A stretch of 60,139 bases of DNA, the filler included, from Jimgerdemannia flammicorona (lineage: Eukaryota): NCBI GenBank assembly GCA_003990765.1. It is 2 parts of 2 records of this genome, joined end to end, with 100 filler letters (N's around TTAATTAATTAA, not from the genome) between each part and the next. Parts side by side here need not be neighbours in the genome. Positions count along the whole stretch, not along the records: positions 30,121 to 60,139 come from RBNJ01000459.1; 1 more part is not named here. One strand, 5' to 3'. The translations under genes and the position numbers were made by a program. Positions 1-60,139 of the stretch are shown here, piece after piece. The number at the start of each line of letters is the position of its first letter. Position 1 is the first letter of the stretch. Below the pieces are notes generated by a model. That model saw nothing but the letters and a program-made list of their open reading frames with translations, ran no database searches and had not been told where the DNA came from.

Positions 1-3000
1 CCCCCTACCCCTTTCTAATGAAAGATCACTTTGTCTAACACAATCGCCACCTTCCCACCACTCTGTTCACAGATTCTTGTCACCAAGCCACGATGTTGCC
101 CCCCCTGAGAACCCCAACCCACCCACCACCCAGTCAGCAAATTCCCCAACAACTCCTCCTATCGTAATACCTTCTCCTGTAGCCCCATCTGCCTCCCTTC
201 CTCAAATACAAAAAGCCAATGTCCAGCTAGTCCCACCCATACTGCTAACACCCATCCTATAGTGAGCCAACTATCACCTACACCACTCACTAGCTGAGAC
301 CTCAAGTACTCCCAGCAGTCTCTCACCCTGCCAGCCTATGCTCCACACCCAGCCTATTCTCTATTTCTACCCAAAAGTCCCCCAAAACATCACACTCTCC
401 CAGCCAGTGTTCTGGCATCTGCACCAGACCCCCAGCTTGCCCAACATTGTAGCACTCCTCACAATCTAAATGGCCACCATCTACCATATGCCCAGTATAG
501 TAATTCAATATGACATTCCTCCTCAGCATTCACCACCACACCACCCAGAATTTGGGAGGAAGCCACCTCTGCACCTCAGTACTCAATGATCAGATATCTG
601 CCCAGTCCCACTCCTTGCTGATCCCTGCTGCCTGCCAGCCACTTGGCCAAAGATCTAGGCCAAGATTCTGCTGATATGCTACTTTATCTCCAATATCAAA
701 CTCAGCAAGTGAAGCACCTGCCAGAAGCAGTCTATCCCATTGCCATATACTGGGACCCCACATCACCTCTCTCTCATTGCCTAGCCAGTGTAGGCCAATT
801 CAGTGGGCTCTATCTACCACCCCCAACAAAAGCCCTTAAACCACAGCCTCCAGTTTCCATTCAGCTCTACCAAAGAGAGCAGATCTCCTGAGGACCCTTG
901 AGGGGAGGTCCTCATCTCTCACACCTTCTGCATCAGTGGCACCCATCCCCCTCCCTGCAGTTCAGCAGCTCTCTTCAACCACCAGACCTGCAAGCAGTAC
1001 AACCTCTTAGGGAAATCCACAAGGCCCAGACCTCCCCTGACCACTGGTATAGCAAGAGTATCCCAACTGATCTGGGATCTCCTCTCTACCCAAATCCAAT
1101 CTCTAGCCAACTTTGTCAACCTCTTCACCACCCAAGCTAGAAAGTCCAGATGATAAGCTATATACCATAGCTTGGAGAACCAGTAGGCATTCAAAATTGC
1201 CACCTGCCCTGCCAGAGAGATATGGCGGCATCCCCAACTTCGAAGGGCCCCTCCCCAAATGGTCACCCTACTCTCCCACTATGCTCATGGCAAGACAGAA
1301 CCATATACAGAGAGGAAGATGCTCAGGTATCTCACTGTCTCACCCACAGGGACAATTGTTCCAATGATGTCCCCCCCCACTAGTCCATTCCCTAGCATCA
1401 TTATCTCACACTTATGCCAGTTGAGCTTCACCCCAGAGTGAGTCTCATACCACTCCACTGTTCCCTTAAGTGCTTCAACATCTGCTACTGATCCAAGTCC
1501 AACCACCATGTCATCGGCAAAGGCCCCCACCTTCCACACTATACCATAAATAGAGAGCCCTGCCACCTTCTGGTGAATCCTATCCAACAATGGCTCTAGG
1601 GAAAGGGCATAGAGAATAGGGGACAGAGGGTCCCCCTGAGGAACTCCTCTCCCCAAGGAAAAAGCCAGACCTTGATGACCATTACACAACAGCACTGCCT
1701 GGCTGCTCTCTAGCATACTCAGTATAGTAGTCCAAAATCCTGGAGGAATACCAATTTGATCCAGCACCATGCCCAGCCAAACCTGCCATACCCAGTCATA
1801 GGCCTTCTCCTGGTCCAAAAAGACCAACCTTCCATCCAGTCCACAAGCCCGGGCCCCTTCAATAATGCCATAGATCCAAGCAGTCCCATTCCTTATAAGT
1901 CTGCCCCCAACAAAACCCTGCTGCTCCTCCCCCAGCACCTGTTGAGCAATTTTCTGCAGCCTTGCGACAATCACCTTAGTCACCATCTTCCTGTCCATAT
2001 CCAGAAGCATGATTGGCCTCCAATTCTTCCAGTCCTCCCTCCTCCCCTTGTCTTTGTACAATAAGACCACCAGCTCAAGGTCCTGCTCTCCAACCCACTC
2101 ACCACTCTGAAGAATATGGTCACAGAGAGCAGCCATCTCACTCAAACTCCAGGGACCTTCACTATCTTCTTCCAGAAGTCTCATGGTAAACCATCCTCCC
2201 CAGGCACCATTCTAAGCTTTGTTGTCATAAGGACACTCTGGATCTCCTCTCCTTGCATTGGTAAGACCAAGTCCCCCAGTCCCTCTACATGCGGTGGCTC
2301 CCACTCCTCCAGTGTCTCTGCAATTGTCATCTCATCTGCCCCCCCTTCTTCTTCACTCCACAAACTCTGCCATCTCTCCTTCAAAACCCCTAAGATTTGT
2401 TGCATGCTATACACCATGTCCTCCTCAGCATCCAAGACCTCATCTCACCGATGTCGCACCCTCCTAGCTTTGAGGAGTCTTGACAAGTACTTAGTAGGCC
2501 TCTCACCCTCCTCAAGCCCCTGCCACCATAACCTGGCTGCCATTCCTCACATATGAGTCTCTTCCTCCTCTCGCAACACTTGTTGCAATTCTACTATCTC
2601 CAATTTCACCCACTCTATCCTCCAATTCTCCACCCCACCAGAAGTAAGCAACCCTGCCCAATATATGTAGCTTCCTCAGCCTGCTGGAAGCATACCTCAT
2701 GTGCTTCCTCCTCTGCCTCCCCACCTCCTTGCCAGCTTCTCCCCAATAGACCCTTACAGCCTCTTTCAATCTCACCCAACATATACTAATAGACAAACCC
2801 TCATGCCTCCAGCTAAAAACCTTCACCTGAATGTCCTCCACCCACAAGTCCCACAACCCCTTCTCAGCCAGCAGAGAGGAGTTGAGGTACCAATGTCTGG
2901 GTCCATCTCCACTCCCCCCAAACTGTACCTGCCCTAAAATCCCCCAATGATCAGACCACGGGCACTACTCCACCTCCAATGTATTCCAAACATCGGAGCC

Positions 3001-5760
3001 CCAACACTCAGCAGTCAGAATCCAGTCAATCCTTATACCCAAGCCATTCACCCAGTGTGTGTAGACCCTGGTGTCACCCCATCATGTTCGGCCCATATCC
3101 TCTAAGGAGCTCAAATTCTCCACCTCCTCCCATACATCCAGACCTCTATTTCTCCCCCCTGCATTCCTCCCACCATCAGTTCTGTCAAGATGCTGATCTC
3201 AAACCATATTAAAGTCCCCACCTAGAATATCGACCCCATCCTCCAAGAGAATACCCTTCTCCAACAGCTCTCTAATCCATGGAGTTCTCTCACCCCTAAC
3301 CACTGGGCAGTAGCACAAGCCAACCCTCACTGACTCCCACCCCAGCCAATGCCAATCACCCCAGACCAAGTGATTGCCCCAGTTCTTGATTCCCCCCAAG
3401 TCCCCTCTACCCTTCCTCACCAGAATCACCACTTTTCCAAACCATGCAGCTGCCCCACCCCATTCCCTAGTCCATTCTATTCGATCATCCTCATCCTCAC
3501 ACCATACATCCTGTAGCAAGAAGAGATCAGCCCCTAATCCCCTAGCCAAGTAAAAATATTCTTATACTGTCTAGAACCCCTTAACCTATTCACATTCAAA
3601 GAGAAAATGTTGGTTGTACTGTTCATAGGAAATAATGTTATAAAGTAATCCCATTCTCTACAAGTCTGCATTTGGCCCCTTCTGTACCAAGTCCAAGTCA
3701 TGTTCAGGCTAGTTCTCTTTCTCCAGCTTTCCTTGCCTCCAACCCTCTCAGAAGTTCCACTATTGCCCCATCTTCTCTCTCCTCAAAGTCCTCATGATAC
3801 TCCAGACAGGCCTCCTGCCACAGCTGCAAACCATGATGCTCTGCCCAACAGTAGACAGCCCACTCACTAGCGACCTCCTGCAGCTCTACCTTCCTCACCT
3901 CATCAACCTCATACCCTTCCTCCTCCAGTAAGATCACCAGAATCTACCCTCAGTACCTCCATCACTCCATTCCCATGCAGAATCCATATCCAATACTCCT
4001 CAGGCATCACATATAAGTCCACTTCCCCCAACTCCTCTGCCACAAGGTTATTCATCACCTGTCTCATCCACAGCAGATTCCCCACCTCCTTCCCTCCTGG
4101 AGTCCCTGGCCACCCTGTATCCAACATGATGGTATCTGCTCCTACACTGGCAGCCTCATCTCACTCCTCCTCCGGAACATCCACCATCTCATCCTTGCCA
4201 ACTGCCACCACCTGACCCCCTTTCATCACGTTGGGGACTCCAAAGTGTATCTGCTGTGCTCCCTTCATCAGCACATCATCTGCTGCCCCTCTCCTAGCCA
4301 CTGGGCCCCTCCTGATAAGAGGGGGGGGGGGGTGGCTTCCAACTCCTGCTCCCAGACTTTGAATGTACCATCCGCATAGGGGTCCTTGGTCAGCCCCTTC
4401 ACAGCCTCTTCTCTGTTTACCTCCACCTCCTTCCCTCCTTTACTAGCCCAGATACTGGTCTCAATGCCCCCAGCCTCTCCATTACTATCCACCTTCTTCT
4501 TAGCCCCACAACTCATACTCACCAACAGTTCTCTCTGCTGCTTGTGCCCTTGGGCCTGCTCCCACTGCCCCTTGTCCATTCGAATCCTCTTCCCCTCCAC
4601 AACCTCCAGATGTGTTGTCTCCTCATAGAGCTTCCAGGCCCTTGCCCTCCATTCAACTGCCCCACTCAACTCCTCCAGTACTTCCAGCAAGTCTTCCTCC
4701 TTCTCTTCACTCCCCTTCACCCTCAATACCCTACAGACAACAGCCCCCCACATCAATATGGAAGGCCAGTCAGTCACCTTTTCAGTGGCCTCCCTCCCAG
4801 CCAGCCTAATCCTGACATCCACATCCCCCATCCTGATTGCCATCCCCTCCCACACCTGGAATCTGATGTCCACCACATCACCATACTCTGCCACCACCTC
4901 CTCTACCCTCCTCCTAGTCTCAACCTTTGTCACTATAGGCACTCCTCTAATCAGTAGCTGGACCACCCTGGGGTCCTACCTAAGATATTGTACCATCGGG
5001 ACTGCCACTTCACCCACCACCACTCCAGTCTTCATCACCTCCTCCAGTGGGCCTACCTCCTCAAAGCCCAGCTCCACCCCCTCCAGCCCCTTCAGAAACT
5101 TCACTGAGGCCGTCCTAGCCACCTGCTGCAAGATAAGCCCCAGGACCATCCTTGCTGTCACTGCCAAGCCCCAGAAGCACAAGGTGACCGCAAACTCTAA
5201 GATTGACTTCTTGAGCAATAGGGCCACTGCCAGCCCCATTACACCATCCATCAGGTCCCCCTTCTGCATCAGGAACCCCTGCCCCACCTGGCCATCAGCC
5301 ATCACATCTCTTTTTTTTTTCTGATTCCCCGTCACACTCCCATTAACAGTCACACCCTCAGCCACAACACCTCCAGCCCCTATGCCTGCACTTCCAGCCT
5401 GAGCACCTCCCCCCCTCCCAAGGCTTGCCTTGCCCTTCCCCTCAGCTGCACCAGCCCTAGAACCAGCCAGCCACCCACTCCCCTTAACCATGTCTGTGAA
5501 GCTCAGGAGACCAGATCTTCCCCTATTGCCACTGGACACTGGTCCCCTTCCAGAGCCTTCTCCACTCTTTGGCCCTCTGAAGGCCCCCATCCCCAGGCTA
5601 TAACCCCTCCTGACCTACTGCCAGTCGAAGGCCCTAGGTCCACCCAACCTAGTATGTGCACTAGTATGTTCATTGCTTTCCATGTTGCTAGTTGCCTTTC
5701 ATCAAAAACGTTGTTGAAAGTGTTACCTGAGTCTTGTGTCACCTGAATATTACCAGTTGA
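1..5760 (-). mobile_element. LINE (L1/Tx1-like non-LTR retrotransposon) copy 1, subfamily A, degenerate; 3' end outside the window
   Basis: ORF1 fragments (5590->3658). ORF2 starts at ~3626 with an APE endonuclease (DLFLLQD, ILGGDFNMV), then RT (NWRPIMLLD, LDQEKAYD, GVPQGDPLSP, FADD) and a C-terminal C-x2-C..H..C zf-RVT. A 5' leader (5715-5760) is shared with copy 3 (35735-35779). Confidence 0.95.
1285..2184 (-). pseudogene. Reverse transcriptase domain of LINE ORF2 (longest surviving open stretch)
   Basis: The ORF track translation contains the non-LTR RT motifs WRPIMLL, LDQEKAYD, QGDPLSP and AFADD; flanked by stops/frameshifts. Confidence 0.93.
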
Positions 5761-6774
5761 AGCCATGTAGAATGGTCGGTGGAGCATATTGTAGATTGTA
5801 CATTGTGAGTTGGTGAGGATATAGTTGGCATCTTAAGTAGCTTTGGGGAAATTATCAAGAAATACCTCATCAATGGAGGGAGTTCAAAAGACACCACTCT
5901 TGGGCTCCAGGTTGTAGCAGATGAGCTTCCTAAGACTGGGAGGGGTGAGGTACATATGGATGCATTCAGTGGGAATGACATTGGTGAAGGTAGGCAGAAT
6001 GTGAAAATGGCCAAGAGCTCTTGTTCTTGTGGCTGTGAGGAATTCCTTATTACTGTTATCATCATTGATGGGGGCATCATCATCTATATCATTGGGATGC
6101 CCATTAGGTCTAGAGACCAGGCCCCTGGTGTATTCTGTTCATCAGAGGAAGAGAGAATTGATGATATGCTGTTGTTCACATTTAATCACAATAGCTGGAT
6201 CTGGTGGTACAGGGTGGAGGATGACTGTGACTGCCTCAGAGACCTGCTGAATGAACTCAGCTTGTTTGGCCAAGGCAGCCTGTTGTTGTTGCTGTTGAAG
6301 TTGTTCATGGTACATAGTCAGAAAAGTTTCAAGGGTCAAAAGTAAGAAGGTAAACTGCCAAGCTTTCAAAATGGCTAAGAGAACTCCATGGGAGCAGGGA
6401 TACTTTTATTACTATGTTTTACACAAATGTCTTATACATATGTCTTAGATAGATAAATTCACAGTTACATATAAAACTACTATTTCTAAGATAAATAAAG
6501 TATGTCATCAATTTCTAGATGGCAGAAACCAACTCTAAAATAGTCTAAGACCAAGTAAAGCTTAGTCACTGCTATACCCAGAGAACCATCCCAATAAGGA
6601 AATCACCAGAATTGCTTGCAGATATCCAGCTTTGACTATTACCACTAAACACCAGCAAGGACCTCAGGAATTATAAAACACTTTGTTGCTTTTTGACAAA
6701 GTAACTAGTGGCTTAAGCCAAACTACATCAACCCCAACCTTGTAATTTGCCTCTATTGAGCTAGGCATGTTATA
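5761..6774. mobile_element. Part of a long Ty3/gypsy-type LTR inserted into the integrase of gypsy A and itself interrupted by LINE copy 1
   Basis: 6500-6774 aligns by eye with 51920-52175 (e.g. aaccttgtaatttg...gagc(t/c)agg(c/t)atgtta(t/c)a). It ends in TGTTATA, the decayed form of TGTTACA. Confidence 0.75.
5762..6315 (-). pseudogene. Degenerate ~185-codon ORF of unknown function in the LTR-associated segment
   Basis: One frame from MYHEQLQQQQQQ... to the LINE junction; all four stops (TGA, TGA, TGA, TAA) revert to CGA/CAA by single C->T changes. Confidence 0.5.
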
Positions 6775-9268
6775 TTATATATAAATTCTACATATGTTAG
6801 ATAGTGGTCTCAATCATATTACTAATAGGAGATATAGTTTCTGAGTATCTGTTTTAGTATTCTGTTTATATACTTAGTTTGTCTATTAGTTTGAGAGTAG
6901 AAGATAGTAGATATGGCAATTTTTAAGCCCAGAGTCTTAAAGATAGTTTACTCAAAGTAACTGGTAAACTTGAGGTCCCAATTACTTACTATAACTAATC
7001 ATAGATCATAATGGTAGAAGATGGACTTGAAGAAGATTTTTGCAATCTCAGAAGCAGTAGTATTAGTTATAATTCAGCAACCAAGGTGGTCAATGAATAC
7101 AATAATAGCATCAATATCAGACTTAGTTTGAGGCAGTTGTATTGTAAAGTCTATTATGATTATTTGAACTTTTTGATAGAAATTGTGAGTGGTTAGAGTA
7201 GACCAGCTAATGCTTGATTATTAGATTTGTTACATTGACCAAAGTTGTAACTAGTAATATAGTTTTTGATTTTCTTGATCATATTGAGTTATTATTAGTG
7301 ATATTGAAGATTCTTGATAGTTTTTACAGTTCAAAAATATCTAATAAGAAGAGAGTTATGATGTTCTTATAATATCTTATAGCAAAGTTCTATATTATCT
7401 AATAGGTAGAATTTGTCTTAATAGTAGATCAGATTGTTCTCAAGAGTATATATATCCTTGGGCTTATTTAAGAAAACTTTAGTAGTTTCTTCCTTATAGA
7501 CTTGTTTAATTTGGTTTAGAAATTCTTATACCAAGGTAACTTGTATTACTATAGTGAGATCTGAGTATCTTGATAAGATATCTGATACTATAAGTATCTT
7601 ATCAGACTTGTAGATAATTATTTGATTGAAAGTTTGAAGTTCTGACTCTACTTGGCTTATTGATATAATAGAGTAGATTGGTGTTAATGTGCTTGAGAGA
7701 TTGATAGTTAGTAATGATATTAAACTCAATATCTTCTTTAGTAGTTTAGAGTATATATAATTGCTAGTAATTCTGTTTTATAAGTAACTAACTTCTATTC
7801 TACTGATAATAGTTTCTGTGACTTGAAAATAATAGAGCAGTATCCTTTTTCATTATTTCATAATAAGACTGCTCTAATAGCAAAATTTGAAGCATTAGTA
7901 GTAACTGTGAATTTTAGATTTGAATCAGAATTTTATAATGCTGAGCATTGGTCAGGTAGTTCCTGAGTTCTTGGAGTACTTATTGATAAAAGAAGTCTCA
8001 GATATAAAGTACATAGTACTCTAAGTATAGTATCTTCTTCATTAGATTTATAAAAGATTCTATAATCTCAGAGAAGTTTTTGACAAAGTAACAGTAATAG
8101 CTAACTAAATTAAGAAAGAATCTGAGTTCTGTGAGATTTGCTAACTTAGGTTATTCTTGAATTACTTTTATCTTATATATATCTACTTGGATTTCTTAGG
8201 TAGAGATAATGTGACTAATATATTTAACTTATTTTTTAAAAAATTTACATTTCTTGAGTTTTACATATAACTTATATTCTTATGGAATTTTCAAGATAAG
8301 ACAGATATACTTGAGGTATTCTTCTTTAGTTATACTAAATATCAAGATATTGTCAAAATATATCAATATGAAAATAAAAAATTAGTTCTTGAATATCTTA
8401 TTTATAAGAGTCTAGAATATTACAGATATATTGGTGAGACTAAATACTAGAACTAGAAATTCATAGAGTCTAAAGGAGGTTATAAAAGTAGTCTTAGAGA
8501 TATCTTCTAACTTAATTTGAATTTGGTAATATCTAGACATGAGGTCAAGCTTGGTAAAGTACTTGACATTCTTGAGGATATTAAAGATCTAATCAATGAG
8601 TAATAGTAGATACTGGTCCTTAACTATAAGTTTGTTGAGTATATGATAATCTATGTATATTTGCAGGATTCTATGCTTTTTTTTTTGAAAAAAAGAACTG
8701 GTGAGTTATAGGGAGACTTGCTGGACTGAATGGCTCCTTGGGTGACTAGTTCTTCTAGTTCTTTCTTGAGTACTTCTATTTCTAGAGATGATATATATAT
8801 ATGTACTTCTTGAATAGTGTGACTCTTGGGATCAGTTTAATTTCATAGTTTACTTCTTATATAAGTAGTAGACTAAGTAACTTATCTAGAAAGTTATTCT
8901 TTAATTCTTCTAGCAATAACTTGTTACTTTCAATAATTGATAGTTTCTTGTCTTTTATCTTTAGATAGATAATAGCAACAAAAGTATATACTACTTTCTT
9001 GAATATATTCTTATACTATATTGCTAATAGAGTTATATACAACCTGAACCTTATTTGCTAACTTATCTAACTTAGTGATAATATTGACTCTATCTTATAG
9101 TAGGATAACTTTGTTCTTATATCAATTAATATTTAGATTGTACTTAATGAGTCAGAGTTTTTCTAAGATCAGATTATGATCTCCTAGAAATACAATCTTG
9201 AAATCAACTCATTTTCAATATTTCTAAATCTTGATGAGTAGTTTGATAGCAATTGACTTAATAGGGTA

Positions 9269-9396
9269 TATTGTAAAAAGAGAGGCACTTTATTGAAGCT
9301 GTATAGGTCATATATTTTATATATTACTGATGAATAATATAAATCTAATAGAATGAAATAAGTCATATATTGATATATTAAGTTGCCATCCCAATA
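9269..9396 (-). repeat. Copia 3' LTR
   Basis: Direct repeat of 18788-18915; preceded on the minus strand by the polypurine tract. Confidence 0.92.
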
Positions 9397-9810
9397 CTCC
9401 CACTCAATAAGATATATAAATCTAACAAAAAAGAAAAGAGAATGCAAACTAGAATAAAAAGCAATGCAAAAACTAGAAATATATATTATCTAGAATTACA
9501 ACTATCTAGAAATTTTCATTGGTTGAAAAGTGTTTTATAATACCCAAAATACTTACAAAATCTACTCATAGATAAGAAATACAATATTAATATAAGATAT
9601 AGATGTAAATAATGTAAAAATAGTAAAAATATAGTAAGGGAGGTTTTTTGGAGCCTGAAAAATATCCTGTGATTAACCACTAAACTAGCATATTGCTCAT
9701 AAGATCCATTCCCTATATATATAGCTTGAACTTTGGCTTTGAAAGAACTTTTATAAGTGAATTGACAATCTTATACTCTGTAGGGATATATTCCAAGTAT
9801 ATAGTCCTAC

Positions 9811-12800
9811 TTTGGGGAGATGGTTTGGGGATGCCAGGGGCCTTGAGGGCTGGCCAAGGTGCTAGTGGTGGAGGGAGGGGCAGCTTAAGGCAGCAAGGAG
9901 GGGAGCAGTTGACCTTCACAGACAAGATCAAGATGGGGAGGATGGCCTCGGGTCTGGATAGCTGGCTGGGTCTGGGGAAGACATTGACAGCTGGTGCTGG
10001 GGGACAGGGTGGAATACCTGAGGGAGTGTCCAGTAGTAGGGGAGGAGGGGGAGTAGGGGCTGGAGATGTGACTGTTGATGGAACTATGACTGGAGATCTG
10101 GCAAAAAATCCAGATGTGATGGTGGCTGCTAATTCAGGACCAGGGGTGGGTGCAAGGCCTGGGGACCTGGCAGATGGGGTGACAGGTATGGTGTTGGCAC
10201 CATTACTCAAGAAGTTGAGGTCGGAATTCGCAGTCACAATGTGTTTCAGGGGCTTGGCAGTGACAGTGAGGATGATCCTGGGGCTGGTGGCCCAGGAGGC
10301 AAAGGGTTCAGCTTCAGTGAAGTTTTTGAAGGGGAAAGAAGGGGTCAAGGTGGGGTTTGAGAAAGAGGAAGCATTGCTGGTGGCCATGGAGAAGGGGGTG
10401 ACAATGGGTGGGATTGTTGTCCCTATGGTCAGGTATATGTGCTGGGACCCCCAGATGGTACAGTTGATGGTTTTGAATCTTCCAATGGTATCGAAGGAGA
10501 GGGCTAGGTAGTTGATTATAGAGGCAGTTAAGGAATATGGAGAGATTGTGGATATTGGGTTCAGGGTCTGAGAGGGTACTGAGCTCCAGACTGGTAATGT
10601 CAATGTTAGGGTGCAATTGGCTGGGAAGGAGTAAATGGGGAATATGAGGGACTGGCTAGCAACACTGAGGTGGGGACTAGTGGAGTGCAGGGTCACAAGG
10701 GTAAAGAGGACTCTAGAGAAGGAGGAATACTTGCTTGAGGCTCTGGAGGATCTGGAAGGGGTGGTCGAGAGAAGGAGATCAGCATGGAAGAAGTATGTGG
10801 CCAGGATGGTGGTAGAAGAAGTGGATGGAAAGAGGATCAGGATAGATTGGGTGGCCTGGGAGAAAATTCAGGGGAGGAAAATTCAGAAGGAGCTGCTGGC
10901 AACATTGGGTGATAGTAGAGCAGGTGGCGGTACAGGAGGTGGGAATGCAGGATTGAGGGAGATTGCCTGGGCTGTGGAAACTGGGCTGGCCTAAGGTGGG
11001 GCTCAGAGTGGATTGGGAGAGGCGAGAGAGGGCAGAATGGAGGCTGATGCCGAAATAAGTGATAGGGTACACCCTTGGTATAGTTTCCTGGGTAGAGAGA
11101 GAGGGGAGGAGGAGTTGTTGGATGTCCCAGATGAGGGGTGGGATGAGTCAGTGAGGAGGAGTGCTCTGGTAGACTGAGAGGTGGAGGGGGGGCAGATCGC
11201 CCAGGGTGTGGCAGAGGCAGTGGATGAGGAGAAGTGGCAGTGGAAGACTCTGGAAGGGGTGGCAGCAGAGGAGCTAGGGGGAGAGGACTTCCGGGTTATG
11301 GAAGAGAGGCATTGGGAGGAGATCTTTCAGGGGGAGGAGGTACCAAGGAAGGTGAGAAATGAGATCCTAGCTGTCCTCTTAGAGTCAGTTGAATATCAAG
11401 TTGATGATCAGTGAGAGGAGGAACTTAGAGGGATTGTGAATGACAGAGCAGCATCTTTGTGGAACTCAAGGAAGAGATTGGAGAAGTGGCATGCAGTCTG
11501 CAGAGACTACCAGTTGGAGATAGAGGTGGTGGATGGGTGGAATGTCAGGAAATCCTGGAGGCATTGGATGCTCAGGCAGTTGTGGAGGGTGACTTGGAAG
11601 CGGAGCAGTGCTTGGATCTGGCTGGGGATGAGATGAGTATAGAGTACTAGGTTGGGATCTCAAATGCAAACATTTTTCAATATGAACAGTACAACCAGGA
11701 TTTTTTCTTTAAATGTAAATGGGTTATGGGGGGTGAGAAGGAGGAAGTACATATTTGGCTGGCTAAAAGGACTGGATGCAGATCTCTTCTTGCTACAGGA
11801 TATCCATTATGAGGCTGATGTGGACTTACAGGATTGAACCAGAGAATGGGGGGGGGGCTGCGGTTTGGATGGGAAGGGTGGGTATCCTTGTTCGGAAAGG
11901 GATGGGGGACATTGGGGACATTGGACATTGGGGGTCTTAGTTGGTGTGAGGAGTGTGGAAGAGGCCTGGTTGGAGCCTATTGACAGTGGGGTCAATTTAT
12001 TGCCCAGCTGAGAGAGGGGAGTGGGTGGATTGGATTCACAGGTTAAAAGAGGTCAGCATTTTAGGAGAGGTTGGGTTGGACTGTGACTTCAACATGGTGC
12101 GGGATAAGGGGATGGACAGGACAGATGGAGGGAGAGGAATACAGAGTAGGAGTGGTGGATTGGATGACTGGTTGGAGGTGGAGAGGTTGAGTTCTCTGGT
12201 AGATTCAGGGAGGCAGTTTTGGGATGATCGTCAGATCTACACACATTGGGCAGCAGGGCTGGGCTCCAGAATTGACTGAATTGTAATGGTGGATTGCTGG
12301 GGAGTAGATATTTGGACAATGCTGGAGGTGGTTTGGTGTCCATGGTCTGATCACTGGGGGCTGATAGGAGGGAGGAGGTTTGGGGGTAATGATGATAGGC
12401 CTGGACATTGGCAGCTAAATTCTTCTCTGTTGGAGGATGGGGGTTTGTGGACAGATTGGGAAAAGGAGCTTATTGAGAACATTGAAGGATGGCAGGACTG
12501 GGGCCTGGTGATTGGGGACTGCTGGAGGAGGCTGAAGGTAAATGCTCAGAGGTACTAGAGAGAGGCAGGGAAAGGAAGGTGTGTCCAATGATGGCAGAGG
12601 GTGTTGTGGGCATCGCAGCATTTGGTAGTGCTCATGGAGTGATGAGCGGGTGTGCTAGATGATTGGGAGGTGACTGACTTATATATTGTGAGAGTCCAAA
12701 AGGAGGTTGTAGAGCTTAAAGAAGTGCTACACAGGGAGGAGGAGGTGAGGCTGCAGGGGATGGTAGTATGGCTATGGTGGCAAGGGCTTGAGGAGGAGAA

Positions 12801-15401
12801 GAGACCTACTAGGTTTCTATCATGGATGCTTCAGGCATGATGAATGAAGCAGCAGTGAGAGAGAGTCCTGAATGTGGATGGGGAGCTAGTGGGGGGGATG
12901 CTGGCAATTCTAGGTTTGCTGCAAACTTATTGGGAGGATCTATGGAGTGAAGAGGAGGGAGGGGAGGATGCTTTGGACATTGAAAGACAGCTGGGGGATT
13001 GGCATCCAGACCCCGCAATGGGCCTGGGGACTTTGGGTGACCCAGTGAGCAGAGAGGAAATTTGCAAGGTCCTGGCCACAACCAGCAAGGGGATGGCTCC
13101 AGGGGAAGATGGACTCCCTTAGGACTTTTGGAAGAAGATGGCTAGGGTGGGTATAGTGTTGGAGGAAATGGCAGATATGTGTGGAGAGGTTCTTTAGTCT
13201 GGGACTTGGATAGGGGGCCAGTACCTGGGGCTGGTCTCATTGCTCTACAAGAATAAGAGGAGGTGGGAAGATTGGAGGAACTGGTGGCCAATCATGCTAC
13301 TCGACATGGACCACAAACTGGTGATGAAGATATTGGTGATAAGGCTGTAAGGTATTGCTCGACAAGTGCTTGGTGTGGGGCAATGTGGATTTATTGGTGG
13401 CCAGTTGATCTGGGATGGGACAGCATGGGTATATAGTATAATTGAAGGTACCCAGGCTGCAGGGGTGGATGGCCAGTTGGTCTTCTTGGATCAGGAGAAG
13501 GCATATGATAGAGTATGGAGAATTTGGCTGGAGGGAGTGTTGAAGTGAATTGATATTCCCCTGGAGGTTCATCAGTCATTGATTGGTCTTATAGAGAACA
13601 GTCAGGCTACGTTAGTTGTTAATAGCCACAGGGGGGTAGCATTCCCTCTCAGCCATGGGGTCCCACAAGAGGACCCTTTGTCACCCATCTTATATGCCCT
13701 CTCTCTGGAGCCCTTACTGGATAGGATCTGGTATTGAATTGGGGATTTGGACATTCTAGGGATTAATTGAAAGGTGGGGGCCTTTGCAGATGATATGGTG
13801 GTTGGACTGGGCTTGTTGATGGACATTGAGGAATTATGACTGTCTGTTGAATGGTTTGAGTGGGATTCTGGTGCTAAGCTCAATTGGCACAAATGTGAGA
13901 CTTTGGTGCTAGGTGGTGGAATCATCAGTGGTGACATAATTGGGACAGTGGTACCAGCAGGCAAGCTGGTGTGATACTTGGGGATCTACTTCTTGATATA
14001 TGGGTCTCTTCTTCCCTGGGCATAGTGGGATTGGCAACTTCTGGAGGGGGGAAATGTACTCCTGCAGTGGGGGGGATGGTATATGTCCCTGGCAGGAAGG
14101 GTGATAGTACTGAATGTGTATTGGATACCAAAGCTATAGTATATTGGATACCATCTAGACTTTCTGGCTTGGGTGGTCAGGGGACTGTTGAAGATGGCAA
14201 GATCATAGATCTGGGGAGGCTGACAATGTCAGATTGGTTGGGAGACACTCACACTACCAATGAAAAGAGGGGGGCTAGGCTTAGTAGACTTCACCAAGCG
14301 GCTTCATTGCTTGTGGGCCTGGTGGCTGTGGAGGGCAAGTGAGCTGAGGGGCCAGGAATGGGTTCTACTCATGCAGAGGGTGTGGGAGGTCCAGTATTCC
14401 CCTCGTGGAGATTCTGGTAACCTGCTTGTGATGGTGGCCATGGATGGGAGCAGGAGGATGCAGTACAAGGGCTTTTGGTGGGGGGTGGTGGATGGCACTA
14501 AGAGAATTGGGCTTCAGTGGCAGAGTGGTGAAGGGGAGGAGGACTGGGGTCCAAGGATGTGGCAGTGGGACAGACTTTTGCTGGGTGGTGTCTTGGTAGA
14601 GAACTTCCAGCTCAGTGAGGGTATGGAGTATCTGTGGGGCTTGGGTGGTGACCTTTGGCCTGAAGCCTGGCAGAGGGTTGGGATTGGTGAGAAGTGGGAC
14701 TGGAATGGGCTCTGGCTTTGGAGCAAGTGGGTGATGCAGTGGCTGTCCCCCAAGTTCTGGGTGGTATGGTGGCGAGTTCTATGGCAGAATGTGATGTTGA
14801 ACTATTGGTCTGAGTACTTGGTAGATGGTGGCATTTTTGAGTGTGAAGAATGTTTCAATGTTGGTCAGGAGGAAGGAGTGGTTCCAATGCCTGAACATTG
14901 GCTTGCTGAGTGTGATATTTTGGGGGTGTTCTGGGGACATATTGTAGACTGGTTAGGGCTATGAGCCCTGGAGAAAGGGGTAGGGGAGAGATGGGGAGAG
15001 CTTTGCCAAAGGCTGGTTGGTGGGGTTGGGGATGAATGGCTGACTCTTGGCTGGGCTCTGGCTATTTGGGTTGGGATGGCTGGACATTGGGTGCATATAT
15101 TTGAGGAGGGTTGGCGGGTTGGGGTTGGGGATAAGGTGGTATATTGGGAATAGTTGTTGCTGGATATTTTGAATGGCTGGTAGCAAGGGTGGGGGTCAGG
15201 GAGGGGGAGTTACAGGGGTTTGGTACAGTGTATTTCACAGAAAAGTGATGGAAGGATTTGGATAGTGGGTGACTGGGTTGTCCTCAGACAGAGGGGCATC
15301 AAGAGGGGTGGAATGGGTCCAAGGGGTATTGGTTGAAGGGATGGGATGATATTGTATCATTATTATTATAGATGGTGGTAATAAAGGGCAGTCCTAGTGA
15401 C

Positions 15402-15432
<31 letters not shown>
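9811..15432 (+). mobile_element. LINE copy 2, subfamily B, slightly 5'-truncated, with poly(A) tail
   Basis: ORF1 fragments; ORF2 from ~11682 (MNSTTRIFSLNVNGL); RT motifs 13270-13900; zf-RVT ~14830-14930; AATAAA at 15380 and poly(A) at 15405-15432. Confidence 0.95.
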
Positions 15433-18400
15433 GACATACATTTCAGTATCTATATTATTATTCAGAAATACTGTCTTAATATCTATTTGATAGATTTCCA
15501 GATCATATAGTATACTGATCATAAGGAGTATTCTCAACAAAGTAAGCTTAAATACTAGTGAAAATATCTCATCATAATCTATGCTATAATTCTGCAAATA
15601 ACTCTTTGCAATAAAACAAGCTTTATATTACTCTATACTTCTATTACTCTTATACTTGATTCTATAGATCCATTTGGATCCAATTATTTGGAGATTTGGT
15701 AGAAGAGATATGAGATCTCATATCCTGTTCTCAATAAGTGAATCATACTTCTCATCCATCACATGTTCCCATTTTTTGCTATCTAGAGATTATATGGCTT
15801 CATTGTATATATTTGGCTCACCAGATGTTGCAATATATATATATTCATATGCTTCAGTATAGCTAACATAGTCTAACATTACTACCATCTAGGGCTCACT
15901 GGCATATCTCAATAACTTTTTAATTCAGAATGAGTTTCTTGGTAAACATTGGAATACTTTTGCTTATTCTTTATAGAGAATCTCTTAGTATTAGATCTGG
16001 CATCATTTTCATCCTTGATCTCTATTATTCTCAGCTCAGATAACTCTGGCTCAGACATATATAGTGGTTGAAAATAATTTTGATTGACTGCTGGAGAGAT
16101 TGATAATAGTTGTTATACTTATACTAGCTGGAATGTAGATATAGATATAGATGTATATACTAGTATATCTATATATAATTCTTCATTATCTTTTTCTCTG
16201 AATTATATGTCATATGAAATGAAAATATATTGCTTATATAGATCTCAGAGTCTATATATCTTGCCAGTACCAGAATATTTAAGAAATATATGCTTACCAG
16301 CTTTTAGCTCAAATTTATACTAATTAGCAATGCTCTTATCAAGAACATATGCCTCACAACCAAATATGTATAGATATGATACATTAGGCTTAATTCTACT
16401 CCATAATTCTTCAGGGGTGAGATCATCATCCCTATGTTTGTTGTTGTTGCTGGCTTCTTTGCTTAGTACTTGAGAAATGTATATATTGCCATATTGATTG
16501 CTTTGGCCTAATAGGAGTATCTCAATCCTGCTGCATTAATTATTATATGAGCCATTTCTATGACTATATAGTTAAATACCATTTTGCTGAGATATATAGA
16601 GAGCTATTATTTGTTATTATATACATATTTTTTCAGGAATTGCCTAAATATGTCATTAATGTATTTATATCTATTGTCTGATTATATAGTATATATTTTA
16701 CATTCTGTTTTGTTTTCAGTGATCACTTTGAATTCTTTAAATTTCTCCAGTACTTCACTCTTTACTGATAAAAACTATATATATGCCTTATATATATAAT
16801 TATCAATGAATGAGATAAAATACTTCTTCCTAAAGTATGATGATGTATGTATCAGTCTACATATATCTATATATAAGGTTAAGGATTCCAGATATATACT
16901 TTAACTATTCTTTGAATAGTTACTAGGATATTTTATTTGCCATATAATCCTTGTAGAAAAAATTGTTTCTGGGATGTGTATTTGGTGGTAATCTATTGAC
17001 AGATTCACTCCTTATTATACATTCAAGGCTCATCTTACTGATATGTCCTAAGCATTAATATCATATATTAGATGTATCAGATATAGTTATCATATATACT
17101 GACACTTTTACACTATTCAACATCTCATTGATCATGTAAAGATTGTTATGTTTTGAGGATGGCATAAGCTCATTATTATACAAATCATACACTATTGTGT
17201 CTTTTGCATATATATGTATTTCTTTATTATTGTGGAATATCATTTTTTTTTTTAAAAAGAGGTTTTTGCTGATTTCTGGAGTATATAGCATATCTAGGAA
17301 GATACCAGCAGGTCCAACAATATTGCTTTGGAGATATATTCTGACATTTCCCTTTTCTTGAGTATATATGACATTGTTATCTCCTAGTTTAATAGATACA
17401 GAGTATTCAAAAGACTTATATATAGAGAACCATTCCCTTTGTGGTATTATATATTATATGGCTCCAGAATCCATTAACCAGACATTGTTGTCATCAGCTA
17501 TGTTTGCAGTATACTAATTGGATGTATAGCTAGGATTGCTCACTCTGTTACTATATTTATTACTAGCAGTACTGATATTATTACTACTTTTCATTGAGTA
17601 AAAAGTATTTGGCTATTGATCAGAATTCATAGATAATAGATTTCTTGATTTGGTGAATTTAGTAGTGAAACTGTGATCTACATACATTGCCTGTATAAAG
17701 AATATACTGCTTTCATCAGTTTTGATAGTATTGCTATTGCTATATTTCTTTTTGCCATAATAACTCTTTCTATTATATCTATGTCACCAATGCTGGCTTC
17801 CACATTATTGCTTATTTTCACTGCTCTTCTTATTGTTTTTTCAGTGATAACAGTTGCCCTTCCTGTATCTATACTTACTGTAGTATTTACAGTAATCATT
17901 ATACTTAGTTGATTAGCTGCTATCATATTGATTTTGGATTTAGATTCATTAATCTTATTGTCCATACTTTTGATCTCTTTTTGTATCACATCTGCATAAT
18001 CTATAGAATGTGTTTTCATAATCATTAGCAGTACCATTTCTTTGGCACATTTGCACATTCATGAGGCTTGTTATTATATGAGCATAATTTGTAAGTTTAC
18101 TACTCTCTTACATAGCTACTACTATGATGTGATACCTCTCAGAGAGATTCCTTATAAGAGCTAAGACCTTGTCTTTGTTACTTATATATTGCATAGATAT
18201 GCTTAGCAAATTCACCTAATTCACCAGATCATCAATGCAACTAGTGTGTTTATGGATGATCTCCTTTGGCTTCATTTATAGATTAAATTGTTGAGATTTC
18301 AGATAGAATCAATTTGATGTAAATATTTATATATGATGATTTTGTAGAGTTTTTCAGGCCTTATGAGCAGTTGCTATATATATTATAAGCTTTGTTTGAG

Positions 18401-18771
18401 AGTTGGATAGTGTGATTGCAATCTCACATAATGCTCAATGGTTATTTTCACTATTATAATCTTGAATCAGTACTTATGGCTTCATATACTCTGCCAAGCC
18501 ATATTTATCAAGGAGATTCATCATATAGAATACCTAGATAATATAGTCTTTTCTATCAAAGATCAGAATGGACCTCTTGGCTGTGTTTATGCTTATACCT
18601 AGGACTGTGTTTTCTATATTTATTACAGTTGTTGTTGTGATTATACCTGTAGAAATACTCATAATTGGCATATCTAATTCTATGCTTATGTTACTAGGCT
18701 GTTTATCAGACATTTCTAGTATAGTATATTTTAAAAAGATATATTTATATACTATTACTACTTAGCACTAG

Positions 18772-18787
18772 TGGGACTCATAACCTT
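18772..18787 (-). promoter_or_regulatory. Copia primer-binding site of the GGTTATGGGCCC type (internal, half-tRNA-iMet priming)
   Basis: The minus strand reads ...ataaca-aaGGTTATGAGTCCC directly after the 5' LTR. Confidence 0.75.
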
Positions 18788-18915
18788 TGTTATAAAAAGA
18801 GAGGTACTTTATTGAAGTTGTATAAGTTATATATTTTATACATTACTAATGAATGATGTAAATCTGATTGAATGGCATAAGTCATATATTGATATATCAA
18901 GTTGCCATCCCAATA
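18788..18915 (-). repeat. Copia 5' LTR
   Basis: Direct repeat of 9269-9396, followed by the PBS. Confidence 0.92.
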
Positions 18916-19129
18916 GAGTATAGTATACCATATGTTGTAACTACTTTGTCATTCCTGAGTATAGGTTTGGTGAGGATCTTGAGAGTTTTAATAAGATTCT
19001 GATTAATAGAGTTACTAGCTATGCTACTATTAATAAGTACTTAAACTTCTTTTCTCTTGACTTATTCTTTAAAGATGAGTATTGCTTGAGCTCAGTTTTT
19101 GAATAGACTTACTACTTGGCCTATACTTC

Positions 19130-19520
19130 TAAAGTCTTTCTGATCTTACTTAGTTGAGAATAATTCTTAGACTTCTATAACCTTAGGTTGGCTTACTTCT
19201 TCTAAGTTAATTTATACAACTTAGTCTTCTTCCTTGATCATGTAATTCTGGTTCTTTTGGTTGATAAGTAGAACTTAAACTTGTCCTTGATAGTCTGGAT
19301 CAATGATACTAGTAATAATATCTAAAGAATGATTGATACTGAGTCTTGATCTAAGTGAAATTTTTATAGATATTGGATTATAATTCTAGTAGGTATTAGG
19401 GTTCTTTCTTTTGCTGAGATGGTAACTTGTTTGACTGAATACAAGTTAAGATCAATGATTCCTTTTGATTGATATTGAGAAATCTGGGTCTTTGAGTATA
19501 GCTTCTGGATCTTGAGTTTG
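19130..19520 (-). pseudogene. dut: dUTPase domain of gypsy A, between the gag zinc knuckle and the protease
   Basis: KIQKLYSKTQISQYQSKGIIDLNLYSVKQVTISAKERTLIPTRI...SLRSRLS...SIIDPDYQGQV...RSERDFRSIG matches decayed trimeric dUTPase motifs (AGxDL, RSG, GVID.DY.GE, RG..GFGSTG). Confidence 0.85.
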
Positions 19521-20577
19521 GACTGACTATTAGTGATATTGACAGATATATCTTTGAACAACATAGTAACTTGTCTTGCAAATTTACTTGTCTTCTTAGG
19601 ACATTTAGTTGCAATATGTCCTATCTGATAGCAGAAGAAACATACTTCTGACTTCTTTAGAATTTCTTCTCTTCAGAAGTATGTTTGTCATTTTTCTTAT
19701 TTATAGAGTCTAAGTCTATTAGGGCTAGTTCCACATTTCTAGACTAGTTCTTATTATAGTTCTCAAGTAATTATTCTTATAGTATTCTGGTTTGAAATAG
19801 TAGCCATAGGTGATAATATTAAATCTATTAGCTATCCTCATGACTTCTTTAAGAGAATCTGAATTTTCTAGCTCAATTTTGACTTATGTATTTCTCTTTA
19901 AGCCTTGGACATAGTGGTCAATTTTCTCATCTTCCACAATATTACATAGCTCTAAGAGAATTAACAAAAATTATATATTATAATTTTGTATAAACTTAAG
20001 TTACTTGATATTTACTAGTCTGTCCCTAGCTAGTTTGATAGTATTAGTAGACTTGAACTACTTGTAAAGGACTTTCATGAATGCTGTCCAATCTTCTACT
20101 CTTATTCCTCAATAGTTAGATATAGTTATAATATAATTATAATACCAGACTATAGTATTTCCTCAGAGAAGAGTTGCAGTAAATTGAACTTATATATCTT
20201 CTTTCATTCTTATAAGTTCAAAGTATTAGTTCAATTGAAAGGTCCAGGCATCAGTAGACAGTTCTCTTTAGTAATTATTAAAGATATCTAGTTTGAGTAA
20301 CTTTAATTAATAGATATAATTATGAGATATATTAGTACTATAGTTCTTATTTTCTATTATTTTAGCTATACATATAGATATCAGAACTGATATACTATAG
20401 TAGTATATAATTATTTCTATTAGGCCACTTATGTTTCCAGATCTGCATCTTCTACTATAAAGAGTTCTGACTGGTTGTCTGGTTTACTATAGTTTATTTT
20501 GGATTTATATGACTAGTTGTGACTAGTAGTGATAGATTTCTGAACTCTTGTAAGGTTTCTTAATAAGATAAGATATA

Positions 20578-20595
20578 ACTTCACTACTGCTACTA
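20578..20595 (-). promoter_or_regulatory. PBS of gypsy A, probably tRNA-Leu (decayed TGGTGGCAGCGGTGGG)
   Basis: The minus strand reads ttaca-ct-TAGTAGCAGTAGTGAAG; differences from the Leu-type PBS are transitions. Confidence 0.55.
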
Positions 20596-20597
20596 AG

Positions 20598-23096
20598 TGT
20601 AATGATTCTAGTTTCTTTAAGAGAAAGTGACTAAATCTGGAAGTATTCTGATAGATCTAAAGTAGCTTAAATATATACTTATAGATTTAAAAAATCTTAA
20701 AGAATTTCAGGAGAAAAATAAGCTATACTTTATTCAAATAGAAAAAAGGAATATTTATATAAATCTGAAAGAAGAATCTGGAAGGATCTTAAGTATGAAA
20801 AAAAAAGAGCCAAAAAATAGATTCTTAGTAAAGATAATTAATAGAATTCTATAATATTTCAAAAGGTTCTATAGCTAGCTAAGATAAGGTACTTAGTGCT
20901 GAAAAAAGCAAAAATGTTTTAGTAGAGTCTTGATACTAAGAGAGAATTTCTAAATATTTAGAAGATACTGGAACATTATAGAATATTCAAGAAAATATAA
21001 GAAAAGACTAGAGAAAAAGCTATAAAAATAAACTATAACTAAGAAATACTAAGAAATTATTACAGTTTGTCTTAGAAAAATCTTTAGAATATCTCAAAAT
21101 AGTGAAGTTCTCTTTTTAGAACTTGATGACAATCTTTAGGCTTAATTTAATAAGTATATCAAATTAGCAGATCTTCTCTAGCTTAGTTTCAACAAGTATA
21201 TAGACTAGAGTTAAATTAGAAAAAGCTTATAATCTTCTTAATAATGGGTTTTGAATAGATATTTCTCCTAAATATTACAATGATCAAGTAGCTTTTAGCA
21301 GATATCTCTCTCAAAGTATATTATAAATAGACTTGTCTTTTGTTTTTAACTCAGATTTCGGACTGAGGTTTATTTACTCTTGTCTCTAGGGTATTTTATA
21401 TAAGTATATTACTATATATCTTATAATTATAGAATATGTAGTAAGGCTAGTCATAGAAGATATGATCTCTTGTTTTTTCTAGAAACAGTATACCTAGCTA
21501 GAACAGGATACTAGACTGAAATAGTATACTAAACTGGAACAGTATGTTCTGATTTGGTATGTCTGATTATTTATATAAATTAGTAGTATATGTGGGTAAC
21601 TATGTGAGGTCACACTCCTTTCTCTACTACTTTATCAGTTACAAGGTTTGGTAGGCAATCTTCTGAGTCCCCTTTCTCTTATTGTTACCCCCTCTACCTT
21701 AGGTTAGTTTGCTGTACCTGTGAGGGCATGGTGGAAGGAGGGCAATGGTGTTGAGTTACTCTTTTATCAGTATTGGATCAGTGTCTTCTTCACTTTTTTG
21801 TAGTTTTCAGTACCTTTAGCTGTATCTGGGGTATACTCATTTTGGTACAGTGCCTTCTTTCTTTTACTATTACTAATAAGGAGTTGTCTTAGTGTGTCTC
21901 AGATTACATAGGGAGTCAGCTGACCTTGGGCATCAAGTGCCCAGTGCAGGTTACCTGCAGGTTCTCAGTACTTATGGTTGGGCCCTCTGGCTTTGGCAAG
22001 CTTCCTGGTGAGTGCAGTTTTGATATAGATGACTGTTTTTCAGATAATATTGGAATGGGAGGGGAGATGGCCATCACAGATAAGAGGAAGGGTAATTATG
22101 GTGAACCAGTAGAGTGCCAGGCTGGGGGTGGTCATTGAGGCTGGGGCAGGTACTGCTTTAGTGGGATCTTTTGATTGATGCAGAGTAGTTAGGTGGTAGG
22201 TGTCTCTCATGGCTTTTTTTGGCAATTCAGTGGGTTGGGCCCTGGTCATTGGGGGGGGGTTGGGGGGCCCAAGGCTACCCATTTCAGGTGTCTTGACTGT
22301 ACTTAACTAGAACTAAGAGCTGATATAGCAATGTGATTGAGGCCTGCAGGCTTGAGTAGTGGGATATTGGAGGTCTCCTCCCACCTCACATATAAGTTCT
22401 CTACTCATCTCATCTGGGAGAACTAGGCCCTATCAACTGTGATATACTTTGATGAGGATTTTTCTTTGCCAGTCATTCTCTTTGGGGTGGCAGAGGCTAT
22501 TCTATTTAGCTTGGGCATGGCCTTGTACATACATTGGGGTTTTGGGCATGTGCTTTCAGTCATTAGCATATGGCTGAGTTCCCCCTGGTGGTAGGGAGAG
22601 CATGGTGTGCAGAATGAGGTGTGGGCCAATTAGGCCCTGCTGCACCTGGCATGGTCCAGCTGCTGGACAATAGCTAGCTTAGGTTTAATGGGGGGGCAGT
22701 GCTTGGTGGGTGGTGGGGGAGGGTTTTGGCCTATATAGTCTAGGTTCCCTTCCAATAAAATTCCGCGGGACTCTGAGTCCATAAAACAAAAAGGTAACTA
22801 TGTGAGGTAACTATGCTAACTGTTCTTTGTATGCCATTTAACTATACTAAGTATTCGCTCGTCGTTAGGATTTAATTTGCGAAGTCACGATTGACACCAC
22901 GACTAGGACGTCATGAGAACTCAACCCGACACTCGCTGTACTAGCCTGGTCCTTGTATTTTATGCAAGCCAAACCTTCCACATTATCCATGGTTTCTTGT
23001 GTGTTGTAATTAATCATGCGATTTCTTGTATGATGTAGATGTTTTCAGGCTGCGTTCTCAGGTCGCGATTTCTTGAGCGTCTCAAGCCACATCGCA
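20598..23096 (-). repeat. Long (~1.3 kb without the insert) 5' LTR of gypsy A
   Basis: Begins TGCGATG (other family members begin TGTGATG) and ends ATTACA next to the PBS. Its TATA/AATAAA core and downstream sequence (21130-21403) align with 51111-51360. Confidence 0.65.
21611..22792 (+). mobile_element. Non-autonomous, non-coding poly(A) retroposon (SINE-like), copy 1
   Basis: Perfect 16-bp TSD ggtaactatgtgaggt (21595-21610 and 22793-22808); AATAAA at 22754 and an A-rich tail; homologous along its length to 40762-41960. Confidence 0.9.
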
Positions 23097-23409
23097 CATG
23101 GACATGGTTATTTCACTTTTTGACAACCCACATACATGCACCAAATACCATTCAGTAAAACAAATTTACGAGACAGAAAATAATTGACTACAATACATTT
23201 ATTACAACTATTCGGCAAATCATTGACCCTTGACATCAAGTAACGCCTCCAGCTGCCTAAAATCAACGGTATCTTAGGTAATTTCTGACGTACTACCCGC
23301 CTCCACGTGACGACAGAATAACTGATCCCCAACGACACAACGCAACACGGCCTGTATGACCCCGAGCACAGCCGTAAACATTTTCACGCGATCACCTAAC
23401 CCTGCCCAA

Positions 23410-24103
23410 CTATTTTTTCTTGGTTCTCTTGCACCTTGCCTTGGGCTTGTGCCAGTCCTCCGAGCCCTTGAAGACAATGCCCTTTTTTTTTTTTTTTTTT
23501 GGAAGACAGATCAGGATGATAATATGGTTAGAACAATATGGTACCCGTCGAGAAATATCGGGAAAAGAATGAACGATGGAGAGAAGCAGGAAGCAAGGCG
23601 CGCTCACCTCCTTGTCCAGGAACCATTTTAACTGATCTGTTGTGCAGATTATGGCCCTGTATTTGGTGCACAACTTCACATAAAGTTCATCGATATCAAT
23701 TGGCTAACATAAAAATAAAAAAACATAAAACATAAAAAATTAATTACACCTCATCGGTCAGTATTTCATCAAAACTACCTCACTTCCCCCAGCATGCATA
23801 CCTCATAGCGCAACATCATCCCATACATGACTTTGTCCTTTCTCACAAACCCCGCCAGCTGCTTATGAACAACATGGAAGTCTTTGTCGTCGTCGTCCTC
23901 ATTCTCGTTGTCCCATTCGCCTTTGCTTAACCGATCGTTCTTCACAAAATCATCCGCCTTGCGCGTGCCCCCAGGAACCCTGAGAATATGGTGCCAATTG
24001 AAGTAATGTACTACTACATTATCGATGGCATCGACAATAATGCCGCCACAGACGCCACTGCTGTTACAAAGGCGTTGTCTGTCGCCACGAAAACCCAGCC
24101 ATC
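23410..24103 (-). CDS. SLX4: SLX4 (structure-specific endonuclease subunit), last three exons with the conserved C-terminal domain; exons 24103-23802, 23703-23608, 23481-23410; 5' part not resolved
   Basis: GT-AG splicing gives an open frame ...HKQLAGFVRKDKVMYGMMLRYE|PIDIDELYVKLCTKYRAIICTTDQLKWFLDKE|GIVFKGSEDWHKPKARCKRTKKK*, matching the Slx4 CCD pattern (F/YIR..P.LY..IL.YEPI.L.EL...L..FLD..GI.F). Confidence 0.8.
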
Positions 24104-25039
24104 CTAAAAAAAAAAAAAAAAAAAAAAATCGTTTGTATGAGAAATATCAGTAACTCGTCGAGATCTAGGGCAAGTTCACAACCTCCCTATCACCCGCGTA
24201 TGATCCTGGAGCACGGCGACGACTGGGTTGTCCACCGGCAAGCCCTTGTATTTTTAGGTACTATACGAATTCAAGCAACCTCTCAACACAGCTGTTTGCA
24301 CTTACCTAAGGCTCGGCCACCGTTCCGATCCCCGATAAGCTGACGAATATAACCGTGGTCGTGGCGAACTGTGAACGGGCCCAAGAAGTTGCTCATCTGG
24401 ATTGCAAGAACCGAAAGAGAGTGTTGAAAGAAATGGAATCGAGCACAATGCATAACTCCATCGTGAGTGGTCGAGGTGATTCGAAGCACAGTGGACAGAG
24501 TCATTCACCAAGGGGACAGAGAGAGTAGCATTGTAGTCGCTTTCACAGGGGACTGAGCCTCATGTGAACAAGCCCGTGACAGGCCAACCAGAAATTTGTC
24601 GATCGGCCTCAAAGCGTATGAGTTTGTCGACCAGTCCGAATTTAATGATCCTGGTCTTGTTGGATTCCCTCTTTACCAGGGGAATACAACAGGCCGGCAA
24701 ACATTAATGACGGACATGTTTCTGTCGAGGTATACGAGTTAAGGTTGGGTCTGAACAGTCTCAAAACCCAACCCCGTCCATCTGTATAACTTGACATCAA
24801 CTTAACGTTTTTTGGCCCGTTGTATGGTCGACAAATATAAAATTAAATATACTTATACAGAGATTTTCTTGTGCTGGCTCGCATCCATAGCTAGAGCAGG
24901 CTACTGCAATTATACATACATTATGAGTTTATTGGGTATTCCCAAATCTTTTGGTATTGTCAGTTTTGTACCATTCCAGCATTATAGTTCCTCCGACGTC
25001 TGCAGAAATGACCAAGGAATTTTTGTACCTCTGCTAGTC

Positions 25040-27750
25040 TCCAGGAAACTTTATCAAACATTTGGCTAGATTCCACTACCTTCTCACAGATAATCAATGC
25101 CTGTTTGTATAGCGGCTCGGCCTCGCCGTACTCGTTCTGGCTTTGGCATTTTGACGGATCTTTAGCGACTTTTCAAACAGCAGTCGTGCTTGCATTATCC
25201 ACGCGTTGTCTGCATGATTTGATCCAAACGTCTTCTCGCGGATCTCCAGCGCCCGTATGTACAGCGGCTCAGCAGAGCTTGGCCAAAATGTTCATTGACC
25301 ATGCGGTGCGTGGGTTCTCTGATCCAAATATCTTCTCGTGGATCGCCAACACCCTTTCGAAAAGCGCCTTGGCCTTCTTGTAATTGTACTGAATTTTGTA
25401 AACCTCAGCCAAATGGGTCGTCGGCCATACGGTGAGGGTTCTCTGACCCCAACATCTTCTCACGGATCGCCACCACCCTTTCGAATAGCGCCTCGGCCTC
25501 GTTGAACCTGCTCTGACTTCTATAAACCTCAGCCAACTTGTCCATTGACCATGTGGTGTGTGGGTTCACATCTTCGCACGGATCTCGAACAGCGGCTCGG
25601 CCTCGTTGTACTTGCGCTGAATTGTATAAATTGTTCAGTGGTCACGAGGTGTATGGTGCTCTGATCCCATTTTCTTTTCACTGTTCTCCAGCGCCACTTT
25701 GGATATCGACTTGGCCTCTTCGTATATATATACTTGCCAAATTGTTCAGTGACTGCGTAGTGTCCGAATGATATAATTCCAACACCTTCTGGCGGATTGT
25801 CAGCGCCTGATTGCACAGCCGTTCGGCCTTGTCGTATTTGCCCTGATTCTTTTAAAGTATGGTCAGATTTTTTAGTGACTCCGCGGTGTCCTCGTAGTTT
25901 AGGCCCAATGTCTCCTCGCGGATCGTCAGTGCTCGTTGGTACAGTGGCTCAGCCTCGTCGTACTTGGGAGGGTGGCCAAACATTCAAGTGACTTGCGGTA
26001 TCCAGGTATTGCGGCTTCAGCTCCTTCTCATGGATCGCCAGTGCCTGTTTGTACAGCTCCTCGGCCTCAACATAATTGCCCTGATGCAGGTAAAGTGCAG
26101 CGATATTGGCCAATGACATCACGATGTCCAAATGCTTTGAGCCATATACCGCCTTCGAAACTCCAACGGAGAACTGCGTGAGTTTCTCCAAGCCAAAATA
26201 CACTTAATGTTTGAGTTGGAACCGAATTGCTCGATCCAGAAGCCCGCTGAGATATTTCAATATGAGCAGTTTCTGGCTGTTGTCGTCGAGCATTGTGAAA
26301 AAGAAATATATGAGAAAGCTATGCGTTCATGATTCTTCGAGTTAGAGGAGCATATATATCGGAGTCAGAAAAGCAAGCCTCGTTATTAAGCGCAATGACG
26401 AGATTGCGTGCCAAACACAGTCTCTCCTTATCATTCATTATATCGTAAATGACGTTCTGCACGAGGTGGTGTATCGTCAACAGGTCGCACGCTGGACCAC
26501 TTCATTGTCTTTGACGTTCTCGCATGTTTGCGTCACCAAGGAAAATTTGATAAACACCCTAATGGCTCTTTCGATGGCTTGGCGGGGCCCGCTGTTCTCT
26601 TCGCTTGATGATGAAGTTGCGGAATTTGATAAAAGCTTGAGGATAGAGTACTGTCGTTTGAAAAAGCACACAGAAATATTTTCCGCTTGGAGGAAGGCGC
26701 ATGCTTTCAAAATCTTCACGGCCGTTGAGTTTTTGGTTTGGATATGTTCGAGTGAGAGTTGACAGACAGTTGCGACCATGTGTTTATAGACGTCAGAGTT
26801 GTCTTCGTTTTTGTATCTGAGCCGGATGATGCGTTCCTTGCTCTCCTTAAACATGTTCAGATAGTCTTTGAAGGAGCACTGCGCGTCTTCGACGTAGGCA
26901 CGTGCGAGGGCGATTGCGAGGGGCATGTAATCGAGCACGACGGCGATCTCTTGGGCATCAAGGAAACATGCACCTTGCTGGTCGATTGAATCCATGGACG
27001 AAACACCGATAAGAAGAAATATTGCCTCCCGTTCTTGCATCTTGTTGGCGTCAATCTCCATCGTCACCTTGCTTGGAGGGATATTTAAACGCGTGGTGAA
27101 AATGATGTCGCCTCCAGCGCGCGGCAATTACCTGAAAACCTTCTCATTCGTCTCGTAGTCGCCAGCATTGTTCAAGAGAAGCAGCTATTTAGTCCTCTCT
27201 TGAAGCCAAGAACGAACCCATCTAATGGCTTTCACCTCCGAATCTCCCTCCAGTATGGTCTCCTCGTTGAGGCCTAGACTAATGGCCAGTTTGCGGAACG
27301 ACAGGATGGCCGTGCTCCTGCTATCCACCTCTAGCCAGAAAACAAAATCGTACGCGGCGCTGTGGTGGTAACAGTATCGAAGCATCAATTGAGTCTTGCT
27401 CATGCCTCCCTGTCCTGTGAGTGCCAATTTTTTGCATTCGCTGGAAGGGTTGCTACAGCTGAGCGCTTGCTCCATATTTGATATGACGCTTGAACGATTG
27501 ACAAAGGCGTGGTTCTCGGCGGGGACGCCGTGAAAGTAGGATTCGATGTTTGGAGTTATTTTTTTGGAGGGGGATATGTGGTGGAATTAGCCACGGTGCC
27601 CTTGGAATTTTGACGCGATGTAGCAATGCGGTCTCCATGCTCATTGTTAGTCGTTTGCTGACTGCTGGAAACTTTGGTTCTGGTACTGACATCAATGGCG
27701 TTACTTTTCGGAGGACATGGCTGGAAATTAAAGATTCGGCTACAGCGTAA
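25040..27750 (-). pseudogene. Fungal NLR-like NB-ARC + TPR-repeat pseudogene
   Basis: P-loop LALTGQGGMSKTQL, YDFVFWL, Walker B region *LLLLNNA, IIFTTR, LDYMPLAIALA; TPRs such as LANIAALYLHQGNYVEAEELYKQALAIHEKEL and YKKAKALFERVLAIHEKIFGSENPRTA; several in-frame stops and frameshifts. Confidence 0.9.
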
Positions 27751-28307
27751 AAGTAACCTTTAGGCTGTGACGTAGAAAGATTGACGAGGTTGTGTTCCGG
27801 GACCTTAGAAACTTAATTTCAATGGTGGTCCAAGTGAAATGGTTCACAAAATTGTTGCTCGTATGATCCATTTATACATTTCCGCGGTGCATTTCCGCAG
27901 TGCATTTCTGCGATAAGGACATGCGCCTAGTCTATAAAATAAGTTCTACTTGTTTATCTGCACACGTAAAAGTATGTGACTTCTGCACAATCCACCAGTA
28001 AGTATGTTATACTACATGCACAACCTTATTCGCATATTCCCAACAATAAGCAATAATTCTTCATTAATTGCTTCAAGCTCTGCACTCAATGAGCGACTAA
28101 ACCTATGAGATTTAGAGTTGCTCCGGCGAAGGCAGCCCTTGGGTCATGCGAAGATTGTTGATAAGGCTTTTCTGCATTTCGCCTGGTAGCATCTTCATTT
28201 GGCTTGGTTCCGTTAAGCTGTAGGTGGTGTCATAGTCAAATTTTGTGATTGACTATCTTGCATCTATAGTTGATATTATATAAGATAATATCAGATAGAA
28301 TTATAGA

Positions 28308-28600
28308 TAGTGCTCCGAATGGATCAGAGTAATCCGAATCTGATCCGAATCAATTTTATACTCTGAATTGACTCAAAACGCAAAATGAATCTGACGTTTT
28401 GCCTTATAACTCTGTGATGCATCATCCGAATTTAGCCTTCTTGAGCTCATTAGAAATATGTGATATAGGACCTTCTAACAAGCTCAATAATATTAAAATT
28501 GGATGATTTGGATCAATCCAAATCGATTCAAATCAAATCCGAATCAATCCGAATTATGACTTTTTAGTTTCAAGAGATATATATATATTATTAGTAATAT
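28308..28600. mobile_element. hAT-type MITE end (same family as 28912-29261), less mutated, truncated by the retroposon insertion
   Basis: Starts TAGTGCTCCGAA; repeated subterminal (T)CCGAAT motifs; internal hairpin similar to that of the complete copy. Confidence 0.6.
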
Positions 28601-28605
28601 AGTTA

Positions 28606-29874
28606 GTCACTCCTTTCTCCACTATTATACTAATCATAAGGTTTTGGTATGTAACCTTCTGAGTCCCTTTTCCACAACTTTTATCCCCTCTGCCTCAGGT
28701 TGGTTTGCTGTACCTGTTGCAGAATAGTGGGAGAGAGGCAATGGTGATGAGTTGTCCTTGTATTGGTGTCTGATCAGTGCTTCCTCTACTTTTTTATAGT
28801 TTCTGGTACCTCTAGCTGTATTTGAAGTATACTCATTTTGGTGCAGCACTTTCTTTCTTTTGCCATCATCAATAAGGTATCATCTTAGTATATTATAAGC
28901 TATATAGAAAGTAGTGCTCTCAACAAATTGAATCAAAGATCCAATTTGATTCAAGATTTAATTTGAATTCTATTTTTTGAAATATAATAACTCAATGAAA
29001 AAACATCCAAATTTAATAATCTTTAGCTTGTTAGATTTCTCTATATAAAAGGAATCTAACAAGCTAAAGATCATTAAATTTGGATATGTTTTTATTTAGT
29101 TATTATATTTCTAAAAATAGTGTTTGAATCAGACCCTCAATTCAATTCAAATTCAATTCAATTCAAACTTGATTTAAATTGAAAAATTCTCAATTTAATT
29201 TGATTTGAATGATCCTCAATTTGATTCAATTCAAATTGATTTGATTCATTTGAGAGCACTAATAGGGAGTCAGTCAACCTTAGGTATCAAGTACTAGTAT
29301 AGATTATCTGCAGATCTTCAGTATCTATAGTGGGGTCCTCTGAGCTTTAGCAAGCTTCCTGATAAGCACAGTTTTGACATAGATGACTTTTTTTCAGTTA
29401 AAATCAGGATGAGAGAGAAGATAGTTATCACAGATTGAAAGAAGAGTGATTATGATAAATTAGTAGAATATTAGACTAGTGAGAGTCATTAGAGTTAATA
29501 TGAGTACTATATTGGTGGGGTCTTTTAATTAGTGCAGAGTAGTTAGATAGTAGGTGTCACTCTCAGTAACTCTCAATAATATGTAAGATTAGGCTCCAAT
29601 TATTGGAAGTTATTAGAGGGCCCAAGACTACCCAGATTAGGTATCTTGACTATACTTAACTAGAACTGAGAGCTGATATGGCAATATGATTAAGACTTAT
29701 AGACTTGAGTAGTGAGGTATTAGAGATCTTCTCTTATCTTATATATAAGTTCTCTCTTTATCTTATCAGAGAGAACTAGATCCTATTCACTATTCTATTT
29801 TTTTAGGGAGTTTTTCTTTATCTGTTGCTCTATTTGTGATAGCAGAGATTATTCTATTCAGCTTCAGTATGGTT

Positions 29875-29876
<2 letters not shown>
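28606..29876 (+). mobile_element. Non-autonomous retroposon copy 3, older; interrupted by a MITE and cut by a LINE poly(A) end
   Basis: Same 5' start (cactcctttctccacta); colinear with 21611-22525. Confidence 0.85.
28912..29261. mobile_element. hAT-superfamily MITE, complete
   Basis: 12-bp TIR TAGTGCTCTCAA...TTGAGAGCACTA; 8-bp TSD atagaaag/atagggag (uninterrupted host copies read atagggag); long internal palindrome ~28970-29120. Confidence 0.88.
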
Positions 29877-29929
<53 letters not shown>

Positions 29930-32900
29930 GTCACTTGGACTTCTCTTTATTACTCACACTCTATAGATAATACATAAATGCCTCCATCCTCCCTAACCAA
30001 TTCCTTTTTGTTTTTTTTTCNNNNNNNNNNNNNNNNNNNNNNNNNNNNNNNNNNNNNNNNNNNNTTAATTAATTAANNNNNNNNNNNNNNNNNNNNNNNN
30101 NNNNNNNNNNNNNNNNNNNNCCCCCCTCAACCTCCCCCTGCCTGAGCATCACCCAATTACCCACTACCCAAATCCTCCCACCACTCTTCTGGGAGATATA
30201 CTCCACCAGACTCCTGCAGTTCCCCCACCCATCTCCCAATCTTGCCACCAGCTATTCAAAATGTCCAACAGCAACCATTCCCAACAGGCCACCTTATCAC
30301 CAACTCTGATCTGACACCCTTCCTCAAAGACATGAACCCAATGCCCAGCCAATCCAACCCACATAGCCAAAGCCCAACCAAGGGTCAGCTATTCATCCCC
30401 AACCCCACCCACTAGTCGCCAGCAAAGCTCTCTCCATCTCCCCCCACCCTCTCTCTCTAAGGCACCCAGCCCTACCTGGTCTATAATACATCTCCAAAAC
30501 TCCTCCAAAACCTTACATTCGCCAAGCCAATGTTCAGGCATTTGTACCAATCCTCTCTCCTGACCAACATTGAAACAATCCTCACACTTAAAAACTCCAC
30601 CATCCACCAAGTGTCCAGACTAATAGTTCAACATCACATTCCGCCATAGGACCTGCTACCACACTACCCAGAACTTGGGGGGCAGCCACTGCCACACCCA
30701 TTTGCTCCAAAGCCAGAGTCCATTCCAATCCCACTCCTCACTGATTCCAACCCTCTGCCAGGCTTCTGGCCACAGGTCCCCACCTAGGCCTCGCAGACAC
30801 TCCAGACTCTCACCAAGCTGAAAGTCCTCCACTAGAACACCACCCAACAGAAGCCTGTCTCATCACCATATTCGTGGTCCCCAAACCTCCTCAGCTTCAC
30901 CACCTTGCCACTGAAGTCTAATTTTCTTAGCACCATCCACCGCTCCCCACCAAAAGCCCATAAACCTCATCCTCCTGCTCCCTTCCATGGCCACCATTGC
31001 AAGCAGGTCACTGGAGCCACCACGTGGGGAGTACCAAACCTCCCACAACCTCTGCATGAGTGGTACCCACTCCCAACCCCTGAGCTCACTTGCCCTCTAC
31101 AGCCACCAGGCTCTCAGATATAGAAGCTGCTTAGTAAAGTCCACTAGGCCCAGTCCACCTCTTTCCAAGGGCAGTGTGAGCACCTTCCAACCAACCTGGC
31201 TTCACTGCCCTCCCCAGATCCATGACCTTGCCATCTTCAACAACCCCTTGACTACCCAGGTTGGGAAATCCAAATGATATCCAACATACCACAGCTTCGG
31301 CATCCAGTACACATTCAACACCATCACTCTTCCAGCAAGAGACATATGCTGGCCTCCCCATCGCAGTAGAACATCACCCCACTCTAGAAGTTTACTGTCC
31401 CACCATACCTAGGGAAGAAGAGATCCAAACACCGAGAAGTAGATCCCCAAGTAATGCACTGGTTCACCAGCCAGTACCACCATCCCAATAACATTACCAC
31501 CAACAATTCCAGCACTCAGCACCAGCATCTCACATTTGTGCCAGTTTAGTTTAGCACCAGAACCCTGCTCGTACCATTCTATAGTCCTCTATAACTCTCT
31601 CACATCTCCCAAGGAGCCCAGCCCAACCACCATATCATCAGCAAAGGCCCCCACCTTCCAGTTAACCCCTAAAATGTCCAAACCTCCAATCTGATACCGA
31701 ATTCTGTCCAGTAGTGGCTCCAGGGAAAGGGCATACAATATGGGTGACAAGGGATCCCCTTGTAGTACCCCACGTCCCAGGGGAAAGGTCACCCCCCTGT
31801 GGTCATTGATGACCAATACCACCTAACTGTCCTCCAAGAGGCTGATTAATGATCCTCGGAACCCTGGGGGGATACCAATCTGCTTCAGCACTCCCTCCAG
31901 CCATATTCTTCATACTCTATCATAAGCCTTCTCTTGGTCCAGAAATACCAATCTGCCATCCACTTCTGTCACCTGGGCACCTTCAATCACTCCATAAATC
32001 CAGGCTGTCTTATCTCGAATTAACTGACCGCTGACAAACCCACGTTGCTCTACACCAAGCACCTGCTGAGCGATTCCTTGCAGCCTCATTACCAAGATTT
32101 TAGTCACCAGTTTGCGGTCTATGTCGAGAAGCATAATTGGCTGCCAGTTCTTCTAGTTCTCTCACCTCCCCTTGTTCTTATAGAGCAAAGAGACTAGCCC
32201 TAAGCACTGTCCCCCAATCCAAGCACTAGACCAGAGAACTCTATCACACATAGCAGTCATTTCCTCTAGCACCTCACCCACCCCAGTCATCTTCTGCCAA
32301 AAATCCCAGAGAAGTCCATCCTCTCCCGGGGCCGTCCCCTTACTCATTGAGGCCACAACCCTACAAATTTCCTTGCCACTCACTGGGTCTCTCAATGCCC
32401 TAAGTCCCATCACAGGGTCCAGGTGCCAATCCCCCAGCTGCCTTTCAATGTCCAGAGCATCCAATCCCCCTTCCTCCTCACTCCAAAGATTCCCCCACCA
32501 GGTTCTCAATAGGCCCAGAATTGCTAGAGTCCCCACCACCAGCTTGCCATTCACGTCCAAAACTCCCTCCCACCGCTGTCTCGTTTGTTGTACTTGTAAC
32601 AACTGTGACAAGAACCTAGTAGGCCTCTCCCCCTCCTCAAGCCCCTGCCACTGCAATCAAGCTACTATTCTCTGCAACTATACCTCCTCCTCTCTTCATA
32701 GCACCCCTTTGAGCTCCTCCACCTCCTGCCGGGTTCTTGCAATACACCAATCAGTCCCGTCCCCATCCTCCAGTACACCTGCCCATCTCTCTATAAGTGC
32801 TGCCAGATGCTGCAAGGCCCACAGCACCTGCTGCCTTCACTGGGAACACTTTCCTTTCCCTGCTTCCCTCCAATACCTCTGAGCATTCACCTTCAGTCTT

Positions 32901-35779
32901 CTCCAGCAGTCCCCAATCTCCAGACCTTATTCCCGCCACCTGCCAATATTTCCAACCACCTCCATTTCTCAACCCTCCCACAATACTCTATCCTCCAATA
33001 AGGAAGAATTTAGCTACCAATGTCCAGGCCCATCCTCATTTTCCCCAAACCTCTCCCCTCCAAGCAGCCCCCAGTGATCAGACTACGGACACCATACTAC
33101 TTCCAGTACTGACCAGACATCAGCTCCCCAACACTCTGCCATTAGAACCCAGTCAATCCTGGAGCCCAGCCCTGCTGCCCAGTGAGTGTACACCTGCTGA
33201 TCAGCCCAAAAATGTCTTCCTGAGTCTACTAGAGAACACAACCTCTCCATCTCCAACCAGTCACCCAACCCACCACTTTCACCCCATACACCTCTCCCTC
33301 TATCAGTTCTGTCCATCTCATTATCCTGTACCATGTTGAAGTCACCCCCCATACAGTCTAGCCCAACTTCTCTCAATACACCAGCCTCTTTCAATCTGCA
33401 AATCCATTCCACCCTCTCCCCTCTCTCAGCTGGGCAGTAACAAGACCCAACTGTCAGCAAGCCCCATCCAGGCCTCTTCCACACTCCCCACACCACCCGA
33501 GACCCCCAATGTCCAATATCCCCAATGTCCCCCATCCCTTTCTGAATGAGAATACACACTTTCCCCCTCCAAACAGCTGCACCCCCCCATTTCTTAGTCC
33601 AACTCTGTAAGTCCACATCTGCCTCATAACGAACATTCTGCAATAAGAAGAGATCTGCATTTAGTCCCTTAAGCCAACCAAATATATACTTCCTCCTAGC
33701 CACCCCCTGTAACCCATTAATGTTCAATGAGAATATCCTAGTTATACTATTCATATTGAAGAAATATTACAATAGAGACCCCAACCTATAATTCCATACT
33801 CATCTCATCCCCTGCCAGATCCAAGTGCCACTCCACTTCCAAGTCACCCTCCGCATTATCCTGAGCATCCAGTGCCCCCAAGATTTCCTGACATTCCACC
33901 CTATCCACTTCCTCCATATCCGCCTGGTAGTCTAAGCAGACTGCATGCCACTTCTCCAGTCTCTTCCTTGAGTTCCACAAGAAAAGTGCCCTATTGCTTG
34001 CAATCCTCCTAAGTTCCTCCTCTTGCTGATCATCAACTTGATATTCAACCAACTCCAGGAGGACAGCCAGGATCTCATTCCTCATCTTCCTTGACACCTC
34101 TTCCCCCTGAAGTATCTCCTCCCAATGCTTCTCCTCTATCACCCTGAAGTCCTCACCCCCCAGCTCTTCAGCTGCTACCCCTTCCAGGGTCTTCCACATC
34201 CACTTCTCCTCATTCACCGCCTCTGTCACCCCCTGAGCAATCTGTCCCCCATCTACCTCAGGGTCCACCAGCACGCTCCTCCTCACTGACTCATCCCACT
34301 CCTCATCCAACACATCCATCAGCTCCTCCTCCCCCTCTGCTCCATCTGGAACACTATATTGAGGGTGCACACTCTCACCCATTTCGGCATCTGCCTCCAA
34401 ATTGCTCTCCCTCCCCTCCCCCACTTCAATCCAAGCCCCACCCTGGACCATCTCTCTCCCCTCAGCCCAGGCACTCTTCTGCAATCCTGCAACTCCCTCC
34501 TCGGAGCTTCCACTGGCCCTACCCCCACCCAACTTCACCAACAGCTCCTTCTGGATCTTCCTCCCCTGCATCTTCTCTCAGGCCCCCTTCTCCATCTGGA
34601 CCCTCTTTCCATCCACCTCTCCCACCACTGTCCTGGCTTCAAACTCCTTCCAGGCCAATCTCCTCCTTACAACTGCCCCTTCCAGATCCTCCAGAGCCTC
34701 CAACAGGTCCTCCTCCTCCTCCTGGATCCCCTTCACCCTTGTGACCTTATACTCTACTGGTCCCCACCTCAGCATTACTGGCCAGTCCCTCGACTTCCCC
34801 ATATTCTCCTTCCCAGCCAGCCTCACCCTGACATCAACATCGCCAGTTCTAAGCTCTGTACCCTCCCAGACCTTAAACCCAATATCTACAATCTCACCAT
34901 ACTCCTTGATCGCCTCCACAACCAACTCCCTGGTCCTCTTCTTTGATATGGTGGGAAGATCCAACATCATCAACTGCACCACTCAGGGGTCCCAGTGCAT
35001 ATACCGGGCCATAGGGACCACAACCCCACTAACTATCACCTCCTTCTCCATGGCTGCCAACAAGGCGTCTTCCTCCTCAAACCCCACCTCAACCCCTTCC
35101 TTTCCCCTCAAAAACTTCACCAATGCTGCTCCCTTAGCCTCCTGTGCCACCAGCCCCAAAATTATCCTCACCGTCACTGCCAAGCCCCAGAAGCACATTG
35201 TGACCATGAATTCTGACCTCAACTTCTTGAGTAATGGGGCCAACACCATGCCCATTACCCCATCGGTCAGGTCCCCAGGCCTTATACCCACTCCCAGTTC
35301 TGAATTGCCAATCACTATCACATCTGGATTTTTTGCCAGATCCCCAGTCACAGCCCCATCAATAGTCACATCTCCAGCCCCTACTCCCACTCCTCCTCTA
35401 CCACCTGAGACTCCCCTGGGTACACCTTCCTATCCCACAGCAGCAGCTGTCGATGTCATTCCTAGGCCTAGCCAACCATTAAGGCTGGAGGTCATCTTTC
35501 CCATTCTGACCTTGTCAGTGAAGGTCAACCTCTCTCCTCCTCTCTGCCTTAGCCTGCTCCTCCCTCTACCACCAGGTCCTCCGCTAGCCATCGAGGCCCC
35601 CAGCATTCCCAAACCATCTCTCCTCCTCCCCACCTGTTGCCAGCCAAAGGTGCTGTCACCCTCCTGGCCAGTATGCTCACCAGTTTGATTGTTGCCATCC
35701 ATGTTGATAGTCACTGGACACCGAAAATATAGTAAAAAGTATTGTCTGAGTCTTGTGTCATCTGAATGTTACTGGTGAA
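29877..35779 (-). mobile_element. LINE copy 3, subfamily B, apparently full length (spans the scaffold gap)
   Basis: Poly(T) 29877-29926 followed by the family 3' end (tagtcacttggac); ORF2 from 33754 (MNSITRIFSLNINGL...GGDFNMV), RT and zf-RVT; ORF1 ~35610-33786; conserved 5' leader. Confidence 0.93.
30021..30120. other. Assembly gap with artificial TTAATTAATTAA linker
   Basis: 100-nt N-run with a central six-frame-stop 12-mer at 30065-30076. Confidence 0.97.
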
Positions 35780-38700
35780 AGAGTGTGAGAGTGGTATAGC
35801 TTCTAGTGAAAGGGGTTCCTATGGTGACTATTGTAGAGATAAGGAGGAGGGTTGAGAAAGTTATGGCTAAGTATGAAGTGGTGGTCAATATAGGGTTTAG
35901 GGTCTGGGAAGAGACCTCTTTCTGAACAGAGGATGTTGATATCCAGATTTGATTGATAGAGAGAGAGACTATTGGAAAGACTTATGGTTGACCTTCAGTG
36001 ATAGTGTGGAGAGCCTTTGTATACTAGGTGACAAGGATTAAGAGGAGTGAGAAGGAGGAGAAAGACTTGTTAGAGGTACTGAAAGAGCTAAATAGTATAG
36101 TAGAGCAGAGGAAGAAGGCTTGGAAGATATATGTAGAGTTGATATATTTGGAGATTATTGATGGAAGATATATCTATATTAATAAGAGGCTATGGAAGAG
36201 GTCCCAAGGATGTAAGAGACAGAGAGAGCTATTGGTGAGCCTAGAGGGAAAGGAGAAGAGAATTGCTAGTGATACTGAGGATACTAAAGGAGCCAAGATA
36301 AGTGTCTGGGTCAGCAGAAGTAGAGAAAATATAGAGGTGGGTCTGGAGAAGATCAGAAAGGTACTGAGTAAGGACTAGAGAGGTAGAGCTAGCTCTCTGG
36401 TGGATAGAGTATCATAGATTATAGCTCTGATAGAAGACCTGCCTAGAGTATCATGAGAACTTTGAAGAAAAGAAAAATAGGAAACTAGCTGAACTTCTGG
36501 TTAGATTAGAGATAAAGAAGGTTGAAGAGGAGGAGGTGGCTATGGAATACAACTTGGACTTAGCTCAGGATGAGATGAATGTGAAGTTGTAAAGGATACA
36601 TATGAATTTTAATATTATTTCCTATAAATAGTACAATCAACATTTTTTCTTTGAATATAAATAGATTGTGGGATTCAGTTAGGCATCAGAACATTTTTAC
36701 TTAGCTGAAGAGCTTAGAGGCTGATCTCTTTCCTTTGCAGGATGTTAGATATAAAGATGACTTGGACAGACTGTAATAAATGACAGAATGGAGAGGGGTA
36801 GTAGTTTGAAAGAGCAAGATTGGGATCCTGGTTCAGAGAGGTAGAGGGGAGATCTGAGATACAAGGAACTGGAGAGACAAGCTGGTCTGAGGAGAATGGA
36901 TTTGACCAGGTTGAGAGCCAGTTATAGTGGAGTCCTGCTACTGCTCTACTGTATGTGGTGAGAGAGTAGAATAGATGATAGAACTTTAGGAGAATAGGGC
37001 CCTTGTAGAGATAGGAGTGGACATTCTTGAAGGGGACTTTAATATGGTTCAGGATGTGCTAGTTGATAGAACAGATGAAGGGTGGGGGGCTGAGATTAGG
37101 AGCAGGAGTCTGGAGTTATAAGAGAAAGTAGAGAGACTGAGCTCACTGGTGAATACTAGTAGGGGGTTCTGAGAAGATGGAAGAGTTTATATATACTGGA
37201 CAAATAGTCTAGAGATAAGGATTGATTGAGTGCTGATGGCAGTCTGCTGGGGTTTGGATGTTTGAAAGTCACTAGAGGCTGAGTAGTGTCTATGGTCTGA
37301 TTATTAGAGGCTGTTAGGGTAGGGTCACTTTGGGAGGAGTGAGAATGGGTCTGAACATTAGTGTCTCAATTCCTCTTTATTGGCTGAGAAGGTGTTGTGG
37401 GATAAGTGAGCAGAGGATATTCAGCAGAGGTTGGAGGATTGGATATAAGAGGATGTCCCAGTTGATATCTGATAGGTGAGGTTGAAGGAGACTACTAAGA
37501 TCTACTAGAGTGTAGCTAATAAGATAGTTAGAAGATAGAAGAGGAGAAGAGTGACCTGGGCTTTAGTGAGATTGACTGGACTTTTAAAAGATTGGGCAGG
37601 ACTTTTGGTCCTAGAGAAGATGGAGGACTGGAGGGTGATACAGGTGAAACTAGAGGTTATAGAGCTATAACAGATGTTGAGGGAGGAGAAGGAGACATAG
37701 GTGCAGAGTTTGGCTATAAAGCTGTACTGGTAGGGGCTAGAGGAGGGAGAGAGATCCTCTAAGTACCTTTCAAGGACCCTTTAGGCAAGAAGAGTACAGC
37801 AGAGATGAGAGGGGGTTCTCAATTCTGATAGTTTGCTGGTATATAGTTTATAAGATATTCTGAGCTTGCTGAAAGAGAGGTAAAGTGGTTTGTGGAGTAA
37901 GGAGGAGAGTGGGGCTGATACTACTACCATAGAATATGCTTTGGAGAAATAGCATCTACCATAAGTGAATGGACTGAACAGCTTAGTAGTACTGGTATAG
38001 GAGGAGGAAATTTGTCAGATTCTTATTATAACTATGCCAAATATAGCACTGGAAGAGGATAGTCTGCCCTGGGACTTTTAGATGAAGATGGTAGAAGTTT
38101 CAGGAGTACTGAGAGAGTTAATAGCACTTTGTAACTTAGTATTGCAGTCAGGGAGATAGGTGGGTAAGCAGGATCTGAGACTAGTGGTACTGCTTTTTAA
38201 GAATAAGGGTAGGAGAGAGGACTGGAAGAACTGGCAGCCAATTATGCTGCTGAATATAGATAGAAAGTTGATCACTAAGGTAGTAGTAGTAATGCTGCAA
38301 AAGGTAACCCAGCAAGTCTTGGGAAAGGAGCAGTGAGGTTTTATAGAGGGCTGACTAATTAGAGATGATACAGTCTGGGTATATGATATTATTGAAGAGA
38401 CTCAAGCCTGTAGACTAGATGGGAGATTGGTCTTCTTAGATCAGAAGAAAGTATATGACTATATTCACCCGATCTGGCTGATAAAGGTACTGAATAGGAT
38501 TGGTATCCCTTAGTAGTTTCAAGAGATAATAATCAGTCTACTGGAAGGGAGTAGAGTGGCACTTATATATAATGGACATAAAGGGATAGCATTCTCTCTG
38601 GGTAAGGGTATTCTCCAGGGGAACCCACTGTCATCTATTTTATATACTCTATCCTTAGAGCTATTGATGGATAAAATCTGGTAGAAGATAGTAGAGCTCT

Positions 38701-39814
38701 TAGTATTGGGTATTGTGTGAAAAATTGGAGCCTTTGCAGATGATATAGTGGTTAGCCTGAGATTGATTACAGATATTAAGGAGCTCCAGAAAATAGTAGA
38801 GTGGTATGAGGTATATTCTGAGGCTAAACTTAACTAATATAAATATAAAACAATAGTACTAAACAATGACCTAGTAAAAGAGAATGTCATTGGAACAATT
38901 GTTTCTATTAAAGAGACTGTGAGGTACTTAGACATCTATCTTTTAGTATATGGGTCAGTTCTGCTGAGTCATTGATAGAAACAGTAGGTGGCTATCTGGG
39001 GAGAGGCCCTGCAGAGTTAGAGAGGCTGTCAAATGTCTTTAGTAGAGTATATTATGATTCTGAATATCTACTAGCTGCCTAAGTTATAGTACCTGGTATA
39101 TCATCTAGACTTTCTAGCCTAGGTAGTGAAGAGACTATTGAAGTTGGCTAAAGGTTGAATCTAGGCTGAGTGGAGGAGTTGGATTAGCTGGAAAATCCTA
39201 TTACTGCTAGTAGCTAGAGGAGGTCTTGGGCTGGTTAACTTTTTAAAGAGGCTATATTGTTTGAGAGTATGGTGGCTGAAGAGAGCAGTGGAATTGAGGA
39301 GTAGTAGCTAGGCTTCTTTAATGAAGAAGGTCTGAGAGATGAGATACCCACCAAGAGATTCTACTAGAGATCTACTGTCCTTGGTTGGGCTTCAAAATAG
39401 TGAGCATATGTGGTATAAGAGTTTCTGATAGAGAATAGTTGATAGGACTCACTATATTGAAATTTTCTGACAGAGAGATAAAGGGGAGATACTCTGGGGT
39501 CTGGTAATATAGAGATAAGACAGAGTATTACTAGAGGGTACCCTCTTTTTAGACTTTAATATTAGTGATAAGGTTGAGTACCAAAGAGAGTTAGGACAGG
39601 ATGTATGGTCTGGTAGTTGATAGGTAGCAGATATTGGAAAAGAGTAAGACTGAGATAGAATCTGAGCCTAGAGTATAGAGGTGAGATGATGGTTACCACC
39701 TAAGTACTAGATGGTCTGGTGGCATATACTATAGAGAAATGTTATGTTCAACTTTCACTCAGGTCACCTTATAGAAAGAAGGAGCTTTGACTGTGAGAAG
39801 TGCTATAATGTAGG

Positions 39815-42530
39815 TGTAAGCACACAACCTCCAAGTCACCAAAATCATATAGTATCCTCAGAACTAATTTGGAAACCACATGCAAGACTACAAAACAAGT
39901 TACTGAAGAGATCATCTGGTTATACAAAATATGCCAGCAAGCACAAGAACTCACCACCAAGATATAAGAATACTAGAAGAAGTACTACAACCATAAGACT
40001 AACTCTGAACCACTATAACTAGTTTGGTATACTATACTATTACAAAAGAAAACCAAAAGTACCAAACTCAAATCAAGACAAGAAGAACCCTATCTCATCT
40101 ACTAAAAGGTTCACAAACTGCACTTATTAACTCAAGATCAAGATATATCACAACTATACAAGACCTCATTACTTAGCAGAAGCAAAACACATTTGAACAA
40201 CTTCATTCGCTCTATCTGTGTCACCTCCATTGGAGAGTAACAGATACTTCATCTGAACTCAAGAAAGCCAACATTGTCAAAACCAATCTCAAGCCATCCA
40301 CATGACAGATATTACTACTAGAAATTGTCTCAGATTATAGAAAATATCATTTCCAAGAGATTTGAACCCCCAGCTATAACATTGGAAGCCCTTGCCCTAG
40401 ATGAGAATGGCCAGTCCTCGCAAATGCACCAGTAGACCAAAAAAAAAGAGAACCAAGACCTGTTATCCTTGTACAACTACTGCCACTAAGGACAGCCTTA
40501 ATCTTACAAGAGATAGAAGTGACAATACCTTGAAACTGATGATATCAGAAGTCAGAAAACTGCTCAGACTTTGCCAGCAATGATGTCATCAATAGTGATG
40601 TCATCAAAGACTACCCAGATAGTGTCTAAACCTATAAATAGCTTAGCAGTCATAGTATAGTTAGATTAGTCTTGTACAACATGACTGTGAACTGACTCAG
40701 TAGTCAGATAATCTCCTAATATATCAGATCACACTTGTACTATATGACTACATTCTGACTCTTTTTTTTTTTTTTTTTTTTTTTTTGTTTAATAGACTCT
40801 ATGTCCCGCAGATTTTTATTGGAAGGGAACCTAGACTATATAGGCCAAAACCCTCCCCCACCACCCATCAAGCACTGCCCTCCCATTAACCTAGACTAGC
40901 TATTGTCCAGCAGCTTGACCATGCCAGACGCAGCAGGGCAAAGTAGCCTGCACCTCATTCTGTGCACCATGCTCTCCCTACTACCAGGGGAAACCCAGCC
41001 ATATGCCAACGACCGAAAGCGCACGCCCGAGAACCCAACATATGTACAAGGCCACACCCGAGCCGAATAGAATAGCCCCTACCACCCCAAAGAGAATGAC
41101 AGACAAAAAAAAAGCCCTCATCAAAGCACAACATAGTGGGTAGGGCCTGGTTCTCCCAGTCAAGGTGAGTAGAGGACTTATATGTGAGGTGGGAGGAGAC
41201 CCCCAATACCCCACTACTCAAGCCTGTAGGCCTCGATCATGTTGCTGTATCAGCTCCCAGTTCCAGTTGAGTGTAGCCAAGATGTCTGAAATGGGTAGCC
41301 TCGGGCCCCTCAATCCCCCCTGACAACCAGGGCCCAACCCCATGAATCGCCAAAAGAAGCCGAGAGTGACACCTACTACCTAATCACACCGCACCAATCA
41401 AAAGGCCCCACTGAAGCAGCACCCACCCCAGCCCCGATGACCGCCCCCAGCCTGGCACCCTACTGGTTCATCATAATCACCCTTCCTCCTATCTGTGATG
41501 GCCATCTCCTCTCCCATCCTGACATCACCCAAAAAACAGTCATCTATGCCAGAACTGCACTCGCCGGGAAGCTCGCCAAAGCCAGAGGGCCCCACCATAG
41601 GCACCGAGGATCTGCAGGTAACCTATACTGAGCACTTAATGCCCAAGGTCGGCCGACTCCCTATGTAGCCTGAGACACACCGAGACAACTCCTTGTTGGC
41701 GATAGCAAAAGGAAGAAGGCACTGCACCAAAATGGGTACACCCCAGATGCAGCTGAAGGTACCAGAATCCGCAAAAAAGTGGAGAAATCACTGATCCAAC
41801 ACTGATAAAGGGGCAACTCATTACTATTGCCCTCCTCCCACTATGCTCCTATAGACACAACAAACCAACCCGAGGTAGAGGGGGTAATATTAGGGGAAAG
41901 GGGACTCAGAAGATTGCCTACCAAACCTTGTGACCAGTAAGGTAGTGGAGAAAGAAGCTTACTACATTCTGACTCAGCAAGGTACTAAGTACTATATCCA
42001 TATTTAGTATAGTCTAGATAGCTCCTCACTAGTATAAATACCCCCTCCCCCAGACCTCAGAATCTCAGACTTGAAAGACCTGAACAATCCAAACACAACT
42101 CCTGAGTACTTTCCCACAATATTCCTTTACACAACTACTCTTAGTATAGCAATATCATGAATAGCAAATAAACCTATTTAATAACCTATAAACTACTCTT
42201 AAGTAAATCTGCTCTCCATTAGATCCCACTCCTAACCCTGTCATAAAATTTCCTAATTGGGTATTGTCTGTAGTGATACATCAATTCAACTAAGCTGGTC
42301 TTAGTTTCTTGAACTTCCTGAAATACAAAAAATCCTGAACATCCAGAACTAGTCTGAAAAAGAACTTTGGTTGAGACATCAATCCGATCTAGAAATCAAT
42401 AAGCATAGAGAATGTACTCTATATGAAATTGATCTTGATTATAAGAAAACAGTCTTCCAGAACATCCAGAACTTCCAGAAACCCCTTCCAAAACTACATA
42501 ATAGTTACCCTAAAAAGCAACCCTCTTACA
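39815..42530 (+). mobile_element. Long solo LTR (~1.5 kb without the nested retroposon) containing a decayed ORF
   Basis: TGTAAG...CTTACA termini; perfect 5-bp TSD GTAGG (39810-39814 and 42531-42535) splitting the LINE zf-RVT; TATAAATA at 42033 and AATAAA at ~42167; no internal terminal direct repeats seen. Confidence 0.85.
40762..41960 (-). mobile_element. Non-autonomous retroposon copy 2 (youngest)
   Basis: Perfect 15-bp TSD actacattctgactc (40747-40761 and 41961-41975); 25-nt poly(A) tail; retains many CpGs. Confidence 0.93.
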
Positions 42531-43058
42531 GTAGGGCAGGAAGAAGGATTTGTGCAGATGCTAGAATATTGACTAAGAAAGTATAAGATACTTAGTAATT
42601 TTTTATTAGTAGTTAGGAGTAGATTGGGTATTGTATAAAGGAGAGATAATGAGAGGGATCAATAGGAGGATCTGAAGGATAGATTGATATAAGGGGTTGG
42701 GAAGGAGTGGTTTACTTTAGATTAGATATTTGCTATATGAGTGGGGCTGATGGGTCACTGGTTGTTTGTTTTTAAGGAAGAAAAGTATTTAGATTTAAAA
42801 GAATAGCTGTTAAGATAAGAGTTGATAGAAGATATCTTAACAGGCTGGTGGCTGGAATGGGGTCTGCAGAGAGGTCAGCAGTGCTAATTGGTAGAGAAAA
42901 TCTATAGACAGAGTGAGGAGAGAGTTGGAGTGATGAGGAATAAGATAGTATTCAAGTATGAGAATATAAAGAGTGGGTCTCCTAGAGAGATTGGGTAGTA
43001 GGAGGGGGGAAATGTAATTATATTTAATAGATTGGGGTAATAAAGGAGTCCAAGTAAC

Positions 43059-43093
<35 letters not shown>

Positions 43094-43366
43094 ATTTATT
43101 TATAAAATTTCAACTATATACTTTTTTATAAATATCTACTTTGATGTTTTTTATTGTATTTGTCACCCTTCTTACCAAAACTAAAGAAAGGTATATAGGT
43201 GAGAGATATGTAAGTGAGGTATACAGGTACATTTGACTATGCACTATATTCACATTTATTATCATAGTTGAATATACATTGCTCCATTCACGTCCCACTA
43301 ACGACGCCCGGAACCATCTTAGGTACTTGAACTACCTTGCCACCCACTCCCAAAATCTTTCTCATA

Positions 43367-43520
43367 TCACAGACAGAGCTTACAATGAATGTCTGTGGGG
43401 AGATTGTAGCCGAGCTGATTGCCGCACACGAGGGCGGCAAGGACGTGGACCTGAATCAAATCAAAACCCGCGTCTTGAGCCGTTGCGAGGACACTCAACA
43501 AATAAACCAAGGCCACTGCT
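43367..43520 (+). pseudogene. ELP3: ELP3 (Elongator catalytic subunit) N-terminal fragment
   Basis: SQTELTMNVCGEIVAELIAAHEGGKDVDLNQIKTRVLSR matches the ELP3 N-terminus ([35 protein letters not shown]). Similarity continues briefly in a shifted frame (GHSTNKPR) and then stops; there is no room for the radical-SAM/HAT domains. Confidence 0.8.
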
Positions 43521-43795
43521 TTGCTGGTGCTGTTCAAGGATCACATAGAGGAGGTATCCAATATATAGCTCTTCTCTTTTTATTTGAAGAAAATTTAGTT
43601 GTTAGAGACTGTGCAGGGCGGCCTAAACTTTGGCATCTCCACTACAGGGCGCACGACACAGGACCCGTATATACTCTATGAAGTGTATTGGCGGAACAAA
43701 AAAGTCCTTGTTTTCACCACTGCACCCTCAACAACCGCCTGACCCGCAACTGAAGAAGCCGCCACAACACCCCTCTATATGTATCGCTCGCTCGT

Positions 43796-43912
43796 TCACT
43801 TCTTGCTTTTAGAGTTTACATTAACGAAATGGTATATGACGATGAGGATCATGGTGAGCGAGCCGAGGACGTTCGCGATAGTACCGAGTTGCGTGTCTGT
43901 AATTGTCATCAT
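43796..43912 (-). CDS. OST4: Oligosaccharyltransferase subunit OST4 (38 aa), intact; probable 5'-UTR intron ~44017-43921
   Basis: MMTITDTQLGTIANVLGSLTMILIVIYHFVNVNSKSKK* matches the Ost4 family (MITD.QL...AN.LG....LIV.YH.V); lies in a CpG-retaining island. Confidence 0.93.
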   Translation of the reverse strand: MMTITDTQLGTIANVLGSLTMILIVIYHFVNVNSKSKK

Positions 43913-44437
43913 GGTAGTGGCTATTGTAGTCTTGGGAATAGAAACACAAGGTAATGAGCGGCAAGAGACAATACGGCTTGTTAAGGAAGGGGGACTTGGA
44001 AGTGAACGAGCACTCACCTGTTGCAAGGAAGAGAGGGGCGGGGGGTTGAAAGAGAGAGAGGTGGATACGCGAGGCGACTGTTCAAAATGGTATGAACGAA
44101 TAGGGTGTGGACAGATCGGAGCTGACGTCATCTGCAAAGCCACCGTCACCCCACTAAATCGTTGGACCCTATGAACCTTTAATTCACAGGCATTTGCTCT
44201 TTATAGAAGTATCTCAAAATAAGTCTTAAAAAAAGTTATTAGTTTTCTTCAACTTATTAGTTTATTTATATATTAAATAAAAATATATTATATTAGTTAC
44301 TAATATTTGGTTTTATTATAAATATATAATTAAAATATTAAATATTAATAAAATATTTGATAATAATATTAATATAACTCTTATTATAGAAACTTATTAA
44401 GAAAATATAATAAAACTCCATGCTGATAGAATTAATA

Positions 44438-44620
44438 TGTTGTGAATAGTCAATGGTGAATATTAGCTCTAAGTTCTGAGTTTTTGAGAAAATGCTAAGT
44501 TCTAATTATCTATTATAATAAAGTCTATATATCACTTTTAAGTTCTTGTACTGATGAAAGTGCTATGCTTGTATCCTAAGTTGATCAGACTCAGAATTGT
44601 TAACAAGTTATATCTGAGAG
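44438..44620 (+). repeat. Possible short copia-type LTR with PBS remnant
   Basis: TGTTG...TTAACA (44438-44605) followed by aGTTATA, resembling GGTTATG. Confidence 0.3.
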
Positions 44621-44623
44621 TTC

Positions 44624-46400
44624 TGTAATAAGAATACTGCTTTATTCTTATATTTAAAAAAAGTAGAGCTGAGATTACAATATATTTAATACAGAGAATA
44701 TTTATATATATTTGAGATTATGACTAAATATGATATACTGGGTATGTCTATACATATTTATACTATTTGGGTAACTATAACTACTGGTTGGAAATTTCAT
44801 AAAAATTTTTATTAGAATTTCTATCAGAATTTCCAATAGCTTATAGATATATAATAATTTATTATATTTTCCTTTCTTTATCTGAGCTTACTCATTAGAC
44901 TCAACACTAAACTCTAAATACTTATCAAACTAAAGAGCAGTATACTGAACTATTTGAAAAAATTATTACTCTATTATTTCTTACTTAAATTAATAATATT
45001 CTCAGAAGATATTTTATAGAGATAGTTAAAGACTTAGAGTCAGATATAGAAAAGAACATAAAGTCTTTTGGTAATGATATAGATATGATTATTAATGAAA
45101 AGATAGGCTCATTGTTTGGTAGTACTGAGAGTAGCTTATTGATAGATAAGATATTATATCTTATAGTACTCTTTTAATTTTTATTAGTAGTAAAAAGTCT
45201 AAAAATATTAAATTATTTTAAGATATTATTAGACTTTATTTAGATCTAGGTCTCTAGAGATTCATATATTGATAGAAAGTAGTTTAGTAGAATTTTATTG
45301 ATATTTAATAGTCATAAAGACAGTAGTAGTAATTTTATTCTTAATTTGTTCTCAGTATTATTACTTGATACTTATATTGAGATAGGCTATTTGTATAAGA
45401 TTTTTTCAGAATATTTATACTTCTCTTCATCAGAGATATTCAGAAGTATAACTGTCTTTCAAAAATTCTATCAGAATTTCTATTATATTAGATATTTATA
45501 TTAAGTTACTACTTCTTCTATATTTAGTAAAAGATTATCTTTTTTTTCTCAGATAGTATCATATTTAGAGTATTCTTTCTATTTTATAAGATAGTACTAG
45601 ATGAACTTGGTAGCTTATCCAAATCAGTAATTCTTATGATCTAAAATATAATCTATTTTATATTTTAGTTGCTAATCAATAATTACTAGATCTAGAGATA
45701 AAACAGCTCTTTTTTTAAAGGTAATTGGAGTATATAACTGAAGTTGAGATATATGAAATATTGGATAGATTCTTTCTAGTATTGCTAAGAGATCTAACTT
45801 ATATATGATAAATTCATATTTTTTAAGAATCTTGAATAGTTTAATATAGTAAGATCCAAGCTTCTTTTTGGAATCTATATTGTCCAGAGTTAGATACTAG
45901 ATACTAAGTAATACTTATTCTTCTTTTTCATAAGTGACTTCTTTTTTATTTTTATCAGTATATGTATATTATTTATATTCTTTATATCTCTATGAGAGCA
46001 TCTCATACTTACTAGATATTATCTTATATAGTATTAGTGATTTTTATACAGCTGATACTATAGTTTAGATAACAACTATAAGAGTTTGTAGATATTATCT
46101 ATAGTTTAGATAAAATGGCATTATCTTGATATATATACTTATATTATTATTATATATAAATTCAGCTAGAGTTGGCTTTTTGTCTTAATTATTTTACTTA
46201 TATATAACTATAATAGATACTATATAAATATCTACTTTAGAGTTTAATTAGTCCTTTCTGTTTATTTATATATTTATAAGCAGTATATTATAGATATTTT
46301 TAGTTATACTCTTAGGCTCTTGAAGAGTACTTACTAAAAGTTATTTATAAATTTTGTATCTTAGTCTGAGATAATTGCTGATTCTCTAAGACTACTGCTA
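44624..46400 (-). mobile_element. Chromovirus (Ty3/gypsy) 3' end: integrase core, GPY/F motif, chromodomain, PPT and 3' LTR (44624-44866)
   Basis: Decayed AIISD.DTKF..NF...LF (46390-46310), KKLGSYYIKLFKI and IYPIFHISQL (45870-45740), chromodomain-like YILDHK...YYLIK*KEYSKYDTI*E (45670-45510); LTR ends AATAAA...TTACA. Confidence 0.75.
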
Positions 46401-47049
46401 TTAGTACCATCTACTAGATCAGCAGGAAAGACAGAGACCCCAGAGACTAGAACCTCTGAATATAGTTATATAGTCAACTACTTTCTAAGTTACTACTAAG
46501 TTGATTCAGAGGACAAGGTTTCTTTACCCAAATAGAAGTATACCCCTTGTTTACTCTTCCTCCAACTTATAACTAAGATGGATACCAATTCTTAAGACAA
46601 TAAGAAATTAACAACCAGGAGTATCATTTCCAAGCAATGGGATATTGTAACTATGGAAGACATCCAGACTGCTGAGACTACAGACATCAGAAGATTCACC
46701 TCAGTTATGATATTGTAATCCACACTTTGAAGAGAGGAGATAACAGAGGCCAGATCTGAAGAAGCCAGATCAAGAAGCCAAAAAGAAGGATCCTTAAGAT
46801 CTATAATTTAGGAGAAGACATCTTAGCTCTCATCAGATATACAACCTACTAAGAATAGATAGAAGATGCTACCAACTTCATGAAAGCCCTAGACTCAACA
46901 GGAAGAAGGGGAATCAACTATCTCTGAGACCCCTCTATTGAAGCCAGATGGTCACACCTAAACCTCAGAGCCTGGAGACTCTCTGCTAATAGAGCTTTAG
47001 CCCTAGAACAGCCTGAACTCAGCAAGGACATTGCCCAGTATGCTCTGCT

Positions 47050-47435
47050 ATATCTAAAGGCCAAACCCCAGACCAAAACTTACCCAGAAGATGTGAGATA
47101 TGACCTTCACAGTCTGGAAGATGAATCTATTAAGCTTGAAAAGACCTTCATAATCAGAATAAGACTAGTTATACAGCCACCCTAAGGAGCTTACATCCAA
47201 CTGACCTTAAGATCTGAACTTGCCAGACAAGAAATAACTATAAAAGGAGAAACTATTGACCCAGGATATACAGGTGAAATCAAGGTCATCCTACACAATA
47301 GTAATATAGAATAGTACTAAATTATTAGAGGACAGAAGATTGCCCAAGCAGTCTTTATGAAGGTCAAGATCTCACAGTTATAAGAAGTTTCCAAATTAAC
47401 TGAAGGAATGAGACAAGCTAAAGGATTTGGAAGTT
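47050..47435 (+). pseudogene. dut: dUTPase domain of gypsy B, upstream of RT
   Basis: YPEDVRYDL...LTLRSELA...GETIDPGYTGEIKVIL...GQKIAQAV...RQAKGFGS corresponds to dUTPase motifs I-V. Confidence 0.9.
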
Positions 47436-50318
47436 TAGATAAGAAGGAAGTATATCTCCTTCAAGTCAATTATCTCAAGAAGAATATCTCCCAGCAAGTA
47501 TACTACCAACCAGTCAAACTGCACAAGAACCTTATTCTGGAGCCTGGAGAACAAACCACCTTTGAAATCTTTGCACCATCTGATCTCAGAAATCTCTTCT
47601 TTGAACCCAATGAAGATATTCTACATCTGGATATAGAAGGATATACATTCTCTGACAAGATAAACCCAGTTCACTTCTGAGCAATCAACCAAAGTTGGGA
47701 AACTATCATCTTGCTAAAAGGAATCATCATAGGACATCTAGTGCCTTTTCTTAACCAAACCTATAGAGAAGTTTATAAACTAAACTTATTGGAAAATGGT
47801 AAAAGATCCTAGAAGAAAGGAAAGGCCCCTCTGTGATCCAGGAGACAGTGAAGCCTTCCACCAACATTGAAGAAGAACTGATATCCCAACAATGACAATA
47901 ACTAGTAGAACTCCTCAACAAATATCAAGATATCTTCACTACTGATTATGACAACCTGTCATAGAACCCATCATATCACCATAGCATAAATACAGAAAAT
48001 GCAATACCCATCTGGCAGAAACCCTATAGAATACTCTATCACTTAAAAACATTTGAAAAAGAGTACATTTAAGAATTCTTAGACAATGGAGTCATCCAAC
48101 TCTCTACCAGCCCCTGGGCTAGCCCTATACTTATTATATTAAAGAAAGGAGGATAGAGACTCTGTATGGATTACAGAAAACTCAATTCAGTCACTAAAAA
48201 GAATATCTATTCTTTGCCCAGAATCAATGACCTCTTGGATTAACTATAAGATGCCAGATACTTCAGTAGTATAGACCTTTTTGCAGAATTCCACGAAATC
48301 TCCATAGACCCCAAAGACATTCAAAAAACAGCCTTTCTTGCTCTAGGAAAACTATTTGAATACCTCCAAATGCCTTTTGGACTTTACAATATACTCCTCA
48401 CCTTTCAGAGGATGATAAATTCAGTCTATACTCCTTTGATCCACTACTGTCTGATTATATATATAGATGATTCCAACATCTATTCAGTAAATTTTGAAGA
48501 ACACCTACACCATCTAGAGAAATTCTTCAAGCTCACCTACAAGAACCATCTGAGACTAAATATAAAGAAATGCTACTTTGGGAAACAGAAACTTAAATTT
48601 CTTAAATTTATAGTTTTGAAAGAAGGAACCCATGTAGACTTAAAGAAAACTGAGAAGATCAACAACTGGCCAGTACCCAAGACTCCAAAGGAAACACTAT
48701 CATTCCTGATACTAGTATCCTACTATAGAAGATTTATCAAGGACTTTGCCCAAATTGCTGCCCCAATTCAAGTCCTTCTCAAGAAAGGAGTACCTTATAA
48801 ATAGATAGAATTATAAGAGAAAGCCTTCAAAGAACTCAAGAACTACATGACCACAGCATCAATCCTTGTATACCCCAATCTACAGAAGCCATTCATCTTA
48901 TATACAGATGCTTCCAAAGATGGCCTAAGAACAGTTCTAGCCCAAGAAGGACCTGACTAATAATACTATGTAATAGCTTATACAAGCTGAGCTACCAATC
49001 AGCAGCAGATGAACTATGGTAGCACCAAACTAGAATGCCTTGCAGTCATATGAGTAGTCACCCTGTTCAAGCATTACTTCATCAGAAAAAGATTCACTCT
49101 GATCACAGACTATGCAGCCCTCAAATGGCTATTCAACTATAAGAAACCTATCAGAATTCTGGCCCATTGGATCCTTATCCTTCAGAATTACAAAATCACC
49201 ATCATCCACAAAACAGAGAAAGCTCACAACAATGTTGATATACTTTCCCACCAGCCCCAATGAATCAGAAGAAAGGTATCCCAAGAAACTACACTCTAAA
49301 GAAAGCTCTTCAGATCATTAAGACACAAGAAGATCTCATTCAAAAAGAACACCAGAAAGCCTACTAAGGATAAGAAAATATAGAAGAAAAGCTATGAACA
49401 ATACATCAGCATTAGCCCAATCTCAGAATACAAGTCCAGGATATATTTAAAAAATATGACACCTGCTAGAAGTACCAAGAAAGGAAGAATTATCAAGCAC
49501 TACTATAATCAATCACACTATCAGACAATATCTTTCAGAGATGGGGAGTAGATATAATTAGACTCCTACCAGTTATACCAAGAAGAAATAAGTATATTCT
49601 AGTATTTATAGAATATCTGACCAAATGGCCCAAGGCTTTTCCAATGAAAATTGCAGATACCTTAACCATTGTAGGTCTTCTTTATAAACTCACACTCAGA
49701 TATAGACCCCCAGAAGAACTCATCTCTGACCGAGGCACAGAATTCATCAATAACATAATATAAGTTATGCCTAAATTTACAAGATCCACCTCAAATAAAC
49801 CACATCATACTACTCTCAGACCAATGGTATGACAGAAAGAATGAACCAGACCATTAAGAGAGAACTTGCCCAAATCAATTCTACTAATTGGGATCTTTGC
49901 TTACCTGAGATCCTATGGGAAATTCAGAATACCTCTATTGCTTCTACCAAACAAAAGCCATCTGAAATGATGTTTGTCAAGAAAACCAAAACTGCTGACC
50001 ATGAGAATCTTAGAGACCTCCTTAAGAAGGCAAAACAGTTATATAATCAAGCTCAAGCCTAGATTATTAAGGCTCAAGAAAGACAAAAGAAGTACTATAA
50101 TCAGAAACAGAAAGATCAGAAGATCAAGATTGGAGATCAAGTACTAGTTTGGAGAAGTATGATTGAAATGAACTTTGCTACTAAATTGAAGCCCAAATAA
50201 GAAGGATCTTATCTTATATATAACATTTGAGGAACCAATATCTATTTAAGAAGCATAGATAGACAGACTCTCAGAATACTAGTATATATCAACTGCCTCA
50301 AGATATATCTCTCTCATC

Positions 50319-50806
50319 ATGAACCAGACAATTGACCAGTACCTCTAGACCCTTGTTCTGAGTTCATTCTAATCACTCCCAGTTTCCCTTCCACAATTCC
50401 AATAAGCCAATGGAAACCCTCTTTGGCAAATCTAGATCTATTAAGAGAATCTCACTTTGGCCAGATATTTACTGCAAGTCCACTAGCTGCAGGCCTACTA
50501 TGCAATTGGAGAATAGTTGTAGAACCTTCCAGTAGCAGATCTGACCTATATTAGAAAAATATCACTGCTGCAGACAGATTATATACAATTTATAAACAAA
50601 ATGTCCCAGCATTAACACAAGTACAATTTCTGCTGAATGACATTCAAAACATGAATTCTGCTATCTATTAGAGTATTATCAACTATATCAAAATCCTGTT
50701 TCTAGAGGAAGAAGAATCTGTTGAGTGAAGTAACTCTGATCCAAATGAAGATACCAGTTCAGGTATTGATGCTGAAGATGCTTACATATATTGGAATGAT
50801 GACTAA
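50319..50806 (+). pseudogene. Accessory ORF between integrase and 3' LTR of gypsy B (unknown function, acidic tail)
   Basis: ATG overlaps the integrase end; ~160 codons with one frameshift; stops revert to CAA/CAG/CGA; contains AYYAIGE.L and AADRLYTIYK. Confidence 0.6.
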
Positions 50807-50846
50807 AGGATTGTCTGAGGACAGACCATCCTTTAGTGGGGGCTGA

Positions 50847-52175
50847 TGTGATGAGCAACAGAATTGCACCACCAAAATCATAAATTAGCCACATACTATA
50901 TCTAGTACACTAAGCAACCAAGACTGCTTTACTATATCAACTTGTATATTTAGCCAGAGATACCAGAAACAGTATGTTTATCTGTACTCTTAAGATATAC
51001 CATACCCTCAAGATATATCATATTCTTAAGGTATACTGTACTCTCAAGAAACACTTACCATAGTTAGCAATCTATATTTAGTAATATAGTAACTAGATAG
51101 CAACCACAACTGTATAAAATACCCCAGAGACAAGAGTGAATAAACCTCAGTTCTGAAATACAAAGTAAAAGACAAGTCTACCTACTATACTTTAAAAGAT
51201 ATACCTGCTAAAAACCACTTAATTCAGAAAGGATTGTAATACTTAGGAGAAATATCTGCTCTATAGTCACTACTAAGAGATTGTGAGCTTTGCCCCTTTC
51301 TCACTCTAGTCCACTTTCCAATACAAAGTCTTGGTTCGCTTGCCAGATAAGCCTAAAGATTTCTGCCTTTTTCGCTGCCTAAGAGAAAGCCATCTTGCTC
51401 AAAGCCAGTTTCTGACACAACTTTATAGTGAATCTATTTATATAAATGAAGTCAGTCTTTGATGTAACTTTGCCAAGAGACTCTTTTCCAAAAGCCACCA
51501 GTTATATTTCTCAGTTGAAGTCACCAATTCAGGAAGAATCTGTATCATCTACTATTTTTGAGTTATTTGCTACATTTCTAGAAGAACCCCACCAATTCAG
51601 AAAGAATCCATATCATCTGAGTTATCTGAGCTATCTATGCCACTCAAAGTAATATTCCCAAAGAGCTCATTGATTTAGAAAGAATCTGTAATATCTGAGT
51701 TATTTGAGTTATTAGTTTATTCTCAGTAAGCCAATATAGAAGAACTCATTACCAGAATAATTTCCAGTAATCCACTGTTTTAGAAAACTACTATGCTATA
51801 CAAGAGATTATCATATAGAAATTATATACTTTTGGAGATTGCTGTCATCTAAGAAGAAAAACTGCTAAATTGTCAAATTGTCATGCATAAGGAACTCATC
51901 ATGCTATATACAAAATTCTATCAATTTCTAGTTGACCCAAGAAGAAAACCTATTTACAGATTGCTGCTATGCCTAAAGAACTATCTCAATAAGGAAATTG
52001 ACATACAAATTGACTACCATATAATCAGAGGAACTACTATTATATTCAGATTGACTATTATATTACTAAACATCAAGAATATTTTATTACTTTTAACAAA
52101 GTAACTGGGGGCTCAAGCCAAATTATACTAACCCCCAACCTTGTAATTTGTCTTCATTGAGCCAGGTATGTTACA
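50847..52175 (+). repeat. Long 3' LTR of gypsy B (~1.33 kb)
   Basis: Follows the PPT; TGTGATG...TGTTACA; TATAAA/AATAAA core at 51111-51150. Confidence 0.75.
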
Positions 52176-52302
52176 ATATTTAAATATATATATATATTTT
52201 TTAATTAATATATTATAATAGTTTATTATATAGTAATAAGCTATTAGTATTTCTAACAGAATTTGTAAAGAAATATATACTATATAGTATAATATTATAT
52301 AG

Positions 52303-52750
52303 TATAATAGTTGATCTAAATTAAGAATATAAATCAGAAAAATAGATATTTGATTATAGTACCTAAATCTAATTTTCAAATATAGCTTAGGTATATAAAT
52401 AACAGTCATATTTAGTAAATATAAAAAACTTTAGCAATTGTTAAAGATTCTATAGATATCAAAATTCTTAATATTAAAAAGATTTAATACTTATAAAAAG
52501 TGACTCATAATTTAGCCACCCTATAGTTAGCAAACTTATATAAATATCTCTAATATTTAAAGTAAATAAACCTCAGATCAAAATAGTTCAAAGCAAAAGA
52601 GAAAGTAAGAGAACTAGTAAGCCTGCAGACAGATACACTTTGAACTCATCCACCCCTATATCCAGAAGACTCTATAGAGTCAAAGAAGATTAAGTTTTTA
52701 AGATATAAAAATCTGATATACTTCTATAGTTATATATCCACTACATTATA
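52303..52750 (+). repeat. Solo LTR, heavily mutated copy of the 53780-54255 family
   Basis: 52510-52750 aligns with the reverse complement of 53780-54030 and ends ccactacattata. Confidence 0.8.
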
Positions 52751-53779
52751 ACTTAGTATCCATTGATTGATAATTTGGAATTAACTTACAGTGAAATATA
52801 TAGTCCTAAGTTAAAAATTTATATGAGTCAAATATGATGAACCAGGGGTCAATGAACTGACTGCAGCTAGTCAATCAGGTCAGACAAGCAAATTTACCAA
52901 TGAGGAAAAATAGTCACTTCCATATAGAAAAAATACAAAACCCCACCTGACAAAAATACAGAAAAATATGAAATCTTAATAAAAATAAGTAGGTTTTGTC
53001 AGCCTTGAGATATCAAAAAAAAAAAGCCACATCTAACCAGGTTAAGTGTACCTTAATAAAAGTCATACAGAATTATTTCTACCAAGGTATGCAACTGAGA
53101 TATACTGACTTCTATTATTATTTTTACAAGCAAAAATCTATGTTAATGAAAACAAACACATTGAGCATATTCTCAAATTTCTGAGGCAATATCTATATTA
53201 ATAGTTTGATACAGATTTATGAAAAAATTACATTATAATAATATCTTTTATAAAAGGTAAGAAATTTCAGTGAAATCAGTAGTAGTTATATAGCAATTGT
53301 ACTATTCACTAATAATATATATATATATATATGAAACCCAGTTATACATTTATATTATAATATCTTTATAAGTTCATTATATGAAGAAATCTGCAGAATT
53401 CAGCAAAATATATATAAATATTATATAACTATAACTTAAAAAATTAAGGTATGCCAATTTTATATAAATGAAGAATAAAGTATAAAGAGTGATAAATTTT
53501 GATGTAGTCATATAGTAATTGGGCTATTTATTGATAGAAATATCATAATGTCTTCATGAGTTCATATTGTAGAGAAATCTATAGAATTCAGCAAAAATGC
53601 ATATAAATACTATATAACTATAGTTTAAAAGATTGAAATATACTAATTTCTGATTATGGCTATATGATTTAGCTTTAAGTAATAATTCAAGAAGCTTAAG
53701 ACCCATCAAGAGGCTCAATATATATATGTTGTATTGATTTTATCATAGGTTGATAAATAGTATATATTTGGCTCAATAT

Positions 53780-54255
53780 TGTAATGTAGTGGATGCTTAT
53801 TCTTGAAAGTACGTCGGATTTCTATATCTTGAAAACTTGACTGTTCTGACTCTCGCAGAGTCTCTTGAAGTTGCAGGGGAGGGTGGGTGAGTTCGAAGTA
53901 TATCTGCCCACAGGCTTACTAGTTCCTTTACTATCTCTTTGCTTTGAACTATTTCGATCTGAGGTTTATTCACTCAAAGATACTGGGTTATTTATACAAG
54001 TTTGCTAGCTATGAGAGGGTGGCTAAGTAATAAATGAGTTATTTGGACTTTGTCAAAACATTTGGACAATGTCTAAATGCTATACTAAATCGGGGTATCT
54101 GATTTGGATAATGTCCAAAATTTAGACAATATCTAAGAATTTAGACAATGTCGAAATCGAGGACTGCTAACTATAATACTATACTACTTTGGGAATGGGT
54201 GCGATCAAGTGTCTATTCCCTATTTCCTTCTTCCAAATCTGGCTGTACCATCACA
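53780..54255 (-). repeat. Solo LTR (476 bp)
   Basis: TGTGATG...ATTACA on the minus strand; ATAT on both flanks; TATAAATA/AATAAA core. Confidence 0.85.
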
Positions 54256-57200
54256 ATATATATATTATCAAATTGCTTATATTATAGCTAGTATATAATA
54301 AATAATAGTAGCAAGTTCAGCACATATATGGTCTATATATATAGTAAGCTCAATATATATATAGTAAGCTTATATTGATAACAATATATTATCAATGAGA
54401 ATTGATTATTTATATTATAGTCAGTATATATAGTAAGCTCAGTATATATGTATATGGCAAGTATATATAGTAAGCTCAATATATATATAGCAAGCTTATG
54501 TTGATAAGTAGTATATGTCTGACTAAGATTAATATATCATCAATGAGAATTAATTACTTATATTATGACTAGCATATATAGTAAGCTTAATATATATATA
54601 ATGAGTATATATTGATACTAAGCAGTACATATCTGGCTAAGCTTGCTTATATCAGCTTATTGATATAAAAGCACCCCTTTTACTCTCTTTACTTTTCCAT
54701 TCCTATACTTACTTATACTCATACTCATCACTTATGCTTACACTTATACTCATTACTCATACTCATACTTATGCTTATTACTTGTTACTATAATGTATAA
54801 GCCAAACTATTAAAATTCACTCAATCTACTCACACTCATATCTATTATCTAATAAACAACATCTAATTAAGCTCAAGATATACTCTCTATAATCTGCCAT
54901 ATCAAACTTCTTGGAGAATGTAAAGTTAAATCCAAAGATATATATTTTGATCAGGAGAGAATGATCAAGCTTGAGCTTCTCAGATATATAATTGTTATTA
55001 ATATATAGCCAAATAAGGAGAAATTAGAAGACATCCTCAAGAAGATATCTGAATATATAGATTTTGACTTAGAAGTAATGATTGTGAAATATGACAAGGT
55101 ATGTATTAAATTATCACTATATATTTATTTCTTTCTTATTTTATCTAATTATCTTTCATCTATAGATTATAGTTTGGTTAAGCAACATAAAGAGACAGGT
55201 CCTTAAAGCCATCAAATTCAATCTTCTCTCTAAATTTGCTCATATTCTTTCAAATATTTTTAACCTTAACAAGAACTATCAATTCAGACAGTTAATACTC
55301 AACTCTGATAAGATATTTATGATCTATGAAAAATGCAACCCCAAGTTCAGCCTTTTGATAGATTCAATTGATAGAACATTTGACCTCAATGCTGCTCAAC
55401 AAGTGAAGTTTAAGGAGTATATAGTTAATTAGATCTGTGCAGACCCCATTTTTAAAGAAATAATTTAGATTATCTTCATATACTATAACCATAGATTGTA
55501 TCATAGATTAAAGATACTATAAAGTTTGGCCCAAATATACTAACTAAAGATATTGAATAGAAGAATAGTAGCTTTTGCTATTACTGTAATAAGTTTATAT
55601 GATGTTAATATTTTTTACTTATAGATTGTAGAATCTAATTATACTTCATTTGTTTTAGATGTATATCACTATTATAAGGTTGAAGTTTAAAGAACTAATT
55701 TAGAAGGCTTGGTATGAGAATATTCTCACAACAATCAATAGAGTTGGCTTATAAGAAATATACTAGTAATTGGATGCAGCTTAGGCTACTACAATCAAAA
55801 TACAAAAGAAGTTCAGAGATAGAGAAGTATTGGATCTAAGTGAAGAAGATCATAAGTATATTTATATATCATGTCTATCAAAATGAATTTTATATGAATA
55901 ATTGACAACTTATATAGTTTTAAATAATTAGGTACTCTCTGAGTTCTGAAAAAATATAAATAATAGTATATGAATAATTAGATTCTCTCTGAATTCTGAA
56001 AAAATGTGAATAATAATATATAAATAATTAGGTTCTTTAAAAGCTTGATGAGAAATATAAATGATAATATTGTAGTTTATATAAATATAAATATATACTT
56101 CTAAATAGTGATTTTATATTATATTCTTTAGAATAAATATGATATATTAGAAATCAGTAGAAATAAGCTATTCTTCAGCTTAAATTTGCTATTTATTAGT
56201 ATATTTAGCTAATTTCTATCAAATTCAAATTTAAATTACTTACTAATATAATCTATAAATATATTTATTTAAAAAGAAGATTCTTCAGTACTATTAGTAA
56301 GTAGTTTATAAGACTTCATATAAAGATCTCTAAAAGTATAATAGATATCATTTGTACTGATCATATACTATATAATAGTCAAACTATCAAACTTAATACT
56401 CTATCCACCTCAAATATACAACTGTTGAATATCTCATTTCAGACTTATATAATAACATCAGTACTGACATCTACTTTTTTGAAAAGAGTAGATATTATAA
56501 AGGTATTACTTTGCATAACTTGTATTATATAAATCACTCTCAAACTAGCTCTTGAATATCAGATAAAGTAAAGAATCATATATATATACATGATCATGCT
56601 TATTAACTTTGGTAAAAAGTATATCTGATAAATTACCATAGTAGATTTTCTAGTTCAAATAGGCATAAACTAGATATATATATTTTATATAATTATTATA
56701 ATATAAATGAAATGGTTGTATTTCTTTAAGTAATAGAGATTATTAGTTCAAATAAAATAGAGTTATTAAAATTAAAGTTATTAAGTGAAACTTACTATCA
56801 ATTTGATGGATTTTGTAGAAATCTAATGTTAAGATAATGTGTATTCTATCTGACATATATTTAATATATCTTTATTATATCTGTAAAGCTTCATCTCTAT
56901 GTAAAATATAAAGAAATGCAAATAAATAAATATACTATGATATGTTAATAATAATATATATATTTGACTGATATTAAAGAAATAAATAAAAATATTTACA
57001 TATTGTCTAGCTTCAATTGTATCTTTTGTTTGACAAAGTATATGAAGAGCTTTTATATCATCACTTATCAATATTTGAATAGATTCAGCAATATCATCTA
57101 CTTGTATCTTATACTTGCATAGACTTCATATATATCTGCTAACTTTAGTAGATAATAATGGATTACTTATCTATTTCTTCTCTGTATAGCTGAAATTTCA

Positions 57201-57659
57201 ATATTAATTACCACAGTTATACAAATTATAGTAATATTTACTGATTGCTGATCAAATTACTCTAGCAAGAGAATACTCTATATATTGTCATGTAGTGGTC
57301 GCTGAGTTCTTCAAATATGCCAGATTCTCTTCAAGGTATATCTCTTAGACTAACTCAAGTTGTTATAAGCAAGTTCTTATTGGAGTGCCTTCCCAAGGTC
57401 TTATAGTCCTCAAACTTCTTATCTTTAACTGTCTTGTTATCTCTTAGATTGCTTGCAAGGAAGTGTATGTATTGCACTGAGAGGAACTTGACTGAATGCA
57501 CTGAATTGACTGAAACTTGACTGACTTTATTTCGGAGGAAATAAGGGAGGTATTTATACAAAATATAATTCAATGATTGCTAAGATATAAAGCTAAATAT
57601 AAATTCCAATAACTAAAACTACTGAGTTCCAGAGCTGGCATTATTTAGTACCACATCAA

Positions 57660-57764
57660 AATACCGGTGCTGGAACAATTTTGCGTCACCTCAGAATACC
57701 GGTGCTGGCATTATCCAGTATTACATGAGAATACCGGTGCTGGCATTATCCAGTGTAACAAAGA
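57660..57764. repeat. 35-bp tandem repeat (3 copies plus a partial one) in the U3 of the LTR
   Basis: aataccggtgctgg... recurs at 57660, 57695 and 57730. Confidence 0.85.
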
Positions 57765-57767
57765 ACT

Positions 57768-58604
57768 TTAGAGCAGAAAGTTCAGGATCATGGGAGCTTC
57801 ATCATCATCATCATCACTGAAGGAGATGAGGTCCGTGAATTCGTCATGTAGGTCATGCGTCTCGCATACTTCGTCATTTTCGCGTGCCTTGATGTTGTGC
57901 GGGATGACATCATTGATGACGTCATCACGTTTGGGTGTGGCAGGAAAATCGGGAACAAGGTCTGGAGCTCTCCAGTCTATGAGGTTCTCTTCCACAAAAT
58001 AGGGGACAAATGTGGGGTCTTGGGGAGATCTAACCCGGATGCTTGGGCCTTGGAATACTGAGATCAATCCTTGCAGAAATTGGTCTGGGTTGTCCTGAAG
58101 GATAGGGTGCCAGAAGTCTTCTACTTCTTTGCTGTTGAGGGTGATGGTGGACTGGGCTTCTGTAGCTACCCTGGCTTCTAGTGCATTGATATAGTGGGAT
58201 GATAGGTCTCTGAAGTCTGAGACTCTAACATACTCCAAGTTGGGGATCGACCATGGTGCATGCCTGAAGATCTGATGGATCTTCTTTGCTGTCCTTGCCT
58301 CACGTAGGTCTATGGGGGTGGCATCTTGTAGCTCTTGAGGGCTGGCCTGTGGGAACTCCCGGCAGAGGAGGTTTCCTATTTCGTACTCCTGCCACATTTA
58401 GAGGCATTCGGTGGCAATAGTGATCCTTGTTTCCATTTCATGGTGGTAGAGGATAAAGTGATAAGGGTCTGCAGTACCCAGGTTGATGCTAGGAGTCCTT
58501 CTTGAGCAGGTCCTCATGGCTCTTCTGATGTCTTAAAATATCCTTTCCTCAACCGAGATATCTTGATGATTCCTTGACCTTGAGGTTTGGCGGGCAGCAG
58601 GCAT
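57768..58604 (-). pseudogene. LTR-embedded accessory ORF (278 codons, two TAA stops), resembling 50319-50806
   Basis: ATG at 58604 is in frame with the 209-aa ORF; both interrupting stops are TAA, revertible to CAA; TATAAAAG lies ~85 bp upstream. Confidence 0.72.
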
Positions 58605-59297
58605 TTTGTTTGTGGTAAGTCTTTGAGCTATTTTGGGATTGGGGTTCTTGTTGGTTGCTGCTACTGCGGTTCCTTGATCCTTCTTTTATATTCTTCAGGA
58701 TGCTTGTGCTGTGGTCACAATGACTCACAGTTGGTCATCGTTGCTCATCTCGCATGCCGTATGATTTTCTTGTACTCTGATCTGGTGGCTTATAAAGAAA
58801 GGCTGTCTCCTGTGCTGATGTCATCATTCTGGGGTCACCGTTACACTATCTTTCATCTATTGATATAAGATAGACAAAGGCTCTGAAGACTTGGAAGGAG
58901 CTTGACAATTTTGCAATAGTGATTCTTATTAATTATAGAGCAATTTGCAAGATTGAAATCAGTTAATACAGGCCAGCTTTTGATTGCAACTATCAATGAA
59001 TTGCTATTGTAGAAATGGTAGGAGTAGAGAGAGAGCATGATACCAAACATAGCTAGGGGATTGTTTATTATATTAGGAAGATGAAGAGAAATAGCAAGGA
59101 ACTTGTAAGTTGTTCTATTACAGTTACCCCAACTTCTCTGTCTTACTCTCAAAAATAAAAATATATACCCAAGATCACAATACTAAAGAGCATCTGATAC
59201 TTGATTCATACTGACAGCATTTCTTTTGAGGAGTTAGGGAAAATAATATTAGCAGAGGAGTTGAATTTATGACCAAGAACAAGAATAGTAGATATAT

Positions 59298-60139
59298 TGT
59301 GACGTTGGTTATGTATGATGAACTTCGACTTCATGGCTTAATGTATGCTACTGGTGAAGCACGCGATTAATAACTGAGTGCGTTCGCGGCGGTTACGGGT
59401 CGTTGGTCACGTGACAGGTCGTTCGAAACGTGCGATAATAGCGGGAGATCGTTTGTTCATTGGCTCAGGACGTCGATGGTGAGGGCGTTCGGTTGTTCAA
59501 CGATGGCGGCTCAATTGTTTAGTGGATAAGGGTGGCGATTATGCTGGCTAAGTAGCCTGGCAGCGATTAACTTGGCGGGTGTCTTGTATCCTTTGGCTGG
59601 GTATTCTTGGGTTTCCGGGTCTTGAATCTCGAATGCGCGGTCTGAATGGTGGTCTGAATGCACGGCGGTCATGGTCTTGAATCCTCGTCTGGGTCTCGGG
59701 TCTCGAATGGCGGTCTGGTCTTGAATCCTTTTCGTGGCGGCAAAACTTGAAATTCGGGCGGTCCGTGGTCTTGAATCCTTGGCTGGGTAACTTGGGTCTC
59801 GAATGGCGGCGGTCGGGTAACGTTTTCTTTCTTTCCGTGGCAAGAGAAAATTCTTTAACTCAAACTTCCGAGCAATCCATTGCTCTAGGTTGTTATCTTG
59901 TTCTCAGAATTTATCCGGTCTCTTGGAGGCAGTGTGTTTTCTCTGTAAAACTATCTGGCTGAGGTTTATTCACTCTAAGAATATGGGTTATTTATACAAG
60001 TTTGCTAGCTATGAGGGGACGCGACTAAGGCTAAGGTATACTACATTGTGGCAAGCTATGCTATTGGCTTGCACGATGTGAAGGGCTGACTTGCTGACAA
60101 GATGCTGAAAACGGTTGCACTGGATAGCAACGCTGAAAA
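59298..60139 (-). repeat. Young, CpG-rich long LTR running out of the window, with internal degenerate tandem repeats (59620-59815)
   Basis: Ends ...CGTCACA at an ATAT site; core 59959-60016 is nearly identical to 53958-54015; repeated gggtctcgaatggcgg and ggtcttgaatcct units. Confidence 0.8.

Follow-up and report, generated by a model that had tools for sequence, protein, structure and literature searches.

Pol II-type SINE-like retroposons that are not derived from tRNA and that carry AAUAAA are abundant in the powdery mildew Blumeria, with Eg-R1 and Egh24 as examples, and SINE-class sequences are reported to account for 11% of the genome (PMC6022598, PMC4641428). The Eg-R1 account describes more than 3000 copies, a first stretch of 88 nt common to another non-LTR family, LINE dependence, and expression as polyadenylated RNA, from which transcription by Pol II is inferred for Eg-R1 (PMC6022598). 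In Aspergillus fumigatus, the AfuSINE families are described as non-autonomous and LINE-dependent, with short flanking direct repeats (PMC5063351). A first-pass annotation of the DNA studied here held fungal SINEs to be few and generally short, which is too strong given the abundance of Eg-R1 and Egh24 as these reports present it (PMC6022598, PMC4641428).

Here, we analyzed a stretch of 60,139 nt from Jimgerdemannia flammicorona (GCA_003990765.1), referred to as the window, which joins parts of two scaffolds and carries three copies of a non-coding element. This element is an ordinary, fresh example of a retroposon kind already described in fungi and opens no new mechanism. It represents a well-delimited, presumably LINE-dependent and Pol II-type non-coding retroposon outside the sole fungal genus studied for such elements, and it supplies exact ends, target duplications (TSDs), and an age series. 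The element is also useful for repeat annotation of the genome because such elements easily stay unclassified.

Copies, Ends, and Relative Ages

An in-window blastn comparison confirmed that the three copies are a genuine homologous family at the annotated coordinates. Copy 1 (21611..22792, plus strand, 1182 nt) and copy 3 (40762..41960, minus strand, 1199 nt including the tail) are full length and share 83.7% identity over 1179 nt (E 0.0). Copy 2, on the plus strand, is made up of a 5′ block (28606..28889, element positions ~1-283), which matches copy 1 at 76.3% over 283 nt (E 2e-52), and a second block (29262..29876, element positions ~298-910), which matches it at 71.8% over 620 nt (E 1.5e-85); its 3′ end is lost, and its blastn identity to the other copies is 70-77%. 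Nothing else in the 60 kb window matched the element body by blastn.

The 5′ ends of all three copies coincide to 1-4 nt. Their common 5′ text, C(T/C)TCCTTTCTC, begins at 21615, 28610, and 41957 in copies 1, 2, and 3, after 4, 4, and 3 bases, respectively, that the copies do not share, and the element measures ~1.16 kb plus its tail. Identity between copies 1 and 3 is uniform along the length (75-89% per 100 nt), so that conservation singles out no promoter block.

CpG counts (26 in copy 3, 2 in copy 1, and 0 in copy 2) and GC contents (51%, 47%, and 31%, in the same order) indicate that copy 3 is the youngest, copy 1 intermediate, and copy 2 the oldest, in agreement with the earlier suggestion that the insertions are of several ages. 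Copy 2 shows a strong excess of C>T and G>A.

Insertion Marks and a Candidate Empty Site

Copy 1 is flanked by an exact 16/16 repeat, GGTAACTATGTGAGGT, at 21595..21610 on the 5′ side and 22793..22808 on the 3′ side (both plus strand); AATAAA is located at 22754-22759 (+), and a short tail, AAAACAAAAA (22783-22792, +), abuts the TSD. Copy 3 is flanked by an exact 15/15 repeat, GAGTCAGAATGTAGT as read on the element strand, at 41961..41975 on the 5′ side and 40747..40761 on the 3′ side (both minus strand), with AATAAA at 40815-40820 (−) and a tail of pure A25 at 40762-40786 (−), which likewise abuts the TSD. The distance from AATAAA to the A-tail is 23-28 nt in these two copies, and their TSDs, which differ in sequence, fall within the range of roughly 7-20 bp of LINE-mobilised retroposons. 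Copy 3 contains no direct and no inverted repeats of at least 14 nt, and hence neither LTRs nor terminal inverted repeats. Given the 26 CpGs, the pure A25, and the perfect TSD of copy 3, the family could mark recent LINE activity.

Contigs from two public runs (X1 and X2) were mapped at no less than 80% likeness on 20900-23500, flanks included. This yielded 62 contigs in X1 and 83 in X2, where contig depth does not equal copy number, and 36 of the 62 and 51 of the 83 were <90% alike, flanks included. A single X1 contig links 21593 to 22793 with 32 nt on its shorter side and skips 1199 nt, compared with 1198 predicted; it corresponds to the empty site of copy 1 within 1 nt of prediction and may derive from a paralogue of the flanking repeat. 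The alignment of another copy in the public-run contigs begins at 21612, with unlike sequence beyond, and a further 5′ end was found at one loose contig end (..CCAG/CTCCTTTCTC). At the 3′ side, A17 stands straight after 22792 at one loose contig end. Contig depth peaks over the first ~160 nt of the element in both runs. None of the public runs recorded as RNA contained the stretch.

These data bear out the main structural claims of the first-pass annotation, namely that the three copies begin within a few bases of one another, that this 5′ end is fixed (3/3 window copies and two contig ends agree), and that two copies combine AATAAA, an A-tail, and perfect 15-16 bp TSDs. The reading of these marks as the signature of target-primed insertion gains from the empty-site contig.

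Coding Potential and RNA Features

Copies 1 and 3 contain no sense ORF >93 aa, and their longest ORFs lie at different places. Of 63 ORFs scanned against Pfam, the 6 that belong to the element had 0 hits. The 93-aa sense ORF matched 1 protein among 1.84 billion representatives, and a 110-aa antisense ORF matched 1 protein from 5 candidates, each of these proteins being short and unnamed. An ORF of 54-66 aa is open in both younger copies (start at 21974 in copy 1); its pN/pS of 0.44 compared with 0.90 and 0.62 off-frame is based on 21 differences and is not significant. The ORF scans, Pfam, the protein searches, and pN/pS therefore all agree with the proposed lack of a conserved long ORF. A processed pseudogene of a coding gene is not supported, with no parent ORF remnant or protein family disclosed by Pfam and the two protein searches.

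ARAGORN detected no tRNA genes in the window and Rfam gave no match at the gathering score, in line with the annotated lack of a tRNA or 5S head; in E-value mode, Rfam listed 2 matches per copy (E 0.76-3.2), which differed between copies and were at chance level. The internal T runs already annotated are present, with 12 runs of at least 4 in copy 1 and 8 in copy 3, the longest being T9, and a T6 at position 183-185 is kept in 3/3 copies. The conservation of these T4-T9 runs argues against Pol III. We found no tandem, direct, or inverted internal repeats in the element, TRF reporting the A-tail alone. Folding gave no sign of selected RNA structure at the ends of copies 1 and 3 (Z +1.27, +0.97, -0.96, and +0.20), and the 5′ end of copy 2 (Z -2.61) was the sole end with so low a value.

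Resident LINEs as Candidate Helpers

LINE A (9814..15432, plus strand), of the candidate helper family, has the 3′ end AATAAAGGGCAGTCCTAGTGACTATA followed by A28. LINE B (29877..35790, minus strand; 5′ limit approximate) belongs to the same family, with 78% identity to LINE A over 5499 nt. Its A-tail reads as T50 (29877-29926), with AATAAA 20 nt ahead of the tail, and an APE endonuclease ORF (Exo_endo_phos) is located at 33083-33766(−). The tail-to-body join of LINE B spans the scaffold join, where the linker N44-TTAATTAATTAA-N44 occupies 30021-30120. A decayed, 5′-truncated remnant of the A/B family (43000..43090, plus strand; start indefinite) ends with AATAAAGGAGTCCAAGTAACTATA and A29 (tail 43062-43090). 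The arrangement of AATAAA, 20 nt, and a long A-tail is found at 3/3 visible 3′ ends of the A/B family.

LINE C (1..5600, minus strand; limits approximate) represents a related family with ~65% nt identity to LINEs A and B by self-blast, and its 3′ end lies beyond the window. Its RT ORF at 1285-2211(−) matched Pfam RVT_1 (E 1.7e-26); among solved structures, human LINE-1 ORF2p is the closest chain (E 2e-23), ahead of R2 (E 8e-14). The LINE ORFs in the window are broken.

Copies 1 and 3 were compared with LINEs A, B, C, and D and with the stretch at 47000-50500 by blastn (word size 7) and tblastx. The last of these five stretches is Gypsy-like. The searches returned A-tail matches and chance-level hits only, which upholds the claim that the element bears no likeness to the window LINEs. 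None of these LINEs shares either end of the element, or any 3′ sequence beyond AATAAA and the A-tail, so that helpers are proposed only from their presence and similar 3′ layout; on these grounds, the resident APE-type LINEs with an L1-ORF2p-like RT are the likely helpers.

Proposed Mode of Propagation

The family is probably a non-autonomous, non-coding, poly(A)-tailed non-LTR retroposon that depends on a LINE and has a SINE-like lifestyle while not being a Pol III SINE. A source copy would be transcribed from its own first base, most likely by Pol II, with promoter elements in the 5′ region. The transcript would be cleaved and polyadenylated 23-28 nt past AATAAA, a layout that is observed and whose use is presumed. 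This poly(A) RNA could be captured in trans by the endonuclease/RT of a resident APE-type LINE, the helper RNA having a like AATAAA and poly(A) end, and target-primed reverse transcription would give a full-length copy with the 15-16 bp target duplication seen here. Insertions occurred at different times, with later decay chiefly C-to-T, as in other window repeats.

Alternatively, one host gene with strong expression, for an lncRNA or an mRNA, could have given rise to all copies as retrocopies; its start site would then define their fixed 5′ end, and the copies would lack a promoter and leave no daughters. LINE-made retrocopies resemble the element in their 5′ end at the transcript start, AATAAA, A-tail, and TSDs, marks that are equally expected under both readings, and the uniform identity of copies 1 and 3, with no promoter block conserved above the rest, also fits a retrocopy. 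We nevertheless consider this origin unlikely. Three insertions of different ages lie within 20 kb, and the diverged contigs (36/62 and 51/83 <90% alike, flanks included) are numerous; together, the differing ages and the diverged contigs in two runs suggest a large, long-lived family, and they point to one that sustains itself, unlike retrocopies. The element further differs from retrocopies in that the searches turned up neither a parent gene nor any coding remnant or related protein for it, Pfam and the protein searches covering the ORFs and blastn disclosing no intron-bearing parent within the window.

It is very unlikely that a LINE outside the window gave rise to the element by deletion or contributed it as a sub-genomic part, for instance a 5′ UTR joined to a 3′ UTR or a long 3′ UTR that has a start site of its own. 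Deletion derivatives of LINEs are common elsewhere, and the comparison of LINE ends is incomplete because LINE C extends beyond the window at its 3′ end and LINE D has a decayed one. Against this origin, the blastn and tblastx searches of the five stretches gave only the A-tail and chance hits described above, and the 3/3 visible 3′ ends of the A/B family are unlike that of the element. LINE C also follows LINE A collinearly up to a point ~200 nt before the tail, which leaves no space for a foreign 3′ part of 1.2 kb.

It is hardly credible that the family consists of Pol III SINEs whose head escaped recognition and whose transcribed unit is the first ~180 nt: the depth peak of X1 and X2 across the initial ~160 nt, the T6 at 183-185 in 3/3 copies, and a word near position 115 of copy 3, GCATAGTGG, which we take to be A-box-like, would suit it, yet ARAGORN and Rfam found no tRNA, 5S, 7SL, or snRNA match, the A-box-like word lies ~100 nt from the 5′ end, is changed in both other copies, and lacks an accompanying B box, and full-length copies extend 1 kb past at least 7 T runs to AATAAA and the tail, which a Pol III transcript would be unable to span. 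A classical Pol III SINE was rejected for its missing tRNA/7SL/5S head and the internal terminators of T4 or longer.

Comparison with Described Systems

The element is best read as working like Eg-R1 and Egh24 of Blumeria, with no detectable sequence relation to Eg-R1 by primers and comparison by eye. As far as the Eg-R1 report describes them, the Blumeria elements and the present one are alike in being non-coding and non-LTR, in having a defined 5′ end and no Pol III A/B boxes, and in carrying internal T stretches, AAUAAA near the 3′ end, and TSDs (PMC6022598). A search with two Eg-R1 primers that tolerated up to 3 mismatches returned 0 matches, which is a weak homology test, and the ends of the Eg-R1 consensus printed in the supplement differ by eye from those of the element (PMC6022598). 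The element is longer (~1.16 kb compared with 670 bp), and the Eg-R1 report gives genomic copies without A-tails (PMC6022598), whereas copy 3 ends in A25.

The higher contig depth across the initial ~160 nt could parallel the 88-nt head shared by Eg-R1, and a small peptide from the 54-66 aa ORF would resemble ROPIP1, which has been proposed on Eg-R1. An extended reading would make the first ~160 nt a portable promoter head common to more abundant families, have the 54-66 aa ORF produce a small peptide, and class the family as a self-promoting Pol II lncRNA-type retroposon; this appears improbable. If true, Pol II SINE-like elements would be a recurrent fungal invention and not a peculiarity of Blumeria.

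Classical tRNA- or 5S-derived fungal SINEs such as AfuSINE have Pol III heads, whereas the element is headless and has many T runs. The SVA elements of hominids are kilobase-sized, transcribed by Pol II, and end in AATAAA and an A-tail. SVA is described as a non-autonomous non-LTR element that LINE-1 proteins mobilise in trans and that bears the corresponding structural hallmarks (PMC3287187). The present element is alike in being non-autonomous and non-LTR with LINE-type insertion marks. In contrast, SVA was assembled from older repeats and includes a VNTR, and the element has no internal repeats or parts shared with other window repeats. An SVA-like composite was rejected, with no VNTR, no internal repeats, and no part in common with other window repeats.

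Decay and Damage of the Older Copies

The body of copy 1 appears heavily decayed, yet its TSD is perfect. Either the mutations predate the insertion, or mutation is limited to repeats; both would fit this pattern.

Copy 2 ends at about element position 910, against the T50 tail of the minus-strand LINE B that cuts it, and its lost 3′ part was not located within the window. The two blocks of copy 2 are separated by a foldback, MITE-like insertion of ~370 bp (28890..29261, no strand assigned), with terminal inverted repeats TAGTGCTCTCAA and TTGAGAGCACTA at 28912-28923 and 29250-29261, respectively, and inner arms of 98 nt.

Element Copies, Ends, and Insertion Marks

Direct reading, alignment, and in-window blastn revealed three homologous copies of the ~1.2 kb non-coding element, positioned where the first-pass annotation had placed them: copy 1 at 21611-22792 (+), copy 2 at 28606-29876 (+), and copy 3 at 40762-41960 (-). 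Copies 1 and 3 are 83.7% identical over 1179 nt (E down to 0), and copy 2 matches in two blocks of 76.3% over 283 nt and 71.8% over 620 nt, the weakest E value being 2e-52; blastn found no further match to the element body within the 60 kb window. The common text C(T/C)TCCTTTCTC starts at 21615, 28610, and 41957 in copies 1, 2, and 3, and is preceded by only 4, 4, and 3 bases, respectively, which are unlike between copies. The 5′ ends therefore agree within a few bases in all three copies, in line with the fixed 5′ end that had been claimed.

Copy 1 is bounded by the target-site duplication (TSD) GGTAACTATGTGAGGT (21595-21610 and 22793-22808, 16/16 matching) and copy 3 by GAGTCAGAATGTAGT (41961-41975 and 40747-40761, 15/15 matching). 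Each of these copies has one AATAAA, at element position 1144 in copy 1 and 1141 in copy 3, followed after 23 nt by the tail AAAACAAAAA in the former and after 28 nt by a pure A25 tail in the latter, so that the signal, A-tail, and perfect 15-16 bp TSDs reported for two copies are all present. Copy 2 is broken at 28890-29261 by a foldback element and stops at element position ~910, abutting T50, the tail of a LINE on the minus strand; the lost 3′ part of copy 2 was not found anywhere in the window. The element inserts in full length, with its 5′ end fixed, poly(A) 23-28 nt past AATAAA, and a target duplication of 15-16 bp, and has done so on three or more occasions spread over a long time.

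The foldback insertion itself is MITE-like, ~370 bp long, with terminal inverted repeats (TIRs) TAGTGCTCTCAA / TTGAGAGCACTA and inner arms of 98 nt with 82% complementarity. Just upstream of copy 2, at 28406-28509, are fragments of weak similarity to it.

Ages and Decay of the Copies

Copy 3 contains 26 CpG dinucleotides at a GC content of 51%, copy 1 contains 2 at 47%, and copy 2 has none at 31%. Polarised changes disclosed an excess of C>T (57) and G>A (71) private to copy 2; the apparent excess of A>G (33) and T>C (30) in copy 3 is best explained by G/C lost in parallel from copies 1 and 2. Together, CpG, GC, and the polarised changes place the insertion of copy 2 first, then copy 1, then copy 3, upholding the earlier view that the copies are of several ages. 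This order agrees with the tails (lost in copy 2, short and impure in copy 1, pure A25 in copy 3) and with the secondary insertions in copy 2.

For CpG observed/expected, element copies and LINEs give 0.00-0.34 and the gene region (25000-27800) gives 1.02. Confinement of the CpG loss to repeats suggests cytosine methylation or deamination aimed at them, and C>T changes in copy 2 span every dinucleotide context, not CpG/CpA alone. Copies 1 and 3 differ by a K2P distance of 0.205, and the 16 bp TSD of copy 1 is nonetheless perfect; were the decay of ~23% of G/C sites to postdate insertion, the TSD pair, with 14 such sites, would have escaped change with an estimated probability of about 0.03. 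Such a decayed copy between perfect TSDs implies either that the changes predate insertion, coming from a CpG-poor source lineage, or that mutation spares unique flanks.

Coding Potential

The element is not a recognisable coding retrocopy. Its longest sense ORF is 81 aa in copy 1 and, at another position, 93 aa in copy 3, none of the six element ORFs scanned matched Pfam, and no named protein was found, bearing out the absence of a conserved long ORF. The 93-aa sense ORF matched one protein among 1.84 billion representatives and the 110-aa antisense ORF matched one of five candidates; both matched proteins are short and unnamed and are most simply other element copies. An ATG-started small ORF is open in copy 1 (54 aa, 21974-22138, +) and copy 3 (66 aa, 41398-41597, -) and destroyed in copy 2. 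Its pN/pS of 0.44, versus 0.90 and 0.62 off-frame, comes from 21 differences, and the constraint is not significant. An antisense frame is also open in copies 1 and 3 (88 and 110 aa).

Resident LINEs

The window consists mostly of repeats, and APE-type LINEs of the L1-ORF2p kind adjoin the element copies. LINE A (9814-15432, +) and LINE B (about 29877-35790, -) form one family, 78% identical over 5.5 kb, and are the candidate helpers; LINE C (about 1-5600, -) and LINE D (35790-39391, +) belong to a related family at ~65%. Domains carried by the LINEs of the window include an Exo_endo_phos endonuclease (33083-33766) and RVT_1 (1285-2211). Among solved structures, human LINE-1 ORF2p is closest to the LINE reverse transcriptase (E 2e-23), ahead of R2 (about 1e-13). 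A homologue search with this reverse transcriptase gave 16 hits.

Wherever a 3′ end of the A/B family is visible (three cases), AATAAA precedes a 20-nt stretch with (A/G)CTATA at its end and a tail of A28, A50, or A29. This layout of signal and tail is shared with the element, but the sequence differs. A derivative of a visible LINE was ruled out, as copies 1 and 3 compared by blastn (word size 7) and tblastx with LINEs A, B, C, and D and the Gypsy-like stretch 47000-50500 gave the A-tail and chance-level matches only. The claim that the element bears no similarity to the LINE body holds across these five stretches. Moreover, the collinearity of LINE C with LINE A extends to within about 200 nt of the tail, too close for a foreign 3′ part of 1.2 kb to fit.

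No TSDs were found for the LINE tails at 15405, 29877, and 43062. The element TSDs start with G (GGTAAC, GAGTCA), and the flanks past the three LINE tails start with G, T, and C; these sites, only five in number, indicate a nick site other than the T-rich L1 site. Positions 30021-30120, within the 3′ region of LINE B, hold TTAATTAATTAA between two runs of 44 N, an assembly linker. Because of this linker, the LINE tail that cuts copy 2 adjoins the body of LINE B only via scaffolding.

Pol III Features, Internal Repeats, and RNA Structure

A Pol III SINE was ruled out by the absence of a tRNA or Rfam head and by the many internal T runs, as the first-pass annotation had argued on both counts. 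ARAGORN detected no tRNA gene and Rfam, at the gathering score, no match in the whole window; with permissive Rfam settings, copies 1 and 3 returned two matches each (E 0.76-3.2), from unrelated families and unlike between the copies. Runs of at least four T number 12 in copy 1 and 8 in copy 3, and a T6 at position 183-185 is common to all three copies. A composite, LTR- or TIR-bearing element was likewise ruled out, with no direct or inverted repeat of at least 14 nt inside the element and TRF seeing the tail only.

The 5′ and 3′ 135-150 nt of copies 1 and 3 fold no better than shuffled sequence, and the element revealed neither a promoter block that is conserved nor an RNA fold under selection. 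A 5′ stem (alignment columns 2-19 with 120-142) is present in all three copies, and RNAalifold gives two-sided changes in 3 of 38 pairs. This stem is no evidence of selection, since a pyrimidine run pairs with a purine run and transitions leave G-U pairs by default.

The structural part of the first-pass reading is sound, and we infer the transcriptional part as follows. Pol II would transcribe the element from its first base using promoter elements carried inside it, AATAAA would direct cleavage and polyadenylation, and LINE protein would pick up the RNA in trans via its poly(A) end. As no other sequence is common to LINE and element, the relationship would be relaxed and L1/Alu-like, rather than one based on a shared 3′ stem.

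Further Copies in Public Sequencing Runs

Two public sequencing runs of one organism, X1 and X2 (shares of 0.10 and 0.06), contain parts of the stretch as contigs, which were aligned at ≥80% likeness on 20900-23500. Of the 62 contigs thus placed from X1, 36 are <90% alike, as are 51 of the 83 from X2, flanking repeats counted in. One X1 contig links 21593 straight to 22793, skipping 1199 nt versus the 1198 predicted for the element plus one TSD; this contig represents an empty site, either an allele of the copy 1 locus or one within a paralogue of the flanking repeat. In one contig copy, alignment begins at 21612, with unlike sequence outside that end, and one loose contig end reads CCAG followed by CTCCTTTCTC, which marks a further copy that shares this 5′ end but not the flank. 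Another loose end has A17 immediately past 22792. Differences between contigs and copy 1 are overwhelmingly transitions. The contig results therefore indicate that the family is multi-copy and diverged in the organism of X1 and X2.

In both runs, summed contig depth, which is neither copy number nor expression level, is greater over the element than over its flanks. Depth is far above that of the middle (8-47 in X2) towards both ends, at 21596-21769 (the first ~160 nt, with a maximum of 1795 in X2) and at 22292-22813 (the last ~500 nt); several contigs miss 66-248 nt internally. By analogy with the first 88 nt of Eg-R1 of Blumeria, shorter or related families may share the ends of the element. 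In a metagenome scan with a 17-nt motif of the conserved 5′ region, none of 120 loci was blastn-similar to copy 1 or copy 3 (E 1e-5), and these motif matches are chance.

Described Elements of Similar Kind

The nearest described kind is the Eg-R1/Egh24 group of Blumeria, and the element works like these. Eg-R1 is a 670-bp non-LTR element with >3000 copies, without A/B boxes, with internal poly(T), an AAUAAA signal, and TSDs; it is taken as a Pol II transcript because its polyadenylated RNA is expressed, and its first 88 nt are common to another non-LTR family (PMC6022598). The likeness is one of features, and no relation in sequence was found: by eye, the ends of the Eg-R1 consensus are unlike those of the element, and neither of two Eg-R1 primers occurs in the window. 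The SVA of hominids is a functional analogue (PMC3287187), but it is composite and the element is not.

The rarity that the first-pass annotation ascribed to fungal SINEs was overstated, given that SINE-class elements make up 11% of the Blumeria genome (PMC4641428). A second account describes Blumeria SINEs as the most widely transcribed TE order, with 29,964 annotated SINE loci (bioRxiv 10.64898/2026.05.04.722472). Three element motifs returned no paper from full-text literature, and the family may already bear a name in a repeat library such as Repbase, TREP, or Dfam. The element can help in annotation and points to fairly recent LINE activity; its general interest is modest.

Neighbouring Genes and Other Repeats

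An NLR-like host gene of NB-ARC/TPR_10-12 type occupies 25272-27586 (-), with TPR_10/TPR_12 identified by Pfam. Its reading as several ORFs points to introns or frameshifts. Ahead of the TPR repeats, a DUF7779/NB-ARC-like region is predicted, whose Atlas structure neighbours are mostly from Ascomycota, a tentative pointer to fungal DNA. Just past a LINE tail, at 43331-43678 (+), sits a fragment of the ELP3 N-terminal domain (E 2.5e-07) without the radical-SAM part after it, which may be a gene fragment or pseudogene; an OST4 gene (43799-44200, -; E 2.1e-15) adjoins it on the opposite strand. Two LTR remnants are also present, one Copia-like with RVT_2, Pol_BBD, and zf-CCHC (15397-19672, -) and one Gypsy-like with RVT_1 followed by the integrase domains rve and rve_3 (48250-50059, +).

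Follow-up and report, generated by a model that had tools for sequence, protein, structure and literature searches.

What kind of unit occupies positions 57286 to 58845, on the minus strand, of a stretch of Jimgerdemannia flammicorona DNA (60,139 nucleotides in all, filler between its two parts included; hereafter the window), and does the long open reading frame (ORF) inside it belong to that unit as a gene? The first-pass annotation, made from the sequence alone, had described a long LTR bounded by TG...CA that holds a TATA box, a 278-codon ORF, 35-bp repeats and a TATA/AATAAA core, and this anatomy could be recovered in full at the positions collected in Table 1. Our analysis makes it likely that an LTR retrotransposon, probably a Ty3/gypsy-like one, left this unit as a solo LTR, 1560 bp in length and carrying a complete, conserved protein-coding accessory gene in sense orientation within its U3. 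Read on the minus strand from 58845 to 57286, the element presents in order TG, TATAAAAG, the ORF, the 35-bp repeats, TATAAATA, AATAAA and CA. Its terminal inverted repeat is short, with the start TGTAAC and the end ATGACA being inverted-complementary at 4/6 positions, and its composition (44.5% G+C) stands apart from that of its flanks (22-33% G+C).

Table 1. Features of the probable solo LTR and its ORF (positions in the window)
Feature	Position	Strand	Remarks
Solo LTR (probable)	57286..58845	-	TG...CA, 1560 bp; drawn from repeat-depth borders and PPT/PBS junctions of other copies
TGAGTCA heptamer	58721..58727	-	about 30 nt upstream of the TATAAAAG TATA box
Upstream TATA box TATAAAAG	58683..58690	-	U3, 86 nt before the ATG; seen in the sequence
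ORF, 278 codons plus stop	57768..58604	-	ATG at 58604, terminal stop 57770..57768
35-bp repeat array	57629..57753	-	between ORF stop and core promoter; two full and two partial copies
Core LTR TATA box TATAAATA	57551..57558	-	seen in the sequence and in the LTR alignment
Putative poly(A) signal AATAAA	57526..57531	-	27 nt after the start of the core TATA box
9-bp repeats ACTTGACTG (as on the plus strand)	57486..57527	-	just 3' of the poly(A) signal; Tandem Repeats Finder
Conserved U5 end CCACTACATGACA	57286..57298	-	like the ends of the short LTRs

The borders of the unit emerge from contigs of the independent public runs X3, X1 and X19, in all of which repeat depth begins at 57285 and stops at 58845; outside 57224-58924 the depth is zero in X1 and X19, and low and single-copy in X3. 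In other copies a PPT junction, AGGAGGAAGA followed directly by TG, sets a tract of 10 purines against the 58845 end (at least three X3 and at least four X1 contigs), and a PBS junction reading CA-A-CT-TGGTGCCCATTGG on the element strand lies before 57285 (at least one X3 and at least four X1 contigs), with a TGG-type PBS 3 nt beyond the 57286 end, these counts being taken from 18 listed loose ends, besides which 91 further ones exist. Among those listed, the loose ends behind 58845 read ..CAGGAGGAAGA and then TG on the element strand. The presence of PPT and PBS junctions exactly at the two ends of the unit in other copies implies that the whole 1560 bp, ORF included, is the LTR, in agreement with the long LTR originally proposed. 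No full-length element was seen; the junction contigs are at most 250 nt long, and the link between the ORF and the PBS-adjacent LTR consists only in the way reverse transcription works and in depth that is roughly even, the depth over the ORF in the public runs being close to that over U5.

In the window itself the flanks of the unit are single-copy and unrelated to the PPT and PBS junctions of other copies, and a blastn self-comparison recovers no second copy elsewhere in the window. A search of the flanks for a target-site duplication gave none that is clear (ATAT versus CTAT, alike at 3/4 positions, in AT-rich DNA); its absence would be accounted for if two elements had recombined to form the solo LTR, or if mutations had come later. 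The two longer PBS- and PPT-side motifs of this LTR family have no match in the window, and the 13-nt PBS motif has two matches there at two mismatches, a result equalled by 35/100 shuffles. ARAGORN detects no tRNA gene in the window.

The upstream TATA region, GAATATAAAAG, is identical at 11/11 positions in a metagenomic relative, L001, this conservation resting on two sequences, namely the window unit and L001. The leader directly before the ATG is also kept between the solo LTR and L001, although synonymous sites are saturated. The TGAGTCA heptamer, which we take to be an AP-1/Gcn4-type consensus, may be a chance occurrence; L001 begins at the TATA box and so does not reach it. Within the 35-bp array three ACCGGT palindromes (57663-68, 57698-703 and 57733-38) are spaced exactly 35 nt apart, and the three repeats that bear them sit 105-187 nt upstream of the core TATA box. 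This period, along with a blastn self-match of 40 nt at 85% and offset 70, substantiates the 35-bp repeats of the initial description; Tandem Repeats Finder does not call the array at a score of at least 30. The copy number of the array varies, with one X19 contig skipping 84 nt from 57618 to 57703. Farther downstream, the core TATA box is kept in four of the five LTRs aligned, including the short LTRs at 54k and 52k and L001, with gypsy B having TATAAAAT instead, and AATAAA is kept in four of five, the 54k LTR showing an A-to-G change. The core TATA box followed by the putative poly(A) signal gives an apparent U3-R-U5 order. The 9-bp array also differs in length among copies (nine listed joints skip 34-74 nt between 57445 and 57520), and the U5 end occurs as the variants CCACTACATTACA and CCACTACATTATA in the short LTRs at 53779 and 52751.

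U3 contains the whole of the ORF, which runs in the sense direction behind its own upstream TATA box and is broken by exactly two in-frame stops, both TAA (58535..58533 and 58400..58398). These had been read as CAA->TAA changes, and the reading fits: intact relatives have glutamine in both alignment columns, and at position 58400 the depth differing from the window is 31.1/31.1 in X3, 998.6/1004.1 in X1 and 835/835 in X19. The copy in the window, with two stop codons and reduced to a solo LTR, is dead. A homologue search with the ORF protein recovered six proteins at E<=0.01 (best 3.8e-139), and the family as assembled has 16 members in six clusters; when all 1.84 billion representatives were scanned with the HMM, five clusters were returned, each of this same family. 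The intact relatives are 214-342 aa long at 29-90% identity. All members found are metagenome gene calls, with none from NCBI or UniRef; longer or fused forms of the protein were not found, and there was neither a locus of the family in IMG/VR nor a match in prokaryote genome contigs. A metagenome scan yielded one locus, L001, on a contig of 1345 bp, with the layout TATAAAAG, intact 323-codon ORF and then TGTATAAATA..GTGAATAAACCTCAG, the protein of which is about 55% identical to that of the window. Conserved across the family are an MPA.. start, a central block of residues and an acidic LNF(L) tail.

The dN/dS ratio, which the first-pass annotation had named as a check, is 0.175 (NG86), 0.316 (LWL85) or 0.304 (YN00) between the window and L001 over 275 codons. 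Among the copy variants in the ORF, 22 of the 33 listed fall at third codon positions (binomial p = 9e-5), and, taken singly, 21 are synonymous and 12 nonsynonymous, the variants listed being the best-supported 40 of 172 and not a random sample. We read the ORF as a real gene, evolved as protein-coding sequence under purifying selection, because intact relatives exist, the layout recurs in L001, dN/dS is 0.18-0.32 and third positions vary in excess. Likewise, repeat depth confined to 57285/58845 and the intact homologues of the ORF together place the unit beyond chance.

The ORF protein matches no known family. No Pfam family is recovered with the window protein at E<=10, and the 16 members yield, at E<=1, only matches with E>=0.026, far below curated cut-offs; a profile search of PDB sequences gave no match at E<=1. 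The best match in the ESM Atlas scores 0.83, under the lead threshold, with the Atlas's own model at a pLDDT of 0.35, and two AlphaFold runs (mean pLDDT 39.8 and 45.3) produced no usable fold. What the sequence does display is a polarity of charge: the window protein has a basic N-terminus and an acidic C-terminus ending in LNFLL, and in four of the five members examined the net charge is +4 to +8 over the first 45 residues and -15 to -17 over the last 70, with values of +1 and -8 in the fifth, P0020. With Kyte-Doolittle means over 19 residues that nowhere exceed 0.97, the protein has no predicted membrane segment.

To place the unit among the elements around it, the other LTRs of the window were aligned with it. 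Homology to the window's short LTRs, which lack the ORF, extends over its 3' third (core TATA box, AATAAA and U5), the core and U5 matching the LTRs at 54255..53779 and 52512-52751, the gypsy B 3' LTR (from 50842) and L001. The short LTRs of the window share a core TTTAGC..TGTATAAATA..AATAAACCTCAG, and those at 54k and 52k also share with the solo LTR the U5 end CCACTACAT(T/G)A(C/T)A. Their U3 is about 240-270 bp long and holds no ORF, whereas the U3 of the solo LTR measures about 1.29 kb, of which the distal 1.1 kb cannot be aligned. Gypsy B has the domain order dUTPase, RVT_1, RT_RNaseH and rve (dUTPase, RT, RNase H, integrase), and it is from the similarity of the LTR core to its 3' LTR that the unit is assigned to the Ty3/gypsy elements, a probable assignment. 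By-eye alignment had further equated the ORF protein with the ORF between the integrase and the PPT of gypsy B, and this comparison fails by every method applied. In tblastn at E<=10 the ORF protein has no match at the gypsy B post-integrase ORF, and the family HMM (--max, E<=100), run on six frames of the window, matches only the ORF unit itself. The Smith-Waterman score against the post-integrase ORF is 35, with shuffles at 31.9 +/- 4.9 and 61/300 of them reaching it, and hhalign returns a probability of 0.23% over 14 columns; the gypsy B post-integrase stretch itself gave no homologue of 79-252 aa. Of the proposal that an accessory gene had moved into U3, the location stands; its origin from an internal ORF is unsupported, because the gypsy B homology was the sole evidence offered for it. 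A simple route suggests itself, in which plus-strand priming shifts to an upstream purine tract and U3 would thereby be extended in a single step.

Several other readings of the unit have to be weighed against a gene-bearing LTR. The lack of a known domain and of a confident fold, and the stop codons of the window copy, might speak for a chance reading frame in a non-coding LTR; this is effectively refuted by relatives that keep intact frames of 214-342 codons at 29-90% identity, by the third-position excess (p = 9e-5) and by dN/dS values of 0.18-0.32. It is also very improbable that the true LTR starts only after the ORF, perhaps near TGATGTGGTAC (about 57650), in which case the ORF would be an ordinary post-integrase ORF and the unit the 5'-truncated tail of an element. 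The related LTRs of the window are indeed short (about 477 bp at 54255..53779, starting TGTGATGGTAC; the gypsy B 3' LTR starts TGATGTGATGAG), and a word like those starts occurs inside the 35-bp array, where TGATGTGGTAC resembles them. Yet the 10-purine tract of the X3 and X1 contigs adjoins the TG at 58845, upstream of the ORF, and the window copy stops at exactly 58845 against single-copy DNA, whereas no purine tract precedes the internal TGATGTGG word, which is the spacer of the repeat unit. At 57618 and 57642 there are just single, mutually different loose ends among those listed, and the depth over the ORF is like that over U5. The arrangement that the first-pass annotation had set against its own view, with short LTRs and the ORF present once in the interior, is contradicted, since the PPT junction lies upstream of the ORF.

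Capture of host sequence is known for LTR elements, according to the available text of PMC7264820, and the failure of the distal U3 to align with related LTRs indicates that this part was acquired or replaced. Both would suit a passenger, that is, a host or foreign gene fragment transduced into U3 with no role in the life cycle, its conservation left over from an earlier life or reflecting recent spread. We consider this improbable: the 1.84 billion representatives hold no host paralogue or other relative beyond the five clusters of the same family, nor any longer or fused form, and dN/dS is below 0.35. Moreover, down to about 29-55% identity the ORF is unbroken and keeps its start, its tail motif and the TATA box before it, which points to long retention inside LTR-like units. 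A non-autonomous, LARD-like element, with the LTR ORF as its sole coding capacity and mobilised in trans by gypsy B-type elements sharing the LTR core, strikes us as unlikely too. In its favour are a core promoter, R and U5 common to the LTRs of an autonomous-type gypsy and the short LTRs, the fact that no gag-pol of the ORF-bearing LTR family is seen in the window, and PBS- and PPT-side motifs without a convincing match there. No finding counts directly against this reading, which is compatible with the main explanation of the LTR and its gene.

A gene inside U3 invites comparison with systems known from elsewhere. Mouse mammary tumour virus (MMTV), a vertebrate retrovirus whose Sag is a type II membrane glycoprotein, is the closest analogue in layout. 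Its sag gene is a superantigen ORF in the U3 of the viral LTR. The likeness is that of a sense ORF of about 300 codons wholly within the U3 of a long (>1.3 kb) LTR, and hence present in both LTRs and in solo LTRs. The protein studied here differs from Sag in having no hydrophobic segment (19-residue hydropathy mean <=0.97) and no Pfam match to the Sag family, and the solo LTR has a dedicated TATA box before the ATG. Lentiviral nef and foamy-virus bel2/bet are 3'-end accessory genes of complex retroviruses that reach into U3; foamy viruses use a separate internal promoter for the accessory gene, and their Tas, of about 300 aa and with an acidic C-terminal activation domain, acts on LTR elements. 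Like the ORF, these genes stand at the 3' end of the genomic RNA, but only a part of each falls in U3, with its promoter elsewhere than in the LTR; none shows detectable sequence similarity to the ORF protein, and a functional likeness would be read from charge layout alone. In the Cassandra TRIMs of plants the LTRs contain a 5S RNA gene with transcription of its own, and there too an independent transcription unit is copied with every LTR; theirs is a pol III RNA gene, in contrast to the protein gene here, and Rfam finds no RNA family in 56800-60139.

Among LTR retrotransposons of plants and rotifers, the additional ORFs (aORFs) that accompany gag-pol are orphans specific to one family; most of them are found between pol and the 3' LTR, and some possess a promoter of their own (Grande gene23) and a product that is nuclear (PMC7264820). 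They occupy the internal region, whereas the present ORF is inside U3, and the available text of that paper contains no occurrence of 'in the LTR', 'within the LTR', 'inside the LTR' or 'LTR region'. Similarly, the ORF0 of Retrosat2 is placed upstream of gag-pol, and not within the 3.2-kb LTR, in the available text of PMC3485330. Phrase searches of the literature for LTR-borne ORFs returned MMTV papers (PMC2118998 among them) and unrelated uses of the wording only, with no case outside retroviruses, and a Glomeromycota-oriented search returned no relevant case.

The layout suggests how such a gene might be expressed. Its own TATA box in U3 would drive transcription, polyadenylation at the LTR's AATAAA would yield an mRNA of about 1.15 kb, and each LTR, whether 5', 3' or solo, would then be a self-contained gene copy. 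The genomic RNA would probably start at or beyond the AATAAA, given that this signal follows the start of the core TATA box so closely, and would be polyadenylated in the 3' LTR only. As to the protein, the basic region, the acidic tail and the repeats in U3 invite a likening to retroviral transactivators of the Tas/Tax kind. A tentative guess, in which we place limited confidence, is that it may be a soluble nuclear regulator of its own LTR, acting for instance by way of the three 35-bp repeats with ACCGGT that precede the core promoter; since the protein has no recognisable domain and no usable fold, this function is proposed solely from charge layout and position. Bolder, and more doubtful still, is the full scenario, in which a non-retroviral retrotransposon would have made its LTR a complete gene, with TATA promoter, selected ORF of 250-340 codons and poly(A) signal, so that every LTR would be expressible and the protein would serve as a family-wide trans-acting factor, either activating the LTR via the 35-bp ACCGGT repeats or countering host silencing. 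Were this true, dead elements would keep feeding live ones.

LTRs are regarded as control regions without coding content, and gene predictors miss them once repeats are masked. A selected protein gene in U3 turns the solo LTR from a relic into a dispersed, possibly expressed gene copy, the role of which could be that of a shared good for the family, a control on copy number or a defence against silencing. The unit thus offers a system outside the vertebrate retroviruses in which to ask why accessory genes occupy the duplicated part of an element.

Re-reading of the sequence on the minus strand bore out the anatomy that the first-pass annotation had described for the 1560-bp unit, including the count of 278 codons for the ORF lying within its U3. 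The G+C content of the unit is 44.5% versus 22-33% in its flanks.

Features of the 1560-bp unit, listed in the sense of the element
Feature	Position	Strand	Remarks
LTR unit	58845..57286	-	starts TGTAAC, ends CCACTACATGACA
Upstream TATA box TATAAAAG	58690..58683	-	read from sequence
ORF, 278 codons	ATG 58604, terminal stop 57770..57768	-	read from sequence
In-frame TAA breaks, exactly two	58535..58533 and 58400..58398	-	read from sequence
Three ACCGGT-bearing repeats, exact 35-nt spacing	within 57629-57753	-	read from sequence
Core TATA box TATAAATA	57558..57551	-	read from sequence
AATAAA	57531..57526	-	read from sequence
9-bp repeat run	3' of AATAAA, before unit end	-	read from sequence

The window holds no second copy of the unit, and the unit's borders were studied in contigs from three public sequencing runs, namely X3 ('organism A'), X1 (a soil metagenome) and X19 ('organism B'), aligned to positions 56900-59300. 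In all three runs contig depth climbs at 57285 and drops at 58845; outside these borders X1 and X19 have a depth of 0 and X3 a low, single-copy one. Two X3 contigs align to the right flank without a single difference, so the source of the window is organism A or something very near it. The other copies run on into common sequences at both borders. In the sense of the element, ..CTTATTCAGGAGGAAGA abuts the TG beyond 58845 (at least three X3 and at least four X1 contigs), and CA-A-CT-TGGTGCCCATTGG... is read beyond 57286 (at least one X3 and at least four X1 contigs). In these copies the LTR start is immediately preceded by a tract of 10 purines, the classical PPT junction, and a TGG-type word 3 nt past the LTR end makes the classical PBS junction. 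Given these junctions at its two ends, the entire 1560 bp, inclusive of the ORF, is the LTR of elements possessing an internal region, and the alternative in which the LTR is short and the ORF occurs once, internally, is contradicted. The junction-bearing contigs are all of 250 nt or less, and a full-length element is absent from these data. The window's own copy has neither junction and is embedded in single-copy AT-rich DNA; hence, it is a solo LTR. With two stops in its ORF as well, this copy is dead. No target-site duplication is visible at the unit, the flanks being ATAT and CTAT.

In a protein search the ORF product, with X at both stops, matched six proteins (E 3.8e-139 to 5.8e-34) representing 16 member sequences in six clusters, and scanning 1.84 billion representatives exhaustively with an HMM recovered five clusters of the ORF family and nothing else. 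All members are JGI or ENA metagenome gene calls. The full-length members (271, 323 and 342 aa) have in common an MPA.. start, a central conserved block and an acidic tail ending in ..LNF(L), and at each of the two TAA positions of the window their aligned residue is glutamine; nearly all contig depth at 58400 departs from the window base. The 1345-bp metagenome contig L001 has the same layout as the unit with an intact 323-codon ORF. Over 275 codons (54.5% identity) its comparison with the window gave dN/dS values of 0.175, 0.316 and 0.304 by three methods, with dS saturated. Among the public contigs, the 40 best supported of 172 variant rows, less four outside the ORF and three within a stretch of indels in a single X19 contig, left 33 ORF variants, of which 22 affect the third base of a codon (p = 9e-5); when each is considered alone, 21 are synonymous and 12 nonsynonymous. 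The homologs, the intact frame in L001, the low dN/dS and the third-position excess together support the ORF inside U3 being a real gene. Differences between the unit and other copies are mostly transitions. In X3, where the window has G/C and other copies A/T, G>A (55) and C>T (36) outnumber the reverse changes A>G (24) and T>C (17), a pattern suggestive of mutation biased from GC to AT in this family's copies.

The provenance of this gene had been sought in gypsy B, a degraded Ty3/gypsy element at 46770-50300 (+) with the domain order dUTPase, RVT_1, RT_RNaseH and rve, i.e. with the dUTPase domain upstream of the RT, for which self-comparison of the window found no 5' LTR. The first-pass annotation likened the unit's protein to the gypsy B ORF between integrase and PPT, and proposed that an accessory gene had moved into U3. 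The stretch compared (50372-50803) contains three stops, and no homolog of 79-252 aa was found for it. There was no match there by tblastn at E<=10, and a --max search of all six frames with the family HMM (E<=100) returned only the unit itself. The alignment made by eye is the best Smith-Waterman alignment, with a score of 35 against 31.9 +/- 4.9 for shuffles and with 61 of 300 shuffles reaching 35; the other two frames were worse. Profile comparison by hhalign gave a probability of 0.23% over 14 columns. As none of these comparisons shows similarity, a move of the gypsy B ORF into U3 is unsupported. As speculation, a gene could come to lie in U3 by a mechanistically simple route if a purine tract upstream of a 3' ORF took over plus-strand priming.

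The 3' third of the unit (TTTAGC..TGTATAAATA..AATAAA..U5) aligns with four sequences, namely the LTRs at 54255..53779 (~477 bp) and 52512-52751, the gypsy B 3' LTR (from 50842) and L001, and the conserved end CCACTACATKACA is common to the unit and the short LTRs at 54k and 52k. The distal U3 aligns with none of the four. Judged by these alignments, the ORF-bearing U3 is a variant within an LTR group whose other members have a U3 of ~250 bp and no ORF. Both short LTRs belong to the same core family and are inverted relative to each other, ~1 kb apart in very AT-rich DNA. A second LTR-like unit at 59307-60139 (-), ~460 bp from the ORF-bearing unit, in the same orientation as it and cut by the window end, has the same core TGTATAAATA..GTGAATAAACCTCAG at ~59950-60000 and an apparent end ..CCAACGTCACA at ~59307. 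The ~400 bp between them are degenerate repeats rich in G+C (words GGTCTTGAATCC and GGTCTCGAATGG); a similar word, GTCTTGAATC, adjoins the PBS of the ORF-bearing family in public contigs.

Elsewhere the window contains three copies, 77-81% alike, of a LINE-type element (Exo_endo_phos + RVT_1) at 1-6000 (-), 9800-15200 (+) and 30200-35700 (-), with an extreme strand asymmetry (GC skew of +/-0.4-0.5 over 5-6 kb at ~50% G+C). A ~1.2-kb repeat occurs in three copies 74-92% alike, at 21615-22800, 28643-29815 (direct) and 40782-41957 (inverted). The 6-kb block bounded by two of these copies has 45-47% G+C, a TPR-repeat frame at 25272-25565 (-) and no reverse transcriptase. Between repeat blocks, 43331-44200 carries fragments of host genes, an ELP3 N-terminal domain (+) and Ost4 (-); no other clearly non-repeat coding sequence was noted in the window.

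The unit's protein is without an assignable family or fold: neither it nor its family members have a significant Pfam match, it matched no PDB sequence, its best Atlas hit scored 0.83, and no longer or fused forms were found. Two AlphaFold models (mean pLDDT 39.8 and 45.3) show mostly helices and a disordered tail. The protein lacks a hydrophobic segment. Its N-terminal 45 residues are basic, and the C-terminal 70, which include hydrophobic DLIxF and LNF words, are strongly acidic.

MMTV sag is likewise an ORF inside U3, and is the closest analog in layout, albeit unrelated in sequence and protein type. Literature searches for ORFs carried in LTRs gave MMTV papers or hits using the words in another sense; this does not prove absence, and most subscription journals lie outside the search. 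Plant and rotifer LTR retrotransposons have their accessory ORFs in the internal region (PMC7264820, where phrases for an ORF in an LTR occur 0 times) and ORF0 of the long-LTR Retrosat2 sits upstream of gag-pol (PMC3485330).

The unit and L001 share GAATATAAAAG and the leader immediately 5' of the ATG despite saturated synonymous sites, albeit in a comparison of two sequences only, with a TATA-to-ATG distance of 86 nt in the window and 65 nt in L001; this fits a functional upstream TATA box. A transcript from it would reach the LTR's AATAAA ~240 nt past the stop codon, giving a predicted mRNA of ~1.15 kb wholly inside one LTR. AATAAA starts as little as 27 nt past the core TATA box, and genomic RNA probably begins at or beyond this signal, so that its polyadenylation would be confined to the 3' LTR, an arrangement known from some retroviruses. 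The ACCGGT repeats, which precede the core TATA box by 105-187 nt, differ in number among copies in public contigs. From this layout we offer, with low confidence, the working guess that the protein is a nuclear regulator of its own LTR; such a regulator may work through the three ACCGGT repeats.
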